A DNA stretch of 64,000 nt from Gammaproteobacteria bacterium. GTDB lineage: Bacteria > Pseudomonadota > Gammaproteobacteria > Natronospirales > REEB76. Location: the NCBI GenBank assembly GCA_036263155.1, contig DATAHN010000130.1, forward strand, positions 1,649 to 65,648, given 5' to 3'. The position numbers were made by a program, and so were the translations under genes. Shown in pieces: positions 1 to 64,000 of this stretch. A model generated the notes under the pieces. That model did no database searches, was not told the origin of the DNA, and worked only from the letters and a program-made list of their open reading frames with translations. The stretch's first letter is position 1; each line of letters begins with the position of its first letter.

Positions 1-43
1 AACCTTTGCGGCCTGTAATCAAGGCTTTTTCCGCAGAAAAACC

Positions 44-697
44 ATGGACATGCAAGAAGCCCGCATCCAGATGGTCCAGCAGCAGATCCGCGCGTGGCAC
101 GTGCTCGATCCGCGCGCGCTGGCCGTGTTCGAGGCCCTGCCGCGCGACAAGTTCGTGCCCGAGGCCTACCGCAACGTGGCCTACGCGGACACGCCGATCC
201 CGCTGCCCCACGGCGAGTGCATGCTCTCGCCCACGGTGGAGGGACGCGCGCTGCAGGCGCTGGACCCGCGGCCGCAGGATATGGTGCTCGAGATCGGCAC
301 CGGCAGCGGCTACTTCGCCGCCTGCCTCGCCAAGCGCGCCCGCGAGGTGCTCTCGGTGGACATCCATCCGGACTTCGTGGAGCACGCCGGCAAGACCCTG
401 AAAAGCCTGGGCGTGAAGAACGTGCGGCTCGAGACCCGCGACGGCACCAAGCTCGACTGGCTGGAACAGCGCTACGACGTGATCGCGGTGACAGGTTCCC
501 TGCCCGAGTTCCAGCAGGCCTACGCCGAGCGTCTCAACGTGGGCGGCCGCCTGTTCGTGGTGGTGGGCCGTTCGCCGGTGATGGAAGCGCTGCTCATCAC
601 CCGCACCGCCGAGGACGCCTGGGTGCGTGCCTCGCTGTTCGAGACCGACCTGCCGGCCCTCAAGAACGCGCCGGCGCCGCGCCGCTTCAAGTTCTAG
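44..697 (+). CDS. protein-L-isoaspartate O-methyltransferase-like SAM-dependent methyltransferase
   Basis: 217-aa ORF with SAM-binding motif VLEIGTGSGY and PCMT-like overall layout. It sits in the pcm-like/rhodanese/tolC arrangement common in gammaproteobacteria. Confidence 0.75.
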   Translation: MDMQEARIQMVQQQIRAWHVLDPRALAVFEALPRDKFVPEAYRNVAYADTPIPLPHGECMLSPTVEGRALQALDPRPQDMVLEIGTGSGYFAACLAKRAREVLSVDIHPDFVEHAGKTLKSLGVKNVRLETRDGTKLDWLEQRYDVIAVTGSLPEFQQAYAERLNVGGRLFVVVGRSPVMEALLITRTAEDAWVRASLFETDLPALKNAPAPRRFKF

Positions 698-1021
698 ATG
701 GGCATATCCCAGCTTCGGCCGGTCGAGGCCCAGGCGCTGCTCCAGGAGCGCGGCCCGGCGGCCGAGTTGCTGGATGTGCGGGAACCCTCCGAGTACGCCC
801 TGGTCCATGTACAGGGTGCACGGCACATCCCCATGGGGCAGATCCCGGGACGCCTGGCGGAACTGGATACCCAGCGCACCTATGTGGTCATGTGCCACCA
901 CGGCGGCCGCAGCCAGCAGGTGGCAGCGTTCCTGGCCGCCCAGGGTTACCAGGCGGTGAACCTGGCCGGCGGGATAGACGCCTGGGCCGCGGACCTGGAG
1001 CCCAGCCTGCCCCGCTACTAG
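698..1021 (+). CDS. single-domain rhodanese-like sulfurtransferase
   Basis: 107 aa with active-site loop CHHGGRS. Its ATG directly abuts the upstream stop (TAGATG). Confidence 0.8.
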   Translation: MGISQLRPVEAQALLQERGPAAELLDVREPSEYALVHVQGARHIPMGQIPGRLAELDTQRTYVVMCHHGGRSQQVAAFLAAQGYQAVNLAGGIDAWAADLEPSLPRY

Positions 1022-1052
1022 GGAAAGGCTAAAAGCCCTTGTATCCAGGGGC

Positions 1053-1081
1053 TTGCCAGGTGAGAGATATAGTGTTATATT
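1053..1081 (+). promoter_or_regulatory. candidate sigma70 promoter for tolC (TTGCCA - 17 nt - TATATT)
   Basis: TTGCCA at 1053-1058 and TATATT at 1076-1081, inside the only AT-rich patch upstream of tolC. A GGAAGGGA Shine-Dalgarno lies just before the ATG at 1129. Confidence 0.4.
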
Positions 1082-1128
1082 TGACTACAACACTTACCCT
1101 TTGATCCTACATCTTCTGGAAGGGACCT

Positions 1129-2637
1129 ATGCGTAAGACGACCCTCGCCCTCACCATCGGCGCCCTCCTGGCCGCCGCTGCCGCCCCAGCCCAGGCCGAC
1201 GACCTCTGGGACGTGTACCAGCAGGCAGTGCAGAACGACCCCACTTTCCTGCAGGCCTATTCCAACTATCAGGCCCAGCAGGAGAACGCGCCCATCGCGC
1301 GGGGCGCCTATTTCCCGAACATCACCCTGAGCGGCCGGCGCACCGTCCAGCGTTCCAATGGCGACCAGCCCCAGTTCACGTCCGGGGGCTTCGTAGACAC
1401 CACGATCTCGTCCCACGACTACAACACTGTCTATACCGCGCAGTTGACCCAGGCCATCTTCGACTGGACCGCCTGGAGCGGCATCGAACAGGCCAGCGCC
1501 CAGGTGGCCCAGGCGGAGGCCAACTTCCAGGCCGCCCAGCAGGACCTGATCCTGCGGGTCGCCACTGCCTACTTCGACGTGCTCAACGCCCGCGACACCT
1601 TGGCCGCCGACCACGCCGCCAAGGACGCCCTCTCCAAGCAACTCGAGCAGGCCAAGGAGAAGTATGAGGTGGGCATGAGCGCCATCACCGACGTGCAGGA
1701 GGCCCAGGCCGCCTACGACCAGGCGGTGGCGGACGAGATCACGGCCCAGCAGCAGGTGGTGAACGCCGAGGAGAGCCTGCGCGCCATCACCGGCCACGAA
1801 CTGTCGGAACTCAAGGAACCCTCGGTGGACATGCCGTTGCGCTCGCCGGAGCCGAACAACGCCCAGCAGTGGGTGGACCAGGCCCTCAAGCAGAACCCGA
1901 ACCTGTTGGCCGCCCAATCCGGTGCCGACGCGGCCAGCGCAGCGGTGGGCGTGCAGCGCGGCCAGCATCTGCCGAACCTGAGCCTGGTGCTGTCCCACAA
2001 CAAGAACGACGACAAGCAGAACGGCACCATCAGCGTCGCCGGACTTGGCACGCAGCAGTTCAACAACCCGAGCAACTTCAACACCAACACCGCCTACCTG
2101 CAGCTGTCCTGGCCCATCTGGAACGGCGGCAGCAGCTGGGCCCGCGTGAACCAGGCCCAGTACCAGTACCAAGCGGCACTCGACAACGTGAAGCTCGCCA
2201 CCCGCCAGACCGAGCAGCAGGCGCGCACCGCCTTCCTGGGCGTGCTCTCCGGCATCTCGCAGGTGGAAGCGCTGAAGCAGTCCGTGAAGTCCAACGAGAC
2301 CTCCATGGACGCCACCGAGACCGGCCTGCAGGTGGGCACCCGCACCATCGTGGATGTGCTGACCGCGCGCCAGAACCTGCTCAAGGCCCAGACCAGCTTC
2401 GCCAATGCCCGCTATACCTATCTCAAGAACGTTCTGACGCTGAAGCAGGCTGCCGGCATCCTCACCGAGAACGATGTGAAGCAGATGAATGTGATGCTGC
2501 AGGAGTCGGCTCCCGCCTCCCAGCCGGCCATGACCATGGCCCCCATGGGCGGCACGATGGCGGCGCCCGCGTCCGCCACTTCGGCGGTGCCGGCGGCCAT
2601 GACCGTGAACCCGCCCGAGAGCACGCCGCCACGCTAG
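1129..2637 (+). CDS. tolC: TolC-family outer membrane efflux channel
   Basis: 502 aa with a signal peptide (ALLAAAAAPAQA). It shows the duplicated TolC repeat with characteristic strings such as LWDVYQQAVQNDPTF, ATAYFDVLNARDTL and EVGMSAITDVQEAQAAYD. The C-terminal tail is Ala/Pro-rich. Confidence 0.9.
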   Translation: MRKTTLALTIGALLAAAAAPAQADDLWDVYQQAVQNDPTFLQAYSNYQAQQENAPIARGAYFPNITLSGRRTVQRSNGDQPQFTSGGFVDTTISSHDYNTVYTAQLTQAIFDWTAWSGIEQASAQVAQAEANFQAAQQDLILRVATAYFDVLNARDTLAADHAAKDALSKQLEQAKEKYEVGMSAITDVQEAQAAYDQAVADEITAQQQVVNAEESLRAITGHELSELKEPSVDMPLRSPEPNNAQQWVDQALKQNPNLLAAQSGADAASAAVGVQRGQHLPNLSLVLSHNKNDDKQNGTISVAGLGTQQFNNPSNFNTNTAYLQLSWPIWNGGSSWARVNQAQYQYQAALDNVKLATRQTEQQARTAFLGVLSGISQVEALKQSVKSNETSMDATETGLQVGTRTIVDVLTARQNLLKAQTSFANARYTYLKNVLTLKQAAGILTENDVKQMNVMLQESAPASQPAMTMAPMGGTMAAPASATSAVPAAMTVNPPESTPPR

Positions 2638-2665
2638 CGAGAACGAAGGAAGATCTGAAGACGAG

Positions 2666-2694
2666 AAACCCGGCGCGAGCCGGGTTTTTCTTTG
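2666..2694. terminator. rho-independent terminator between convergent tolC and waaA
   Basis: Stem AAACCCGGC, loop GCGA, stem GCCGGGTTT, followed by TTCTTT on the plus strand. The reverse reading has a weaker U-tract. Confidence 0.75.
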
Positions 2695-2700
2695 GGGAGC

Positions 2701-3975
2701 CTAGCGGCGCGCGAGCTCGGCGCTGACGAGGCCGAGCGCCCGTTCCAGGGCGCCGCGATTCTGCAGCACCTTGCCGCGGGCCAGCTCGCCGATGCTGTGG
2801 CGCATGGCGTCGTTGCCGAGCAGCCAGGCCGCAGCAGCCGCCACGGTGTCGGCGTCGCTCACCGGCGTCAGCACACCCGCGTCCTTGAGCATCTCGGCCA
2901 CGTCCTGCACGTTCGCCAGGTGCGGCCCCGCCAGCACCGGCAGGCCGGCGGCCGCGGGCTCCAAGAGGTTGTGGCCACCCACCGGGACCAGGGTGCCGCC
3001 CACGAAAGCGGCGTCGCCGGCGGCGTAGAACTTCATGAGCTGGCCCAGGACATCTATCAACAACACTTCACCCGCCTTGATCGGCGTCTCGCCCGCGCTC
3101 AGGCGCCGGAAGCCGAAGCCGGCGGCACTGATGGCGGCGGCCACGGCGTTGGCCCGCTCCGGGTGGCGCGGCGCCAGCACCAGGATGCTGTCGGGCCGGG
3201 TCGCGAGCAGCTTGCGGAACGCGTCCAGCAGGATGGGTTCCTCGCCTTCGCGGGTGCTACCCGCCACCAGCACCCCGGCCTTGCCGAAGAGCTTGTGGCG
3301 CAGCACCTTGCCCGTCTCCAGGAGATCTGCACCCGCCTGCACGTCGAACTTGAGGTTGCCCATCACCGAGAGCCGGTCCTCGGGCGCACCCAGGGCCCTG
3401 AAGCGGGCCGCGTCCGCCTCGGTCTGTGCCGCCACCCGTTTCGCGCGGCGCAGCGCGCCGCGGATGAGGCCGCGGAACTTCCAGTCGGAATACCGGGTGA
3501 AGGCCCGCTCCGACATGCGCGCGCTGACCAGGAGCAGTGGGATCTTGCGCTTGTCGCAGCCCGCGTAGAGGTTCGGCCAGATCTCCGTCTCCATGACCAC
3601 GCCCACCGCCGGCCGCGTGCCCTGCAGGAAGCGGTTCACGAAGAACGACAGGTCGTAGGGCATGAGCGAGACCACCACCCGGTCACCGAAGAGCTGGCGC
3701 GCCTGGCGCCGGCCGGTGGCGGTGAAGGTGGTGACCAGCAGCGGCCGGTCGGGATACTTTCGGTGCAGGGACTGCACCAGCGGCGCGGCGGCGCGGATCT
3801 CGCCGACCGAGGCGCCGTGCACCCAGATGGCGACACCTGGCGGAAGGTAAGGCGAGCTGCCGAGCCGCTCTCCCAGCTTGTCGGCGCTGCCGGTCTGGCG
3901 GAAACCCCGCCAGGCGAACCAAGCGAAGGCGAAGGGCGCGAGGAGCAGCAGGGCCAGCGTATAGAGGAGACGCAT
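2701..3975 (-). CDS. waaA: 3-deoxy-D-manno-octulosonic acid (Kdo) transferase
   Basis: ORF 2701-4077 trimmed to the ATG at 3975 (MRLLYTLALLLLAP, an N-terminal anchor). Motifs WVHGASVGE and ETEIWPN are typical of Kdo transferases. Confidence 0.9.
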   Translation of the reverse strand: MRLLYTLALLLLAPFAFAWFAWRGFRQTGSADKLGERLGSSPYLPPGVAIWVHGASVGEIRAAAPLVQSLHRKYPDRPLLVTTFTATGRRQARQLFGDRVVVSLMPYDLSFFVNRFLQGTRPAVGVVMETEIWPNLYAGCDKRKIPLLLVSARMSERAFTRYSDWKFRGLIRGALRRAKRVAAQTEADAARFRALGAPEDRLSVMGNLKFDVQAGADLLETGKVLRHKLFGKAGVLVAGSTREGEEPILLDAFRKLLATRPDSILVLAPRHPERANAVAAAISAAGFGFRRLSAGETPIKAGEVLLIDVLGQLMKFYAAGDAAFVGGTLVPVGGHNLLEPAAAGLPVLAGPHLANVQDVAEMLKDAGVLTPVSDADTVAAAAAWLLGNDAMRHSIGELARGKVLQNRGALERALGLVSAELARR

Positions 3976-3983
3976 GGCGCCGC

Positions 3984-5402
3984 TCAGCCCTTCTTCAGGG
4001 CTTCGATGGTTTTGGTGGTGGAGAGCCCATCGACAAACGGGAGAATCTTCACCTCGCCGCCATTCTGGGTGACGCACTTGTACCCGGCCACGTCCTGGGC
4101 CTTATAGTCGCCGCCCTTCACCAGCACGTCCGGCAGGAGCTTGCAGATGAGCCGCTCCGGCGTGTCCTCCGAGAAGGGCACCACCCAGTCCACGCAGGAG
4201 AGCGCGCCCAGCACGCGCATGCGGTTCTCGAGGGAGTTCACCGGCCGCGTGGGGCCCTTGAGGCGCTTCACAGAGGCGTCGTCGTTCACCGCCACCACCA
4301 GCCGGTCGCCCAGGCGCTTGGCCTGCTCAAGGTAGGTGACATGGCCGGCATGCAGGATGTCGAACACCCCGTTGGTCATGATGATGCGTTCGCCCTGGCT
4401 GCGGGCATGGGCCACCGCGTCCGCCGCCGCGGCCTCGTCCATGGCGCCGCTGCCGCTGCGGCTATGGGCTGCGAGGCGCAGCTCCGCCGGACTCACGGTG
4501 GCGGCACCGAGCTTGGCCACCACGATGCCGGCCGCGAGGTTGGAGAGCCGGGCCGCGTCCGGATAGTCCAGGCCCGCCCCCAGTCCCGCCGCCAGGATCG
4601 CGATCACCGTGTCGCCGGCACCCGTCACGTCCGAGACCTCCTGGGCCTGGGTGGGCAGGTGCAGGGGCGGCTTGCCCTTCTGCAGCAGCGTCATGCCGTG
4701 CTCGCTGCGAGTGACGAGCAGAGCCTCCAGGCCCAGCTCGTCGCGCAGCTTCTCGCCCTTGGCGACGATGGTCGTCTCGTCCGGGCATTCCCCCACCACC
4801 GCCTCCAGCTCGCCGAGGTTGGGGGTGATGAGGCTCGCGCCCTTGTATTTGCCGAAGTCGCGTCCCTTGGGGTCCACCAGCACGCGCTTGCCGGCGGCGC
4901 GGGCCGCGGCGATCAACTCCTGCACCGAGGCGAGGCTGCCCTTGCCGTAGTCAGAGAGGATCACCACGTCGGTATCTGCGAGCGCGGGCTTGAACAGTGG
5001 CAAGAGCGGCGCGCCGCTGAAGCTGCCGAAGCTCTCCTCGAAGTCCAGGCGGATGAGCTGCTGGTGGCGCGACAACACCCGGAGCTTGGTGATGGTGGCC
5101 GCGTCCCTGATCCGGTTGAATTTGCACTGCACGCCGCGCTGCTGCATGGCGTGAGCCAGGTTGTCGGCGATGGCGTCGTCGCCGGTGATGCCGAGCACCA
5201 TGCAGCGCACGCCCAGGCTCGCCAGGTTCACCGCCACGTTGCCGGCACCGCCGGGACGCTCCTCGGTGTCGCGCACGTGTACCACGGGCACCGGCGCCTC
5301 CGGGGAGATGCGCTGGGTGGGGCCGAACCAGTAGCGGTCCAACATGACATCCCCGGCCACCAGCACGCGCACCTGGTCGAACTGCGGAACGCTGACCTGC
5401 AT
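3984..5402 (-). CDS. hldE: bifunctional D-beta-D-heptose 7-phosphate kinase / heptose 1-phosphate adenylyltransferase
   Basis: Long ORF 3984-6335 trimmed to the ATG at 5402 ([25 protein letters not shown]), giving 473 codons including the stop (472 aa). N-terminal ribokinase-like domain (DVTGAGDT) plus C-terminal cytidylyltransferase-like domain ([16 protein letters not shown]). Confidence 0.92.
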
Positions 5403-5466
5403 GCAAGCCCCTGAAAAGCAATCGAAAAACAGCGGGCATGATAGCACGCAGGGCTTTGGGACCTTA

Positions 5467-5472
5467 TATACT
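5467..5472 (+). promoter_or_regulatory. candidate -10 element (TATACT) 8 nt upstream of the lpxL ATG
   Basis: TATACT at 5467-5472 sits in an otherwise GC-rich divergent intergenic region. There is no Shine-Dalgarno before the ATG at 5481, and I found no convincing -35. Confidence 0.3.
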
Positions 5473-5480
5473 CGGCCGGC

Positions 5481-6365
5481 ATGAGGCGCGCCTTCTTCAA
5501 TCCCCATTACTGGCCCATCTGGTTCCTGCTGGGGATCGTCCGGCTGGCGGTGCACCTGCCCTATTCCTTGCAGCTGTCCCTGGGCCGGGGGCTGGGCGCG
5601 CTGCTCAGGCTCACGGCGCGGCGCCGCTGGCGCATCACGCTCGTCAACCTGGAACGCTGCTTCCCGGAACTGGATGCGCAGGCCCGCGAGCGCCTGGCCC
5701 GGCGCCACTTCGATTCCCTCGGCATGGCCTTTATCGAGATCGGCATGTGCTGGTGGGCGAGCGCCGAACGCCTCAAGGGGCTCGCCCACATCGAGGGCGT
5801 GGAGAACCTGAACGCGGCGCGGGCGGAAGGCCGCGGTGTGATCCTGCTCTCCGCCCACTTCACTACGCTGGAGATCGGCGGGCGCCTCCTGGGCCTGTGC
5901 ACGGATTTCCACCTCATGTACCGGCCGAACCAGAACGCGCTGATCGAAGAGGTGATGCGCCGCAGCCGCGAGCGCCACTTCGACCGGGCCATCCCGCGCA
6001 ATGACGTGCGCCTGATGTTGCGCAGCCTCAAGGAAGGCAAGCCAGTCTGGTACGCCCCGGATCAGGGCTACCGCGGCAAGAACAGCGAGATGGTGCCGTT
6101 CTTCGGCATCCCCGCCCCCACCAACACCGCCACTTCGCGCCTGGCCCGCACCAGCGGCGCGCCGGTGGTGCCGTTCTTCGTGGAGCGCCTGCCGGGCACC
6201 CAGGGCTACGCCCTGGTGCTGGAGCCGGCGCTGGAAGGCTTCCCCACGGACGACCCGGCGGCGGACGCCCTGCGCATCAACAAGCTCTTGGAGGAGCGCA
6301 TCCGGCGGGTGCCGGAGCAGTACCTCTGGAGCCATGACCGATTCAAGATAGTGCCGAGAGACTGA
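5481..6365 (+). CDS. lpxL: lipid A biosynthesis lauroyl/myristoyl (late) acyltransferase
   Basis: 294 aa. The N-terminus [10 protein letters not shown] parallels E. coli LpxL LLHPRYWLTW. Has NLERCFPE and an HX4E catalytic-type motif (SAHFTTLE). Confidence 0.85.
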
Positions 6366-6379
6366 ACGTAGGGGGATCC

Positions 6380-7576
6380 ATGGCGCGCATTCTGGACTGC
6401 TGGGAACTGGGTAACGGCCTCGCCTACATCGAAGGCATGGCGGTGGGCTGCAAACTGATGGCGAAGGCGGGACATGAGGTCATGTACGTCGGCCGCGACC
6501 TCTCCCACGCCGAGCGCCTGTTCGGCGACCGCATCAAGTACTACCAGGCGCCCACGCCGGTGATCCCCCAGAGCCGCACTCTGCCGAACCCCATGACCTT
6601 CGCCGACGTGCTCATCAATCTCGGCTATGGCAATCCCGGCGCGATCACGGGCCGCGTGCGCGCCTGGCGCAACCTGTTCGAACTCCTCAGACCCGACATC
6701 GTGCGCTGCGTGCACGCGCCGGACGCGCTGCTGGCGGCGCGAGGCACCGGCCTGCGCACGCTGGCGGTGGGCATCGGCTTCCTGGTGCCGCCGGCCCAAT
6801 CGCCGCTGCCCTTGCTGCGTACCTGGGCCAAGAACGCGGACCCGGAGCGCATGGCGGCCCGCGAGCGGCATGTGCTGGATGGCATGAACCAGGCGCTGGA
6901 CCAGATCAAGGCGCCGCGCCTCTCGAGCATCGGCGCGCTGTACGCCGAGACCGATGCGCGGCTCCTGTTCACCTATCCCGACCTGGATGACTACGGCCCG
7001 CGCCAGGGCGTGAGATACCTGGGCAACTTCCAGGGCGGCCAGGGTGCCGCTCCTGTCTGGCCGGAAGCGCCCGGCAAGCGCATCTTCGCCTACCTCGAGC
7101 CCTTCAAGGTGATGGATGCGGTGCTCAAGGCGCTCGCCGCCACCGGCCAGCCGGTGCTGGTGTACATGGCGCACGCACCGGAGGCGCTCAAGCGCGAGTA
7201 TGCGAGCGGCAACCTGCGCATCACCGACCAGCCGCTGGACCTCATGCGCACGGCGCAGGAATGCGACCTGGGCGTGAGCCATGGCGGCCATAACATCGCG
7301 GCCACCTTCATGTGGCACGGCAAACCGCAGCTCGCCCTCCCCACCGTGTTCCCGGAGCGCATCACCGCCGAGAAACTGGCGGCCCTGGGCACCGGGCTCA
7401 CGGCACCGCTCCAGGCAGACAGCCTCCGCCAGGCGCTGGCACGGCTGCAGGAGCCGGCGTTCGCCGCCAAGGCGCGCGAATGCGCGGCGCGCATCTCGAG
7501 CCTCGGCATGGACACGGGGGTCAAGGAATTCCTGACGGTGATCGACCAGCTCGCCAAGGCCGGCCCGCGCAAATGA
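6380..7576 (+). CDS. GT-B fold glycosyltransferase, family 1 (MGT/UDP-glycosyltransferase-like)
   Basis: 398 aa. The C-terminal nucleotide-sugar binding signature [22 protein letters not shown]...[14 protein letters not shown] resembles GT1/MGT enzymes. It is embedded in the LPS core locus. Confidence 0.6.
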
Positions 7577-7577
7577 G

Positions 7578-8261
7578 TCAGGCGGCGCGATAGCCTTCCA
7601 GCAGCGCCGCCCAATCACCGGCGTCGGACGCCCTGCCGAGGAGCTTGTCCAGGGAACGCCGGAGGCGCGCGAGGTTCGCCTGCTTCCAGTCGCCGCTGCG
7701 GCGGCGCGTGCCCCGGTCGAAATCGATGAGATAGACCTTGCCCTCCTCGTCCAGCAGCAGGTTGTGGGCGTTGAGGTCCGCGTGGCACACGCCCGCGTCA
7801 TGGAAGCGGCGGATACAGGCGCCGATGGCGCCCCAGGGGATGCGCCTGGCATCGCCCTGCAGCCTTTCCGTCAGCGATCGGGTGCCGCCGATGCGGCGGG
7901 TGACGAGGTCGGCCCTGTAGAAGAGCCCATGGCGCGTGACCCGCGCCGCCACCGGCTGCGGTACCGGCAGATCCTCCTTATATAGGGAATCCAGCAGCCG
8001 CCACTCGCGCCAGGCGCGGGTACCCTCGAGACCGGTCCAGAGGTAGAGGTCGGAGGAGACCTTCGCGGCGAACCCGCCGCGCCGGTAGTGGCGCAGCACC
8101 CACTGCTCGCCGCCGCGGTCGAGGATCCAGGCGCTGCCGCGCCCGCCCACTGCGCTCGCTGCCGCCGGGGGCGGCATGAACAGCGCGGCATCCGCGTGGT
8201 CAAGCAGGGCGCCATCGTATAGGATGGCCGCGTCGCCTGATCGCTGCATCTTGGCTGCCAT
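7578..8261 (-). CDS. kdkA: 3-deoxy-D-manno-octulosonic acid kinase
   Basis: ORF 7578-8672 trimmed to the ATG at 8261 (MAAKMQRSG). Motifs RHYRRGG, HADLNAHNLLLD and LIDFDRG match the Kdo/WaaP kinase family. The length of about 227 aa is typical of KdkA. Confidence 0.8.
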   Translation of the reverse strand: MAAKMQRSGDAAILYDGALLDHADAALFMPPPAAASAVGGRGSAWILDRGGEQWVLRHYRRGGFAAKVSSDLYLWTGLEGTRAWREWRLLDSLYKEDLPVPQPVAARVTRHGLFYRADLVTRRIGGTRSLTERLQGDARRIPWGAIGACIRRFHDAGVCHADLNAHNLLLDEEGKVYLIDFDRGTRRRSGDWKQANLARLRRSLDKLLGRASDAGDWAALLEGYRAA

Positions 8262-8276
8262 CACGGTCCTCGAAGC

Positions 8277-9347
8277 ATGTCCATGGCCGCTCCCGAATCC
8301 CTGTGCCTGATCCGCCTCTCGGCGGTAGGCGACGTGTGCCACACGCTGCCGGTGGTGCGCACGCTGCAGGCCGCGTGGCCCAAGACGCGCATCACTTGGA
8401 TCATCGGGAAGCTGGAAGCCAGCCTGGTGGGGGACATCCCCGGTATCGAGTTTATCATCTTCGACAAATCCCAGAACCCGTACCTGCAGACGCGGCGCGC
8501 GCTGAAGGGCCGCCGCTTCGGCCTGTTCCTGCACATGCAGATGTCCCTGCGCGCGAGCGTCGCGAGCCTCGCGGTGCGCGCGCCCGTCCGCCTGGGATTC
8601 GACAGACAGCGCGCGCACGATTTCCAGTGGCTGTTCACCAACCGGCGCATCCCGCACCGGGACCGCCAGCACGTGATGGACAGCCTGTTCGGCTTCAGCG
8701 AGGCCCTGGGCATCCGTGAGCGCGCGCTACGCTGGGACATCCCGGTGCCCGCGGCGGCCGAGGCTTACGCCCGGGAGCGTATCCCGGACGGCAAGCCCAC
8801 GCTCATCATCAGCCCCTGCGCGAACCCGCGCTTCCGCAACTGGCGCAGCTGGCAGCCGGAGTACTACGCGGCGCTGGCGGACCACGCCGTGGCGCGGCAT
8901 GGCATGCAGGTGCTGGTGACGGGCGGGCGCAGCGAGATCGAGCGGGCCTATGGCGAGCGCATCACTGCCCTGGCCAAGGGCGATGTCATGGACCTCGTGG
9001 GCAAGACCTCCCTCAAGGAGCTCCTGGCGCTGCTCGGCCGCGCCACGGTGCTGGTGTCGCCTGACTCGGGTCCCGTGCACATGGCCACGGCCGCCGGCAC
9101 GCCGGTGATCGGCCTCTACGCCACCACCAATCCGGACCGGGCCGGTCCCTACCTCAGCCAGCGCTGGCGCGTGGACCGCTATCCCGACGCGCTCAAGCAG
9201 TTCGACCACCTCACGCCCGAGACCGCGCCCTGGGGCACGCGGGTGCGGGACCCCAAGGCCATGGACTGCATCAAGGTGGAAGACGTGACGGGCAAGCTGG
9301 ACGAGCTCATGGCCGCGAAGGCCCGTGGCGAGAAACTGACTGACTAA
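8277..9347 (+). CDS. LPS heptosyltransferase (GT9 family)
   Basis: 356 aa with N-terminal LIRLSAVGDVCHTLPV and C-terminal SPDSGPVHMATAAGTPVIGLY, both typical of GT9 ADP-heptose transferases. Confidence 0.8.
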   Translation: MSMAAPESLCLIRLSAVGDVCHTLPVVRTLQAAWPKTRITWIIGKLEASLVGDIPGIEFIIFDKSQNPYLQTRRALKGRRFGLFLHMQMSLRASVASLAVRAPVRLGFDRQRAHDFQWLFTNRRIPHRDRQHVMDSLFGFSEALGIRERALRWDIPVPAAAEAYARERIPDGKPTLIISPCANPRFRNWRSWQPEYYAALADHAVARHGMQVLVTGGRSEIERAYGERITALAKGDVMDLVGKTSLKELLALLGRATVLVSPDSGPVHMATAAGTPVIGLYATTNPDRAGPYLSQRWRVDRYPDALKQFDHLTPETAPWGTRVRDPKAMDCIKVEDVTGKLDELMAAKARGEKLTD

Positions 9348-9360
9348 TTATCCAAGCAGA

Positions 9361-9491
9361 CCGTTAAACCGTCGCGAGCGAAGGCAGGGCTAGGCGCGCG
9401 AGGCGAGCAGGAGGGAGTGCACTCTTGTGTGCATGACCGACTGCGAGTCCGAAGCGCAACAACGCCCTGCCGAGCGCAGCAGGTTTAACGG
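9361..9491. repeat. composite imperfect inverted repeat between convergent genes
   Basis: The outer arms CCGTTAAACC (9361-9370) and GGTTTAACGG (9482-9491) are perfect complements. The inner arms GGCAGGGC (9383-9390) and GCCCTGCC (9464-9471) are also perfect complements. A small TGCAC/GTGCA hairpin lies in the centre. The right arm includes the envZ-like stop codon. Confidence 0.6.
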
Positions 9492-10840
9492 ATCGGAAGG
9501 ATCAGCACCGCTTCCAGGCCTCCGGCCGGATGGTTCTGAAGCACCAGCGTCCCACCGTGCAGTTCCGCGATGTTGCGGGCGATGCTAAGACCCAGACCCA
9601 CGCCGCCGCTCTCCTGGCTGCGGGCTGCATCCAGGCGGTAATAAGGCTCGAACACCTTCTCCAGCTCGTCCGGCGGGATGCCGGGCCCCGCGTCCCGCAC
9701 CCGGATCACGACCTCCCGCCCCAGGTCCTCCACCGTGATGATGGCGCGCTTGCCGTAGCGGATCGCGTTGGTCACGAGGTTATCCAGCAGGCGCCGGAGC
9801 GCACGCGGCCGCAGCGGCACCGGGCGCGTGACCCTGCCCTGCAGCGTCACGTCGTAGCCCATGTCCCCCGAGTCCGTCTCCAGGCTCTCCAGCAGCGCCA
9901 TCAGGTCCACGCTCTGCATCGGCTCCCGGTCCTCGAAGCCGCGCAGGAACGACAGGGTGGCGCTGGTCATGTTCTCCATCTCCTGCAGGTCCCGCACCAG
10001 CTTGGCTTTCAACTCCTCGTCGCCGAGCAACTCGGCGCGCAGGCGCAGGCGCGTGATGGGTGTACGCAGGTCATGGGAGACGGCGGTGAGGATGCGGGTG
10101 CGCTCGTAGATGTAGTCACGCAGGCGCGCCTGCATGGTGTTGAATGCGGCGGTGGCGGCGCGCACCTCCAGCGAACCCTGCTCCGGCAGCGGCGGCCGGT
10201 GGATGTCGCGGCCCAGCTCGTCCGCGGCGCGCGCGAGCGTCGATAGCGGCCGGGTCAGCCAGTGCACCGCCAGGAACGAAAGCAGCAGCACCGAGAGCAG
10301 CAGCACCGTGAGGCTCAGCACCAGCCGCGCCGGGCTGTCGGTGAGCGACCAGGGGCGCGGGTGGTCGAAGTTCACCCAGCTGCCGTCCTTGAGCTGCACC
10401 TCGGTCACCACATGCTCGCTGTGCTCGATCTTCGGCGCGTCCACCGGTACCGGCACGCCGGCGATCGCCTCCTCCGGCGTACTCTCGATCACCACCACCC
10501 GCACGTCGCGGCTGCCCATGAGCTCCTGCAGCGCGCCCTGGTAGTCGCTGAGCTGCGGGTCCGACCTGCCGCTGGCGCGGGGCTGCGGGCTCAGGCTCAC
10601 CAGGAGGCGCGGAGTGGTGATGATGCCGGCGATGCGCTGGCGCTCGCCCACGTCGAGGGAGTCCATGAGCCGCACCGCCTGGACGATGCGCTGCGCCCAC
10701 TGGGCGTCGCTGAACCGGAATAGCGCCTGGTCCCGCTCCGACAGGCTGATGGCGGCGCTGATGAGCTGGGCCAGGGTGAGGCCAGCCAGCAGCACCAGGG
10801 TGAGGCGTCCATACAGGGATTGGGGCCAGAGCCGGCTCAC
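9485..10840 (-). CDS. envZ: EnvZ-like sensor histidine kinase
   Basis: 451 aa with two TM segments flanking a periplasmic domain. HAMP region, H-box SHDLRTPITR, N box NAIRYG, G boxes DAGPGI and GGVGLGLSI. Its start overlaps the upstream response-regulator stop by 4 nt. Confidence 0.7.
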   Translation of the reverse strand: MSRLWPQSLYGRLTLVLLAGLTLAQLISAAISLSERDQALFRFSDAQWAQRIVQAVRLMDSLDVGERQRIAGIITTPRLLVSLSPQPRASGRSDPQLSDYQGALQELMGSRDVRVVVIESTPEEAIAGVPVPVDAPKIEHSEHVVTEVQLKDGSWVNFDHPRPWSLTDSPARLVLSLTVLLLSVLLLSFLAVHWLTRPLSTLARAADELGRDIHRPPLPEQGSLEVRAATAAFNTMQARLRDYIYERTRILTAVSHDLRTPITRLRLRAELLGDEELKAKLVRDLQEMENMTSATLSFLRGFEDREPMQSVDLMALLESLETDSGDMGYDVTLQGRVTRPVPLRPRALRRLLDNLVTNAIRYGKRAIITVEDLGREVVIRVRDAGPGIPPDELEKVFEPYYRLDAARSQESGGVGLGLSIARNIAELHGGTLVLQNHPAGGLEAVLILPIR

Positions 10841-11562
10841 GCCTCGACCTCCACGGGCATGGCGAACACGTAGCCTTCGCCGCGTACCGTGCGGATGAAC
10901 GCCGGCACCCGGCCGTCGTCGCCCAGGCGCTGGCGCAGGCGGCTCACCTGCACATCGATGCTGCGGTCGAAGGGCATGTGGCTGCCGCGGCCGCGGATCA
11001 TCTCGGTGAGCTGGTCGCGGCTCAGCACCTGCCCGGCGTGGTGCAGGAACACGCTGAGCAGCCGGTACTCCGCGCCTGACAGCGGCGTGACCACCGCAGC
11101 CGGCGATACCAGCTGGCGGGTCAGGGTGTCGAGCTTCCAGCCGGAGAATATGAAGTGGCGCGCCTGCTCGGCAGGCACTTTCTCCGGCAGGGTACGGGAA
11201 CGGCGCAGCACGCTCTGGATCCGGGCCAGGAGCTCACGCGGGTTGAAGGGCTTGGCCAGGTAGTCGTCGGCGCCCGTCTCGAGGCCGGTGATGCGGTCCG
11301 CCTCCTCGCCGCGGGCGGTGAGCATGATCACCGGCAGGATCGAGCGGCTGCGCAGGCGCCGGCACAGACTGATGCCGTCCTCGCCCGGCAACATGAGGTC
11401 CAGCACCACGAGGTCGAAGCGCCGGTCCTCCAGCGCCTCGTCCATGCTGCGGCCGTCCGGCACCGCGGTCACCTGGAACCCTTCCCGCGTCAGGTACTCC
11501 GACAACAGGTCGCGGATCTCGGCGTCGTCGTCCACCAGCAGGATGTGATCGCGTTGCGCCAT
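10837..11562 (-). CDS. ompR: OmpR-family response regulator (closely OmpR-like)
   Basis: ORF trimmed to the ATG at 11562 (MAQRDHILLVDDD), 241 aa. Long stretches parallel E. coli OmpR, for example LDLMLPGEDGISLCRRLRS, GADDYLAKPFNPRELLARI and SIDVQVSRLR. Confidence 0.75.
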   Translation of the reverse strand: MAQRDHILLVDDDAEIRDLLSEYLTREGFQVTAVPDGRSMDEALEDRRFDLVVLDLMLPGEDGISLCRRLRSRSILPVIMLTARGEEADRITGLETGADDYLAKPFNPRELLARIQSVLRRSRTLPEKVPAEQARHFIFSGWKLDTLTRQLVSPAAVVTPLSGAEYRLLSVFLHHAGQVLSRDQLTEMIRGRGSHMPFDRSIDVQVSRLRQRLGDDGRVPAFIRTVRGEGYVFAMPVEVEA

Positions 11563-11659
11563 GCGGTTCTGTCTGGGATGGGCGTCGCGGCGGCCGCCGC
11601 GCGCGGTATGAGATTCTATCCGCCGCATATCCACGCCGTGCGTTGCCGCACCGGCGATT

Positions 11660-11676
11660 TGTATCAAAGTGTATCA
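11660..11676. promoter_or_regulatory. tandem direct repeat TGTATCA-N3-TGTATCA (10-bp phasing), candidate response-regulator binding site
   Basis: TGTATCA occurs at 11660-11666 and again at 11670-11676. Both lie in the 258-nt divergent region between the ompR-like gene and the RND efflux operon. Confidence 0.35.
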
Positions 11677-11820
11677 GCCGGGACCCAGTAACGGCGCGGT
11701 GCGAGAATAGCGGCCCGCGCACGGGGCACTGAACATCGCCGCGCGTACCGCTCCCGACGCACCGCATCCGGACATCGCCATGCCCGACCTTTCCATGCCG
11801 TCCCACTCCAGGCCGCGACC

Positions 11821-12951
11821 GTGAGCGCCAGGCGCAAGGCGTTCTGGATCATCGGCGGCATCGCTGCTCTGCTGCTGGTGCTGGTGTCACTGCGCGTGTG
11901 GGTCAACTACCGGGCCAGCCGGCACCATGAGGCGCCCGAGAACCTGGTGGTGGACACCGCCGTGGTGAAGGTGCAGCCCATGCCTATCACGCTGCAGGCC
12001 ATCGGCCAGGTGCTTCCGGAGCACACGGTGCAGATCAGGCCGCAGGTCACGGGCATGCTGAAGGAGGTGTACTTCACGGAAGGCCAGACCGTGAAGGCCG
12101 GCCAGAAGCTCTTCCTCATCGATCCCGCGCCGTTCCAGGCGGCGCTCGCCTCAGCCAAGGCCGCTGCCGACAGCACCCTGGCCAACGCGGACCGCATGCA
12201 GCCCCTGGTGAAGCGCGGCTTCGTGACGCCCCAGGACTATGCCAACGCCCGCGCCGCCGCGGACCAGGCCCACGCCGCCTACCAGCAGGCCGAGATCAAC
12301 CTTTCTTACACCGATATCCGCGCACCCATCTCCGGCCGCACCGGCAGCCTGGCGGTGAAGTCCGGCAACGTGGTCGGACCGGGCGACGCCAGCCCGCTGG
12401 TGGTGCTGAACCAGATGCAGCCGATCCAGGTGCAGTTCAACCTGGCCCAGCAGTTCCTGCCCCGCGTGCGCGAATCCGATGGCCGCCACCCGGTCAAGGT
12501 GACCGTAACCCACGAGGACGGCAACGGTGTGCTGGACGAGGGCAGGCTCGTGTTCATCGACAACGCGGTCAATGCCGGCACCGGCACCGTGATGTTCAAG
12601 GCCGGCCTTCCCAACCGCCAGGAGCAGCTCTGGCCCGGCCAGTACGTGGGCGTGACGCTGCAGCTCACGGTGCAGCCGCAGGCCGTGGTGGTGCCCCAGA
12701 GCGGAGTGCTGACCGGCCAGGAAGGCAACTACGTGTACGTGGTGGAGGCCGGCAAGGCCGAGCGCCGCGCCATCAAGGTGGACCGCCAGATGGGTGAGGT
12801 CGCGGTGGTGGCGGCCGGGCTGAAGGGCGGCGAGACCGTGGTGGCCCAGGTGCCGCGCAACCTCAAGGCGGGCATGGCGGTGAGCGCCGCGCCCGTGGCC
12901 GGCACCGCGCAGCAGGCGGAGATCACCATGCCGGGCTCGCAGCCACCATGA
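11821..12951 (+). CDS. RND efflux membrane fusion (periplasmic adaptor) protein
   Basis: 376 aa with a GTG start and an N-terminal TM anchor (FWIIGGIAALLLVLVSL). HlyD/AcrA-type lipoyl and beta-barrel segments (YTDIRAPISGRTG). Confidence 0.85.
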   Translation: MSARRKAFWIIGGIAALLLVLVSLRVWVNYRASRHHEAPENLVVDTAVVKVQPMPITLQAIGQVLPEHTVQIRPQVTGMLKEVYFTEGQTVKAGQKLFLIDPAPFQAALASAKAAADSTLANADRMQPLVKRGFVTPQDYANARAAADQAHAAYQQAEINLSYTDIRAPISGRTGSLAVKSGNVVGPGDASPLVVLNQMQPIQVQFNLAQQFLPRVRESDGRHPVKVTVTHEDGNGVLDEGRLVFIDNAVNAGTGTVMFKAGLPNRQEQLWPGQYVGVTLQLTVQPQAVVVPQSGVLTGQEGNYVYVVEAGKAERRAIKVDRQMGEVAVVAAGLKGGETVVAQVPRNLKAGMAVSAAPVAGTAQQAEITMPGSQPP

Positions 12952-15900
12952 ACCTGTCGGCGCCGTTCATCCACCGCCCGGTCATGACCACCGTGGTCAT
13001 GGCGGGCCTGCTGGTGTTCGGCCTGTTCGCCTACGACGCGCTTCCGGTCAGCGAGCTGCCGAGCGTGGACTTCCCCACCATCAACGTCTCGGCGAATCTG
13101 CCGGGTGCGAACCCGGAGAGCATGGCCTCCTCGGTGGCGACGCCCCTGGAGCGGCAGTTCAGCGCCATCTCCGGCGTGACCGCCATGAGCTCCAGCAACA
13201 CCACCGGCAACACCAACATCACGCTGCAGTTCGACTTGTCGCGCAACATCGACGCCGCGGCCCAGGACGTGCAGACCGCGATCTCCCAGAGCATCCGCCA
13301 GCTCCCGCTCAACATGCCCACGCCGCCCACCCTGCGCAAGGTGAACCCGGCGGACTACGGCATCATCTACCTCGCCATCACCGCCGACAGCGTGCCGCTC
13401 ACCCAGCTCGACGAATACGCGGAGACGCGGGTGGCGGCGCAGCTCTCGCAGGTCCCCGGCGTGGCCCAGGTGATCGTGTTCGGCTCCTACCAGTATGCCA
13501 CCCGCATCTACGTGAACCCCTACGCGCTCTCGGCACGCGGGCTGTCGCTGGACATGCTGAGCGACGCCATCAAGAGCAACAACACCAACCTGCCCTCCGG
13601 CACGCTCTACGGCAGCACCCACACCTACACCGTGCAGAGCAACGGCCAGCTCACCGACGCCGACGCCTACAACCGCATGATCGTGGCCTACCAGGACGGC
13701 GCGCCGGTGCACCTCTCCGACGTGGCCAGGGCCGTGGACGGGGTGCAGCAGGACAAGCAGCTCACCACCTTCTCGGACGCCGACGATGAGCGCGGGAAGC
13801 TCAGGCCCGCGATCGTGCTCGCGGTCAAGCGCCAGCCGGGCGCCAACACCGTGACGGTATCCCAGGCAGTGCAGTCGCTGCTGCCCGAGATCACCCGCCA
13901 GGCGCCGGGTGACGCCCGGGTGCATCTCTTGTACGACCGCGCCGGCTTCATCAAGGGCTCCATCGGCGATGTGCGCACCACCCTGCTCTTGGCCATCGCG
14001 CTGGTGGTGGGCGTGATCTTCCTGTTCCTGCGCAACCTGCGCGCGACGCTCATCAGTGCGCTGGCGCTGCCCACCTCGGTGGTCGGCACCTTCGCCGTGA
14101 TGCAGCTGGCCGGCTTCAGCCTGGACAACCTCTCGCTCATGGCCCTCACGCTGGCGGTGGGCTTCGTGGTGGATGACGCGATCGTGGTGCTGGAGAACAT
14201 CGTGCGCTTCCGCGAGCACGGCGAGCCCAGCATGCGGGCGGCGCTCCTCGGCAGCCAGGAGATCGGCTTCACGGTGGTGTCCATGACCCTGTCACTGGTG
14301 GCGGTGTTCATCCCCATCCTGTTCATGGGCGGCATCGTCGGGCGACTGTTCAGCGAGTTCGCCATGACCGTAGGCATCGCGATCCTGATCTCGGGCTTCG
14401 TCTCGCTCACCCTCACGCCCATGCTCGCCAGTCGCTTCATCCGGGACAGCGAGCGCCACGGCCGGCTCTACAACGCGCTGGAGTCCGGCTTCGACCACCT
14501 GCGCGAGTGGTACCGGGTGTCGCTGACCTGGGCCGTGGACCACTGGCCCGCCATGCTGGGCGTGGGCGGAGTGGTGCTATTGCTCACCTTCGTGCTGTTC
14601 GCGCTGGTGCCTAAGGGCTTCATCCCCAGCGAGGACACGGGCCAAGTGCTGGCCAACACCCAGGCCGCGGAAGGCGTCACTTTCGAGCAGCTCAATGCCA
14701 TGCAGCAGCAGGTGGCGAAGATCGCGCAGCAGAACCCCGGCGTGCAGGCGCTCATGTCCAGCGCCGGCCAGGGTTTCGGCGGCACCGCCTCCAGCAACAT
14801 CGGGCGCATGTTCATCGGCCTCAAGCCCATGCGCGACCGGGAGAAGGCCGACGACATCCTGCAGCAGCTGCGCAAGGCGGTGGCGCCGGTACGCGACATG
14901 CAGGTGTTCTTCCAGAACCCCCCGGCCATCAACGTGGGCTCCATCGGCAGCAACGCGCAGTTCCAGTACGTGCTGCAGGGGCCCGACATCGACGCACTCT
15001 ACGCGGCCGCGCCGAAGTTCGAGCAGCAACTCGATACCCTCCCCGGCATCCGGGACGTGAGTTCCGACCTGCAGCTCGACAACCCGCAGATCGACGTGAA
15101 GATCAACCGCGAGGCCGCCTCCAGCCTCGGGGTTACCGCCGAGCAGGTGCAGTCCATCCTCTACAGCGCCTACGGCGGCCAGCAGGTGAGCACCATCTAC
15201 GGCCCCACCAACGAGTATTGGGTGATGATGCAACTTGCACCCCAGTACCAGTCCGACATCGGCGCGCTGGACGCGTTGTACGTACGCGGCGCCGCCGACC
15301 GCCTGGTGCCGCTACGGGCGGTGGCTGACATCAGCCCCGGCGTCGGGCCGCTGCAGGTCAACCACTACGCCCAGCTGCCGGCGGTGACCCTGTCCTTCGA
15401 CCTCGATCCGGGTCTCGCGCTGGGCGACGTGACCTCGCGCATCGAGACCCTTGCCGACAGCAACCTGCCCTCCGACATCAGCGGCAGCTTCGCCGGCAAC
15501 GCCCGCACCTTCCAGCAGTCCATGGTGGACCTGCCGATCCTGCTCCTGGTCACCATCCTGGTGATCTACATGGTGCTGGCGATCCTGTACGAGCACTTCA
15601 TCCACCCCCTCACCATCCTCACGGCGTTGCCGCTGGCCATGGTGGGGGCGCTGCTGTCGCTGCTGCTGTTCGGGCAGGAGCTCAACATCTTCAGCTTCGT
15701 CGGCCTCATCATGCTGGTGGGACTGGTCAAGAAGAATGGCATCATCATGGTGGACTTCGCGCTGCAGATCCGCCGCGAGAAGGGCCTTTCGGCCCGCGAC
15801 GCGATCATCGAGGCCTGCCTGGTGCGGTTCCGCCCGATCATGATGACCACCATGGCGGCGATCCTCGGCACCCTGCCCATCGCGCTCGGCTTCGGCATGG

Positions 15901-16073
15901 GCGCGGAGGCGCGCCGGCCGCTCGGCATCGCCACGGTCGGGGGCCTGATCTTCTCGCAGATGCTGACGTTGTTCCTGACCCCGGCCTTCTACGTGGCCAT
16001 GGAGCATCTCTCGGCGCGTTTCAAGCGCGAGCCGGAGACGGCCGCCACGCCTGAGCCCACCGGCGGGGAGTGA
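12948..16073 (+). CDS. RND multidrug efflux transporter permease (AcrB/MdtB/C-like)
   Basis: 1041 aa with the 12-TM RND architecture and two large periplasmic loops. Its start overlaps the MFP stop (ATGA). Confidence 0.9.
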   Translation: MNLSAPFIHRPVMTTVVMAGLLVFGLFAYDALPVSELPSVDFPTINVSANLPGANPESMASSVATPLERQFSAISGVTAMSSSNTTGNTNITLQFDLSRNIDAAAQDVQTAISQSIRQLPLNMPTPPTLRKVNPADYGIIYLAITADSVPLTQLDEYAETRVAAQLSQVPGVAQVIVFGSYQYATRIYVNPYALSARGLSLDMLSDAIKSNNTNLPSGTLYGSTHTYTVQSNGQLTDADAYNRMIVAYQDGAPVHLSDVARAVDGVQQDKQLTTFSDADDERGKLRPAIVLAVKRQPGANTVTVSQAVQSLLPEITRQAPGDARVHLLYDRAGFIKGSIGDVRTTLLLAIALVVGVIFLFLRNLRATLISALALPTSVVGTFAVMQLAGFSLDNLSLMALTLAVGFVVDDAIVVLENIVRFREHGEPSMRAALLGSQEIGFTVVSMTLSLVAVFIPILFMGGIVGRLFSEFAMTVGIAILISGFVSLTLTPMLASRFIRDSERHGRLYNALESGFDHLREWYRVSLTWAVDHWPAMLGVGGVVLLLTFVLFALVPKGFIPSEDTGQVLANTQAAEGVTFEQLNAMQQQVAKIAQQNPGVQALMSSAGQGFGGTASSNIGRMFIGLKPMRDREKADDILQQLRKAVAPVRDMQVFFQNPPAINVGSIGSNAQFQYVLQGPDIDALYAAAPKFEQQLDTLPGIRDVSSDLQLDNPQIDVKINREAASSLGVTAEQVQSILYSAYGGQQVSTIYGPTNEYWVMMQLAPQYQSDIGALDALYVRGAADRLVPLRAVADISPGVGPLQVNHYAQLPAVTLSFDLDPGLALGDVTSRIETLADSNLPSDISGSFAGNARTFQQSMVDLPILLLVTILVIYMVLAILYEHFIHPLTILTALPLAMVGALLSLLLFGQELNIFSFVGLIMLVGLVKKNGIIMVDFALQIRREKGLSARDAIIEACLVRFRPIMMTTMAAILGTLPIALGFGMGAEARRPLGIATVGGLIFSQMLTLFLTPAFYVAMEHLSARFKREPETAATPEPTGGE

Positions 16074-16085
16074 TCCAGGCCCCGG

Positions 16086-16958
16086 TCAGAACGTGGTGTC
16101 GAGGCAGATCTTCGCCAGGTGTTCGTGCAGGAGACCGGTGTCCGCCTCCATGAGGTAGTCCGCCGGCTTGCTTGAGCGCAAGAGCAGCACTGCGGTCTTC
16201 TCGTTGATCAGGAAGGTCTCCCCCGCCTGGCCCTGGGCCGGCGCGATCTCCCATCCCGGCACAGCCACCACCGGCAGCACGTGCAGCCGGTGGCTCAAAC
16301 CCTTCACCTGCACGTCCGCGAGGGCACGTGCGCTGCGCTCCGCAAGAGCGATGGTGTCCAGCAGGGCGAAGCCGTCCTGGAACTCGATGGAACGGCCGTT
16401 GATGCGCACCACGTGGGAATCGCCCTTGCGTGGACGCCTTGCCACCACCCGTATCGCGAACACGCCGCGGTTACCCATCACCACGTGGTCAAGGATGAGT
16501 TCGCCCGCCGGCACGTCATGGAACACCCGGTGCCCTTGCACGGCGAGGCGCGCCAAGGTGCCGCCCAGGGCCGCATGGGCCCGCGCCGCGTAGCGGCACT
16601 CCCGCCAAGCCAGGGACTTGCGCACCAGGAACACCCACCAGGCCACGAACAGCGCGCAGGCGAGGCCGAACAGCACCCACATCCATACGCCCTCGAGGCG
16701 TGCCGTGCCGTAGACCCACAACAGCGCGCCGCCGGTGAGCGCAGCCACGGCGCCGGCCCCCAGGATCAAGAGGTCCCGCTCCACCGCCCGCAGCTCGCGC
16801 CGAGCCGCAGCGCCGGAGATGCTCTGCACCAGCTCCGGGAACGCGCCCTTGAAGCGTAGCTTGGGCGCAGCGCGGCTGAGCAGCCACAGCAGGCCCCAGG
16901 CCATGGCGCCGGCGAACAGGGCGGCTGTGATGATGTTGATCAGGAGGACGAGTGACAT
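16086..16958 (-). CDS. membrane-anchored NERD (nuclease-related) domain protein
   Basis: ORF trimmed to the ATG at 16958 (MSLVLLINIITAALF). Three predicted N-terminal TM helices are followed by a NERD-like core, RVFHDVPAGELILDHVVMGNRGVFAIRVV. Confidence 0.6.
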   Translation of the reverse strand: MSLVLLINIITAALFAGAMAWGLLWLLSRAAPKLRFKGAFPELVQSISGAAARRELRAVERDLLILGAGAVAALTGGALLWVYGTARLEGVWMWVLFGLACALFVAWWVFLVRKSLAWRECRYAARAHAALGGTLARLAVQGHRVFHDVPAGELILDHVVMGNRGVFAIRVVARRPRKGDSHVVRINGRSIEFQDGFALLDTIALAERSARALADVQVKGLSHRLHVLPVVAVPGWEIAPAQGQAGETFLINEKTAVLLLRSSKPADYLMEADTGLLHEHLAKICLDTTF

Positions 16959-17072
16959 CGGCGCGGCGTTCCCCAAGGCAGCGTGGGCGCCGATTATGCC
17001 AGCGCGGTTACAGATCCACCGGGCGGCAGTCAGAAAGGTCAAACCGATTTATAGGCCATAAATCTTATGTCC

Positions 17073-17104
17073 AAAAGAGGAAGGCGCCCGTCCGGACGCC
17101 TTCC
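17073..17104 (-). terminator. rho-independent terminator after the DUF1761 gene
   Basis: The minus strand reads GGAAGGCG-TCCGGACGGG-CGCCTTCC followed by TCTTTTGG, about 20 nt after the stop at 17124. Confidence 0.6.
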
Positions 17105-17123
17105 ATGGAGACCGTCGGCGGCT

Positions 17124-17543
17124 TTAGCGCCAAGCGGTGAGTATCAGGCCCATCACCACCAGGTACACGAGTTGGTAGCCCGTATCCAGGAGGTAGGCCT
17201 TGAGCGGCTTGTCGGAGTACAGGTTAGCCGTGAGGCCCACGGTGGCGACGAAGCCGAGCCACAGGAGTCCGCCCAGCTTGATGCCGGCCGGGATCGCGCT
17301 GATGTGGGTGATGCGCAGCAGCACCGCGAACATGAGGGCCATCACCAGGTAGCAGGCGAAGGAGACAGCGTAGGCCTTGCCGCCCTGCTTGCGCATGGCC
17401 TCGATCTGGGCGGCGCTGTAGCCGTTGAAGGCCACCCACTGCTTGCCGAACAGGAATGGCGAGTACCACAGGGCGCCGAGGCCGAAGGTGGCGACCGCGG
17501 CGACCACCACGGCGAAGAAATTGACGTTCAGGTACTGCATCAT
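17124..17543 (-). CDS. DUF1761-family small membrane protein
   Basis: 139 aa with 4 TM segments. The motif LWYSPFLFGKQW matches DUF1761 proteins as I recall them. Confidence 0.6.
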   Translation of the reverse strand: MMQYLNVNFFAVVVAAVATFGLGALWYSPFLFGKQWVAFNGYSAAQIEAMRKQGGKAYAVSFACYLVMALMFAVLLRITHISAIPAGIKLGGLLWLGFVATVGLTANLYSDKPLKAYLLDTGYQLVYLVVMGLILTAWR

Positions 17544-17578
17544 TCCCCTTCTCCCGGTTGACCGCTGGCGCGCGGCGC

Positions 17579-18616
17579 TTATTCGTCCTTATAGATTGCC
17601 ACAAATTCCTTGCCGGCGGTGTCGATGTAGGCCCGGTACATACCCTCGGTGTTGAACGGCATGCGGATGTTGCCGTCCTTGTCCATGGCGATGGCACCGC
17701 CGCTGTCGGCACCGCCCAGCTCGACGAGGTCGTGCAGCACCAGCTGGTCCGCCGCCGCCTGCACGCTCATGCCCTTGAAGCGCATCAGGTCCGAGATGCC
17801 CTTGGCGAGACCGAGCCGGATGAAGTATTCGCCGGTGCCGGTGCCTGAGACGCCGCAGCTCCTGCCATCGGCGTAGGTGCCGGCGCCGATGATGGGTGAG
17901 TCCCCCACCCGGCCGTAGTACTTGTTGTTGAGCCCGCCGGTGGAGGTGCCGGCGGCGAGCTCGCCGCGCCTGTCCAGCGCCACCGCGCCCACGGTGCCGA
18001 AGCCGTGGGCCGTGGTGCCCGGGTACTGCTCGAGAGACGCGCGGCGGTCGTCCGCCTCCATCTTGAGGGCGCGCTGTAGCTCATCCCAGCGGCGCTGGGT
18101 GAAGAAGTAGCTGGCCGGCACCAGGGGCACGCCCTGGCTCCTGGCGAACTCCTCGGCGCCCTCGCCCATCAGCATCACATGGGGCGTCTTCTCCATCACC
18201 AGGCGGGCCAGGTCGATGGGGTTCTTGATGTGTTCGACGCCCGCCACCGCGCCAGCCTTGAGGGTGCTGCCGTCCATGAGGGCGGCGTCCAGCTCGTTCT
18301 TGCCGTTGTGGGCGAATACCGCGCCCTTGCCGGCGTTGAACAGGGGCGAATCCTCCATCACACGGATCGCGGCCTGCACCGCATCCAGGCTCCGGCCGCC
18401 CTGCTTCAGCACGGTATAGCCTGCCTCCAGCGCCTGCTTGAGGGCGGCGCGGTATTCGGCATCCATCTCCGGCGTCATGTCCTTGCGGGTGATGGTGCCG
18501 GCACCGCCGTGGATCACTATCGCGATGGGATGGTCCGGCACGGCAGGCTCGGCAGCCACGCTCAGGGCCGGTTGCAGGAGCAGGACGGCAAGCAGGATAC
18601 GCAGGATGTGCGGCAT
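17579..18616 (-). CDS. isoaspartyl peptidase / L-asparaginase (Ntn hydrolase), exported
   Basis: 345 aa with a signal peptide. Has HGGAGT and the autoprocessing nucleophile context GTVGAVALD. Confidence 0.85.
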   Translation of the reverse strand: MPHILRILLAVLLLQPALSVAAEPAVPDHPIAIVIHGGAGTITRKDMTPEMDAEYRAALKQALEAGYTVLKQGGRSLDAVQAAIRVMEDSPLFNAGKGAVFAHNGKNELDAALMDGSTLKAGAVAGVEHIKNPIDLARLVMEKTPHVMLMGEGAEEFARSQGVPLVPASYFFTQRRWDELQRALKMEADDRRASLEQYPGTTAHGFGTVGAVALDRRGELAAGTSTGGLNNKYYGRVGDSPIIGAGTYADGRSCGVSGTGTGEYFIRLGLAKGISDLMRFKGMSVQAAADQLVLHDLVELGGADSGGAIAMDKDGNIRMPFNTEGMYRAYIDTAGKEFVAIYKDE

Positions 18617-18626
18617 GGTCGGTCCC

Positions 18627-19034
18627 TCATGGCTTGATGTCGGCGGCGGCCCGCTCTCGGGCCAGCGGATCCACCGCCCAGACGATGAACAGCAGCAGCA
18701 GTTCCAGCGGCACCATCCACAACAGGATGCTGGCGAGGGACGGCGCAGTGCCGCCCCCGGCCATCATGTCGCTGGCGTTGAAGGGGTTGATGTAGCCGAT
18801 CGGCAGGCCGATCGTCACCATCAGGAGCAGCAGCGCGGCTGCGCGCCGCGCGAACAGGTTGCCCAGCAGCAGGCCCACGCCCAGCGCCGCCTCGATCAGT
18901 GTCTTGATGAACAGGAACACGGACCAGCCGTGGCCGAGCAGCATCGGCAGGAGATCCACGAGCGCGAGCACCAGGAACAACACCCCGCAGGCCTGGGTGA
19001 TGCGGCGGCGCAGCACGGGCAGCGTGGGCATCAT
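18627..19034 (-). CDS. hypothetical 4-TM membrane protein
   Basis: 135-aa hydrophobic ORF. Its start overlaps the pmbA stop (ATGA). I recognise no family. Confidence 0.5.
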   Translation of the reverse strand: MMPTLPVLRRRITQACGVLFLVLALVDLLPMLLGHGWSVFLFIKTLIEAALGVGLLLGNLFARRAAALLLLMVTIGLPIGYINPFNASDMMAGGGTAPSLASILLWMVPLELLLLFIVWAVDPLARERAAADIKP

Positions 19035-20386
19035 TCCCCAGCGATGGTCATTTCCGCCACCAGGATGGAGCCGGTGCGGATGCCGCCGCGCAGGTCCACA
19101 TCTTTGCCGATGGCGGCGATGCCAAGGAAGATATCCTTGAGGTTGCCGGCGATGGTGACCTCCTCCACCGGATAGACGGGCACGCCGCCCTCCACCCAGA
19201 AGCCGGAGGCACCGCGGGAGTAATCGCCGGTCACACCGTTCACGCCCTGGCCCAGGAGTTCGGTGACCACCAGACCCGTGCCCATCTCCTTCAAGAGGCC
19301 CGCGTAGTCCAGCGGGCCCGGCGCCACGATGAGGTTGCGCACGCCGCCGGCGTGGCCGGTGGTGGTGCGCTTGAGCTTGCGGGCCGCATAGCTGTCCAGG
19401 AGGTAGGTGGTGGCGACGCCCCTGTCCACGATCTCCTTGTCGGTGGTGGCGACGCCTTCCGAGTCGAACGCGGCGCTGGCGAGCGCGCCCTTGATGCGCG
19501 GCCGCTCCGAGAGCTGCACGAACCCGGGGAACACCTGGGTGCCCTCCCGGTCGAGCAGGAACGAGGAGCGGCGGTACTGGGCACCGCCGCGCATGGCGGC
19601 GAGGAAGTGGCCGATGAGGCCCCGTGCCAGCTCCGGCACGTACAGTACCGGTGCCTTACGGGTGCTGATGCGCCGCGCGCCCAAGCGCGCCACCGTGCGC
19701 TCCGCTGCGCGGCGGCCCACCGCCTCGGCGGACTCCAGGTCCTTCACGTCGCGCGCCATGGTGTACCAGTAGTCGCGCTGCATGCTGTCGCCGGCCTTGC
19801 CTATCACCGAGCAGGTGAGACTGTGGCTGGTGCTGGGATAACCGCCGCTGAAGCCGTGGCTGTTGGCGTATACGCGCAGGCCGCGGTGGCTGGTGACCGT
19901 GGCGCCCTCGGAATTCTCGATGCGCGGGTCGTAAGCGCGGGCCGCCTCCTCGCAGCGGGTCGCCATGTCGATGACCGCGTCCGGCGCCGGGTCCCAGGGA
20001 TGGTCGAGGTCCAGGTCCGGCAAGTCCCGCGCCATGAGCGCGGCGTCGGCGAGGCCGGCACAGTCATCCTCAGCCGTATAGCGGGCGATACTGCAGGCGG
20101 CGCGTACGGTCTCGCGCAGCGCCTCGGGTCCGAGGTCGCCGGTGCTGGCCGAGCCCTTGCGGGTGCCGAAATAGACGGTGAGCCCCAAGCCGCGGTCGCG
20201 CTGGTGCTCCACGGTCTCCACCTCGCCGAGGCGCACCGTGAGGTTCAGCCCCGATTCCACGCTCACGCCCGCCTCCACCTGGCTGGCGCCCTGGGCGCGG
20301 GCCTCCCGCAGCACGTCCTCCAGCATCTGCTGCAAGCCGGCCTGGTTCAGCTCCGGTGTATCATTGGCATCCGCCCGCACCGCCAC
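19031..20386 (-). CDS. pmbA: metalloprotease PmbA (TldE)
   Basis: 451 aa of the PmbA/TldD family. It is divergent from yjgA, as in E. coli. Confidence 0.88.
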   Translation of the reverse strand: MAVRADANDTPELNQAGLQQMLEDVLREARAQGASQVEAGVSVESGLNLTVRLGEVETVEHQRDRGLGLTVYFGTRKGSASTGDLGPEALRETVRAACSIARYTAEDDCAGLADAALMARDLPDLDLDHPWDPAPDAVIDMATRCEEAARAYDPRIENSEGATVTSHRGLRVYANSHGFSGGYPSTSHSLTCSVIGKAGDSMQRDYWYTMARDVKDLESAEAVGRRAAERTVARLGARRISTRKAPVLYVPELARGLIGHFLAAMRGGAQYRRSSFLLDREGTQVFPGFVQLSERPRIKGALASAAFDSEGVATTDKEIVDRGVATTYLLDSYAARKLKRTTTGHAGGVRNLIVAPGPLDYAGLLKEMGTGLVVTELLGQGVNGVTGDYSRGASGFWVEGGVPVYPVEEVTIAGNLKDIFLGIAAIGKDVDLRGGIRTGSILVAEMTIAGE

Positions 20387-20425
20387 TCCTTAAACGATCC
20401 GGACCGCCCGGACGGCCATTCTACT

Positions 20426-20935
20426 ATGCAAGACCACGACGACAGCGACGAATACCTGGTCGAACGTCCCAACAAGTCGCAGCTCAAGCGCGAGATGCAG
20501 GAGCTGCAGGACCTGGGCGTGGAATTGGTCAAATTGCCCGCCGAGAAGCTCGCGGAGCTGGACCTGCCGGAGAAGCTCGTGGACGCCATCGAGCTCGCGC
20601 GCCGCATCACCAGCCACGGCGCCCAGAAGCGCCAGCGCCAGTACATCGGCGGCCTGCTGGCCAAGCTGGACGATGTGAAGCCCATCCGCGACCTGCTGGA
20701 GAGGCAGCAGGGCGCGGACAAGGTGTCCAAGGCCCGCTTCCAGGAGAACGAGCGCTGGCGCGAGCGGCTCATCAACGAGGGCGACGGGGCCCTGGCGGAG
20801 TTCCTGGAGCGCCACCCGGAGGCGGACCGCCAGCACCTGCGCCGGCTGGTGCGCGAGGCGGCCCAGGAGGCCGCCGCCGGCCGGCCGCCGCGCCATGCGC
20901 GGGAGCTGTTCCGCTACCTGCAGACCCTCGCCTGA
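20426..20935 (+). CDS. yjgA: ribosome-associated protein YjgA (DUF615)
   Basis: In-frame ATG at 20426 (MQDHDDSDEYLVERPNKSQLKREMQELQ), a highly charged 169-aa protein. It shows the conserved divergent pairing with pmbA. Confidence 0.8.
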   Translation: MQDHDDSDEYLVERPNKSQLKREMQELQDLGVELVKLPAEKLAELDLPEKLVDAIELARRITSHGAQKRQRQYIGGLLAKLDDVKPIRDLLERQQGADKVSKARFQENERWRERLINEGDGALAEFLERHPEADRQHLRRLVREAAQEAAAGRPPRHARELFRYLQTLA

Positions 20936-20972
20936 GGTCCACCGACGGGTTTATGCCACGGCGGCATGCGGG

Positions 20973-20978
20973 TAAAAT
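20973..20978 (+). promoter_or_regulatory. candidate -10 element (TAAAAT) ending 7 nt before the A of the purE ATG
   Basis: TAAAAT at 20973-20978, with the purE ATG at 20985 and no Shine-Dalgarno in between. There is only a weak -35-like TTTATG, 17 nt upstream. Confidence 0.35.
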
Positions 20979-20984
20979 ACGTAG

Positions 20985-21497
20985 ATGGGGACATCCAAAA
21001 AAGCCGCGAAGCCATTGGTCGGCGTGATCATGGGCTCCAAGTCCGACTGGGAGACGCTCGAGCACGCGGCCAACTGCCTGGACCTGCTCGGGATCCCGTT
21101 CGAGACCCGGGTGGTCTCGGCGCACCGCACCCCTGACCTGCTCTTCAAGTACGCCGCCTCTGCCGAGCGGCGCGGCATCAAGGTCATCATCGCCGGCGCC
21201 GGCGGCGCGGCGCACCTGCCGGGCATGACTGCCGCCAAGACCTCACTACCGGTACTCGGCGTGCCGGTGGAGAGCAAGACGCTGCAGGGCATCGACTCCC
21301 TGCTCTCCATCGCGCAGATGCCCGCAGGCATCCCGGTGGGGACGCTGGCCATCGGCAAGGCCGGCGCCAGCAACGCAGCGCTGCTCGCCGCTGCGATCCT
21401 CGCCACCCATTCAGCCCCCATCAAGAAGCGCCTGGAGAAGTTCCGCCGCGAGCAGACCCGCAAGGTGCTCGCGCACCCGGATCCCTCCCGCAAGTAA
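20985..21497 (+). CDS. purE: N5-carboxyaminoimidazole ribonucleotide mutase
   Basis: 170 aa, nearly collinear with E. coli PurE ([31 protein letters not shown]). Confidence 0.95.
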
Positions 21498-21503
21498 TCC
21501 GCC

Positions 21504-22601
21504 ATGGCCACCGGCATCAAAACTATCGGCGTGGTAGGCGCAGGCCAATTGGGGCGCATGCTCGCCCTCGCGGGCTACCGCCTGGGCTTGAAGTTCCTGT
21601 TCCTGGACAAGAGCGCTGACGCGCCCGGCGGGCAGATCGGCGACATCATCCTGGGCGAGTTCAGCGATCCCGCCAAGGTAGCGGAGCTCGCCTCCAGGGT
21701 GGACCTCCTCACCTACGACGTGGAGAACGTGCCGGTGGAGGCGCTGGCGCGCATCCCCGCGGGCAAGCCCTTCCTGCCGCCCAAGGCGGCGCTCGCCGCG
21801 GGCCAGGACCGCCTGAGCGAGAAGACGCTCTTCAACGAGCTCAAGATCCCCACCACGAAGTTCCGCGCGGTGGAGTCCATGGCAGACATGGAGGAAGCCA
21901 TCCACGCCATCGGCTACCCGGCGGTGCTCAAGACCCGCAAGCTTGGCTACGACGGCCGCGGCCAGCGGGTGATCCGCAGCCCCGCCGAGCTCGGCTCCGC
22001 GTTCAACGCCCTGTGCGGCGTGCCGCTGATCCTGGAGGAGTTCATCCCCTTCGAGCGGGAGGTGTCCCTGATCGGCGTGCGCAACACCAAGGGCGAGACC
22101 GCATTCTACCCGCTCGCCGAGAACACCCACCGCGAAGGCATCCTGCGCCTCTCGGTCGCGCCGTACCCTGACAGGAAGCTGCAGGTCCAGGCCCAGAAGC
22201 ACATGAAGAAGCTGCTGGAGAAGTTCGACTACGCCGGCGTGCTCACCATCGAGTTCTTCGTGAGGAAGGGCAAGCTCATCGCCAACGAGACCGCGCCCAG
22301 GGTGCACAACTCGGGCCACTGGACCATCGAGGGTGCAGTCACCGGCCAGTTCGAGAACCACATGCGCGCGATCCTGGGATTGCCCCTCGGCGAGACCTGG
22401 GCCATCGGCTACTCCGCCATGATCAACTTCATCGGCACCATGCCGACCCGCGAGGAAGTGCTGTCCATCCCCGGCGCCCATTATCACGACTACGGCAAGG
22501 AACCGCGCCCGGGCCGCAAGCTCGGCCACGCCACGTTGGTGTGCAAGACGCGGAAAGAACTGCTGGCTAGACTGAAGAAGTTCCCGGGATTGGACCGCTG
22601 A
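21504..22601 (+). CDS. purK: N5-carboxyaminoimidazole ribonucleotide synthase
   Basis: 365 aa with the ATP-grasp fold, immediately downstream of purE. Confidence 0.92.
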   Translation: MATGIKTIGVVGAGQLGRMLALAGYRLGLKFLFLDKSADAPGGQIGDIILGEFSDPAKVAELASRVDLLTYDVENVPVEALARIPAGKPFLPPKAALAAGQDRLSEKTLFNELKIPTTKFRAVESMADMEEAIHAIGYPAVLKTRKLGYDGRGQRVIRSPAELGSAFNALCGVPLILEEFIPFEREVSLIGVRNTKGETAFYPLAENTHREGILRLSVAPYPDRKLQVQAQKHMKKLLEKFDYAGVLTIEFFVRKGKLIANETAPRVHNSGHWTIEGAVTGQFENHMRAILGLPLGETWAIGYSAMINFIGTMPTREEVLSIPGAHYHDYGKEPRPGRKLGHATLVCKTRKELLARLKKFPGLDR

Positions 22602-24041
22602 TCAACCGGTCCCGCCGACCGTAATTCCATCTATCCTCAACGTCGGCTGTCCGACCCCCACCGGCACGCTCTGGCCTTCCTTGCCGCAGGTGCCCACACC
22701 TTCATCGAGTTTCAGGTCGTTGCCCACCATGCTCACGCGGGTGAGTGCGTCCGCGCCGTTGCCGATGAGCGTGGCGCCCCGCACCGGCCGGCCGACCTTG
22801 CCGTCCTCGATGAGGTAGGCCTCGCTCATGGAGAACACGAACTTGCCGCTGGTGATGTCCACCTGGCCGCCGCCGAAGTTCACCGCGTAGATGCCCTTCT
22901 TGACGGACCTGATGACCTCCTGCGGGTCGTGGGGGCCGGGCAGCATGTAGGTGTTGGTCATGCGCGGCATGGGCAGGTGCGCGAAGGACTCGCGCCGGCC
23001 GTTGCCGGTGGGAGCGACGCCCATGAGCCTGGCGTTCAGCTTGTCCTGCATGTATCCCTTCAATATCCCTTTCTCTATCAGCGTGGTGCACTGGGTCGGC
23101 GTGCCTTCATCATCCACATTCAAAGAGCCTCTGCGGTCCTTGAGGGTGCCGTCGTCCACCACCGTGCAGAGCTCGTTCGCCACCTTCTGGCCCAGCTTGC
23201 CCGAGAACGCGGAGGTGCCCTTGCGGTTGAAGTCGCCCTCGAGGCCATGACCGATGGCCTCGTGCAGGAGGATGCCGGGCCAACCGGGACCCAGCACCAC
23301 GGTCATGGTGCCGGCCGGGGCCGGCACCGCCTCCAGGTTCACGAGCGCCTGGCGCACCGCCTCCTTGGCGAGATGGCTTGCGAAGTCCCCTTCCAGGAAC
23401 CGGCCGTAGTCGAAGCGGCCGCCGCCGCCGGCATAACCCTGCTCGCGGCGCCCGTCCTGCTCGACGATCACGCTCACGTTGAAACGCACCAGCGGCCGCA
23501 CGTCCGCCGCCAGGGTGCCGTCGCTGGCCGCCACCAGCACTGTGTCGTGCACGCCGGCGAGGCTCACCATCACCTGCTTCACGCGCGGATCAAGGCGCCG
23601 CGCTTCGGCGTCGATGCGCTCCAAGAGCTTCACCTTGTCCGCGTCCGCCAGGGTCGGGATGGGATCCAAGGGCTTGTACAGGCGCTGCGGCGCGTTAGGC
23701 ACCCAGGCTTTGAGGCCGTTCTGCCCGCCCTGGCGCGCGATGGCGCGGGCCATGTCGGAGGCGCGGGTGAGCGCGGGCAAGAGGATCTCGTCGGAGTAGG
23801 CGAAGCCGGTCTTCTCGCCGGAGAGCGCTCGCACGCCCACGCCCTGCTCGATGCTGTGGCTGCCCTCCTTCACGATGCCGTCCTCCAGGGACCAGGACTC
23901 GTGGCGCGAGAGTTGGAAGTAAAGGTCCGCACTGTCCACCTTGTGGGCCAGGAGCCGGTCCAGCACCTTCGCCACCTTGCCCTCGTCGAGGCCGGTGGGT
24001 TCGAGGAGACTCCGTTCTGCGATCTTCAGCGCGTTTTCCAT
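22602..24041 (-). CDS. tldD: metalloprotease TldD
   Basis: ORF 22602-24674 trimmed to the ATG at 24041 ([15 protein letters not shown]), 479 aa. Has the HEAIGHGLE metal-binding motif. Confidence 0.92.
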
Positions 24042-24100
24042 GAGGTGCTTACCGGTGAATGTGCTGGGCGTGACATGAATCTGGGGTCGAAGCGTCCATC

Positions 24101-24907
24101 TTACAACCTGCGGTGGGCCAGGGCAGGGAAGCGGGCGCGCAGCCGCTGCTGCTGTGCCGGGTCGAACGCGGCGGTGACGATGCCGGGCTCCGCGTCGCGC
24201 CGCTCCGCCAGCACCTCGCCCCAGGCGTCCACCACCATGCTGCGGCCCCAGGTGTCGCGCCCGTTGGCGTGGTGCCCGCCCTGGGCCGCGGCCACCAGGC
24301 AGCTCAGGTTCTCCACCGCGCGCGCCCGCACCAACATCTCCCAGTGGCGCTCGCCGGTAGTGCGGGTGAAGGCCGAGGGCACGGCGAACAGGTCCGCCTC
24401 CTGAGCCGCCAGCGCACGGAACAGCTCCGGGAAGCGCAGGTCGTAGCACACCGCGAGGCCGAGCCGGCCGAAAGGCGTGAGCACGGTGACAGGCTTCCCG
24501 CCCGCCTCGGTGCGGGCCGACTCGTGGTAGCTCTCGGCGCCGCCCACCTGCACGTCGAACATGTGGATCTTGTCGTAGTGCGCCACGCGCCGGCCGGCGG
24601 CGTTGTACACCGGGCAGCGGGCGAACACCTTCTCGCGGGAGAACAGCACCGGCACGGTGCCGCCCACGATCCACACCTTGAGTGTCTGGGCCTTCTCCGC
24701 CAGGAAGTCCTGGATGCGACCGCTGCCGTCCACCTCGCCGGCCGCGACGCGCTCTGCATCGTCCCGCGCCATGAGCGCGAAGTTCTCCGGCAGCACGATG
24801 AGTCCGGCGCCCTGGGCGGCGGCCTTGGCCATGAGCTTGCCCGCCTCACGGAGGTTCACGGTCACGTCGGTGCCGGAGGTCATCTGCACCGCGGCGAGCT
24901 TGTGCAT
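24101..24907 (-). CDS. carbon-nitrogen hydrolase (nitrilase superfamily)
   Basis: Trimmed to the ATG at 24907 ([12 protein letters not shown]), 268 aa. Has LPENF and a catalytic Cys context ([11 protein letters not shown]). It lies between yhdP and tldD, as in Pseudomonas. Confidence 0.85.
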
Positions 24908-25239
24908 CAGTGCTCCACCCTGAGCGCCACCGCGTCGTCCGGCTGGTCGGCGCTGGCGCGCTTGCCGATGTGGTCTGCCGGCACGCCCAAGGCCACCAGC
25001 CAGTCCTGGAGCTCGTCGGCCCACAGGTTGCCGGTGTCGCTGGCGGCGTGCTGGATCACGATGTGCGCCTCCCGGTCACCTAACCAGTCCGCCACCGCCT
25101 CGCGCACGGGGTCCAGGCGCACCAGCGCCGCGCCGCTGCGCTGCAGGGCCCACTGGTCGGCGCTGACGGTGAACACGTCTGCATCGGCGCAGGCGGCCTG
25201 CGCGGCCAGGCAGAGGATGAAAGCGAGGAGAGATCTCAT
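24907..25239 (-). CDS. hypothetical small exported protein
   Basis: 110 aa with a signal peptide (LAFILCLAAQAACA). Its start overlaps the yhdP stop (ATGA) and its stop overlaps the nitrilase start (TGATG). I recognise no family. Confidence 0.55.
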   Translation of the reverse strand: MRSLLAFILCLAAQAACADADVFTVSADQWALQRSGAALVRLDPVREAVADWLGDREAHIVIQHAASDTGNLWADELQDWLVALGVPADHIGKRASADQPDDAVALRVEH

Positions 25240-28200
25240 GGCTTGCGGGTGCTGGCGGCGGGTGCCGTGTCCGGGACCTTGGTGAGGCTGGGATTATCCC
25301 ACGTCCCGGTGAGGTGATAGCGCACCTGCCCGGCCTTGGCCAGGGGCTTCTTGAAGACCTCCGTGAGCAGGAACACCACCGCGCCCACGCCCACGCCGCC
25401 CGCGAGCGCGCCCACCACCGGCAGGGTCGAGCCGACGCTGGCGTCCACGATCAACGCCTCGTCGAAGTCATGCTTGGCGAGGCCGGTGCGGCCCACGAGG
25501 TGGATGCTCGCGGCCGGCCCCTTCATCACCAGGTTCTGGGTGTAGGCGTCGCCGTCCTGCAACATGAAGTCCCCCTCCACGCTGTCGAAGCCGAAGCCCT
25601 TGGCGAACACGTCGCTGAAGTTGAGCAGGAGCCGCCGCGGCAGCGCGTTGAGGCTCAACAGGCCGAACACGCGGCCCGCGCCCGGCTGCACCTCCTTGAG
25701 CTGGCCGTCCACCAGCTTGGCGTGGATGCTGCCCGCCAGGGTGCGGGTCACGTCCCCGAAGGGGCCGTCCTGCCAGTTGAGGGAAGCCACCAGGCTGCCG
25801 TGGTCCGCGGCGATGCCGGCGTCGTAGCCCAGGCCCCGCAGCGTCTGCTCGACGTCGCTGCTCTCCACGTCGGCGTTAAGAGTGGTGTGCTGCTGTCCCG
25901 AGGGCATGACGATCCAGTTGCCGTCGCCGGTGACGGTGAAGCTCGGTGCCGCGGCCTTGAAATCCTGCAAGGCGGTGCCATTGGGCAGCGGCACCAGCGC
26001 GAGGCTGGCGCTGTCCAGCATCAGGTCGCCGTACTGGAAGCGCTTGCTGGTAAAGCGCAGCGCCGGCAGCTTGCGCGGATCGTAGCCGGGTTCAGGCGAG
26101 GCGGATTTCGCGGCATCCTCGCTCGTGGGCAGCTTGGCCAAGCTCACCCGGTCCATGTCGAGCTGGATGGGATGGGTCTTGTCCACCTGCACCGGCACGC
26201 GGAAGGCACCCGCCACCGCCGCGCTCTCCACCCGCCCCTGCCAGCCCTCGTCGCCGCGGCTCATGACGAGGCGCACCTCGTCCAGCATCTGGCCGAAGGC
26301 CTTGATGCGTCCCACCTTGAGATCCGTTCCCAGGAGCAGCGCCGGCACCACCTGCCCCTGCAGCGAGGGTGCTGCATCCTCGCGGCCCTTCTCCGGCTCG
26401 GGCAGCCAGGGCTTCCATTCATCCCAGTCGAAGCTCGGCAGGTAACCCGTGACCTTGAGGCCCGCTGCCGCAGGCTTGGCCGGGTTGCCAGCGCCCAGGT
26501 GCAGGTCACCCCGGTCGAACGCAAGGGAGCCGTGGCTGGGCGCGTAATCCAGGCGCAGTCCCATGAGGTTGCCGTAGTTGCCGCTGAAGGCGAGATCATC
26601 GGGATTGTCGAATCTCATCGCCACCCGCAGCGGCGCGGCGGCATCGGCCGTCTTGCTAAAGGGTGCCGGCAGCTTCACCGTGAGGCCACGCAAGTCCGAG
26701 CGCAGGGTGAGGCTGAGTTTGCTTGCGCCGAGACCGGACTGCAGCGGCAGCCGCCCGTCCAGCTGCCAGTCGGCCTGACCCTCCAGCCAGCGTTCCGAGG
26801 CGTAACCCATGAGCGCCGCCAGGGCCGGCGCGCTGGCGGTGCCATGGGCGCTCAGCGGGCTGAGACCCTTCCCGCGCGGCCGCCGGATGTCCACCGTGAG
26901 CGGGCCGCCCAGGAGCGTGCCGTGCACCCCCTGCATCGAGAATCCGTAGTTGCCGAAATCCACCGTGCCTTCCAGGTGCTCGGCAGTGAGCACCGGGGTG
27001 GCCGTGAGGCCCGCGCTCGCCTGATGCAGCCCGACCTTGCCTTCCAGGCGGTACTCCTCCAGCTTGGTCAGCGGAAGGTAGATGTGCACCGATGCATCGA
27101 TGTCACCCTTGGCGGACAGGCCATCCAGGTAACCCTCCAGCGTGTCCTTGAGCGGTCCCGTGCGCAGGAAGTCGAGGCCCTGGGAAGCGTCGCCGTGGGC
27201 AGCACCGTCCACCTCCAGCACGCCGCTGGCCAGTTCCTTGAACTGCGCGGTGCCGCCGGTGATGCTGAGGCCGTTGTAGCTGCCGCGCGTGACCTTGGCA
27301 GTGAGGCCCTGGTCCAGGAAGCGCACGTCTGCGTCGAAATCCTTCACCGCGGGCCAGCCGGGCTGGTAGTCCAGCTCGCCGTGCTGCAGGTGGAACTGGA
27401 TGTCGAAGGTGCCGCCCTTGCCGTCGCGGTAAGGGAAGTCGGAGGTCTTGCCGTGGATCGCGACGGTGCCGGAGGTCACCTTGCCGGCCTTTATGGAAGC
27501 GTCGAGCCACTGCACCACCGGCTTGGGCATGATGCCCACCGGGAAATATGCGGACTTGTTGCGGGCATCGCCCCGCTCCACGGTGGCATCGATATCCAGC
27601 GTGGGCGCCGAGCCGTCCGCCGGGAAACCCATGGCGGCGCGCCCGTGGACGGCGCCGTCCAGATTCTCCACGTGGAAGGTATCGGCCGCCACGCGCCAGC
27701 CGGATGAATCGTGGATCACCTTGGCGATCAGATCAGCCGATCCGGCGTGCAGTGGCGTGCGGAACAGCGGCCGGAAATCCAAGTCCGCGTCGCGCGCCGC
27801 GAGGCGTGCATCGCCCCCCCGGTCGGAGAGATCGAGCTTGCCATCCATGCCGGCAAAGCCCGGCCAGCCTTCCGCCGCGTGCAGGCCCAGGTCCTGGAAG
27901 CCCGCCTTCACGGACCACTCGGGGAATTCCGTGCCATCCTTGCGCAGCTTGAAGCTCAAGGCGGTGACCTCGCCCGAGGGCGAGAAGGCATGCAGGCGGC
28001 GGCGGTAATCGTCCGGCCGGGAACCTTGCGGCGCCTCGATCCAGCCCGCCAGCGCCACGATGTCCTGCAGGCGCAGGAAGTCCGCGTCGCCGGCCCAGCG
28101 CTCGCCATCGGCGCCCTGCGTGTATTCCAGGTCCAGGTTGCCGCGGGGCCAGGCGGCGCTTCCGTCATCCTGCAGCTCGAGGCGGCGCCCCTCCAGGCGC

Positions 28201-29162
28201 CAGCCTGCGTCCTTGCGCTGCCACTCGATGCGGCCCTGCAGCAGCTTCAGCCTGCCTCCAGCGGAACGTTCAGGTGCGGGCGCGAGGTCATGGGCGTCGA
28301 GTTCCGCCGTGAAACGTTGCATCACGCCCTGCTTGGCGGCGGCGCTCACGTCGAGATCGGCCATGCCGGAGCTGAAGAACTGCTGGTGCTCCGGCAGGTA
28401 GCTCAGCCAGCGGGGCAGCTGCACCTTGCTGGCGGTGAGCTGCGCGTCCCAGTCCCAATCCGCGGGCTCGATGCCGGGCCCGCGAATGCGCAGCTCGAAT
28501 TCGAGCTTGTGGCCGAAGTCCGCGGGCAGTGCCAGGTCACCCTGCAGGCGGTGGTCGTCGGGGCTGCTGTCCACCTTGAGGTTGATGTGCTGGAACAGCG
28601 CCGGCATGGGGTGGCGCGCGTCAAACAGCGTCACCTGGCCGTTCTTCACCGCCACGTCGGCGCTCTGGGCGAAGACCTCCTCGAGGATGCGGCGCCAATC
28701 CACCTGCTGGTTACGGGTACTGCCTTCCAGCCCGCGCACCTGGTAGCTGCCGTCGGCCGCCCGCTCCACCTCGACCCGCGGCGCCACCAGCACCACCCGG
28801 TCCGGACGCGGCAGCCGGCCGTGCACCAGACTGCGCAGGTTGAGGCCAAGCCTCACTTCCTGGGCCGCGGTCACCACCTGCTTGCGGTCGCGACTCAGGA
28901 TGCGCACGCCCTCCAGCGTCACCTCCGGCCCGTGCCAGCCCCACTCGGCGCCCATGGAGTGGATCTCCACCGGGCGCTGCAGCACGTTGCTGGCCCACTG
29001 CTCCACCTGCAGGCGGTAGCCCGGCACCAGCGGCGTGAGCAGCCGGAACAGGCCGGCCACGGTGGCGAGCAGGATCACCAGGGCCGCGAAGGTCCCGGCG
29101 AGCCACTTCCACAGCCGGCGCTTCCAGCTAGCCAAAGGCCACCCCATTGCTCGCAAGGACAC
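25236..29162 (-). CDS. yhdP: YhdP-family (AsmA-like) large envelope protein, putative phospholipid transport
   Basis: 1308 aa with an N-terminal TM anchor, a long beta-rich body and a C-terminal TM region. It sits next to rng, as in E. coli. The start is either GTG at 29162 or ATG at 29147. Confidence 0.85.
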   Translation of the reverse strand: MSLRAMGWPLASWKRRLWKWLAGTFAALVILLATVAGLFRLLTPLVPGYRLQVEQWASNVLQRPVEIHSMGAEWGWHGPEVTLEGVRILSRDRKQVVTAAQEVRLGLNLRSLVHGRLPRPDRVVLVAPRVEVERAADGSYQVRGLEGSTRNQQVDWRRILEEVFAQSADVAVKNGQVTLFDARHPMPALFQHINLKVDSSPDDHRLQGDLALPADFGHKLEFELRIRGPGIEPADWDWDAQLTASKVQLPRWLSYLPEHQQFFSSGMADLDVSAAAKQGVMQRFTAELDAHDLAPAPERSAGGRLKLLQGRIEWQRKDAGWRLEGRRLELQDDGSAAWPRGNLDLEYTQGADGERWAGDADFLRLQDIVALAGWIEAPQGSRPDDYRRRLHAFSPSGEVTALSFKLRKDGTEFPEWSVKAGFQDLGLHAAEGWPGFAGMDGKLDLSDRGGDARLAARDADLDFRPLFRTPLHAGSADLIAKVIHDSSGWRVAADTFHVENLDGAVHGRAAMGFPADGSAPTLDIDATVERGDARNKSAYFPVGIMPKPVVQWLDASIKAGKVTSGTVAIHGKTSDFPYRDGKGGTFDIQFHLQHGELDYQPGWPAVKDFDADVRFLDQGLTAKVTRGSYNGLSITGGTAQFKELASGVLEVDGAAHGDASQGLDFLRTGPLKDTLEGYLDGLSAKGDIDASVHIYLPLTKLEEYRLEGKVGLHQASAGLTATPVLTAEHLEGTVDFGNYGFSMQGVHGTLLGGPLTVDIRRPRGKGLSPLSAHGTASAPALAALMGYASERWLEGQADWQLDGRLPLQSGLGASKLSLTLRSDLRGLTVKLPAPFSKTADAAAPLRVAMRFDNPDDLAFSGNYGNLMGLRLDYAPSHGSLAFDRGDLHLGAGNPAKPAAAGLKVTGYLPSFDWDEWKPWLPEPEKGREDAAPSLQGQVVPALLLGTDLKVGRIKAFGQMLDEVRLVMSRGDEGWQGRVESAAVAGAFRVPVQVDKTHPIQLDMDRVSLAKLPTSEDAAKSASPEPGYDPRKLPALRFTSKRFQYGDLMLDSASLALVPLPNGTALQDFKAAAPSFTVTGDGNWIVMPSGQQHTTLNADVESSDVEQTLRGLGYDAGIAADHGSLVASLNWQDGPFGDVTRTLAGSIHAKLVDGQLKEVQPGAGRVFGLLSLNALPRRLLLNFSDVFAKGFGFDSVEGDFMLQDGDAYTQNLVMKGPAASIHLVGRTGLAKHDFDEALIVDASVGSTLPVVGALAGGVGVGAVVFLLTEVFKKPLAKAGQVRYHLTGTWDNPSLTKVPDTAPAASTRKP

Positions 29163-29174
29163 CTAACGTGGTGA

Positions 29175-30647
29175 TCATAGGGGCACCACGTCGAATTGCT
29201 CTTGTGTATATAGAGATTCAACTTGAAGACGCACGGGCTTGCCAGCCTGGGCCGTGACCTCGGCGAACGCCGCCGACTCCTGGTCCAGCAGCAGGTCCAC
29301 CACTTCCTGGGCCGCCAGCACCCTGAGCTCCTGGGACTCACCCTGGCGGGTGGCGCGCAGCACCTCCCGGAACACGTCGTAGCACACGGTCTCGGCGGTC
29401 TTCACCGAACCGCGCCCCTGGCAGGTGGGACAGGGCTCGCAGAGCACATGCTCGAGGCTCTCGCGGGTGCGCTTGCGGGTCATCTCCACGAGGCCGAGCG
29501 CCGACACTGCGGTCACCTGGGTCTTGGCATGGTCCTGCGCCAAGGCCTGGCGCAGCGCATCCAGCACCGCCTGCTTGTGGGCCTCGTCGCTCATGTCGAT
29601 GAAGTCGATGATGATGATGCCGCCGAGGTTGCGCAGGCGCAGCTGGCGGGCGATGGCCTGGCTCGCCTCCAGGTTGGTCTTGAGGATGGTGTCCTCGAGC
29701 GTGCTCTTGCCCACGTAGGCGCCGGTGTTCACGTCGATGGTGGTCATGGCCTCGGTCTGGTCGATGACGAGGTGGCCGCCGGACTTGAGCGGTACCTTGC
29801 GCTCCAGTGCGCGCTGGATCTCCTCCTCCACGCCATGCTGCTCGAAGATGGGTTTGGCCGCCTCGTGCACTTCGATCCGCGCGGCCATGCCGGGGATGAA
29901 CATGTCGGTGAACTGGCGCATGCGCTGGGCGGTCTCGGCGGAATCCACCCGCACCGTACGCACCGGGTCGCCGTGCAGGTCGCGCAGGATGCGCACCGCC
30001 AGAGGCAGGTCCTCGTGCACCAGCGTGCCGGGCTTGGCGCGGGCGCCGGCCTCCCGCACGCTCTCCCATAGCTTGTTGAGGAACAGCATGTCGGCGCGCA
30101 GGGCCTCGGGTCCGGCGCCCTCGGCCGCGGTACGGGTGATGTAACCGCCGGGCGCGAGTTCCGGCGCAAAGGCCTCAACGTGCTGCTTGAGGCGCGCGCG
30201 CTCCGCCTCGTCCTCGATGCGGGCCGAGAGGCCTACGCCGTGGCCGCCGGGCATGTACACCAGGTAGCGGGAGGGGATGCTGATGCGGGTGGTGAGGCGC
30301 GCGCCCTTGCTGCCGAGCGGATCCTTGAGCACTTGCACCAGCACCTCCTGGCCCTCGTGCAAGAGTTCGCGGATGTCCGGCGGCGGCGCATGTACCTCGG
30401 GGTCGGCCCCCGGTGCCGGAGGCCGCGCGATGTCCGCGGCGTGCAGGAACGCGGTGCGGGCGAGGCCGAGTTCGATGAACGCCGCCTGCATGCCCGGCAG
30501 CACCCGCGTCACGCTGCCCTTGTAGATGTTGCCCACCAGGCCGCGGCGTCGCGTGCGCTCGACGTAAATCTCCTGCAACACGCCGCCGTCCACCAGCGCC
30601 ACCCGGGTCTCCCGCGGAGTGACGTTGATCAGGATCTCTTCGCTCAT
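29175..30647 (-). CDS. rng: ribonuclease G
   Basis: 490 aa with an S1 domain (NIYKGSVTRVLPGMQAAFIELG) and the RNase E/G catalytic core. It shows the conserved maf-rng-yhdP order. Confidence 0.92.
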   Translation of the reverse strand: MSEEILINVTPRETRVALVDGGVLQEIYVERTRRRGLVGNIYKGSVTRVLPGMQAAFIELGLARTAFLHAADIARPPAPGADPEVHAPPPDIRELLHEGQEVLVQVLKDPLGSKGARLTTRISIPSRYLVYMPGGHGVGLSARIEDEAERARLKQHVEAFAPELAPGGYITRTAAEGAGPEALRADMLFLNKLWESVREAGARAKPGTLVHEDLPLAVRILRDLHGDPVRTVRVDSAETAQRMRQFTDMFIPGMAARIEVHEAAKPIFEQHGVEEEIQRALERKVPLKSGGHLVIDQTEAMTTIDVNTGAYVGKSTLEDTILKTNLEASQAIARQLRLRNLGGIIIIDFIDMSDEAHKQAVLDALRQALAQDHAKTQVTAVSALGLVEMTRKRTRESLEHVLCEPCPTCQGRGSVKTAETVCYDVFREVLRATRQGESQELRVLAAQEVVDLLLDQESAAFAEVTAQAGKPVRLQVESLYTQEQFDVVPL

Positions 30648-30669
30648 GGCGTCACTCTGAAGTTAAGGG

Positions 30670-30706
30670 TTGAGGGATGGAGGTTCCGGGAACCTCCATC
30701 CCTCAA
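30670..30706. repeat. perfect 37-nt palindrome (18-bp arms) between the maf stop and the rng start
   Basis: TTGAGGGATGGAGGTTCC - G - GGAACCTCCATCCCTCAA. It lies 12 nt after the maf stop and 22 nt before the rng ATG. No U-tract follows on the minus strand. Confidence 0.85.
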
Positions 30707-30718
30707 TCCTCAAGACGC

Positions 30719-31300
30719 TCAGAGCATCCGCACCCCTGCCTCGCGCAAGAGCGTGGCGGTCTCGAAGAGCGGCAGACCCATGACGCCGGTATAGCTGCCT
30801 TCCAAATGCTCGATGAACAGCCCGCCCAGTCCCTGGATGCCGTAGGCGCCGGCCTTGTCCTTAGGCTCGCCGGTGTCCCAATAGGCCAGGGCCTCCTGGG
30901 GGCTCACGGCCCGGAACCGCACCTGGCTCTCGTTCACCGCGGCGGTGAGCGTACCGGCCTGCCAGAGAGCTATAGCCGATAATACTTGATGGGAGCGCGC
31001 CGAGAGGCGCGCCAGCATGGAAAGCGCATCGGCGCGGTCCCGGGGCTTGCCGAGGATGGCGCCATCCAGCACCACCGCCGTGTCCGCCGCCAGTACCGGC
31101 AGCGCGGGCTCCCCCAGCCGCTTCGCCGCGGTCTCAGCCTTGAGGCGAGCGAGCCGCAGGACATAATCCCGCGCCGGTTCGCCGGCATGGGGCGTCTCGT
31201 CCACGTCCACCGCCGCCACCTCGAACCGCAGCCCGAGCTGCTCCAGGAGCTGCCGGCGCCGGGGCGAAGTGGATGCGAGATAGAACTGCGGCCCGCTCAT
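30719..31300 (-). CDS. maf: Maf-like nucleoside triphosphate pyrophosphatase
   Basis: 193 aa with an N-terminal LASTSPRRRQLL motif. Its start overlaps the rlmH stop. Confidence 0.9.
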   Translation of the reverse strand: MSGPQFYLASTSPRRRQLLEQLGLRFEVAAVDVDETPHAGEPARDYVLRLARLKAETAAKRLGEPALPVLAADTAVVLDGAILGKPRDRADALSMLARLSARSHQVLSAIALWQAGTLTAAVNESQVRFRAVSPQEALAYWDTGEPKDKAGAYGIQGLGGLFIEHLEGSYTGVMGLPLFETATLLREAGVRML

Positions 31301-31767
31301 GCCCTGTGATACGGGTGATTTTTCAGGATCGACCAGGCCCTATAGAGCTGCTCGGCCACCACCACTCGCACCAAGCCGTGGGGCAGGGTCAGGGGCGAAA
31401 GGGACCACTTGAAGCCGGCGCGGGCGACGCATTCCGGCGCGAGCCCGTCGGGACCGCCCACCAGCAATGCCTGATCGCGGCCTTCCTGCAGCCAGCCGTT
31501 GAGCAGCTTCGCCAGGGCCTCCGTATCCAGCGGCTTGCCCTTCACCTCCAGGGCCGTGACACCGGCGCTCGCCGGCAGTGCCGCCAGCATGCGCTCGCCC
31601 TCCTCCTGCATGGCCTTGCGCGCGTCACCGCCGCTGCGGGCGGCGCCCAGCGGAATCTCCTTCAGGACCAGCTTGCACTCCGGCGGCAGGCGCCCGGCGT
31701 AGTCGGCGTAACCCTCCGCCACCCAGGACGGCATCTTGGTGCCGGCGGCGATGAGGTGGATTCGCAA
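31297..31767 (-). CDS. rlmH: 23S rRNA (pseudouridine1915-N3)-methyltransferase
   Basis: 156-aa SPOUT family protein, in the conserved rsfS-rlmH pairing. Confidence 0.9.
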   Translation of the reverse strand: MRIHLIAAGTKMPSWVAEGYADYAGRLPPECKLVLKEIPLGAARSGGDARKAMQEEGERMLAALPASAGVTALEVKGKPLDTEALAKLLNGWLQEGRDQALLVGGPDGLAPECVARAGFKWSLSPLTLPHGLVRVVVAEQLYRAWSILKNHPYHRA

Positions 31768-31771
31768 ACGC

Positions 31772-32116
31772 TCAGCGGCCCGCGGCCTGGTTGAGGTCCG
31801 GCAGCCAGAGCTTCTCGAGGTTGTAGAAGTCGCGCACCTGCGGACGCATCACGTGCAGCAGTACGTCGCCGAGATCCACGAGCACCCACTCGCCGCCCTG
31901 CTCGCCCTCCACGCCGATGGGCTTCACGCCCTTCTCGCGCACCGCGTCCAGGGCGTTACGCGCCAGCGACTTCACGTGGCGGTCCGAGGTGCCGCTCACG
32001 ATGACCATGAAGTCGGTGATGGCGGTCATGCCGCGCACGTCCAGCACGCGCAGGTCCACGCCCTTCATGTCCTCCAGGGCTTCCACCACCAGGTCCTTGA
32101 GTTGTTCAGGCTTCAT
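31772..32116 (-). CDS. rsfS: ribosome silencing factor
   Basis: 114 aa in the RsfS/YbeB family, based on the string DFMVIVSGTSDRHVKSLA and its position. Confidence 0.88.
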   Translation of the reverse strand: MKPEQLKDLVVEALEDMKGVDLRVLDVRGMTAITDFMVIVSGTSDRHVKSLARNALDAVREKGVKPIGVEGEQGGEWVLVDLGDVLLHVMRPQVRDFYNLEKLWLPDLNQAAGR

Positions 32117-32125
32117 CGGGCTTCC

Positions 32126-32746
32126 TCATGCATAGCATTTCGAATCTCGTATGTAGGCGCGCACCGCGTCCGGCACCAGCCAGCGCAGCTCGCCGCCCTT
32201 GGCCGCGAGTTCCCGCACCCGGCTGGAGGAGATCTCGAGCTGGGTGACCGCTTGCAGCAGCACCTGGCCGGCGACGCCTTGCAGGACATCGACCCGGCGC
32301 TCCTTCAGCACCCCGGCGATCTCGCCTTCCGTCTCCAACGCCCAGCCCGGGCGGTGCATCACCGCCACGTGTGCGAGGCCGAAGATGTCCCGCCAGCGAT
32401 GCCAGCCGGGAAATCCCAGGAACGCGTCCATGCCCACCACCAGCACCAGCACATCGGCGGGATGCTGCTTGCGCAGTTCCGTGAGCGTATCCACGGTGTA
32501 GGACGGCGCGGCTCGCTGCAGCTCGCGCTCATCCACCTTGAAACACGGCTCGTCGCCGATGGCGGCGCGCAGCATGGCGAGCCGGTGCTGCGGCGAGGCC
32601 CGTGGCGCGCCACGATGCGGCGGATGGCCGCTGGGGATGAAGAGCATGCTGTCCAGGGAGAGCGCGTCTAGCATCTCGAACGCCGGCCGCAGGTGGCCCA
32701 AGTGGATGGGGTCGAAGCTGCCCCCGAAGATGCCGATCTTTCTCAT
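32126..32746 (-). CDS. nadD: nicotinate-nucleotide adenylyltransferase
   Basis: 206 aa with the GGSFDPIHLGH nucleotidyltransferase motif. Confidence 0.92.
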   Translation of the reverse strand: MRKIGIFGGSFDPIHLGHLRPAFEMLDALSLDSMLFIPSGHPPHRGAPRASPQHRLAMLRAAIGDEPCFKVDERELQRAAPSYTVDTLTELRKQHPADVLVLVVGMDAFLGFPGWHRWRDIFGLAHVAVMHRPGWALETEGEIAGVLKERRVDVLQGVAGQVLLQAVTQLEISSSRVRELAAKGGELRWLVPDAVRAYIRDSKCYA

Positions 32747-32815
32747 CCGCGCGCGTGGCGCTCCTCGGTCTATATATACGTATCAGCAGCCAGAGCCGGC
32801 CACGCCTGTGGCGAG

Positions 32816-32878
32816 CGAATCGCGGATTCACTCCGCGATTCGCGGTTCTGAAAAAGGCCAGGGATGGACTTTTTCAGA
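32816..32878. repeat. two adjacent hairpins in the holA-nadD intergenic region
   Basis: Hairpin 1 is CGAATCGCGGA-TTCAC-TCCGCGATTCG (32816-32842). Hairpin 2 is TCTGAAAAAG-N12-CTTTTTCAGA (32847-32878). An AT-rich TATATATACGTAT patch at 32771-32783 lies about 25 nt upstream of the nadD start. Confidence 0.6.
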
Positions 32879-32894
32879 GAAATCTATTGGCAAC

Positions 32895-33914
32895 TCATCC
32901 ACGAGATGGCGCGTATTGACGCGCCATCTCCGTGGATAAGTGTAACAGTTCGTCCCAGGGCCGGCCCCGGGCGCGGCCCTTGAGTACGGCGTCCGCCCGC
33001 AACGCCTTCTTAAGCAGATGCTGCCAGCCCGTGGCCTTGCGCCGTTTCAGGGCCGCCTGGATCAGAGGGCGCCGCCGCTCCCAGACACCCGCCGTGACCC
33101 GCTGCATCGGGGCTCCCGCTTCGATCTCCAGGGCGAAGGAAGCCAGGTCCTTGAGCTGGCGCAGCAGCGCGCCCAGCACCATCACTGGCTCCTCGCCTTC
33201 CGCCCGCAGGCCTTCCAGCACCCGCACCGTGCGCGGCAGGTCGCCGGCGAGTGCCGCATCCACCAACTTGAAGGCGTCATAGCGTGCGCTATCCGCCACC
33301 GCTTCCGCCACGGCCTCGGCGTCCAGCACGCCGGGCTGGCGCAGCAGCGCGAGCTTCTCCACCTCCTGCGCGGCGGCCAGGAGGTTGCCCTCCACCCGGC
33401 CGCTGATGAGCGTCACTGCATCGGGTGTGGCGTCGAAACCTTTAGCCTTCAGGCGCTGACGCACCCAGGCCGGCACCTCGGCCGGCGCGACCGGCCAGAC
33501 CTGCACGAATAAACCAGCGCGCTCCAGCGCCTGGGCCCAGACCGGGCTGCCCTCCAGCTTGTCCTCGGCGATGACCAGGAGCAGCGTATCCGGGGCCGGG
33601 TCCTTGGCGTAGGCCGACAGCACCTCGGCACCCTTGGTGCCGGGCTTGGCGGTGGGCAGGCGCAGCTCCAGGATGCGGCGCGAGGCGAACAGCGAAAGGC
33701 TGGCGCCGGCGGTGAGCAGCGCCTCCCATTCGAAGCCGCGCTCGGCCACGAACACCTCGCGGTCGGTGTAGCCTTGCTCGCGGGCCGCCTTGCGGGTGAG
33801 GTCGGCGCTCTCCTCCCGCTGCAGGGGCTCATCGCCGGCGATGAGCACCACCGGCGGCAGGCCGCCCTTGAGCTGGGAAGCGAGTCTGTCAGGCCCGAGC
33901 TTCACGCGTTGCAC
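32895..33914 (-). CDS. holA: DNA polymerase III subunit delta
   Basis: 339 aa with the typical N-terminus (LKGGLPPVVLIAGDEPL). It lies downstream of lptE in the broad gene order. Its start overlaps the permease gene end by 26 nt. Confidence 0.88.
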   Translation of the reverse strand: MQRVKLGPDRLASQLKGGLPPVVLIAGDEPLQREESADLTRKAAREQGYTDREVFVAERGFEWEALLTAGASLSLFASRRILELRLPTAKPGTKGAEVLSAYAKDPAPDTLLLVIAEDKLEGSPVWAQALERAGLFVQVWPVAPAEVPAWVRQRLKAKGFDATPDAVTLISGRVEGNLLAAAQEVEKLALLRQPGVLDAEAVAEAVADSARYDAFKLVDAALAGDLPRTVRVLEGLRAEGEEPVMVLGALLRQLKDLASFALEIEAGAPMQRVTAGVWERRRPLIQAALKRRKATGWQHLLKKALRADAVLKGRARGRPWDELLHLSTEMARQYAPSRG

Positions 33915-34665
33915 CCGTCAGCTTGCGCAGGATGGCCATGATGATAGCGCAGGCCGCCAGGCACCAGACGATGAGCGCCCCGCTCGGCAGGTCGTAGAGC
34001 GTGGACAGCACCAGCCCCGCGGCATAGGCCACGGCCCCGAGCACGAAGGCCGCGGCGGTCCCCGGCTTGGGGCGCATGCCGCGCACGCCGAGGGCCGGCA
34101 TGATGAGGCTGGCGAACACCAGGTACACGCCCACCAACTGCACCGAGGCGGTGACCGCAAGGGCGAACAGGACGTAGAAGCCGATGCGCCCGAGGCGTTG
34201 GCCGAAGCCGAACCACACCCCCAGGATCAGCGCGTACAACAGCGCCACGGGGATGAGGCTCTTGTAGCTCACCCACAGGATCTGTCCCACCAGCAGGTCT
34301 TTGAGGTGCTCTCCCCCTTCCGGGTTGTTGGACAGCAGCAGGATGCTGCCGGTGGCGGCCAGCGCGAACAGGCCGCCGATGAGCGCCTCCTGCACCTCCG
34401 GGAAGCGCCGCTCGGTCCAGGTGAGCAGGAGCGCGCCCAGCAGTGCTGACACGCCGGCGGCGAACTGCACGCCCCAGCCGCTCTCGCCGCCCCAGTGCAG
34501 CATGCCGGCGGCGATCACGCCCAGGCCCGCCACCTGCGCGATGGCGAGGTCGATGAAGATGATGCCCTTGTTCAGCACCTCGCGGCCCATGGGCACGTGG
34601 GTGGCGAGCACCAGGAGGCCCGCCACCAGCGCAGGGCCGATGATGGAGAGGTCGATGAGGTTCAC
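33889..34665 (-). CDS. metal ABC transporter permease (ABC-3 / ZnuB-like)
   Basis: Trimmed to the GTG at 34665, which overlaps the upstream stop as GTGA. This gives 258 aa and a polytopic protein. The N-terminus NLIDLSIIGPALVAGLLVLATHVPMGREVL is typical of ZnuB/TroC-type permeases. Confidence 0.75.
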   Translation of the reverse strand: MNLIDLSIIGPALVAGLLVLATHVPMGREVLNKGIIFIDLAIAQVAGLGVIAAGMLHWGGESGWGVQFAAGVSALLGALLLTWTERRFPEVQEALIGGLFALAATGSILLLSNNPEGGEHLKDLLVGQILWVSYKSLIPVALLYALILGVWFGFGQRLGRIGFYVLFALAVTASVQLVGVYLVFASLIMPALGVRGMRPKPGTAAAFVLGAVAYAAGLVLSTLYDLPSGALIVWCLAACAIIMAILRKLTGATREARA

Positions 34666-35570
34666 TTTCCGCCTCCCTGCAGCTTGAGCAGACGGTCCAC
34701 CATGAGGCCGTAGAACTGGAACAGGTCCTTGTCGTCGTCGGCGCCCACGGTGTCGGGGATCTGTGCCACCGGGATGCTGCCGCGCTCGCTCAGCCACTCC
34801 GGCGCCTGCTCATCCTCGTAGGGTGTATAGATGATGCCTTTCACCCCCTCGCTCTTGATCTTGCCGAGCAGCTCCGACAGGTGGCCGGGACTGGGCGGGA
34901 TGCCGGGCTTGGGCTCCAGGAAACCCACCGCCTCGATGCCGAGCCAGTTCTGCATGTACACCCACCCGTCGTGGTAGGCGATGAGCTTCATGCCCTTCAG
35001 GGGCGCCGCCTGTTGCTGCCACTTGGTGACGGCCGCGTCCCAGCGCGCCTTGAAGTCGGCGTAGCGCTTCTGGTAGTCGGCGGCGTTGGACGGGTCGAGC
35101 TGTGCCAGGCGCTTCGTGAGTTCCGCCGCCACCAGCCCGATGTTGCGGGGATCGGTCTGGAAGTGCGGGTTGCCATAGGGATGGATGTCGCCCTGGGCCC
35201 GGTCCACGCTGGCCGGCACCTGCAGCATCTGCACCGACTGCGAGGCGTCCAGGAAGCCAGGCTGTCCCGGCTGCACCGAGGCGCGGGCTCCCTGCTGCAT
35301 CAGCACCGGCAGCCAGCCCACCTCCAGGTCCGCACCATTGCAGACCACGAGGTCGGCCTTGCGTACGGCGGAGATCAGGCTGGGGCGCGCCTGGATGAAG
35401 TGCGGGTCGTTGAAGGCGCCGCTGGCGGTGGTCACGCTCACGTGGCCGCCGCCCACTTCCGCCAGCAGCGCGGTCCAATGGGGCTCGCAGGCGAAGGCGT
35501 TGATGTCAGCGAAGGCCGGGGTGCAGGTTCCCAATGCCAATGCCAGAGAAAGGTACTTCAAGAGTTTCAT
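34662..35570 (-). CDS. metal ABC transporter periplasmic substrate-binding protein (ZnuA/TroA family)
   Basis: 302 aa with a signal peptide. Metal-ligand contexts NDPHF and DIHPYGNPHFQTDP. It has no long His-rich loop. Confidence 0.75.
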   Translation of the reverse strand: MKLLKYLSLALALGTCTPAFADINAFACEPHWTALLAEVGGGHVSVTTASGAFNDPHFIQARPSLISAVRKADLVVCNGADLEVGWLPVLMQQGARASVQPGQPGFLDASQSVQMLQVPASVDRAQGDIHPYGNPHFQTDPRNIGLVAAELTKRLAQLDPSNAADYQKRYADFKARWDAAVTKWQQQAAPLKGMKLIAYHDGWVYMQNWLGIEAVGFLEPKPGIPPSPGHLSELLGKIKSEGVKGIIYTPYEDEQAPEWLSERGSIPVAQIPDTVGADDDKDLFQFYGLMVDRLLKLQGGGK

Positions 35571-35588
35571 GGTTGATCCTCGTCGAAA

Positions 35589-36824
35589 TCAGAATGTGTG
35601 CGCCGGATGGGCGCCCATGGCCACGATGTACTGCAGCATCACCTCATTCGCGGCCCTGGGGCCCGACGCGTCACGGTTGAACTGCAGGCGGATGCGGCTG
35701 AACTCGGAGTTGGAGAAATCCAGCATGGCGCTCTCCCGGTGCGGGGTGAATCCGTTGCCGAGAAGCTGTGCCGGCTGGTAGAGGCCGGTGACAGTGTTGT
35801 CGCTGCTCAAGCGGTCGTAGCGCAGGCCGAAGCGCCAGCGCGGCATCCATTGGTACACGCCCTGCACGTACCAGCCGCTCGCGGCACCCGAGTACAGGCT
35901 GCCGCCGCTGCAGGCGGTGTCCACGGGACAAGGCAGCGGCGCGACGCTGCCGGACTCGCGCCGGTGCAGGTATTCGGCCTGCAGCACCAGGTTCTTCTGG
36001 GCGAAGTTGCCGTGGGGTGACCACTTCCACACGAAGTCCGCGCCTACGATGTCGCTGTCGCCGGAGAACACCGGGCCATCCAGCTCGCTCGCGTCGGCGA
36101 ACTCGGTGCTGGGGCTGCCGAGGGAGGGCCGATCCGCGGCACGGGTGGTCAGCCAGGAGAGGCCCGCGAACCAGGTGCTGCTGTCCCCCACGTCGCGGCT
36201 CAGTTTCACGAACAGGGAGTGGGCGCCGTTGCCGCCGTGACTCGCGCCGCCCGCCGGGAAGCGGTCGCCGCTGAAGGCCTCGGCGCCGACCAAGAGATAG
36301 GTGTCAGTGGGCGCGAGCCAGGTCACCTGCAGACCGGGGTCGCTGTACTGCCCGCCCAACATGGCCTCATACACCAGCGGCTGGTCCACGAAGTCCCAGG
36401 CGTGGGCGTGGCGCGCGTTCTGGTAGCCGAAGGCGGAGAAGAACTTGCCGGCGGTCACCTGCAGGCCGTAGGGCATCGCCAGGGTCTGCAGGTAGGCCAG
36501 CTCCACTTCCGCGCGGTCCTCACCGTGGCTCTCGCTGAAGGAGAGCGCGGCGAAACCGGTGAACTGGTCGTCGATGTTGGAGAACAGGTCCAGCTCGGAT
36601 TCACCGAGGCCGAAGCCCTGCTGCAGCAGACCCGCGTCCTCGCCCAGCATGAAGCCCGGCATCTGCCGGTGGCCGGCACCGTCTGGATAGGCGGCCCAGG
36701 TGCCGTTCAGCACCAGGGCCACGCCGGGGTTGAAGGCGTTGCCGCTCTGGGGCGCTGCGAAGGCCGCGCCGCTGCATGCAGCGAGGCTGCAAGCCAAAGC
36801 GGCGGCCAGATATCTCTTGTCCAT
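35589..36824 (-). CDS. putative outer-membrane beta-barrel (porin-like) protein
   Basis: 411 aa with a signal peptide (SLAACSGAAFA). It shows alternating amphipathic beta-strand patterning and a C-terminal aromatic residue (..HTF). The family was not identified by eye. Confidence 0.55.
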   Translation of the reverse strand: MDKRYLAAALACSLAACSGAAFAAPQSGNAFNPGVALVLNGTWAAYPDGAGHRQMPGFMLGEDAGLLQQGFGLGESELDLFSNIDDQFTGFAALSFSESHGEDRAEVELAYLQTLAMPYGLQVTAGKFFSAFGYQNARHAHAWDFVDQPLVYEAMLGGQYSDPGLQVTWLAPTDTYLLVGAEAFSGDRFPAGGASHGGNGAHSLFVKLSRDVGDSSTWFAGLSWLTTRAADRPSLGSPSTEFADASELDGPVFSGDSDIVGADFVWKWSPHGNFAQKNLVLQAEYLHRRESGSVAPLPCPVDTACSGGSLYSGAASGWYVQGVYQWMPRWRFGLRYDRLSSDNTVTGLYQPAQLLGNGFTPHRESAMLDFSNSEFSRIRLQFNRDASGPRAANEVMLQYIVAMGAHPAHTF

Positions 36825-36903
36825 GGAAGACGCTCCTCGTGTACGTGTCTACGCGGCCGCGCCGCCGGAACGGACGCGACCATGCCAAGTGGATCCCGGG
36901 GGA

Positions 36904-37212
36904 TCAGGCGTGGACGACGGGAGGCGCGCGGCTGGTCTGGTTGCGGAGGAGGCCCTGGGCGGCGGGACGGATGAGGACGATACGCGGCGCCTCTTCGCGC
37001 ATCGGGAGAGCTGGCTGCGGGAGCGTTGTGCCGGACACGGCAGGCGAATGGCCGCCGAGCATGCAGTAGTGGCAGGCGAGATCCGACTGGCCGATGGGAT
37101 GGCTCGCCTGGTGCGCCGGCAACGCCGATTGCACCGCCAGGAACAGCAAGCCGAGCACGAGCCAGAGGCGGCGTGCGGCGCGGTGCAAGCGAAGGTCGGT
37201 CAGACGGAACAT
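36904..37212 (-). CDS. small exported/anchored protein with an H..CHYC motif (DUF2946-like resemblance)
   Basis: Trimmed to the ATG at 37212 (MFRLTDLRLHRAARRLWLVLGLLFLAVQSALPA). 102 aa with a strong GC3 codon bias in this frame. It has a hydrophobic N-terminal segment followed by HQASHPIGQSDLACHYCMLGGH. Confidence 0.45.
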   Translation of the reverse strand: MFRLTDLRLHRAARRLWLVLGLLFLAVQSALPAHQASHPIGQSDLACHYCMLGGHSPAVSGTTLPQPALPMREEAPRIVLIRPAAQGLLRNQTSRAPPVVHA

Positions 37213-37222
37213 GGCCTTGATG

Positions 37223-42163
<4,941 letters not shown>

Positions 42164-42167
<4 letters not shown>

Positions 42168-43705
42168 GCGGCGGCCCTCCGGTGCGCGCGCCAGCCCAGG
42201 GCCAGCAGCGCGAGCAGCGTGAGGCCGGCGGCGGGTCCGTTGCCCCAGCGGCTCACCGGCGTGGCGCCGGCCAGGGGCTGTATCTCGCCCTGCAGCACGT
42301 ACACCTGACCGGTGGGCGCGGCGGCGCGCACCCGGCCCCCGTCATCCACGATGGCGGTGATACCGGTGTTGGTGGCGCGTAGCAGCCAGCGGCCGGTCTC
42401 GATGGCACGCATGCGCGCGATCTCGAGGTGCTGCGGCAGGGCGATGGAATCGCCGAACCAGCCGTCGTTGCTCACGTTCACGAGGAAGGCCGCCTCCGGG
42501 AGGGCCCGCATTATCTCATCGCCGTAGGCATCCTCGTAGCAGATGGAGGTGCCGACCGGATAGCCCGCCGCCACCAACAGCTTCTGCCGCGCGGCCCCCG
42601 GGCTGAAGCTCGAGTACGGCAGGTCCATATCCCGCAGCAGCGACTTCACCCAGCGCGGCAGGAACTCGAAGTCCTCGCCGAAAGGCACCAGGTGACGCTT
42701 GTTGTAGGTCCCATCGCTCTGTCCCAGGCTGATGACGCTGTTGTAGTAGTTCTCGCCATCATAGGTCGGCACGCCCAGCAGGATGTCGGTGCCGTGTCCG
42801 CGGGCATCAGCCTCCAGCGGATCGAGGAAATTGAACTGCACCTCGTCCTGGTAAGCCGGCACCGCCGCCTCCGGCCAGACGATGAGGCCGCGGCCCCAGT
42901 TCGCGTCGGTGAGGTGGCGGTAGAGTTTCAGGGTCGGAATGAACGCCGCCGGCTCCCATTTCTGGTCCTGGGGCACGTCACCCTGGATCAGGCTCACACT
43001 GAGGGACGGCCCAGCGGGATGGGTCCAGCGCAGCTGCCCCAAGCCCCACCCTGCGGACCAGAGCACGGCGAGCGCGGCGACAGGCCAGGCGGCGCGCCGC
43101 CAACGGCCCGCCTGCAATGCGGCCAGGAGCAGCCCCGCGCTCAGCACCACCGCGAAGCTCACGCCGAAGCCGCCGAGGTAGGGTGCGTAACCCGCGAGGG
43201 CCGAGTCCACCTGGCTGTAGCCCAGGGTGAGCCAGGGGAAGCCCGAGAGGAACCAGCCGCGCAGCCACTCGAGGAAGGTCCAGGCTGCCGGCAACAACAG
43301 CCACAGGCGCAGCGGGCCGGCGGGCGCCCAGGCCGCGGCGAGCGCGCAAGCGCCGGCGGAGTACAGCGCCATGATTGCCACCAGCGCCAGCAGCATGAAC
43401 GCGGCGGCCAGCGGCGGCACCCCGCCCATGCCGTGCAGGCTGATGTAGAGCCAGTACACGCCGAACAGGAACTCGCCGGCGCCGAACAGGAAGCCGCGCC
43501 AGGCGGCGCGGCGCCAGCCCAGCGGCGCGATGAGCCAGGCCAAGCCCGCGAGCGCGAGCACCGCGAGCGGATAGCAGCCGAAGGGAGCGAAAGCGAACAC
43601 CGCGAGCACGCCCAGGACCGCGGCAGCGCTATCCCCTGCCCTCCCGGCACGCCACTCCAGCGCCCGCGTGGAGATGCGGTGCAGGATGGCGGCCACCGGG
43701 CTCAT
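42164..43705 (-). CDS. lnt: apolipoprotein N-acyltransferase
   Basis: 513 aa with N-terminal TM helices and a C-terminal nitrilase-like domain (ICYEDAYGDE). It shows the conserved corC-lnt order. Confidence 0.9.
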
Positions 43706-44574
43706 GCCTCGCTTTCGGCGGCCGGCGGCCTGCGCAGGGCTTCCAGGAGGTGCAGGCGCCGGCTGTCGGCGCGCAGGACCTTGAAGCGGAACCCGCCGAG
43801 CTCGATGCGCTCGCCGCGCTTCGGCAGGTGGCCGAAGGCGTGGGTGACGAGGCCGCCGACGGTCTCGAACTCGTCGTCGCTCAGTGTGGTGCCGAAGTAC
43901 TCGTTGAAGTCCTCCACCGGCGTCACCGCCTTGACGGTGTAGCGAGTGTCGGTGTGCTTGAGGATGCGCTGCTCGTCGTCCACGTCGTACTCGTCGTCGA
44001 TGTCGCCGACGATCTGCTCCAGCACGTCCTCGATGGTGACGAGCCCGGCCACGCCGCCGTACTCGTCCGCCACGATGGCCATGTGGTTGCGGCTGGCGCG
44101 GAACTTCTTGAGCAGGATGTTGAGGCGCATGCTCTCCGGCACGAACGGCGCCGGACGCAGGTACTCGCGGATGTTGAAGGGGGCGTCGTCGCCCTCGACG
44201 AAGTGGTTGAGCAGGTCCTTGGCCAGCACGATGCCGGTGACCTGGTCCCGGTCCTCGCCCACCACCGGGAAGCGGGAGTGGCCGGACTCGCTCAGCACCG
44301 CCAGGGCCTGGCTGAGGTCCATGTCCTTCTCCAGGGCCACCATCTGGGCGCGCGGGATCATCACGTCGCGCACCTGCATGTCCGCCACCTGCAATACGCC
44401 CTCCAGCATGGTCTGGGCGTCGGCGTCGAACAGGTTGCGTTCGCGCGCGTCGTTGAGGAGTTCCAGCAGCTCTTCGCGGTCGCGTGGCTCGCCTGTGAGG
44501 GCCTGCCCCAGGCGCTGGAACCAGGCGCGCAGGCCGGGGCTGCCGCTGCGCTGCGGGTCTTCGTCGGTCATCAA
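43702..44574 (-). CDS. corC: CorC/HlyC-family CBS-domain magnesium/cobalt efflux protein
   Basis: 290 aa with a CBS pair and a CorC_HlyC C-terminal domain. It occupies the ybeX position after ybeY. Confidence 0.88.
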   Translation of the reverse strand: MMTDEDPQRSGSPGLRAWFQRLGQALTGEPRDREELLELLNDARERNLFDADAQTMLEGVLQVADMQVRDVMIPRAQMVALEKDMDLSQALAVLSESGHSRFPVVGEDRDQVTGIVLAKDLLNHFVEGDDAPFNIREYLRPAPFVPESMRLNILLKKFRASRNHMAIVADEYGGVAGLVTIEDVLEQIVGDIDDEYDVDDEQRILKHTDTRYTVKAVTPVEDFNEYFGTTLSDDEFETVGGLVTHAFGHLPKRGERIELGGFRFKVLRADSRRLHLLEALRRPPAAESEA

Positions 44575-44602
44575 TGGGCCGTCGGGAGCAGGTCGGAAGC
44601 GA

Positions 44603-44611
44603 ATTTTACCA
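44603..44611 (-). promoter_or_regulatory. candidate extended -10 promoter (TGGTAAAAT on the minus strand) upstream of corC
   Basis: The reverse complement of 44603-44611 reads TGGTAAAAT. It lies in the 60-nt ybeY-corC gap, about 29 nt upstream of the corC ATG. Confidence 0.3.
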
Positions 44612-44634
44612 GCAAAATCGCGGGGTTCGGTGCC

Positions 44635-45099
44635 TCAGCGGGGTGCATAGGGGTCAGGATATCCGAGACCAGCCAGGATGGCCGTCTCTAGAGGCTCCAT
44701 CTCGGCCGCCTGGCGCTCATCCACGTGGTCATAGCCCAAAAGGTGCAGGCAGCCGTGCACCACCATGTGGGCCCAGTGGGCCTCCGCCGCCTTGCCCTGG
44801 GCTGCCGCCTCCCGTGCCACCACAGGCGCGCAGATGACCAGATCCCCGAGCGCCGCCACCGGCACGCCGGGTGGCAGCTCAGCCGGGAACGACAGCACAT
44901 TGGTGGGACCGGCCTTGTGACGGTAGGTATCGTTGAGCTCAGCGCTCTCCGCCTCGCCGACGACGCGGATGGAGAGCTCTGCCTCAGCGCGTCGCCCTGT
45001 GAGAGCTGCTTCTGCCCAGCGCGCGAGGGCCGCCGCATCAGGCACGCCGCCTGCGCCGCTCACGTCCTCCACATCCACCTGGATGCCGGCGCCGCTCAT
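44635..45099 (-). CDS. ybeY: rRNA maturation endoribonuclease YbeY
   Basis: 154 aa with the [11 protein letters not shown] zinc motif. Confidence 0.93.
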
Positions 45100-46076
45100 T
45101 CCTTGTCGCGCTGCTCGTAGGCAGTGACGATGCGCTGCACCAGCGGGTGACGCACCACATCGGCGGCGGTGAAGAAGGTGAAGCTCACGCCGGGCATGTC
45201 GCGCAAGAGCTCCACCACGTCGCGTAGGCCCGAGCGCTGGACTCGCGGCAGGTCCACCTGGGTGATGTCGCCCGTCACCACCGTGCGCGAGCCGAAACCG
45301 ATGCGCGTGAGGAACATCTTCATCTGCTCGATGGTGGTGTTCTGGGCCTCATCCAGGATGATGAAGGCCTCGTTGAGGGTGCGCCCGCGCATGAACGCGA
45401 GAGGTGCCACCTCGATGACGCTGCGCTCCATGAGGCGCGTGACCCGCTCGAAACCCAGCATCTCGTAGAGCGCGTCGTAGATGGGGCGAAGATAGGGATC
45501 CACCTTCTGGGTGAGATCGCCGGGCAGAAAACCCAGGCGCTCGCCCGCCTCCACCGCGGGGCGCACCAGCACCAGGCGCCGCACTTCGTCCCGGTTCAGG
45601 GCCGCCACCGCACTCGCCACCGCGAGGTAGGTCTTGCCGGTGCCGGCCGGTCCGATGCCGAAGTTGAGGTCGTGGCCCGCGATGTTGTGCAGGTAGCGGC
45701 GCTGGTTCGCGCCGCGGCCGCGGATGCGGCCCTGCTTGGTGTCGAGAGCGGGCTCGTCACCATCGGCTTCCGTGGACGCGGGCCGCCTGTCCGCCAGGGC
45801 CGACTGGGACAGGCTCATGTGCACGGTCTCACGGCTGATGCGTTCCTTCGCGGTGGCCGCATACAGCTCCTTCAGCACCCGCTCCGCCGCCTGCACCATG
45901 TCCGGCGGGCCGATGATCCGGAACTGGGCGCCGCGGTTGTTGATCTCGATGCCGAGGCGCTGCTCAAGGTGGCGCAGGTGCTCGTCGAACTGGCCGCAGA
46001 GGTTCGCGAGACGCGCGTTGTCGGCCGGCTCCAGGATGAAGTCGGCGGTGGCGGGGGTGTCTTCTGTCGTAGCCAT
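45096..46076 (-). CDS. ybeZ: PhoH-like ATPase (YbeZ)
   Basis: Trimmed to the ATG at 46076 to avoid overlapping miaB. Has the Walker A motif GPAGTGKT, in the conserved miaB-ybeZ-ybeY order. Confidence 0.88.
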
Positions 46077-46077
46077 A

Positions 46078-47439
46078 TCAACCGGCGGCACGGCGCGCCG
46101 CAAAGGGCGCCGCGGCCCCGGTGGCAGCCAATCGGCCACGGTAGGAGTTCTGCATGGCCTGGGTGATGTCCACCTCCGCGAAGCAGCCGATGAGGCGCGC
46201 GTCGCCCGGGAAGTTCACCCAGCGGTTGCACTCGGTCTTGCCGGCCACCTCCCGCGGGTCGCGCTCGGCATGCTTCTCCACCAGCACCCGCTGGCGGGTG
46301 CCGACCCGGGCCTGCATGTAGTCCTGGCCGAAGGCGTGCACCCGCGCCTGCAGGAGCTCCAGGCGCCGCACCTTCTCGTCATGAGGCACGTCGTCCTCGT
46401 AGCCGGCAGCCGGCGTGCCGGGGCGGCGGCTGTAGATGAAACTGAAGGCCTGGTCGAAGCGCACGTCCTCGATCAGCTTCATGGTGTCATGGAAGTCCCG
46501 CTCGCTCTCGCCGGGGAAGCCGACGATGAAGTCGGAGGACAGGCTGATGTCCGGGCGCGCCTCACGCAGCCTGCGGATCTTGGCCCTGTACTCGAGGGTG
46601 GTGTGGCCGCGCTTCATGGCGGCAAGGATGCGGTCCGAGCCGCTCTGCACCGGCAAGTGCAGGTAGCCCGCGAGCTTGGGGATGTCCGCATAGGCGCGGA
46701 TCAACCGCTCGGAGAACTCCAGCGGATGGGAGGTGGTGAAGCGGATGCGCTCCACCGCGTCCAGCGCGGCGATGTATTCCACGAGCAGCGCGAGGTCAGC
46801 CGTGCCGCCGCCGTGCATGGCGCCCCGATAACCGTTCACGTTCTGGCCCAGCAGCGTGATCTCCTTCACGCCCTGGTCCGCGAGCTCGGATACCTCCGCC
46901 AGCACATCATCAAATGGCCGGCTCACTTCCTCGCCGCGGGTGTAGGGCACCACGCAGAAGGTGCAGTACTTGCTGCAACCCTCCATGATGGAGACGAAGG
47001 CGGTGGCGCCCTCGGCGCGGGGCGACGGGAGCCGGTCGAACTTCTCGATCTCGGGGAAGGACACGTCCACCACCGGCCGCTGGGTGCGGCGCGTCTCCTC
47101 CAGCATCGCCGGCAGGCGGTGCAGGGTCTGGGGACCGAACACCAGGTCCACGAACGGCGCGCGCTTCACGATGCCGCCGCCCTCCTGGCTCGCTACACAG
47201 CCCCCCACGCCGATGACCACACCGGGCCTGGCCTTGTGGTGTTTCCACAGCCCGAGCTGGGTGAACACCTTCTCCTGGGCCTTCTCGCGCACGGAGCAGG
47301 TGTTGAGCAAGAGCACGTCCGCCTCGGCCGGATCCTCGGTGAGGCTGAAGCCCTCGGCCGCCGCCAGCACCTCGAGCATCTTGCCCGAGTCGTACTCGTT
47401 CATCTGGCAGCCGAAGGTCTTGATGTGGACTCGGGCCAT
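46078..47439 (-). CDS. miaB: tRNA-2-methylthio-N6-dimethylallyladenosine synthase
   Basis: 453 aa. Has an N-terminal MTTase domain ([14 protein letters not shown]), the radical SAM motif CSKYCTFC, and a TRAM domain. Confidence 0.93.
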
Positions 47440-47440
47440 G

Positions 47441-48874
47441 TCAGCGGCCGTAGATGTCGTCGAAACGCACGATGTCGTCCTCGCCCAGGTACGAGCCCGT
47501 CTGCACCTCGATGATGGCGAGGTCGGTATCGCCGGGGTTGCTGAGGCGGTGCTTGTGCCCGGCCGGGATGTAGGTGGACTGGTCGTGCTCGAGCCTGAAG
47601 GTCTTGTCGCCGTTCACGATCTCGGCCACGCCCTCGATCACCACCCAATGTTCGCTGCGGTGCTCGTGCATCTGCAGCGACAATGAAGCGCGCGGCTTCA
47701 CTACGATGCGCTTCATCTTGTAGTGCCGCCCCTCCTCCAGCACCGTGTAGGTGCCCCAGGGCCGGTGCACGGTGCGGTGCAGCCTGGCGGACTCGTGGCC
47801 GTCCTGCTTGAGCTTGTCCACCACTTGCTTCACGTCCTGGGTGCGGTCGCGGTGCGCGATGAGCACCGCGTCCGGCGTATCCACCACGATGAGGCCTTCC
47901 ACGCCCACCGCGGCGACCAGCCGGTCCCCGCCCTGCACGTAGTTGTCGCGGGAATCCACCAGGATGGCCTGGCCCACCACCCGGTTGCCCTGGGCATCGG
48001 GGGCGGTGAGCTCGCTGACGGAGCGCCAGGAACCGATGTCGCTCCACCCGATGGCGCTCGGTACCACCTTCACGTTGTCGGCCTTCTCCATCACCGCATA
48101 GTCGATGGAGATGGCCGGCGTCTGGGGGAACAGCTCGGATTCGATCTGCACCGCGCGCGGGTCCTTGGCGGCGGCGGCGCTGCGCTTCCAGGATTCCTGG
48201 GTCTTGGCATAGATGTCCGGGGCGTAGCGCTGGATGGCGGCGAGGATGCCGTCCGCCCGGAAGCAGAACATGCCGGAGTTCCAGAGGTAATCGCCGGAGG
48301 CCAGGAACGACTTGGCCCGCTCCAGGTCCGGCTTCTCCACGAAGCGCTTCACCGCGCCCGCCGCGCCCTGCTTCCAGGCGCCGGAGGACTGGATGTAGCC
48401 GTAACCTGTCTCGGGCGCCGTGGGCACGATGCCGAAGGTGACGAAGCTGCCCTTCTCCGCTTCAGGTGCGGCGACCGCGACGGCTTTCAGGAAGGCGTCG
48501 CGGTCTTCCACGAGATGGTCTGCCGGCAGCACCAAGAGCAGCGTGCCGCCGCCGTGGCGTTCCGCCGCCATGAACGCCGCCATGGCGATGGCGGCAGTAG
48601 TGTTGCGGCCGACCGGCTCCAGCAGGAAGGAGACCTTGGCGCCGTTCAGCGCCGCCTGCATGCCCTCGAGTTGCTCCTGGCTCTGGAAATGGTGGTCGCG
48701 GTTCGTGACGATGATGACGTCGCTCACGCCCGGCAGCGCAGCGGAGCGCGCCAGCGTGCTCTGCAGCAACGTCATGCCGCCCTGCACCTGCATGAAGGGC
48801 TTGGGGCGCGTCTCGCGCGACACCGGCCAGAGCCTCGTGCCGGCGCCGCCGGAGATGATGACAGGCAGGATCAT
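47441..48874 (-). CDS. manC: mannose-1-phosphate guanylyltransferase / mannose-6-phosphate isomerase
   Basis: 477 aa with an N-terminal [12 protein letters not shown] nucleotidyltransferase motif and a C-terminal cupin isomerase domain ([11 protein letters not shown]). Confidence 0.9.
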
Positions 48875-50274
48875 GCGTGGGCCCTGGCCGCGGGAGCGCC
48901 CATCTTATCAATGAACGCCAGGAGCTCATCGGTGCGGGCCCGCATCAGCGCCGCGTCGCGGCGGGCCTCCACGTTGAGCCGCAGGACCGGCTCGGTGTTG
49001 GACTTGCGCAGGTTGAAGCGCCAATCCTTGTATTCCAGGCTGAGGCCGTCAACCTGGTCCATGTGGGTCGCTGCAGGCTGGTACTTGGCCTCCACCGCCG
49101 CGATCACCCCATCCGGATCCGCCACCACCCGGTTGATCTCGCCGCTCACGGGGAATGCAGCCTGCTGCGACTCGACGAGCTGCTTCAGGCTCTGGCCGGT
49201 GCGGCTCACCAGCTCCGCCACCAGGAGCCAGGGAATCATGCCGCTGTCGCAGTAGCGGAAGTCGCGGAAATAGTGGTGTGCGCTCATCTCGCCGCCGTAG
49301 AGCGCGTCCTCGCGGCGCATGCGTTCCTTGATGAAGGCGTGCCCGGTCTTGCTCAACACTGGCAGGCCCCCGGCGGCCTTCACCGTCTCGATGGTGCCCC
49401 AGGTGAGGCGCGGGTCATGGACGATCTTCGCGCCCGGGTGGCTCGCCAGCAGCGTGCGCGCCAGGAGGCCAACCAGGTAGTAGCCTTCCACGAAGCCGCC
49501 GTCGCCGTCGAAGAAGAAGCAGCGGTCGAAGTCCCCGTCCCAGGCGATACCCATGTCGGCCTTGTGCGCGCGCACCGCCTCGGCGGTGACGTCGCGGTTC
49601 TCCGGCAGCAGGGGGTTGGGGATGCCGTTGGGGAAGTGCCCGTCGGGCTCATGCTGCAACTTCACGAACTTGAACGGCAGCTCGGGCTCCATCACGTCGA
49701 TGACAGGTCCCGCGCAGCCGTTGCCCGCATTGGTGACGATGGTTAGGGGCTTGAGTGCGCCCACGTCCACGTATTCCAGCAGGTGGCGCACGTAGTCGCG
49801 CTTGAGGTCCAGCGCCTTGCAGCGGCCGCGCTTGTGGGGCGTCTTCCATTCGGGCCGCGCCGCCACCCGTGCCTTGATCTCGAACAGGCCGCTGTCGCCG
49901 CTCACCGGGCGCGAGTCCTCACGCACCAGCTTCATGCCGTTGTAGCCCTGCGGGTTATGGCTGGCGGTGACCATGATGCCGCCGCCCAGGTTGCGGCTGA
50001 AGGTGGCGTGGTATACCTGCTCGGTGCCGCACAGGCCGATGTCGAGCACGTCGGCACCGGCGTCCTGCACGCCGCGCGCCACGGCGGCGGCGAGCTCGGG
50101 GCTGGAGAGGCGCACGTCACGGCCCACCGCCACGCGCTTCGGGCCCGTGAGCTCCACGAAGGCGCGGCCGATGGCATAGGCGATGTCCGCGTCCAGTTCC
50201 TCGGGGACGCGGCCGCGGATGTCGTAGGCCTTGAAGGCGGCGCCCAGGCGGGCGGCCAGGTCGGTGGCTGTCAT
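48871..50274 (-). CDS. manB: phosphomannomutase/phosphoglucomutase
   Basis: 467 aa with the active-site loop TASHNP and the metal loop DGDFDR. It overlaps the manC start. Confidence 0.9.
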   Translation of the reverse strand: MTATDLAARLGAAFKAYDIRGRVPEELDADIAYAIGRAFVELTGPKRVAVGRDVRLSSPELAAAVARGVQDAGADVLDIGLCGTEQVYHATFSRNLGGGIMVTASHNPQGYNGMKLVREDSRPVSGDSGLFEIKARVAARPEWKTPHKRGRCKALDLKRDYVRHLLEYVDVGALKPLTIVTNAGNGCAGPVIDVMEPELPFKFVKLQHEPDGHFPNGIPNPLLPENRDVTAEAVRAHKADMGIAWDGDFDRCFFFDGDGGFVEGYYLVGLLARTLLASHPGAKIVHDPRLTWGTIETVKAAGGLPVLSKTGHAFIKERMRREDALYGGEMSAHHYFRDFRYCDSGMIPWLLVAELVSRTGQSLKQLVESQQAAFPVSGEINRVVADPDGVIAAVEAKYQPAATHMDQVDGLSLEYKDWRFNLRKSNTEPVLRLNVEARRDAALMRARTDELLAFIDKMGAPAARAHA

Positions 50275-50331
50275 ATATAGAGGGGCCGGGCCCGCGACAG
50301 GACCGGCGGCGGCGTTGCTTATGGAAGGCGG

Positions 50332-50337
50332 ATTATA
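50332..50337 (-). promoter_or_regulatory. candidate -10 element (perfect TATAAT on the minus strand) upstream of manB
   Basis: The reverse complement of 50332-50337 is TATAAT. It lies in the 81-nt gap after the wbpM-like gene, and I saw no good -35. Confidence 0.3.
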
Positions 50338-50355
50338 GACCGTGGGGCGCGGGGC

Positions 50356-52248
50356 TCACGACTTTACCAGGCGCAGGGCGACGCGGCCCGGGCCCTGTTC
50401 CCCGCTCTCGGCCTGGGGCGTGAACTCAGGCACCAGCGCGCGCAGCTGCGCCTTGGCCCGCTCCGGGTCCGCCGCCACCGCCTGCAGGCTGTCGATGCCG
50501 GCATTCAGCACGTCGAGTTGGGCCGGCACCGCGTTGGCCAGCAGCAGCTTGGGATGGGTGGTGCCCTTGAGCTCCTCGCGGGTGTAGAAGAGCTCCTCGT
50601 GCATCTTCTCGCCGGGCCGCAGGCCCGTGTACACGATCTGGATGTCCTGGTGGGGCCTGAGGCCCGAGAGCTGGATCAGCTTCTCGGCCAGGTCGCGGAT
50701 GCGCACCGGCTCGCCCATGTCCAGCACGAAGATCTCGCCGCCGCGGCCGATGGCGCCGGCCTGCATGATGAGGCTGGCGGCCTCGTGGATGGTCATGAAG
50801 TAGCGGGTGATGTCCGGGTCGGTGACGGTGACCGGGCCGCCGGCGGCGATCTGCCGCTCGAACAGCGGCACTACCGAGCCGTTGGAGGCCAATACGTTGC
50901 CGAACCGGGTGGTGACGAAGTGGGTGCCGGCGTCGCGGTTAAGCGCCTGGCAGTAGAGCTCGGCCACGCGCTTGGTGGTGCCCATCACGTTGGTGGGGTT
51001 CACCGTCTTGTCGGTGGAGATCAGCACGAACTTGTCCACGCCATGGCGTAGCGCCGCGTCGGCGATGACGCGGGTACCGAAGATGTTGTTGCGGATGCCC
51101 TCTGCGACGTTCTCCTCCACGATCGGCACGTGCTTGTAGGCGGCGGCGTGGAAGATGATCTCGGGCTTGACCTGGGCGAACAGCGTCTCCACCGCGGTCT
51201 CGTCCTGGATGTTGCCGAGCGCGCTGGTGAACACCAGCGAGGGCGCGGTGGCGGCCAGCTCCTGGTCGATGCTGTAGAGGTTGTACTCGCTGTTGTCCAT
51301 CACCACCAGGAGCGCCGGGTCATGGCGGCTGATCTGGCGGCACAGCTCGGCGCCGATGGAGCCGCCGCCGCCCGTCACCAGCACGCGCTTGCCGCGCAGG
51401 AAGTCTGAAATGGCGCGCGAGTCCAGCACCACGGGGTCGCGACCCAAGAGGTCCTCGACCGTGACGGGGCGGAGGCGCGAGACCTCGACACGGCCGTCGG
51501 CCAGTTCCGTGAGGGAGGGCAGCGTGCGACAGGGCACATGCACCTCGTTGCACATCTGCACCACCCGGTCCATGGTCTTGCGCGAGGCCGCGGGCATGGC
51601 GATGAGCACGATGTTCGCGTCGTAGGCGCGCACCAGGCGAGCGATGTCGTCGAGGCGGCCGCGCACCCGCACGCCCTGCACCTCGTGGCCCTGCTTCTCG
51701 GCGGCGTCATCCACCAGCGCCACCGGCAGGAACGGCCCATGGCGACGCAGGTCGCGGATCAGGAGCTCGCCGGCGCGGCCGGCACCGACGATGATGGCGC
51801 GCGCGGTGCTCTCGTCGCCGAAGGTCATCCAGCGGTCCTTGAGCACGCGGTACAGCATGCGGCTGCTGCCGAGGCCGATCGCGAGCAGGATCGGGTACAG
51901 CAGCAGCACCGAGCGCGGCACGCCCTGCAGGCGGCCGAACAGGAATGCCGCCAGCACGGTGGCGAGCGCGCCCAGCACCGTAGCCTTGAGGATGCGCATC
52001 AGGTCTGGGATCGAGGCGTAGCGCCAGATGCCGCGGTAGCAGCCGAACATCCACAGCGTGAGCGCGTGGGCCGGCAGCGCCATGCAGGTGATGAGCAGCA
52101 TGCCGCCGAAATAGATGTGCGGGATCGGGGTGAGGTTGAAGCGCACCCAGTAGGCGAGCAGTACGGCGACCGGGATCCACAGCAGATCGTGGAGGAACAC
52201 GGTCCACCGGCTGCGCAACAGCAACCACCCGTCTCGTCTAGAGCCCAT
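50356..52248 (-). CDS. membrane-anchored nucleotide-sugar 4,6-dehydratase (CapD/WbpM/PglF-like)
   Basis: 630 aa with N-terminal TM helices and two Rossmann regions (VTGGGGSIG). It follows the WbpM-type architecture. Confidence 0.85.
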   Translation of the reverse strand: MGSRRDGWLLLRSRWTVFLHDLLWIPVAVLLAYWVRFNLTPIPHIYFGGMLLITCMALPAHALTLWMFGCYRGIWRYASIPDLMRILKATVLGALATVLAAFLFGRLQGVPRSVLLLYPILLAIGLGSSRMLYRVLKDRWMTFGDESTARAIIVGAGRAGELLIRDLRRHGPFLPVALVDDAAEKQGHEVQGVRVRGRLDDIARLVRAYDANIVLIAMPAASRKTMDRVVQMCNEVHVPCRTLPSLTELADGRVEVSRLRPVTVEDLLGRDPVVLDSRAISDFLRGKRVLVTGGGGSIGAELCRQISRHDPALLVVMDNSEYNLYSIDQELAATAPSLVFTSALGNIQDETAVETLFAQVKPEIIFHAAAYKHVPIVEENVAEGIRNNIFGTRVIADAALRHGVDKFVLISTDKTVNPTNVMGTTKRVAELYCQALNRDAGTHFVTTRFGNVLASNGSVVPLFERQIAAGGPVTVTDPDITRYFMTIHEAASLIMQAGAIGRGGEIFVLDMGEPVRIRDLAEKLIQLSGLRPHQDIQIVYTGLRPGEKMHEELFYTREELKGTTHPKLLLANAVPAQLDVLNAGIDSLQAVAADPERAKAQLRALVPEFTPQAESGEQGPGRVALRLVKS

Positions 52249-52264
52249 CTGAATCCGTTCCTCT

Positions 52265-53290
52265 TTAAGTCGGCGCGCGTCGGCGCTCGAGCACGTTCAC
52301 GTACGCGACGAGCACCAGGTAGACCGCCGCCGCCCACCCCAGCAGGAGTCCCTGAACTCCTGTTTCAGTGAAACAAAAGCCAGCCACGGCTAGCAAGCTA
52401 CATTTTAACATAAGCCCGTATTCCCAGAGTACCACCCTGCGGTGACTCCAGCCCAACCCCACCAAGCGCTGATAGAAGTGCCCCCGGTGGGCCTGCCAGG
52501 GCCGCGAGCCATGCACGGCACGACGTATCACCGTCCAGGTGGCGTCCACCACGAAGGGCGAGAACACCAGCAGTCCCAACCAGAGGGGGAAGAGGCCTTG
52601 CCGTTCCGCCCAAAGAAGGAACAAGGCCACCAGCAGGCCCAGGCTCCCCGAACCTACGTCCCCCATGAACAGGCGGGCCGGCGGGAAGTTGAAGGGCAAG
52701 AAGCCCCCCGCTGCTGCTGCCACCAGCAATGCCACGCAGGTGAACACAGGCGCATGGGCCAAGAAGCCCAAGAGCGCGAACGTTCCGAAGCCGATGACGG
52801 CCATGCCGCCGGCGAAGCCGTCCATCCCGTCCATGAAGTTATACAAGTTGATCAGCCAGACGGTCAGCAGCAGGCTGAACGCCATGAGCACCCCATGGGG
52901 TGCCTGCCATTCCCATCCCGGCAGGAGATGCAGGGATTCGAGCGCATACCCGCCCCAGTCCACCAATCCCAGAGCCGCAAGCACGTGCACCAGGAGACGC
53001 AGCCACACGGGCAGCCGCCAGACATCATCGGCGAAGGAGACGGTCGCCACCATCACCAGCGGCGCCGCCACCCAACCCAGGCCGGGCACATGCAGACCGG
53101 TGGCGAGCAGGCCTGCGGCGAGGCCCGCCAGGATCGCGAGGCCGCCGGAGCGCGGCGTCGCGCCGGAATGGAGCGAGCGTGCATTGGGCAAGTCCAGCAA
53201 CGCGAACCGCCCCCGGTAGCGGCTCAGGAAGCGGGCCAGCGCGGCGCTCGCGACGAACGCAAGGACGATCGAGAGCGCAACACGCGTCAC
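52265..53290 (-). CDS. undecaprenyl-phosphate HexNAc-1-phosphate transferase (WecA/WbpL family, polyprenol-phosphate initiating enzyme)
   Basis: 341 aa and polytopic. Has the NLYNFMDGMDG motif typical of the MraY/WecA family. Confidence 0.85.
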   Translation of the reverse strand: MTRVALSIVLAFVASAALARFLSRYRGRFALLDLPNARSLHSGATPRSGGLAILAGLAAGLLATGLHVPGLGWVAAPLVMVATVSFADDVWRLPVWLRLLVHVLAALGLVDWGGYALESLHLLPGWEWQAPHGVLMAFSLLLTVWLINLYNFMDGMDGFAGGMAVIGFGTFALLGFLAHAPVFTCVALLVAAAAGGFLPFNFPPARLFMGDVGSGSLGLLVALFLLWAERQGLFPLWLGLLVFSPFVVDATWTVIRRAVHGSRPWQAHRGHFYQRLVGLGWSHRRVVLWEYGLMLKCSLLAVAGFCFTETGVQGLLLGWAAAVYLVLVAYVNVLERRRAPT

Positions 53291-54126
53291 GGCATCGGCT
53301 CCGGCGTGAACGGCCGCGGCCGGATACCGAGCGCCTGCTCCGTTGCAGCGCAGTCGAACACCATGTCCCGGTTCATGCGTTCCGCCACCTCCGGCGTGAG
53401 GGCGCGGTAACGAGGCAAGAGGCGCGCGGTGGCGATGGCGGCGCGGTAAAGGAAGACCGGCACCGGCAGGATGCGCGGCTCGCGTCCCAGCGCCCGGAAG
53501 ATGCGCTCCAGCATGGCGCGGTAGCTCAGGGTCTCACCGCCGGCGATCTCGTAGGCTCCCGACTGCGGCAGCGTGAGTGCCGCCACGCAGGCGGCGGCGA
53601 GATCGTCCGCGTGCAGCGGTTGGCGCATGCCCCGCCCCGGCCAGGCCAGCGGAAAGAAGCCGATGCGGCGGATGAGTGCGGCGATGCGCGCCACGTTCTT
53701 GTCGCGCCGGCCATCGTAGACCAGCGTCGGCCGGAGCAGCGTGTAGACCATGCCGCGGGCGCCACAGGATCCGATCATCCCCTGCTCCGCCTCCCGCTGG
53801 TGGCGCACCAGCTCCCGTTCGCGGTGCGAGGCCGAGTCCACCTTGGTGTAGACGCTGGTGGTGCCGATGGCCACCACCCGGCGCAAGCCCGCGGGCGCGT
53901 CCCGCAGCAGCCGCGGCAGCAGCGGCAGGGGCGCCAGATGGATGAGTGCCTGAGTATCTTCGAGCGCGGCGTCCCACACGGGATCCCGGGCTACATCGGC
54001 CTGATGCCATGCACTGTCGGGATGAGGCCGGCGGCTCAGTACCGTGACCTCATGGCCCGCGCGGGCGAGGCGCGGCAGGAGGTAATCTCCCACCACGCTG
54101 CTGCCCCCGGTCACCAGCACGCGCAC
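53287..54126 (-). CDS. NAD(P)-dependent epimerase/dehydratase-family (SDR) protein
   Basis: 279 aa with an N-terminal VLVTGGSSVVG Rossmann motif. It is located between the WbpL-like gene and a GT2 gene. Confidence 0.7.
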   Translation of the reverse strand: MRVLVTGGSSVVGDYLLPRLARAGHEVTVLSRRPHPDSAWHQADVARDPVWDAALEDTQALIHLAPLPLLPRLLRDAPAGLRRVVAIGTTSVYTKVDSASHRERELVRHQREAEQGMIGSCGARGMVYTLLRPTLVYDGRRDKNVARIAALIRRIGFFPLAWPGRGMRQPLHADDLAAACVAALTLPQSGAYEIAGGETLSYRAMLERIFRALGREPRILPVPVFLYRAAIATARLLPRYRALTPEVAERMNRDMVFDCAATEQALGIRPRPFTPEPMP

Positions 54127-54130
54127 GAGC

Positions 54131-55000
54131 TCAGCTCCGCCGCAGCCGGACGATGGGCGCGAGCAGCAGGAAGCGCGACCAGATGCCGAGCCACACCAGC
54201 GCCGTGAGCCAGGCGGGGCTCGCGGCTCGCTGGAACTTGGAGAAGTAGCGCCACATGCCGCGGTGCTTGTGCCAGAGCACGAACACCGGCCGGCCGCGGC
54301 TGGAGGCGCCCTGCGCGTGGCTCACGCTCACGTCCGGCACGAACAGCACTCCTGCCCCGGCCTGCTGCACGCGCTTGCAGAGATCGAGGTCCTCGCAGTG
54401 CAGGAAGTAACCTTCGTCCCAGCCTCCGAGCCGTTCGAAGAGGTCACGGCGTATCAGGAGGCAGGCACCGGAGATGGCTTCCACCGGCACGGGACCGTCC
54501 GGCAGCGCTGTGCCGGTGAGGTCGAAGCCGCTCACCTTGCCGTCGGTGCCCGGACCGTCAAGCTTGAGCACGCGCATCAGCGCGCGGCGCGTGTCCGGCA
54601 GGTGGCGGCGGCAGCCGCGCTGCTCGCTGCCGTCGCTGTTCAGCACCAATGGACCCAGCATGCCCGTCTCGGGATGCGCCTCAAGCACCGCCACCAGGCG
54701 CTCGAGCGCGCCCGCCGGCATGCGACAGTCGGGGTTGATGAACAGGAGGTAGCGGCCGGTGGCTGAGGCGGCGCCCTGGTTGCAGGCGGCACCGAAACCG
54801 CGGTTCACGGGATTGCGCGCCAGCACCACGCCGGGATGCACACCGGATTCCAGAAACGCGAGGCTGCCATCGGCGGAGGCATTGTCCACCACCACGGTGC
54901 GGACCAGGCCCGCCTGGCCGGCGAGGGATTCCACCAGGCCGCGCAGCAGCGGACCGGCGTTGTAGTTGACGGTGACCGCCGTGACCGCCGCGGCGGACAC
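54131..55000 (-). CDS. family 2 glycosyltransferase
   Basis: 289 aa. Has VTVNYN, VVVDNASADGS, NRGFGAACNQG and a DxD-like region (HCEDLDLC), as in the rhamnosyltransferase-like GT2 subgroup. Confidence 0.85.
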   Translation of the reverse strand: MSAAAVTAVTVNYNAGPLLRGLVESLAGQAGLVRTVVVDNASADGSLAFLESGVHPGVVLARNPVNRGFGAACNQGAASATGRYLLFINPDCRMPAGALERLVAVLEAHPETGMLGPLVLNSDGSEQRGCRRHLPDTRRALMRVLKLDGPGTDGKVSGFDLTGTALPDGPVPVEAISGACLLIRRDLFERLGGWDEGYFLHCEDLDLCKRVQQAGAGVLFVPDVSVSHAQGASSRGRPVFVLWHKHRGMWRYFSKFQRAASPAWLTALVWLGIWSRFLLLAPIVRLRRS

Positions 55001-55001
55001 C

Positions 55002-56063
55002 TCAGCCCTCGACGAAGTTGCGCATGAACAGGTCCATCACGTGCTGGGTCATGCCGCCCTGCACGTGCCTCAGGTCGTCCTCCCAGGCCATGCCCCGCTC
55101 CGAGTTCATGACGATCTCGTAGCTCGGGAAGTACTGCACGTTGGCGTGGGCCGAGGCGAAGTCCTGGGCCACCGCACGCAGCGTGGACTTGGAGTAGGTG
55201 TTCGCCACCACGATGTCCTGGCCGCTGAAGGTCGCCTGCAACGGTACCGGCGAGGTGGTCACCACCATCTGCAGCTCCGGGTGACCGTGGCGGCTGAGCA
55301 GCGCGTGCAGCTGCTCCATGTTGTCCAGGTTCTGCAGGTAATTGGAGACCATGAACTCGTAGCGGCCCGGGTTCTGCTGCAGCATCTCCCTGTTGGGCGT
55401 GGTGTTGAGGTACGCTCCGGCCTGCTTGTCGTACCACACCTCCACCAGGCCCAGCGTCATGAATACCACGCGGCAGTCGCGGATGCGGGCGTTGACCTCC
55501 TGGATCAGCCGGCGGCGTTCCAAGGTCCCGGCCCGGTCCACCACTTCCAGGGTGGGGTTGATGTGCGGGTCGATGCAGCGCTTCGCATCCAGGTCCACGA
55601 GGCTCGCCTCGGGGAACTTCGCCGCCGGGTCCAGCGCCCAGGAGAGCTCGTTCAGCATCGAGTAGGTGGTGTACTTGTTCGTGAAGCCGAGGGCGGTGAC
55701 CTTGCCGTGGGTGGTGCTGAAGCGATTGAAATCCGTGGCGGCGCTCACCACCTGGAAGCCGCGACCCTTGAGCGCGTTCTCGATGCCGCGCGCGAAGCAA
55801 GAGCCGATGGCGAAGAGCTTGTCCTGCTTGTTTATCTTGAACTCCGGCTGCACCACCGCCGAAAAGCGCGGCTGGCGTAGGCGCTGGCAGGCGTAGGGAC
55901 CGGAGGCGTCCTTGAGGTCGATGCCGGCCTTGGACCAGCGGGTGTGCTCCTGGCCCGAGGACTGGGTGGCATGGGTTGCCGGGCGGTGACCGCTGAGGCG
56001 AGCGAACACCGCACGCAGGCGCGGATGGCTATCGAGGGTCTTGTCGAGGAATCCCATGGTCAT
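55002..56063 (-). CDS. GSCFA-domain protein (function unknown)
   Basis: Trimmed to the ATG at 56063 (MTMGFLDKT), 353 aa. It contains the eponymous FAIGSCFA motif. Confidence 0.7.
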   Translation of the reverse strand: MTMGFLDKTLDSHPRLRAVFARLSGHRPATHATQSSGQEHTRWSKAGIDLKDASGPYACQRLRQPRFSAVVQPEFKINKQDKLFAIGSCFARGIENALKGRGFQVVSAATDFNRFSTTHGKVTALGFTNKYTTYSMLNELSWALDPAAKFPEASLVDLDAKRCIDPHINPTLEVVDRAGTLERRRLIQEVNARIRDCRVVFMTLGLVEVWYDKQAGAYLNTTPNREMLQQNPGRYEFMVSNYLQNLDNMEQLHALLSRHGHPELQMVVTTSPVPLQATFSGQDIVVANTYSKSTLRAVAQDFASAHANVQYFPSYEIVMNSERGMAWEDDLRHVQGGMTQHVMDLFMRNFVEG

Positions 56064-56080
56064 GCTCCGTGCGCGGCGCT

Positions 56081-59000
56081 CTAGCCCGCCGCCTTGAGTT
56101 CCGCCTGCCGGTCGATGGAGGTGATCACCTCCGCGAGGCGTTCGCGGATCACCTCCGGCGAGTAGCGTTCCCGCACCACCCGCCGCCCGGCCTGCGACAT
56201 GCGCTGCCACAGCTCGGGGTCGGTGTAGGCGCGCACCACCGCGTCGGCGAAGCTCTGCGGGTCGTCGCCGATCAGCACCTCGCGCCCATCCTCCACGTAC
56301 ATGCCCTCAGCGGCGATGGAGGTCGCCACCACCGGCAAGCCGTAGCTGAAGCTGGTGCCGAGCTTGCCCTTGATGCCGGCGCCGAAGCGCAGCGGCGCCA
56401 CCATGAGGCGGCAGGAGTTGAAGTAGGGGGTGATGTCCTTCTGGAAGCCCAGCACCTGGATGTGGTCGCAGGCGAGATCGCGGATCTCCGCCGGGGGCCG
56501 CGAACCCAGGATCAGGAACCTGAGGTCCGGGATACGGCTCCTCAGCGCGGGCAGCACTTCGCGGCAGAAATACAGCACCGCTTCCACGTTGGGGTTGTGC
56601 TGGTAACCGCCGATGAACAGGATGTCGCGGCGTGCCTCGAAGCCGGGACCCTGCGGCTCCTCCGGGATGACCAGCTGCACCACGTGCACGTTGGCGCGCG
56701 GCGCCTCCTGGGCCAGGAGCTCCTTCTCCACCGGGCTCACCACGATGCTGGCGTCCGACTCGCGGATGAGCTTGAGCTCGTCGGCGCGGGTGCGCTCGGC
56801 GCGGTCGGCGATGAGCGGGTTGTTCTCCACCGCCGCCTGGCGGCGTTCGCGCAGATAGTGCAGGTCCACGGTGTCATAGATGACGCGCAGGCCGGGCGCG
56901 GCTTTCTTGAGGTGGTCGAGGTGACGGATCGCCACATAGGGCCGGCACAGCATGGCGAGCTGGAACTCGCCGGCGCGGGCCTTGATGAACTGGTCCACCG
57001 ACACGCAGTGCGGCTCGTACACGCACTCGATGCCGAGCCGTTGCAGGTCGCGGGTGTACTCGCCGTCGTGCAGCAGGTTGTCCGGCACGAAGGTGACCTT
57101 GTAGCCCAGGGACTGCAGCAGCTTCAGGTGGTAGAACTTCAGCAGCGAACCTGCGTCGTGGTCCGGACGCGGCGTGTTGGCGTCGATCACCAGCAGACGC
57201 TTGGTGACGCCGCGGTCCTTCTCCAGCAGCGGCAGCATGCCGTTGGGGCGGTGCGAGGCCAGCACGTCCTGCCAGCGTTCGTGCAGCTTCTTGAGATTCA
57301 CCACCTGGTACTTCTTCACGCCGGAGCCGAGGTCGGTGCCGGAGCTCACGCCCTCATAGTGCACGATGGTGGAGAGCGGCTGGTACAGGACCCTGAGGCC
57401 GCGCTTCCTCACCTGGAACGCGAGGTCGGTGTCCTCACAGTAGGCGGGTGCGTAGTGGCTGTCGAAGCCACCGAGCTCGCGGAACAGCGCCAGAGGCACC
57501 ATGATGCTGGCGCCGGAACAGTAGTCCACGTCCCGCAGGTAGTTGTACTCGGGACGGTCCGGGTCGTCGAAACGGCCATAGTTCCAGGCGGAGCCGTCGC
57601 GCCAGACGATGCCGCCCGCCTCCTGCAGGCGCCCATCCGGGTACACGAGCTTGGAACCCACCAGGCCCGCCTCGGGCACCTGGCCGAAGGTGGCACGCAA
57701 CTCGTCCAGCCATCCCGGCAGCACCTGAACGTCGTTGTTCAGGAAATACACGTAGCGGCCGCGCGCCGCGGCGGCGCCGGCGTTGCAGGCGCCGATGAAC
57801 CCGAGGTTCTGCTCGTTCTTGACCACCCGTATGCCCTTGCAACGGGCCAGCACCGTCGGGGTGTCATCTGACGAGCAGTCGTCCACCACGATCACCTCGA
57901 AAGGCGTCGTGGCGCCGACTGCGGCAATGGACTTCAGGCAGTGCAGCGTGTGGGCCACATTGTTGTAGACGGGGATCACCACCGAGACCTCAGGCGTCTC
58001 CGAGGTGGCGAGGACCAGACCCTCGCCCGCCAGCACCGCGGCCGGGCCCTTCGGGTCCACCTTGTCGCCCCGCACCGCGCGGGTCTTGTAGTCGGCGCTG
58101 CCGGGGGCGCCGGCGCCGAACAACCGGCCGAGGCTGCGGCGCAGGATCATTCGCAGGCGCATGGGCATGGGGATGCGGTAGTACACGTCGCGCGCCACCA
58201 GCCTCAGCATCCCCGCGTCCATGAAGCGCAGCTTGGGGATGGAGCGCAGCATCACCATCAGGCCGCGCAGCGGCGCGGTCACGCGCCAGGAGGTGGAGTG
58301 GTACAGGGCCTGCAGTTCCTGCTTGAGATGCGCGAGTTCGCGCAGCTCGCCGCGCTGCCATTCCAGCTCCTGGGCCCTGGCCAGCGCGAGGCCGGCGTGG
58401 TGGCCGCGCTCCTCGGCGATGTGCTTGATCTCCTGGTCGCGGGCCTGGATCAGGCGGTCCTTGTCGGCCAGGGCCGCGTCGCGTGCGTGCAGCTCGGCAT
58501 ACAGCGCGCCCAGGATGTGGTCGAAGCCGGCGCTCAGGCCAGAGAGCTCCTTGCCGAGCCGGTCGAGTTGGGTCGCGTCGGCGCCACCGGCCAAGGTCTT
58601 GTAGGTGTCGCGGGTAAGCCGCCCGAGTTCGCCGCCCGGCATCAGCTCCGGCTTCTGGTGGTGGCGCAGCTCCTTGTGCACGAAGCCGGCCATGCCCTGG
58701 TCCAGGGCCCGCTCGTCCGCGGGCCAGGCGAGTCCCAGCTTCTCCCAGGCGGGCTTGAGCGCGCCGCGCCAGTCCGCCAGCACCGCGGCGTAGTCCACCA
58801 CGGCGCGCGGGCCGCCGCGGCTCGCCGCCTCCGCGTCCAGAAGGTAGCGCAAAGTCAGCAGTGCCGACTTCTCCGGCGCGAAGCCGTTACGCGCCTTGAG
58901 GGAGGCGATGATCTCAGCGGGATCACGGGTCGCGATCAGGTAGCAGGGCTGCCAGCCGAGCTCCCGCAGCAGGTCCTGCCACAGCGGCAGCATGCGGCAG

Positions 59001-59323
59001 AGACGCGGATCCTTGACGCAGGCGAGTTCCGCCGCGCCGAAGTCGCGCTGCAGCACCGCCTTCAGTGCATCCCGCTGCGGACGGACGGTCTCGTAGTTCC
59101 ACCACTTGTCCGGCAGCGCCCGCACGTCGTCCCAGGCATAGCCGAGCTTGCCCAGTATCTCGTCATGGATGCGCACGATCTCGTCGTGCTCCCAGAACCC
59201 CATCACGTTGTCCTGGCCCGCCGCCATCATGCGCTCGCCGAGTTCGGCGCCCAGCAGGCGGCAGCTGCCCGCCAGCACCGAGGTGCCGCTGCGATGCATG
59301 CCGAGGATCATCAGCATCTTCAT
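56081..59323 (-). CDS. multidomain sulfotransferase-like / coiled-coil / GT2 / GT4-like glycosyltransferase
   Basis: Trimmed to the ATG at 59323 ([15 protein letters not shown]), which overlaps the upstream stop as ATGA. 1080 aa. Residues 1-245 have a P-loop-type sulfotransferase motif GMHRSGTS plus [12 protein letters not shown]. Residues about 255-342 are a heptad-rich helical stretch ending in [11 protein letters not shown]. Residues 445-660 are GT2 ([30 protein letters not shown]). Residues 705-1075 are GT4-like ([18 protein letters not shown] ... [21 protein letters not shown]). Confidence 0.75.
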
Positions 59324-60267
59324 GCGGAACGTCCCCACAGTGCGGACAGACGCGCGCCCAGGCCGCGGCGGATGCGCTCCACCGGCGGCGCCTGGAGGCG
59401 CCGACAATGCTCTTCAAAGAGCCGCTGCATCTCGGCGTGGGCGCCGGCATCGCCCTGCTCCAGGCCCTCGGGCGCCGCCAGCATGTCACGGTAGAGCTGC
59501 TCGGCCTCGCGGGCGGCGGCGGTGGAGGTATCCACCGGCATCGAATCCTTCTCCACCTCGGAACTATTGATCTTGTTGTCGAGCGGCTTGAGGCAGTCAG
59601 CGGAATAAGCTTCGCCCAGGAACGCCAGCACACGCCGGAACGCCTGCTCCGGCTCGCCGGTGAAGTCCTCGTAGCGCACGCGCAGCATGCGCGCGCGGCC
59701 GAGCGCCCGCTCGCCGAGCCAGGCGGCACGGGTGAGCCGGAGCCAGGTGCGATAGGCCTCATCGTGGGCGTAGTCGCGGGCGCCGGTGCGGGAGAACTTC
59801 ATGAGCGAGCGTGCCACGTCGTGCGGGTTGCGCAGCAGGTGGATGAAGCGCGCGCCGGGAAACAGGCGCAGCAGCGGGTATATATAGTGGGAATTCTCGG
59901 GGGTCGCGTCGGCCCAGCGGCGCTTGGGATCGGCCGGGGAACGGCGCCGGTGCATCTCGCCCTTCACCTTGCGCTCGGTGTGCTCGATGAGCCGCTGGTT
60001 GGCGGTGCCCATGAGGTGCTGCAGGCCTTCGCCGAACAGGCGGTAGAACTCGTCCTCGTCCATGCCGATCTGGCCCAGGTGCGAGAAGCCGCCGTTCACG
60101 GTGGCGAGGCGATAGAGGTTGTCCAGGTCCACGCCCAGACGCGCCAGCCAGTTGGTCTCCGGCAGGTTGACGATGTTGGGGTGCTGGCCGAGGCACCAGC
60201 AGAAGATGCTGGTACCGGAGCGGTAGGAACCGACCACGAACACCGGGCTGTGGCTATGGTCCGACAT
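59320..60267 (-). CDS. sulfotransferase family protein
   Basis: 315 aa with a 5-prime-PSB-like motif [10 protein letters not shown] and a 3-prime-PB-like motif [13 protein letters not shown]. Confidence 0.75.
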
Positions 60268-60327
60268 CGGTGACGGGGTCCTTGGGGAAACGCTGGAGCC
60301 GGCGGCGGCAAGACCCTGAATTTTATC

Positions 60328-61515
60328 TCAAATCCCCCTGCCAGTCCCCGGCGGCGAAAACATCCCCGGCTCGCCGTCCCGGGTGTAGCCCATGGCGGCG
60401 AGCTCGATGCCGGCGATACGCCAAACCAGCGCCCGGTCACGGGCGGTCAGGCTCTCGCGCCATTCCCCCGCCACGCCCTTGCGCATCACGTCCTGCCCGG
60501 CCACGCCCCGCGGCCGCCCGCTCTGGGCCTCGAAGGAGCTGGCTTTGGCCACCGCCGCCACCGTGGCCGGTGAGGCGTCGGCACCGAGCGACTGCAGGAG
60601 ACGCGTGAACTGGCCGTCGAAATCCGTGAGCAGATCCTCGTAGCGCAGCACCGTGAGTTCGCCCCGCTCCGCAGCCTTGAGCACCCGCCGCACCCGGTCC
60701 GCCCACACCGAGAGGGAGCGGCCGAGGCGCCAGTCCTCGCCGTACCCCGCCAGGCGACGCAACGCGGTGACGCCGCGGATGCCCGCTTCCCGCGCCAGCG
60801 CCACCGGCTTCATGAAGCTCACGTGGCTGTGCTGCCAGGCCATGCGCCGCTCACGCATGAGCTGGCGGTAGTGGAACGCGGATACCGCCGCGTCCCGGCC
60901 GTCCCGCACGATCGCTACGCGCGGCGCCTGGGGCCGCCACTCCCTGAGCGCGTCCAGGCACAGGATCTGGTCCGCGCCCTTCAGCACCAACCGCTGGCCC
61001 GGCTTGAATGCAGGTGCCAGTGCCGCCAGGAACCCGTCCATGGCCGCCGCGGGCGTGCCCGCCTTACGCAGCGCCTCGAAGGCCGCCGCCAGCAGTGCCG
61101 GCGGGAAGTTGAGGAAGCCCACCGGCTTGCCCCGGGAGGCCCGCTCACCGCCCGTAGCGGAGCCTTCCGTCAGCATCGCCGTCAGCGTCCGCACCGCGGC
61201 CTCCGCCGGCAGATCGTAGAGGGATGCAACGTCGCGGTGGCGGCCGTCGGGGAGATAACGATGAAACGCGCCAGGCGCGAGTTGCTCGGCCCTGAGCGCG
61301 CAGAACGCGCTCCTGCCGAACACGTTGGCGAGCCGCTCGCGCGGCGGCAACAGGTGCCGGCCGCTACGGCCGGCCACAGACCGCAGCACGTCCAGCTCAC
61401 GCAGGGCGGAGAACTCGGGATGGGCCGCCAGCGCCGAGAGCAGCCAGCTGGTGCCGTTCTTGTAGAGGCCGACGATGAAGACCGGGTCGGATCCGGACGT
61501 GGGACGCGGGCTCAC
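60328..61515 (-). CDS. sulfotransferase domain protein
   Basis: 395 aa. Has IVGLYKNGTSW (5-prime-PSB-like), IVRDGRDAAVS (3-prime-PB-like) and the C-terminal RKGVAGEWRE motif. Its start overlaps the wzt stop (ATGA). Confidence 0.75.
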   Translation of the reverse strand: MSPRPTSGSDPVFIVGLYKNGTSWLLSALAAHPEFSALRELDVLRSVAGRSGRHLLPPRERLANVFGRSAFCALRAEQLAPGAFHRYLPDGRHRDVASLYDLPAEAAVRTLTAMLTEGSATGGERASRGKPVGFLNFPPALLAAAFEALRKAGTPAAAMDGFLAALAPAFKPGQRLVLKGADQILCLDALREWRPQAPRVAIVRDGRDAAVSAFHYRQLMRERRMAWQHSHVSFMKPVALAREAGIRGVTALRRLAGYGEDWRLGRSLSVWADRVRRVLKAAERGELTVLRYEDLLTDFDGQFTRLLQSLGADASPATVAAVAKASSFEAQSGRPRGVAGQDVMRKGVAGEWRESLTARDRALVWRIAGIELAAMGYTRDGEPGMFSPPGTGRGI

Positions 61516-62225
61516 GGCCGGCGGCCGCCGGGCCGCAGGCTCTGCTGGTAGCGTTTCACCACCGCATCGGGCTCGCCCACCTCCACCGTCACGCCCTGGT
61601 CCACCCAGGCGACGCGGTCGCAGAGCTCCATGATGGTCTCGGGATGGTGGGTCACGATCACCACGGTGCGGCCGGAGGCGATCTTCTCGCGCATGGCGGC
61701 GGAGGATTTCTCCTTGAAGGCGGCGTCGCCGACGCCGAGCACCTCGTCGATCAGCAGCACGTCCGGGTCCGCCTGCACCGCCACCGTGAAGCCGAGGCGC
61801 GCGCGCATGCCGGAGGAGTAGGTCCGCACCGGCTCGTCGATGAACTCCTGCAGCTCGGCGTAGCGCACCATCTCATCCATGCGCGCCTCCACCTCGCGGC
61901 GGGTGAGGCCGAGCAGGATGCCGGACAGCACCGCGTTCTCACGCCCGGTGAGCGCCGGGATGAAGCCCGCCTGCAGCGCCAGCAGGGAGACCCGCGCGGT
62001 GTGGCGGATCACCTCGCCCGTGTCCGGCGCCAGGATGCCGGCCAGGAGGCGCAGCAGCGTGCTCTTGCCGGCGCCGTTGCGGCCTATGATGCCGAGCGTC
62101 TCGCCGTGCTTCAGGCCGAAGCTCACGTCGTGCAGCGCCCAGAACGCGTGGTGGCGCATGAAGCCGGCCTTGCGCCGGTAGCGCACGCCCACGTTCCTGA
62201 GTTCGATGATGTTGTCGCCGCTCAT
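61512..62225 (-). CDS. wzt: polysaccharide ABC exporter ATP-binding protein (Wzt/KpsT-like, nucleotide-binding domain only)
   Basis: 237 aa with Walker A GRNGAGKST, signature YSSGMRARL and Walker B LLIDEV. There is no C-terminal extension. Confidence 0.85.
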   Translation of the reverse strand: MSGDNIIELRNVGVRYRRKAGFMRHHAFWALHDVSFGLKHGETLGIIGRNGAGKSTLLRLLAGILAPDTGEVIRHTARVSLLALQAGFIPALTGRENAVLSGILLGLTRREVEARMDEMVRYAELQEFIDEPVRTYSSGMRARLGFTVAVQADPDVLLIDEVLGVGDAAFKEKSSAAMREKIASGRTVVIVTHHPETIMELCDRVAWVDQGVTVEVGEPDAVVKRYQQSLRPGGRRP

Positions 62226-62228
62226 GGT

Positions 62229-62993
62229 TCAGCCCAGCATCAGCTTGGGATAGATGCGGTCGTAGCGCCGTAACAGCCATAGCGCCAGCCCATACAGCAG
62301 CAACGAGGCGGCCACCACCCAGGCGAGGCTGCCCCAGTCGGGCCAACGCCTGCCCAGCAGCACGTCGCGGAAACCGGTCACCACGTGCACCATGGGGTTG
62401 AATCGCAGCACCGCCTGCACGCTCGGCGGCAGCTCCGCCACGTCCTTGATGATGCCGGACATGAACATCATCACGATCAAGCCGTTGCTGACCACGAGGT
62501 CCAGGTCCGGCAAGAGCGGCACCACCGCCGCCACCAGCGAGGACAGGGCCAGCACCAGCAGGAGCTCCACCAGCACCAGCGCCGGCAGCGCCACCCAGGT
62601 GGCGCTCACACCATGGCTGGCGGCGGTGAACAGCATGAGCAGGGCGAGGATGATGATGAACTTGATGCCGTTGGTGACCAGCACCAGCCAGGGCAGCACG
62701 TACTTGGGCAGGTAGACCTGTTGGATCAGACCGCTGTTGGCCTCGATGATCCTGGAGCCGTTCTGCACCGAGCTCGCGAACCACTTCCAGGGCACCAGGC
62801 CGCAGAGCAGGAACAGCGCGTAGTGGCTGCCGCCGGCGCGCACCCCGAGGCCGAACGCGACATAGAAGGCCAGCATGTAGAGCAAGGGTTCCAGCACCCA
62901 CCAGACGAAGCCCACGAAGGCGCGCGCGGCCTCGGCCCTGAGTTCCGCCATGCCCTTGTACCAGACGAGTTCGGCGTACCCCGGCCGGCGCAT
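62229..62993 (-). CDS. wzm: polysaccharide ABC exporter permease (ABC-2 type, Wzm-like)
   Basis: 254 aa with 6 TM segments and a typical Wzm N-terminus (FVGFVWWVLEPLLYMLAF). It is directly upstream of wzt. Confidence 0.85.
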   Translation of the reverse strand: MRRPGYAELVWYKGMAELRAEAARAFVGFVWWVLEPLLYMLAFYVAFGLGVRAGGSHYALFLLCGLVPWKWFASSVQNGSRIIEANSGLIQQVYLPKYVLPWLVLVTNGIKFIIILALLMLFTAASHGVSATWVALPALVLVELLLVLALSSLVAAVVPLLPDLDLVVSNGLIVMMFMSGIIKDVAELPPSVQAVLRFNPMVHVVTGFRDVLLGRRWPDWGSLAWVVAASLLLYGLALWLLRRYDRIYPKLMLG

Positions 62994-63047
62994 GCTGTGG
63001 TTCTCCCTGGAGACTGGGTGCGGTGCGCGGGAATCGCGCGGGCGGCA

Positions 63048-64000
63048 TTATAACCCGACGTGGAACCGCCCTACCTCGATGCGGTGGGCATCACCGTTGC
63101 AGCTCAGGCGCAGCACATGATCGCCCGGCAGGAACAACGGCAGCCGGCCGGTCATCACCGCATCGAGCATGTCGTTGCCCTTGTCCTCGATCCTGAGCTC
63201 CTCGAAGCCGAGCCAGGCATGCACCCGCCGCGCGCCGCCGCGGTACCGGATGTGGAACACCGGGCTGCCGTCCTGCTGGGGGTTGAATCCGTGCCCCCAG
63301 CGCGTGGACCGGGGCTCCCACTCCGTCACCTGGATGTCGCAGGGCTGGCTCGGGTTCGCGTCCGAGAGGTAGGAGAGGCCCAGGGACGGGATATCCAGGG
63401 CCCGCTCCGGGTCGCCGTACAGCATCGCCGTGGTGTAGCCGGCGCCGCCCACGAGGTCGGTGCGGAACACCTGCATGTCCGCGTGCCAGCGGTTCACCTG
63501 GCGACAGGTCTCGCTGCGGGTGTCCGGCGCACAGAACCCCGGCGTACCCCGGTCCGGCACCACCAGCAGCCGGCCGTTGCGCATACGCGGGTGCAGTCCC
63601 GGCGGCGGTGTGAACACGTCGAGCTCCGTGGGTCCCTGCACGTGCAGCAGCCCGAGCAGCAGGCGCGGCAGCTCGTACAGCGAAAGGTGCCCAAGCTTGA
63701 GCGGGCCGTTGCGCCCGTCGATCACCAGGAGCGGGGTGCTCTGGTGCACCTCCAGCATGGCCGGCGTGAACTCCTCCTCCCGGAGGCCCGTGAGCCCCGA
63801 GCGGTGGAACGGTGCGAAGCCATCCCCCAGCACCGGCAGGTGATCGCCGAAAGCCACGATCAGCGCATCCGGGTCGCGCGCCCGCAGGCGCTGGATGTAG
63901 GCGGCGAGCTCGGCGGTGTCGTAGTACACGCTGTCGGCATAGCCGTCGATGAGCCTGTCCTTCGAGCTGCCGTGGATACGCGACGGGCGCTTGCGCGCGT
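63048..64000 (-). CDS. sulfatase-fold (alkaline phosphatase superfamily, LTA-synthase/phosphoglycerol-transferase-like) protein, 5-prime end outside the window
   Basis: The reading frame stays open to the window edge. Has FGDHLP and the LSLYELPRLLLGLL context typical of the C-terminal part of sulfatase-fold transferases, plus an extra C-terminal domain of about 140 aa. Confidence 0.6.
   Translation of the reverse strand, partial: ARKRPSRIHGSSKDRLIDGYADSVYYDTAELAAYIQRLRARDPDALIVAFGDHLPVLGDGFAPFHRSGLTGLREEEFTPAMLEVHQSTPLLVIDGRNGPLKLGHLSLYELPRLLLGLLHVQGPTELDVFTPPPGLHPRMRNGRLLVVPDRGTPGFCAPDTRSETCRQVNRWHADMQVFRTDLVGGAGYTTAMLYGDPERALDIPSLGLSYLSDANPSQPCDIQVTEWEPRSTRWGHGFNPQQDGSPVFHIRYRGGARRVHAWLGFEELRIEDKGNDMLDAVMTGRLPLFLPGDHVLRLSCNGDAHRIEVGRFHVGL

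Follow-up and report, generated by a model that had tools for sequence, protein, structure and literature searches.

A Wzm/Wzt-type glycan locus with three sulfotransferase modules, one of them fused to the candidate polymerase, in an uncultured gammaproteobacterium

Gene content and organization of the locus

The window analysed here, a 64 kb stretch of DNA, comes from an uncultured soil-type gammaproteobacterium known from metagenome contigs only. Its last part, 47441-64000, is occupied by 13 co-directional genes on the minus strand, every one of which is supported by profile searches. A candidate WaaL, included at the head of the following list, lies outside the locus.

40392..42341, minus strand: Wzy_C / O-antigen-ligase-family polytopic membrane protein, candidate WaaL (Wzy_C 3e-19)
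47441..48874, minus strand: manC, bifunctional mannose-6-phosphate isomerase / GDP-mannose pyrophosphorylase, 477 aa (Pfam NTP_transferase 2e-49, ManC_GMP_beta-helix 9e-22, MannoseP_isomer 4e-49)
48871..50274, minus strand: manB / AlgC-like phosphomannomutase-phosphoglucomutase, 467 aa (four PGM_PMM domains, E 2e-34 to 4e-10)
50356..52224, minus strand: WbpM-like membrane-anchored UDP-HexNAc 4,6-dehydratase, 622 aa as called (Polysacc_synt_2 3e-118; N-terminal CoA_binding_3 6e-17)
52265..53290, minus strand: WecA/WbpL-type polyprenyl-phosphate HexNAc-1-P transferase (PNPT), the initiating enzyme, 341 aa (Glycos_transf_4 2e-33; TIGR02380 WecA 2e-24, below cut-off)
53287..54126, minus strand: short extended-SDR protein, 279 aa (Epimerase 2e-16)
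54131..55000, minus strand: stand-alone GT2, 289 aa (Glycos_transf_2 2e-22; weakly TIGR01556 rhamnosyltransferase, 2e-8)
55002..56063, minus strand: GSCFA-family protein, 353 aa (PF08885 1e-43)
56081..59323, minus strand: sulfotransferase / long-helix / GT2 / GT4 protein, 1080 aa (GT2 2e-27, Glyco_trans_1_4 2e-24; AF2 mean pLDDT 86)
59320..60267, minus strand: free-standing sulfotransferase, 315 aa (Sulfotransfer_3 2e-29)
60328..61515, minus strand: free-standing sulfotransferase, 395 aa (Sulfotransfer_1 4e-17, Sulfotransfer_3 6e-16)
61512..62225, minus strand: wzt, ABC transporter ATPase, 237 aa (ABC_tran 2e-24)
62229..62993, minus strand: wzm, ABC-2 permease, 254 aa (ABC2_membrane 7e-10)
63048..64000, minus strand: LtaS/GacH-type (sulfatase-fold) phosphoglycerol transferase, C-terminal 316 residues of a gene that runs off the window (301/316, 95%, identity to the C-terminus in the relative L005)

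A reading made earlier from the sequence alone had placed the same genes in the same order on this strand, and had recognized a glycan locus dependent on an ABC transporter, in which a WecA-family initiator and a WbpM-type dehydratase accompany three sulfotransferase modules; profile searches agree on each count. The same 1080, 353, 315, 395, 237 and 254 aa products are called independently on a metagenome contig of 99.98% identity. The open reading frame of the WbpM-like protein extends to 52248, the start at 52224 being the gene call of L001, and the protein scores under the NCBIfam cut-offs for PseB and FnlA. The closest solved structures to the SDR protein are NmrA-like or atypical SDRs (2e-8); judged by its context it may be a 4-keto reductase. 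The stand-alone GT2 is a candidate adaptor or side-chain transferase. The GSCFA protein has no NCBIfam match and no membrane segment; in the relative L007 it is fused to a GT2 (620 aa).

Four junctions are 4-nt ATGA or GTGA start-stop overlaps, including ATGA at manC/manB and between the genes for the 1080-aa protein and the 315-aa sulfotransferase, and GTGA between the SDR and PNPT genes. Such overlaps fit a single operon, and the GC content of the locus is unexceptional within the window. Families for Wzx, Wzy, Wzz and KpsD/E were found neither among the locus ORFs nor among the 32 larger upstream ORFs (Pfam, NCBIfam), which bears out their reported absence; the sole related match is the Wzy_C protein, which has many TM segments and weak NCBIfam matches. 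The Wzt protein shows no Wzt_C match in Pfam and has a C-terminal extension of 0 residues. Its NCBIfam matches are TagH (1e-52) and galactan Wzt/RfbE (2e-51), while those of Wzm, namely galactan Wzm/RfbD (2.5e-9) and KpsM (1e-8), both fall below cut-off.

Taken as a whole, this gene content suggests, with a probability of roughly 0.65, that the genes form a single operon whose product is a surface glycan linked to undecaprenyl diphosphate, most probably an LPS O-polysaccharide. Synthesis would take place wholly in the cytoplasm, and Wzm/Wzt would export the chain. The product is best read as an ABC-transporter-dependent sulfated O-polysaccharide, probably also glycerophosphorylated. Its primer would be a (6-deoxy-)HexNAc-PP-undecaprenol.

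The fused polymerase and the fate of the chain end

The GT2 and GT4 modules of the 1080-aa protein are, by their sequence, the sole candidate polymerase in the locus, and would extend the chain as a pair with two linkage types. The AF2 model places them at the C-terminal end of the following order:

58589..59323, minus strand: N-terminal sulfotransferase domain, residues 1-245 (family profile, AF2, Foldseek)
58337..58576, minus strand: single predicted 80-residue helix, residues 250-329 (AF2 secondary structure, pLDDT 50-66)
58265..58297, minus strand: conserved motif after the helix, residues 343-353 (W346 invariant; S343, S345, P351 and R353 in at least 90% of 47 homologues)
57224..57988, minus strand: GT2 (GT-A) module, residues about 446-700 (Glycos_transf_2 2e-27; AF2; highly conserved block)
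56084..57202, minus strand: GT4 (GT-B) module, residues about 708-1080 (Glyco_trans_1_4 2e-24; TIGR03087 2e-37; PimA-like in PDB)

A low pLDDT is usual for such a helix when a monomer is modelled, and the segment is a candidate coiled-coil spacer or ruler. What had been described as a coiled coil stands as one predicted helix, only a small part of which was flagged by a crude heptad scan. Homologues have spacers of 94 to 386 aa, and the distance from the conserved motif to the GT2 is roughly constant (mostly 84-124 aa, with extremes of 68 and 155). This architecture matches that of the Klebsiella WbbB and O7 terminator-ruler-polymerases, and in the characterised Klebsiella and E. coli systems the same far-end position is reserved for the chain terminator. 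The three sulfotransferases should therefore not simply be equated as decorators of the chain interior, since one of them takes the place of the terminator in a WbbB-like ruler-polymerase. This N-terminal domain is constant in the family, being present in 106 of 120 homologues, and free sulfotransferases number between 0 and 2.

We tentatively propose, at slightly under even odds, that the fused sulfotransferase caps the chain ends. With about 80 helical residues between it and the polymerase modules, the domain would act on chains long enough to reach it; sulfation of their non-reducing end would then stop elongation. Homologous GT2-GT4 chassis (43-48% identical) in the loci L017 and L028 carry an N-terminal SAM methyltransferase and a coiled coil, and adjoin a Wzt with a Wzt_C carbohydrate-binding module (CBM), whereas the Wzt of the present locus has none; with a cap, export would thus not be gated by cap recognition. 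A CBM-bearing Wzt is also the neighbour of the sulfotransferase-type protein in L012 and in Desulfosediminicola ganghwensis (L008). Sulfotransferases are the only non-glycosyltransferase modifying modules in the wzm-to-ST247 gene row of L012, where a methyltransferase gene is encountered about 4 kb off on the opposite strand.

The missing CBM counts against capping, every characterised terminator system having one on its Wzt (PMC11231755), and so does the lineage pattern, with a short Wzt in 9 of 11 sulfotransferase-type lineages and Wzt_C in 8 of 9 non-sulfotransferase lineages (Fisher p=0.005, uncorrected for phylogeny). The shortness of the helix and the small part of it flagged by the heptad scan point the same way. 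The CBM-less Wzt, its prevalence in these lineages and the helix length favour a competing interpretation, a serious one though well short of even odds, in which all three modules decorate the chain internally and there is no terminator. The fusion would then serve sulfation during addition and the helix oligomerisation, and chain length would be set by the coupling of polymerisation to export, as in the Klebsiella O2a-type systems; Klebsiella O2a and O1 are exported without a CBM and need no terminal modification (PMC11231755). However, this leaves unexplained the location of the domain beyond a spacer of variable length, the methyltransferases in the same slot of homologues with a CBM-bearing Wzt, and the pairing seen in L008 and L012.

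Sugars, anionic decoration and the nature of the product

Evidence on the composition of the chain comes largely from relatives (59-91% identical), of which L005 is collinear up to the window end at 91% nucleotide identity. The genes rmlBDC(A) adjoin wzm just past the position of the window end in L005, L007, L009 and L075, and the polymer therefore probably contains L-rhamnose. Directly upstream of the rml-wzm-wzt block three of these relatives have PAPS genes of two unrelated kinds: cysD-cysNC in L007, cysNC in L075 and a Sat-CysC fusion in L009. The suggested check for PAPS supply is thus positive in relatives, while the window itself contains neither PAPS nor rml genes; both the rml and the PAPS genes are extrapolated from relatives to this genome. 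PAPS genes occurring together with sulfotransferase genes are described as a hallmark of sulfated-polysaccharide clusters (PMC11641403). As cysD/cysNC are also found near the non-sulfotransferase homologue loci L061, L065 and L046, some of this proximity may reflect housekeeping genes in conserved synteny. The two free sulfotransferases would sulfate in-chain sugars with PAPS from genes of the cysD/cysNC type.

A fuller version of the earlier proposal, namely a polymannose-type O-polysaccharide on a QuiNAc or FucNAc primer, multiply sulfated before export and with its sulfate trimmed or remodelled by a sulfatase, appears unlikely as a whole. The presence of manB and manC at the operon end, of WbpM, the SDR and the PNPT, and the resemblance of the GT4 module to mannosyltransferases such as PimA are in its favour. 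A mannose-containing polymer is nevertheless not established by these genes: rml genes flank wzm in the four relatives, the stand-alone GT2 weakly matches a rhamnosyltransferase family, and the 23-kb locus of L009, with a conserved polymerase (59% identity), has rml and neither manB nor manC. ManB may feed the rml pathway (dTDP-Rha) as well as the GDP-Man route. The sugar identities are drawn from genomic context, by which L-rhamnose appears at least as likely as mannose to be the backbone sugar; mannose would perhaps be a second or side-chain sugar.

For the sulfatase-fold enzyme, the fold is supported and a sulfatase activity is not. The full-length counterpart in L005 (724 aa) has N-terminal TM segments and matches Sulfatase (1e-26), the NCBIfam LtaS model (2e-17) and, in the PDB, LtaS (3e-18) and GacH (6e-10), and the C/S-x-P-x-R sulfatase signature is absent from this protein. 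Its GGGTANSEFE motif resembles what we take to be the LtaS segment bearing the catalytic threonine. On sequence grounds the protein is a predicted LtaS/GacH/MdoB-type phosphoglycerol transferase and not a sulfatase, which implies further anionic decoration rather than desulfation and makes the trimming or remodelling of sulfate an unlikely role for it. After export, one or more such membrane-bound enzymes would add glycerol phosphate at the periplasmic face.

The Wzy_C-family ligase encoded 5 kb away would then link the chain to lipid A-core. In its place one might envisage another Und-PP-linked Wzm/Wzt glycan, such as a capsule-like, S-layer- or protein-linked polymer or a released exopolysaccharide, and here the Wzy_C protein is ambiguous, scoring weakly and about equally against TfpM O-oligosaccharyltransferase and O-glycosylation ligase models. 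GacH-type decoration is known from wall polysaccharides, and the sulfated bacterial polymers published together with their gene clusters are capsules (PMC11766843, PMC11641403). We regard such a product as improbable, given that KpsC/S/D/E or Wza-type export genes are absent from the 64 kb, that an initiator with WbpM is an arrangement typical of O-antigen loci, and that the same window holds LPS genes (waaA, hldE, lpxL and a heptosyltransferase, besides the Wzy_C ligase-family gene). Furthermore, the locus occupies a variable glycan slot at miaB-phoH-ybeY-corC, where L010 has a different O-antigen-type cluster.

The sulfotransferase modules and known systems

All three sulfotransferase modules retain intact 5'-PSB and 3'-PB motifs, in keeping with the PAPS dependence first ascribed to them. 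In the 315-aa protein these are GSYRSGTS (residues 13-20) and RNPHDVARS (146-154); its PDB matches are the olefin-synthase and CurM sulfotransferase domains (1.5e-7 and 4e-5), and in the homologue P0007 a sulfotransferase of this type is fused to the polymerase. The 395-aa protein has GLYKNGTS (16-23), RDGRDAAVS (204-212) and a C-terminal RKGVAGEW (345-352), which aligns with a cytosolic-SULT-like motif. The N-terminal domain of the 1080-aa protein shows a GMHRSGTS 5'-PSB loop (residues 8-15), KDPR (104-107) and a 3'-PB (133-141), with G8, H10-S15, E45, K104-R107, R133, S141 and R145 invariant in sets of 34 and 47 homologues. Profile and fold both agree with its description as sulfotransferase-like: its family profile recovers from the PDB only sulfotransferases down to E of about 0.1, and the best 17 Foldseek matches to its model (AF2 pLDDT 92) are all sulfotransferases, with a TM of about 0.5. 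That it is instead a P-loop kinase phosphorylating the chain end, as WbdD does, or a catalytically dead scaffold, is very improbable. In favour of this view, the single sequence reaches only E=0.16 against Pfam Sulfotransfer_3, and the Foldseek matches further down include PFKFB, gluconate and adenylate kinases, at E of about 3e-3 to 1e-2. These kinases, however, have a TM of 0.33-0.40, the loop has no Walker-A lysine and fits the sulfotransferase pattern, and the 3'-PB Arg and Ser are invariant.

Sulfated O-polysaccharides are known chemically from Cobetia, and for Cobetia marina and Vibrio sp. KMM 8419 there are published capsule loci of the ABC-transporter (kps) type in which rml and cysDNC accompany sulfotransferase genes (PMC11766843, PMC11641403), so that the suggestion of a system not described in gammaproteobacteria was too strong. 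In contrast to those capsule loci the present one is of the Wzm/Wzt O-polysaccharide type, a version of which with assigned sulfotransferases was not found in the literature searched. Its particular feature is a sulfotransferase fused to the putative polymerase at the place where related bacteria put a chain-stopping enzyme.

Gene content and setting of the locus

The host is an uncultured gammaproteobacterium of 68% GC, whose closest records are metagenome contigs and one MAG. The locus takes up the 3' quarter of the window (47441-64000) and has thirteen genes, all on the minus strand. All assignments within the locus are backed by Pfam and/or NCBIfam models.

Genes of the locus, followed by two features from elsewhere in the window
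63048 to window end, minus: sulfatase-fold protein, C-terminal 316 residues
62229-62993, minus: wzm (ABC2_membrane, 7e-10)
61512-62225, minus: wzt (ABC_tran, 2e-24; galactan Wzt and TagH models, 1e-52 and 2e-51)
60328-61515, minus: 395-aa sulfotransferase, above the Pfam cut-off
59320-60267, minus: 315-aa sulfotransferase, above the Pfam cut-off
56081-59323, minus: 1080-aa multidomain protein
55002-56063, minus: GSCFA protein
54131-55000, minus: GT2 glycosyltransferase
53287-54126, minus: SDR
52265-53290, minus: WecA/WbpL-type phosphotransferase (Glycos_transf_4, 2e-33; TIGR02380, 2e-24, under the equivalog cut-off)
50356-52224, minus: WbpM-like dehydratase
48871-50274, minus: manB
47441-48874, minus: manC
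40392-42341: large membrane protein of the Wzy_C (O-antigen-ligase) family, ~649 aa in open frame
2701-9347, both strands: lipid A/core cluster with waaA (Kdo transferase), hldE (kinase/adenylyltransferase), an lpxL-type acyltransferase, a GT1-like gene and a GT9 heptosyltransferase

The gene inventory of the sequence-only reading was confirmed by these matches, by independent gene calls on a 99.98% identical metagenome contig that give the same gene lengths in the locus, by ATGA or GTGA start-stop overlaps at four of the locus junctions, and by base composition, which is like that of the rest of the window and leaves the idea of a horizontal-transfer island unsupported. Its statement that wzx, wzy, wzz and KpsD/E-type genes are lacking also held, as neither the locus ORFs nor the 32 larger upstream ORFs scanned gave a Pfam or NCBIfam match to Wzx, Wzy, Wzz or KpsD/E/C/S.

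The lipid A/core genes waaA, hldE, lpxL and the GT9 heptosyltransferase gene share the window with the locus, as does yhdP. The Wzy_C protein is encoded 5 kb downstream of manC, past miaB-phoH-ybeY-corC, and matches O-oligosaccharyltransferase and O-glycosylation ligase models weakly, with about equal scores. The 513-aa ORF that follows its gene (42164-43705) is probably lnt, judged from its position and from synteny with L010, a contig of another gammaproteobacterial MAG (GCA_030949385.1). In L010 (positions 1-23627) a different glycan cluster occupies the same slot beside miaB-phoH-ybeY-corC-lnt, and encodes a WbaP-type initiator, RmlC/D, a Sulfotransfer_2-like protein, a 1208-aa sulfotransferase-type polymerase and heptose-pathway enzymes; the slot resembles a hot spot of surface-glycan variation. 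Elsewhere in the window, a two-component system (HAMP histidine kinase and OmpR-type regulator) adjoins an RND efflux pair (HlyD-type adaptor and AcrB-type pump) at 9485-16073, with a gene for an outer-membrane efflux protein farther upstream (1105-2637). Two minus-strand ORFs of 320 and 419 aa (16086-17048 and 35589-36848) show coding-like codon bias (GC3 0.88-0.89) and have no Pfam match at E<=1e-6.

Sulfotransferase modules and the layout of the polymerase

The two free-standing sulfotransferases pass the Pfam cut-offs (Sulfotransfer_1/_3 type) and also match solved sulfotransferases. The 315-aa protein contains the 5'-PSB motif GSYRSGTS and the 3'-PB motif RNPHDVARS, and the 395-aa protein the corresponding GLYKNGTS and RDGRDAAVS, together with RKGVAGEW, an instance of the RKGxxGEW motif of cytosolic SULTs. 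A third module forms the N-terminus of the 1080-aa polymerase, where the two motifs read GMHRSGTS and RDPAEIIAS. As a single sequence this N-terminus scores below the Pfam cut-off (E=0.16), and its first 442 residues find no match in the PDB. At the level of the family, the sulfotransferase domain is N-terminal in 106 of 120 homologues of the 1080-aa protein, and the residues G8, H10-R11-S12-G13-T14-S15, E45, K104-D105-P106-R107, R133, S141 and R145 are invariant, all of them except E45 being PAPS-binding ones. Searched against the PDB, the family profile retrieves almost only sulfotransferases, with tyrosylprotein sulfotransferases as the best (~3e-4). The 17 best Foldseek matches of the AlphaFold model of the domain (pLDDT 92) are all sulfotransferases, and the matches include TPST2, the CurM and olefin-synthase sulfotransferase domains and Stf9. 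The profile, the invariant PAPS-binding residues and the structural comparison together settle the N-terminal domain as a sulfotransferase fold. A kinase is unlikely, given that the PAPS-binding residues are invariant and that P-loop kinases rank only below the sulfotransferases in the Foldseek search. The earlier proposal of three sulfotransferase modules with PAPS-binding motifs thus stands, the motifs being present in all three, with Pfam matches for two and profile and fold for the third. By motif and fold these modules are predicted to be PAPS-dependent sulfotransferases that transfer sulfate to carbohydrate.

Clustered at 50% identity, the family of the fused domain (window positions 58589-59323) amounts to 31,518 clusters when E<=1e-3 is required and to 14,486 at E<=1e-30. 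Among its 150 best hits the domain usually occupies the N-terminus of proteins 245-2256 aa long; no NCBIfam model was matched, and Pfam barely detects the family. An N-terminal swap between methyltransferase and sulfotransferase among the top homologues, suggested by Pfam domain lists, was rejected, as the methyltransferase-bearing proteins retain the sulfotransferase domain; true swaps occur only in the wider genome scan. Six numbered homologues (P0064, P0087 and P0091-P0094) are single polypeptides of 1370-1590 aa that have SAM-methyltransferase domains in addition to the N-terminal sulfotransferase domain, and recall the methyltransferase-kinase pair of WbdD in having two activities on one ruler protein.

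Segments of the 1080-aa protein in the full-length AlphaFold model (pLDDT 86)
Residues 1-245: sulfotransferase domain
Residues 250-329: single unbroken helix, modelled with low confidence, as is to be expected when a coiled coil is predicted from one chain
Residues 333-401: small helical region including the SWR motif (343-353)
Residues 402-445: disordered linker
Residues 446 to ~700: GT2 (GT-A) module
Residues 708-1080: GT4 (GT-B) module

The extent of the helix is taken from the AlphaFold secondary structure, a crude heptad score of our own having flagged only residues ~268-297. After the helix comes a motif of the form S-x-S-W-R-x-T-x-P-L-R (window positions 58265-58297). Across 47 homologues, down to 36% identity, its W346 never varies and its S343, S345, P351 and R353 hardly do. 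This SWR motif has no family match, and could be a docking or membrane-association element. Among homologues, the spacing from the sulfotransferase domain to the motif ranges from 94 to 386 residues, and that from the motif to the GT2 module is roughly constant, mostly 84-124 residues, with extremes of 68 and 155.

As modelled, this layout is that of the Klebsiella single-protein terminator-ruler-polymerases, namely WbbB (Klebsiella pneumoniae O12 / Raoultella terrigena) and ORF6 of K. pneumoniae O7, in which terminator, coiled-coil ruler and polymerase are one protein (PMC11231755). Shared features are an N-terminal non-polymerase catalytic domain, a long helix and two glycosyltransferase modules in a single polypeptide, along with a WecA-type initiator, Wzm/Wzt and associated rhamnose-pathway genes. 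The N-terminal domain in the Klebsiella proteins is, however, a GT99 Kdo transferase or a methyltransferase-kinase, whereas here it has a PAPS-type sulfotransferase fold; in addition, the helix is shorter and the Wzt is without the C-terminal carbohydrate-binding module (CBM). Neither the N-terminal region nor its profile retrieved a WbbB or WbdD chain from the PDB by sequence, and the likeness is one of architecture only. As the protein falls outside WbbB/WbdD by sequence and the CBM is absent, our claim is that it works like these proteins, not that it is a member of their family.

Genes of relatives beyond the window end

Gene order past position 64000 was read from four relatives, L005, L007, L009 and L075. 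The closest, L005 (GCA_036383255.1), has 91.4% DNA identity across 18 kb and is collinear up to position 64000; in it, two tandem sulfatase-fold genes (724 and 714 aa) lie ahead of wzm, and rmlB, rmlD and rmlC lie beyond them.

Gene order in the other relatives
L007 (polymerase 80% identical): cysD, cysNC, rmlA, rmlC, rmlD, rmlB, wzm, wzt, two sulfotransferases, polymerase, GSCFA::GT2 fusion, SDR, WecA/WbpL-type initiating transferase, WbpM, manB, manC, miaB, phoH
L075 (polymerase 71% identical): cysNC, rmlACDB, LtaS-like gene, wzm, wzt, one sulfotransferase, polymerase
L009 (polymerase 59% identical): Sat-CysC PAPS-synthase fusion, rmlACDB, wzm, wzt, one sulfotransferase, polymerase

In these relatives the flanking PAPS genes belong to two unrelated kinds, whereas dTDP-rhamnose genes are always present. 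The check for PAPS supply came out positive for L007, L075 and L009, where the genes are adjacent; the 64-kb window itself has no cysD, cysN or cysC. As cysD/cysNC are also found near homologous loci without a sulfotransferase domain (L061, L065 and L046), part of this adjacency may be conserved synteny.

The constancy of the dTDP-rhamnose genes shifts the probable backbone toward L-rhamnose. The mannose-containing polymer proposed earlier is disfavoured in its simple form, as ManB, an AlgC-like PGM/PMM, could feed both pathways, and as the L009 locus has the polymerase without manB or manC. A single 620-aa protein of L007 (13293-15155) unites the GSCFA protein with the stand-alone GT2, which suggests that the GSCFA family works jointly with this glycosyltransferase.

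Of the 316 residues of the sulfatase-fold protein inside the window, 301 (95%) are identical to those at the C-terminal end of the 724-aa protein of L005. Both L005 proteins have N-terminal transmembrane segments (at 17-163 in the 724-aa protein) and a Sulfatase-fold domain (1e-26), and their top matches are the lipoteichoic acid synthase model, solved LtaS (3e-18), LTA primase and GacH (6e-10); more distant homologues are named "LTA synthase family protein" and "phosphoglycerol transferase MdoB-like" in databases. They contain the motif GGGTANSEFE, which we take to resemble the catalytic-threonine motif of LtaS, and the C/S-x-P-x-R formylglycine signature is absent from the catalytic region of these full-length orthologues. 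On the strength of the best matches, the transmembrane segments and the missing signature, a sulfatase as the identity of the sulfatase-fold enzyme is rejected in favour of an LtaS/GacH-type enzyme. The GacH protein adds glycerol phosphate to an ABC-exported streptococcal rhamnose polysaccharide (PMC9574508 and related papers), and the present protein would by analogy carry out periplasmic decoration with glycerol phosphate, or a related phospho-alcohol, rather than desulfation. It shares with GacH/LtaS (PDB 5u9z, 2w5q; PMC9574508) the combination of a membrane-anchored sulfatase-fold enzyme with the cluster of an ABC-exported rhamnose polysaccharide, but differs in its Gram-negative host, in the two tandem paralogues of L005 and in an extra C-terminal region of ~250 aa, which has no family match and is the sole part inside the window.

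The N-terminal slot, the transporter and a candidate sulfate cap

A scan with the family alignment against one genome per species gave 79 loci, which were annotated with reference proteins. Across these loci the GT2-GT4 chassis (43-50% identical) is found with several N-termini: a sulfotransferase domain in many phyla, a SAM methyltransferase with a coiled coil in L017 and L028, and an extra GT4 with a long coiled coil in Lysobacterales and Curvibacter; a chassis without any N-terminal domain also occurs. Judged from these sequences, the N-terminal slot clearly appears to be where terminators sit. With a Wzt counted if its gene lay within 10 kb, its CBM called by Pfam Wzt_C and lineages as the units of counting, the non-sulfotransferase polymerases accompany a CBM-bearing Wzt in eight lineages and a short, CBM-less Wzt in one, whereas the sulfotransferase-type polymerases accompany a CBM-bearing Wzt in two and a short one in nine, including that of the window (Fisher exact p=0.005, kinship of lineages not accounted for). 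The Wzt of the window has 237 aa, no Wzt_C match and a C-terminal extension of 0 residues. The single non-sulfotransferase lineage with a short Wzt (L082) has two genes for sulfotransferases of the 315-aa type. The two CBM-bearing sulfotransferase-type lineages are Desulfosediminicola ganghwensis (L008) and L012; in the L012 gene row from wzm to ST247, the sulfotransferases are the only non-glycosyltransferase enzymes that could make a CBM-readable cap, although a methyltransferase gene lies ~4 kb off on the opposite strand.

A CBM on Wzt accompanies every characterised terminator (PMC11231755), and the result thus cuts both ways: the fused sulfotransferase occupies a terminator slot, yet the clade of the window is without the CBM of the characterised terminators. 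That the domain caps the non-reducing end and thereby halts growth is a tentative reading, to which we would give just short of even odds. That it is merely a third in-chain decorator, as the missing CBM would allow and its place in the slot would not lead one to expect, is a less favoured possibility, and the remainder falls to other roles.

Two carriers of related architectures are cultured and could act as experimental models. In Rhodanobacter glycinis MO64 (L061), cysD-cysNC and two LtaS-like genes accompany a 685-aa GT2-GT4 protein that has no N-terminal domain; D. ganghwensis (CP050699) encodes a 1360-aa sulfotransferase-type polymerase together with Wzm, a CBM-bearing Wzt and an RgpF-type glycosyltransferase.

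The ABC-dependent class of O-polysaccharide and the ruler-terminator principle are already known; chain-length control by terminator and ruler is among the best-understood principles of bacterial glycan assembly, with methyl, methyl-phosphate, Kdo and pyruvate as the known caps. In the route proposed here, the WbpM-like dehydratase and the SDR, whose role is suggested by context, may turn UDP-GlcNAc into a 6-deoxy-HexNAc, and the initiating transferase would make (6-deoxy-)HexNAc-PP-undecaprenol. The stand-alone GT2, which has a weak rhamnosyltransferase-family match, may add an adaptor or side-chain sugar, and the GT2-GT4 pair would polymerise a rhamnose-containing chain with two linkage types. 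Using PAPS, the free sulfotransferases may sulfate in-chain positions; relatives carry between 0 and 2 of them, a variation that would suit serotype-like decoration. The fused sulfotransferase would act on chains long enough to reach its position, after which the CBM-less Wzm/Wzt pair would export the chain, the LtaS-like enzymes would add glycerol phosphate, and the Wzy_C protein may ligate the product to lipid A-core. The boldest reading, to which we give a probability of roughly 0.35, is that sulfate is a new chain-terminating cap, placed by a sulfotransferase that sits at the tip of the polymerase's own helical ruler, in most lineages, that of the window included, without a cap-reading CBM, and that this mechanism is widespread and overlooked. 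It would be widespread because the domain family is very large, and a single terminal sulfate per chain would be easily missed in structural work.

A functional analogy is offered by the mammalian HNK-1 sulfotransferase, which caps the matriglycan of LARGE1, the sulfate on the terminal sugar stopping a polymerase with two glycosyltransferases; that system is eukaryotic, consists of separate enzymes and has no ruler helix, and no kinship is claimed. In bacteria, the WbdD-WbdA system of E. coli O9a and K. pneumoniae O3 likewise places a small non-sugar cap at the distal end of a coiled coil, has GDP-mannose genes in the locus and depends on an ABC transporter (PMC3482155, PMC11231755). There, terminator and polymerase are separate and a methyl-phosphate cap is read by the CBM of Wzt, whereas the present protein unites the two, with sulfate as the candidate cap, and its Wzt partner has no CBM. 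The LPS sulfotransferase LpsS of Sinorhizobium meliloti (PMC12445080, citing Cronan and Keating 2004) resembles the present system in the PAPS-dependent sulfation of LPS in a proteobacterium, which is predicted here; it is a stand-alone Stf0-family enzyme encoded away from an O-antigen operon, unlike the present modules, which are of the Sulfotransfer_1/_3 type or of a family poorly covered by Pfam. In Aeromonas salmonicida an orphan sulfotransferase gene beside WbbB and Wzt has been noted, without explanation.

Sulfated O-polysaccharides are chemically known in Cobetia. The contention that such a combination is undescribed in gammaproteobacteria was too broad, as Cobetia marina KMM 1449 and Vibrio sp. 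KMM 8419 are both on record with kps-type clusters for sulfated capsules that contain rml, cysDNC and sulfotransferase genes (PMC11766843, PMC11641403). Like the present locus, these combine ABC-transporter export with sulfotransferases in gammaproteobacteria, with the rml and PAPS-synthesis genes in the same cluster. They are, however, group-3 capsule systems (KpsMTED, KpsSC) with separate glycosyltransferases, in contrast to the Wzm/Wzt pair, WecA-type initiator, absence of Kps export genes and fused sulfotransferase-polymerase found here. The repeat of the C. marina capsule is a Rha2S-Man6PGro disaccharide, with sulfate and glycerol phosphate on a rhamnose/mannose backbone (PMC11766843); the combination of sulfate and phosphoglycerol thus exists in gammaproteobacteria, and these are the same chemistries that the locus could encode. 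In the full-text literature searched, no description turned up of a polymerase whose terminator position is taken by a fused sulfotransferase, or of such a fusion paired with a CBM-less transporter, and nothing relevant on a sulfotransferase together with WbbB, a molecular ruler, wzt/wzm or chain termination.

Polysaccharide sulfotransferases are sought for biotechnology (PMC11641403). The locus offers a concrete, testable gene set, made up of LtaS-like decorators, rml genes, genes for PAPS and three sulfotransferases, two of them free and the third fused, for a predicted sulfated, glycerophosphorylated O-polysaccharide in soil-type Gammaproteobacteria. To our knowledge no carbohydrate sulfotransferase has been assigned in soil-type Gammaproteobacteria, and polyanionic surfaces bear on resistance to phages and predators, on metal binding and on host mimicry. 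With a sulfotransferase in the terminator slot, the known cap chemistries would grow by one, and the fact that it usually goes with a CBM-less transporter would show that termination can be separated from the gating of export. If true, the sulfate cap would amount to a termination logic unlike that of all characterised O-antigen systems.

Follow-up and report, generated by a model that had tools for sequence, protein, structure and literature searches.

O-antigen chain length influences serum resistance and the interactions of bacteria with phages and hosts. In the 64,000-nucleotide stretch of gammaproteobacterial DNA analysed here (the window), a single gene encodes a sulfotransferase-like domain, a long helical segment and two glycosyltransferase domains. 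The question raised by this locus is whether one protein could polymerize a repeat unit, measure the growing chain through a coiled-coil ruler and cap it by sulfation, as had been put forward in an initial annotation of the window.

Domain architecture of the 1080-residue protein

The open reading frame on which the initial annotation was based is real and encodes 1080 amino acids on the minus strand (Table 1). Its ATG (59323) overlaps the stop codon of an upstream sulfotransferase gene in an ATGA arrangement. The opposite strand also carries long open reading frames across the gene, which a GC content of 68% would lead one to expect. About 55 full-length homologues with 58–96% identity support the minus-strand gene, and the fusion of sulfotransferase and glycosyltransferases is kept down to 36% identity in the homologue search. 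The full-length AF2 model has a pLDDT of 87.9. The four-part domain order given in the initial annotation is correct according to Pfam, AF2 and Foldseek; the domain borders coincide to within a few residues with the Pfam HMM annotation and the AF2 model, and the peptides quoted at that time are all found in the translation (GMHRSGTS; LADKDR...QALY, aa 285–341; and the 11-residue peptide at the junction).

Table 1. Coordinates of the features of the large protein and of the surrounding cluster (positions in the window).
Feature	Position	Strand	Evidence
Whole gene, sulfotransferase + coiled coil + junction + GT2 + GT4, 1080 aa	56081..59323	(-)	ORF, translation
N-terminal sulfotransferase-fold domain, aa 1-245	58589..59323	(-)	AF2 pLDDT 95; Foldseek; weak PF13469
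5'-phosphosulfate-binding loop GMHRSGTS, aa 8-15	59279..59302	(-)	conservation
R133-x7-S141 motif	58901..58927	(-)	R133 and S141 invariant in the 76- and 102-member alignments
Coiled-coil stalk, aa 250-341	58301..58576	(-)	AF2 single helix; heptad Fourier peak
Junction motif [11 protein letters not shown], aa 343-353	58265..58297	(-)	conservation, profile search
Basic helical segment, aa 344-401	58121..58294	(-)	AF2 helices; charge and hydrophobic-moment scan
Flexible linker, aa 402-443	57995..58120	(-)	no AF2 secondary structure; pLDDT <50 at 403-413
GT2 (GT-A fold) glycosyltransferase, aa 444-700	57224..57994	(-)	PF00535, PF13641, fold
GT4-type (GT-B fold) glycosyltransferase, aa 705-1080	56084..57211	(-)	PF13692, PF00534, fold
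Stand-alone sulfotransferase, 315 aa	59320..60267	(-)	PF13469, E 1.6e-29; stop overlaps large-gene start
Second stand-alone sulfotransferase, 395 aa	60328..61515	(-)	PF00685, PF13469; start overlaps wzt stop
Wzt, ABC-transporter ATPase, 237 aa	61512..62225	(-)	PF00005 only
Wzm, ABC-2 permease	62229..62993	(-)	PF01061
GSCFA protein	55002 to about 56063	(-)	Pfam; 353 aa in L090
GT2	54131-55000	(-)	Pfam
Epimerase/reductase	53287-54126	(-)	Pfam
WecA/WbpL-type initiating transferase	52265-53290	(-)	Pfam
WbpM-type dehydratase	50356-52248	(-)	Pfam
Phosphomannomutase	48871-50274	(-)	Pfam
ManC	47441-48874	(-)	Pfam
O-antigen ligase (Wzy_C domain), 591 aa	40392..42167	(-)	PF04932

A structural search of the PDB with the N-terminal domain using Foldseek revealed that its best matches are all sulfotransferases, namely the CurM ST, TPST1/2 and the olefin-synthase ST, with an E-value of 2.5e-6, a probability of 1.0 and a TM-score of about 0.55. 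The domain lies under the Pfam gathering threshold (PF13469, 15 bits vs a cut-off of 27), and several of its homologues do exceed the Pfam sulfotransferase threshold. A sequence search of the PDB with the N-terminal 441 residues gave no match at E <= 10. The profile search of the PDB with family alignment A2 returned chiefly coiled-coil proteins (apolipoproteins, myosin), which supports the presence of a coil, together with marginal sulfotransferase matches.

The residues presumed to bind the sulfate donor are conserved. Within the 5'-phosphosulfate-binding loop, R11, S12, G13, T14 and S15 are invariant in the alignment of 76 full-length homologues, and G8, M9, H10, R11, G13, T14 and S15 in that of 102 family members. 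The R133-x7-S141 motif has the position and spacing of what we take, from knowledge of the family and not from a superposition, to be the 3'-phosphate-binding motif of sulfotransferases; E45, K104 and R145 are also invariant across the 102 diverse family members. The model assigns residues 1–245 with confidence to the Sulfotransfer_3/TPST-like fold, and the domain would act as a PAPS-dependent sulfotransferase.

The helical segment that follows had been read as a coiled coil, and its heptad phasing supports this. AF2 represents the stalk as a single 92-residue helix that would measure about 13.7 nm if straight, in a monomer model with low pLDDT in this region. The hydrophobicity of the stalk displays a sharp Fourier peak at a period of 3.5 (z = 7.6 vs shuffles), with no peak at 3.4 or 3.6, and the same heptad signal is present in 84% of 114 family stalks. 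This test, applied to the whole stalk and family-wide, was used in place of an earlier sliding-window heptad score, which is weak over the stalk (z <= 2.3). Among the 76 homologues the stalk interval, which as measured takes in non-coil residues too, is as short as 98 and as long as 392 residues, between flanks of constant size: the sulfotransferase spans about 220 residues and the linker from the junction to the GT2 domain has a median of 103. By analogy, the stalk may oligomerize.

The stalk is followed by a junction motif with the family consensus S-x-S-W-[RKQ]-x-T-x-P-[LVF]-R, for which the Pfam scan gave no entry. S345 and W346 are nearly invariant in the 76-homologue alignment, and alignment A3 shows no variation in the motif. 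An exhaustive profile search with the motif retrieved 8402 representative clusters; a word-indexed search with junction profile A3 returned short proteins only (44–178 aa), which did not reveal the partner domains. The basic segment, with 13 K/R vs 2 D/E, is modelled as four helices (344–361, 363–367, 370–383 and 388–401) and, by analogy with the C-terminus of WbdD, may serve as a docking region or anchor it peripherally to the membrane.

The C-terminal part of the protein consists of two glycosyltransferase domains, which span residues 446–700 (GT-A) and 705–1079 (GT-B) in the AF2 model. In the GT2 domain, PF00535 covers residues 447–570 (96.5 bits, cut-off 23.3) and PF13641 residues 444–658; the fold matches GT-A enzymes in Foldseek, and the acidic residues D482, D486, D531, E630, D631 and D633 are invariant in the 76 full-length homologues. 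The GT4 half adopts a two-Rossmann GT-B fold, with PF13692 at residues 899–1035 (87.2 bits, cut-off 27) and a target-normalised Foldseek TM-score of about 0.7 against MshA, PglA, BshA and a mannosyltransferase.

The O-antigen cluster and its Wzt

Judged by its gene content, the locus is an ABC-transporter O-antigen cluster: besides wzm and wzt it contains two other sulfotransferases, an initiating transferase, genes for mannose and a ligase. The gene order from 47441 to 56063 is the same in locus L090, which together with L010 and L007 forms the group of closest relatives. Orthologues of the 315-residue sulfotransferase occupy the same position, upstream of the large gene, in all three of these loci; this enzyme and the N-terminal domain of the large protein are alike only in the P-loop. 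The 395-residue sulfotransferase is found in L090 and has no kinship with the other two beyond the P-loop. The presence of two further unrelated sulfotransferases means that sulfate need not be limited to the chain end. No PAPS-synthesis genes were found among the scanned ORFs of the window; the L007 locus has a PAPS synthase of its own.

According to Pfam, the Wzt of this locus has no C-terminal carbohydrate-binding module (Wzt_C), and the protein is likewise short and devoid of the cap-binding module in L010, L007 and L090 (orthologues of 236–250 aa). A search for such a module elsewhere in the locus found none. Two candidates for a hidden module were rejected: a 293-residue ORF at 63048–63929 encodes the C-terminal portion of a protein of the LtaS/sulfatase family, and the 395-residue protein after wzt is a sulfotransferase throughout in the Pfam scan.

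Relatives of the stalk protein and the proposed mechanism

The family-wide comparison links the sulfotransferase-stalk unit to Wzt_C. Stand-alone sulfotransferase-stalk-SWR proteins are located directly downstream of wzm and a Wzt_C-bearing wzt, among others in loci L001 and L006; this placement was seen in 14 of the 80 species-level genomes and in two metagenome loci. The extension itself, checked with Pfam, is present in 20 of the 29 loci having a Wzt, and also in L001, L006 and L009. Where a Wzt_C-bearing wzt is adjacent, the stalk protein is the sole sulfotransferase within 10 kb in 15 of 16 loci, as one would anticipate if the mark is unique to the chain end. Some members of the family, in L003/L004, are situated away from glycan loci. 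Proteins of the same layout with a different N-terminal enzyme also occur: a methyltransferase in P0392 (methyltransferase-SWR-GT2-GT4), P0440, P0419 and P0416, and a pyruvyltransferase in P0215. Partner domains of the junction proteins were taken from Pfam scans, regular expressions for methyltransferase and GT2 motifs being too insensitive.

By analogy with characterized systems, the large protein is probably a polymerase-terminator resembling WbbB and WsaE in type, with sulfate as a new capping chemistry; we give this reading an even chance. The WecA/WbpL-type enzyme of the cluster would start an undecaprenyl-diphosphate-linked chain, and its elongation at the non-reducing end would be the task of the GT2 and GT4 domains, with rhamnose and/or mannose as probable constituents of the repeat. 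Behind the SWR junction, the basic segment would keep the glycosyltransferase end at the membrane, and the heptad stalk, with its roughly 92 residues (13–14 nm), would oligomerize and hold the PAPS-dependent sulfotransferase off the membrane. The sulfotransferase would be reached only by chains that are long enough; sulfation of their terminal sugar would block further extension, and the product would be exported by the ABC transporter (Wzm/Wzt). The polymerize-and-cap scheme of the initial annotation is therefore upheld in part: the architecture, the analogy to WbdD and WbbB, the variation in stalk length, the module swaps and the Wzt_C neighbours of the relatives speak for it, whereas the Wzt_C hallmark fails at this locus, and the two extra sulfotransferases, the low AF2 confidence of the stalk helix as a monomer and the family members away from glycan loci count against it.

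The short Wzt without Wzt_C, here and in the three closest relatives, would also fit a protein whose N-terminal sulfotransferase decorates internal or sub-terminal residues and terminates nothing. The coiled coil would then only oligomerize or scaffold the polymerase, and chain length would reflect the balance of polymerization and export through a Wzm/Wzt pair devoid of a cap-binding module, the situation in Klebsiella O2a-type systems. The three unrelated sulfotransferases in one cluster, which suggest a heavily sulfated product, and the PAPS synthase of L007, which implies a high sulfate demand, point in the same direction. We nevertheless consider decoration rather unlikely: an enzyme modifying every repeat would gain nothing from a distal place on a stalk that varies fourfold in length, relatives of the domain family stand in the classical terminator position beside a Wzt_C-bearing Wzt, usually as the sole sulfotransferase, and swaps with methyl- and pyruvyl-transferases suit a capping chemistry.

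A variable stalk between constant flanks is also hard to account for if the sulfate cap is real and the stalk is no ruler, with the cap serving charge, phage or immune evasion, or ligase recognition and length being set elsewhere. The absence of a cap-reading module from Wzt would agree with such an arrangement, as would WsaE, whose capping in vitro is independent of length (PMC2943079), but the stalks of WbdD and WbbB are demonstrated rulers (PMC11231755), and we regard a cap without a ruler as improbable. Least credible is an N-terminal domain without catalytic activity or with a non-glycan substrate, in a fusion irrelevant to chain control. Its score below the Pfam threshold and the occurrence of a family member in a non-glycan context would be in line with this, yet the invariance of the PAPS-binding loop, of R-x7-S and of E45, K104 and R145 across 102 diverse members, the confident sulfotransferase-like fold and the persistence of the fusion down to 36% identity make it very hard to sustain.

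Extending the polymerase-terminator reading to the whole family, we tentatively propose, with somewhat more doubt than belief, that many bacteria stop the chains of ABC-dependent glycans by sulfating the non-reducing terminal sugar, a chemistry so far uncharacterised that would be performed by a dedicated family of GMHRSGTS sulfotransferases on variable coiled-coil rulers. The S-x-S-W-R-x-T-x-P-L-R junction would serve as a shared adaptor linking capping enzymes of any kind (sulfo-, methyl- or pyruvyl-transferase) to polymerase and membrane, and in the lineage of the window the ruler would operate in the absence of the Wzt cap-reading checkpoint, so that control of length could be separated from proofreading at export. 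If this is confirmed, sulfate would join methyl, methyl-phosphate and Kdo as a bacterial stop or measure signal for surface polysaccharides. The proposal is testable in cultured bacteria with a sulfotransferase-stalk gene after a Wzt_C-bearing wzt, namely in Dyella choica, Dyella psychrodurans, Frateuria sp., Rhodanobacter geophilus and Sulfuricella sp. T08. In the lineage of the window, which has the stalk without the cap-reading module, one could ask whether ruler and export checkpoint are separable, and the conserved junction motif provides a handle to find terminator proteins of any chemistry in genomes.

Comparison with known chain terminators

The full-text literature search yielded no account of a sulfotransferase terminator, within a coverage that does not extend to the census of terminators by Mann et al. 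(2019, Glycobiology) or to a JBC review of 2020. On the sequence evidence, the 1080-residue protein is analogous and not homologous to WbdD and WbbB, the likeness being architectural only. Every experimentally characterised capped system has a cap-binding module on Wzt (PMC11231755); this module and sequence homology to WbdD/WbbB are the features of the WbdD/WbbB/ORF6-O7 type that were not found here.

WbbB of Klebsiella pneumoniae O12 and Raoultella terrigena combines, in the order proposed here, an N-terminal terminating module, a coiled coil and two polymerising glycosyltransferases in one chain encoded at a wzm/wzt locus (PMC11231755). By contrast, its terminator is a beta-Kdo glycosyltransferase and its Wzt bears a cap-binding module, and no sequence similarity to WbbB was detected when the N-terminal 441 residues were searched against the PDB. 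The ORF6 protein of Klebsiella pneumoniae O7, made up of a methyltransferase-kinase, a coiled coil and two GT2 domains, has the layout proposed here, with an N-terminal non-glycosyl capping enzyme, a coiled coil and C-terminal polymerase glycosyltransferases (PMC11231755), and differs in its methyl-phosphate cap, an extra carbohydrate-binding-like domain and a Wzt with the cap-binding module. WbdD, which acts with WbdA in E. coli O9a/O8 and Klebsiella O3/O5, has a terminator on a coiled-coil ruler with a membrane-binding C-terminal region, a design similar to the one proposed here, and its gene order wzm-wzt-terminator is that of the stand-alone relatives in L001, L006, L012 and L025. Its polymerase, unlike here, is a separate protein recruited by WbdD, and its chemistry is that of a kinase and a methyltransferase.

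Sulfation as a stop signal reportedly has an animal counterpart in the HNK-1 sulfotransferase acting on matriglycan, where sulfation of the terminal sugar halts the elongation of a repeating disaccharide polymer; that enzyme, in contrast to the protein described here, is a separate eukaryotic Golgi protein with neither a coiled-coil ruler nor ABC export. Klebsiella O2a-type ABC systems resemble the present locus in having a Wzt without a carbohydrate-binding module, and are not known to have a coiled-coil protein, a cap or a terminator.

WsaE of Geobacillus stearothermophilus NRS 2004/3a, from S-layer glycan synthesis, has an N-terminal capping methyltransferase fused to two polymerising glycosyltransferase domains, and the wzm, wzt and wsaE genes of its locus overlap (PMC2943079); it departs from the present protein in its 2-O-methyl cap, its Gram-positive host and a glycan carried on protein. 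In published prototypes the terminator sits at the coiled coil's distal end (PMC11231755), and the protein of this locus shows the same arrangement, with a distal candidate terminator on a coiled coil, glycosyltransferases of predicted polymerising function after the stalk and Wzm/Wzt encoded in the locus.

Domain organization of the large protein

The large gene is a minus-strand open reading frame encoding 1080 residues, and its ATG and the stop codon of the sulfotransferase gene ahead of it overlap as ATGA, a pattern typical of translational coupling. Long spurious ORFs cover it on the opposite strand because the G+C content of the window is 66–71%; Pfam domains argue for the minus-strand gene, and so do about 55 full-length homologues with 58–96% identity and further ones at 36–46%. 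The initial annotation described a sulfotransferase-like domain fused to a coiled-coil and two glycosyltransferase domains. This layout is confirmed, and all the peptides quoted were found where it had placed them. HMM annotation assigns the GT2 domain (PF00535 at residues 447–570, 96.5 bits; PF13641 at 444–658) and, within the GT4-like domain, PF13692 (residues 899–1035, 87 bits), which covers the C-terminal half of a GT-B enzyme of the GT4 type. The segments of the AlphaFold2 model, calculated with 76 homologues as input (pLDDT 87.9), are listed in the table. Foldseek matches the GT-A domain to GT-A enzymes, and the GT-B domain to the GT4 enzymes MshA, PglA, BshA and a mycobacterial mannosyltransferase with target-normalised TM-scores of about 0.7.

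Alone, the N-terminal domain scores 15 bits against PF13469, below the cut-off of 27, and a PDB sequence search with it returned no match. Its model on 102 family members has a pLDDT of 95, and its top PDB fold matches are all sulfotransferases (E 2.5e-6, probability 1.0), among them the CurM sulfotransferase domain, human TPST2 and TPST1, and an olefin-synthase sulfotransferase. The loop G8-M-H-R-x-G-T-S15 is invariant in 102 diverse members, as are R133, S141, E45, K104 and R145. We take the R/S-G-T-S element to be the 5'-phosphosulfate loop, and the R-x7-S spacing of R133 and S141 to be the 3'-phosphate-binding motif of sulfotransferases. The domain is thus identified as a sulfotransferase, and both PAPS binding and activity are very probable.

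For the 90 residues separating the sulfotransferase domain from the junction motif, Fourier analysis of hydrophobicity gave z = 7.6 at a period of 3.5, the neighbouring periods of 3.4 and 3.6 being without signal, in agreement with the anticipated coiled-coil. The same sharp peak is present in 84% of 114 family stalks (58–492 residues long; mean z 6.7). In an alignment of 76 full-length homologues the sulfotransferase part keeps a constant length of about 220 residues, the junction-to-GT2 linker is nearly constant (median 103, range 67–154), and the stalk interval spans 98–392 residues. The stalk of the query would be about 13.7 nm long if it formed a straight helix.

Coordinates of genes in the window, segments of the large protein and modules of proteins with the same layout
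Feature	Position or order	Strand or source
PF00884-protein ORF, window edge	63048-64000	(-)
wzm	62229-62993	(-)
wzt	61512-62225	(-)
Stand-alone sulfotransferase, operon mate of large gene	60328-61515	(-)
Stand-alone sulfotransferase, directly upstream of large gene	59320-60267	(-)
Large gene	56081-59323	(-)
Junction motif of large gene	58265-58297	(-)
GSCFA-family protein, maximal ORF	55002-56210	(-)
O-antigen ligase	40392-42167	
HldE-like ORF	3984-6335	(-)
Compact N-terminal domain	aa 1-245	AlphaFold2
Single uninterrupted helix	aa 250-341	AlphaFold2
Four short helices	aa 344-401	AlphaFold2
Disordered linker	aa 402-425	AlphaFold2
GT-A domain	aa 446-700	AlphaFold2
GT-B domain	aa 705-1079	AlphaFold2
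Same-layout protein P0392	methyltransferase (39-146), junction (449), GT2 (565), GT4 (1022)	N to C
Same-layout protein P0440	methyltransferase, junction, GT2, WbsX	N to C
Same-layout protein P0419	methyltransferase, junction, WbsX, GT1, GT2	N to C
Same-layout protein P0416	methyltransferase, junction, GT4	N to C
Same-layout protein P0215	pyruvyltransferase (61-286), junction (498), GT2, GT4	N to C

The junction motif and the N-terminal position

The stalk terminates at the junction, S-x-S-W-[RKQ]-x-T-x-P-[LVF]-R, a motif with no Pfam entry. It is followed by a 59-residue segment of moderate amphipathicity with 13 Lys/Arg versus 2 Asp/Glu. By analogy with the C-terminus of WbdD from E. coli O9a, which binds the membrane and recruits the polymerase (PMC11231755), this basic segment is a putative membrane anchor or docking region. 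A profile search of 1.84 billion proteins retrieved the junction in 8402 representative clusters at E <= 0.001, and a Pfam scan of 54 junction-motif proteins found GT2 in 26, GT4 in 19, SAM methyltransferases in about nine, RgpF in seven, WbsX in six and sulfotransferase domains in three. Some proteins (P0360, at 488/606/681, P0362, P0363 and P0374) carry two to three tandem copies 50–120 residues apart, and very small coiled-coil proteins of 44–178 aa also bear the motif.

Several proteins of the same layout have a methyltransferase or a pyruvyltransferase as their N-terminal module. Methyl and pyruvyl groups are caps that block extension, and swaps of this kind would be expected of an N-terminal position that accommodates chain-terminating enzymes. 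P0127 (1413 aa) has an additional sulfotransferase P-loop some 300 residues before the usual one, which suggests an extra sulfotransferase fused ahead of the large protein.

Genomic context

Gene order on one strand is wzm, wzt, two stand-alone sulfotransferases and the large gene, beyond which lie a GSCFA protein, a GT2, an epimerase/reductase and a WecA/WbpL-type initiating transferase; the cluster continues with a WbpM-type dehydratase, a phosphomannomutase and ManC. Housekeeping genes follow, and past them lies the O-antigen ligase. This is an ABC-transporter-dependent O-antigen cluster, the repeat unit of which likely contains rhamnose and/or mannose. Its three sulfotransferases, including the N-terminal domain, are alike only in the P-loop.

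A 96%-identical locus in a soil gammaproteobacterial MAG (L090) has two LtaS/sulfatase-family proteins and dTDP-rhamnose genes upstream. The two PF00884 proteins are in tandem (1968-6270 of L090) between the rhamnose genes and wzm, and the 293-aa ORF at the window edge is the C-terminal part of such a membrane protein of about 725 aa; possible roles of these proteins are the periplasmic addition of phospho-substituents and action on sulfate esters. The maximal GSCFA ORF (402 aa), directly downstream of the large gene, would overlap it; a start near 56063 is indicated because the L090 orthologue has 353 aa. A fused ATP-sulfurylase/APS-kinase (PAPS synthase) gene, at 1088-2815, heads the cluster of L007, a relative at 59% identity, and none was found among the window ORFs scanned. 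Positions 1-38000 hold ordinary gammaproteobacterial housekeeping genes, including those for an outer-membrane efflux protein, a WaaP-like LPS kinase, a two-component system, an RND pump, asparaginase, PmbA/TldD, YhdP, RNase G, holA, znuA and leuS. The HldE-like kinase and cytidylyltransferase domains of a 783-aa ORF start only at residue 324, so that its first 320 residues are an extension without annotation, or else the start has been overcalled.

The GMHRSGTS sulfotransferase family occupies at least 586 loci in species-representative genomes. Many members are stand-alone proteins of 324–722 residues with an N-terminal sulfotransferase, and in many of these the junction lies 15–30 residues before the C-terminus, which is the layout of WbdD. 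Among the 80 best genome loci, a Wzt-type ATPase is encoded within 10 kb in 29; in 20 of these 29 Wzt bears a C-terminal extension or the cap-binding module Wzt_C, and 14 of these 20 wzt genes are immediately upstream of the sulfotransferase-stalk gene. A Pfam check of 10 such Wzt proteins found Wzt_C in nine (above cut-off in eight). Among the hosts are Dyella, Frateuria, Rhodanobacter, Sulfuricella, Desulfosediminicola, an alphaproteobacterium and a planctomycete. At two loci (L001 and L006) the sulfotransferase-stalk gene overlaps the stop of a Wzt_C-bearing wzt, with wzm upstream. At 16 loci a wzt with Wzt_C adjoins the gene, and in 15 of them the stalk-bearing enzyme is the sole sulfotransferase within 10 kb, as a unique terminal mark would predict. 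A stand-alone member, P0079 (L003 / L004), occurs outside glycan loci, next to TPR-sulfotransferase and aryl-polyene-like ketosynthase genes.

Proposed function and comparison with known terminators

The most likely function of the large protein, which we hold with about even confidence, is that of a polymerase-terminator that caps with sulfate and measures length by its coiled-coil, as the initial annotation proposed. The main rival, in which the N-terminal sulfotransferase is tethered but only decorates the polymer and chain length is determined by the exporter, appears possible but rather doubtful. Fusion to polymerase domains alone does not prove a ruler. The capping proposal is supported in part, and the Wzt does not fit it: a cap-binding module is present on Wzt in every characterised capped system (PMC11231755), and the window Wzt, of 237 residues, consists of the ATPase domain only. 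The closest relatives (L010, L007 and L090) likewise have a Wzt without this module, and in them the large gene is directly preceded by an additional sulfotransferase gene; in the window there is a third sulfotransferase. It is reasonable to suppose that chains of this lineage carry internal sulfate as well. A checkpoint that reads sulfate would then serve no purpose, and none is present, while the stalk-mounted enzyme may still cap.

The significance lies mainly at the level of the family, where the evidence points to sulfate as a candidate capping chemistry, and in a widespread, unannotated junction motif; cultured organisms offer tests of both. In animals, the HNK-1 sulfotransferase reportedly caps matriglycan. 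No description of a bacterial sulfotransferase terminator was found in the literature searched, and a 2019 bioinformatic census (Mann et al.) may already list such candidates. An unexplained sulfotransferase-domain ORF adjoins wzt and wbbB in Aeromonas salmonicida (PMC4483657). As proposed for the large protein, terminator and polymerase reside in one chain in WbbB (Klebsiella O12), ORF6 (Klebsiella O7) and WsaE (Geobacillus). The large protein has no homology to the terminator modules of these proteins, and the Wzt of its cluster lacks the cap-binding module; it is therefore classed as analogous in architecture rather than as a family member. Its stand-alone relatives, in turn, resemble WbdD in their mode of working.
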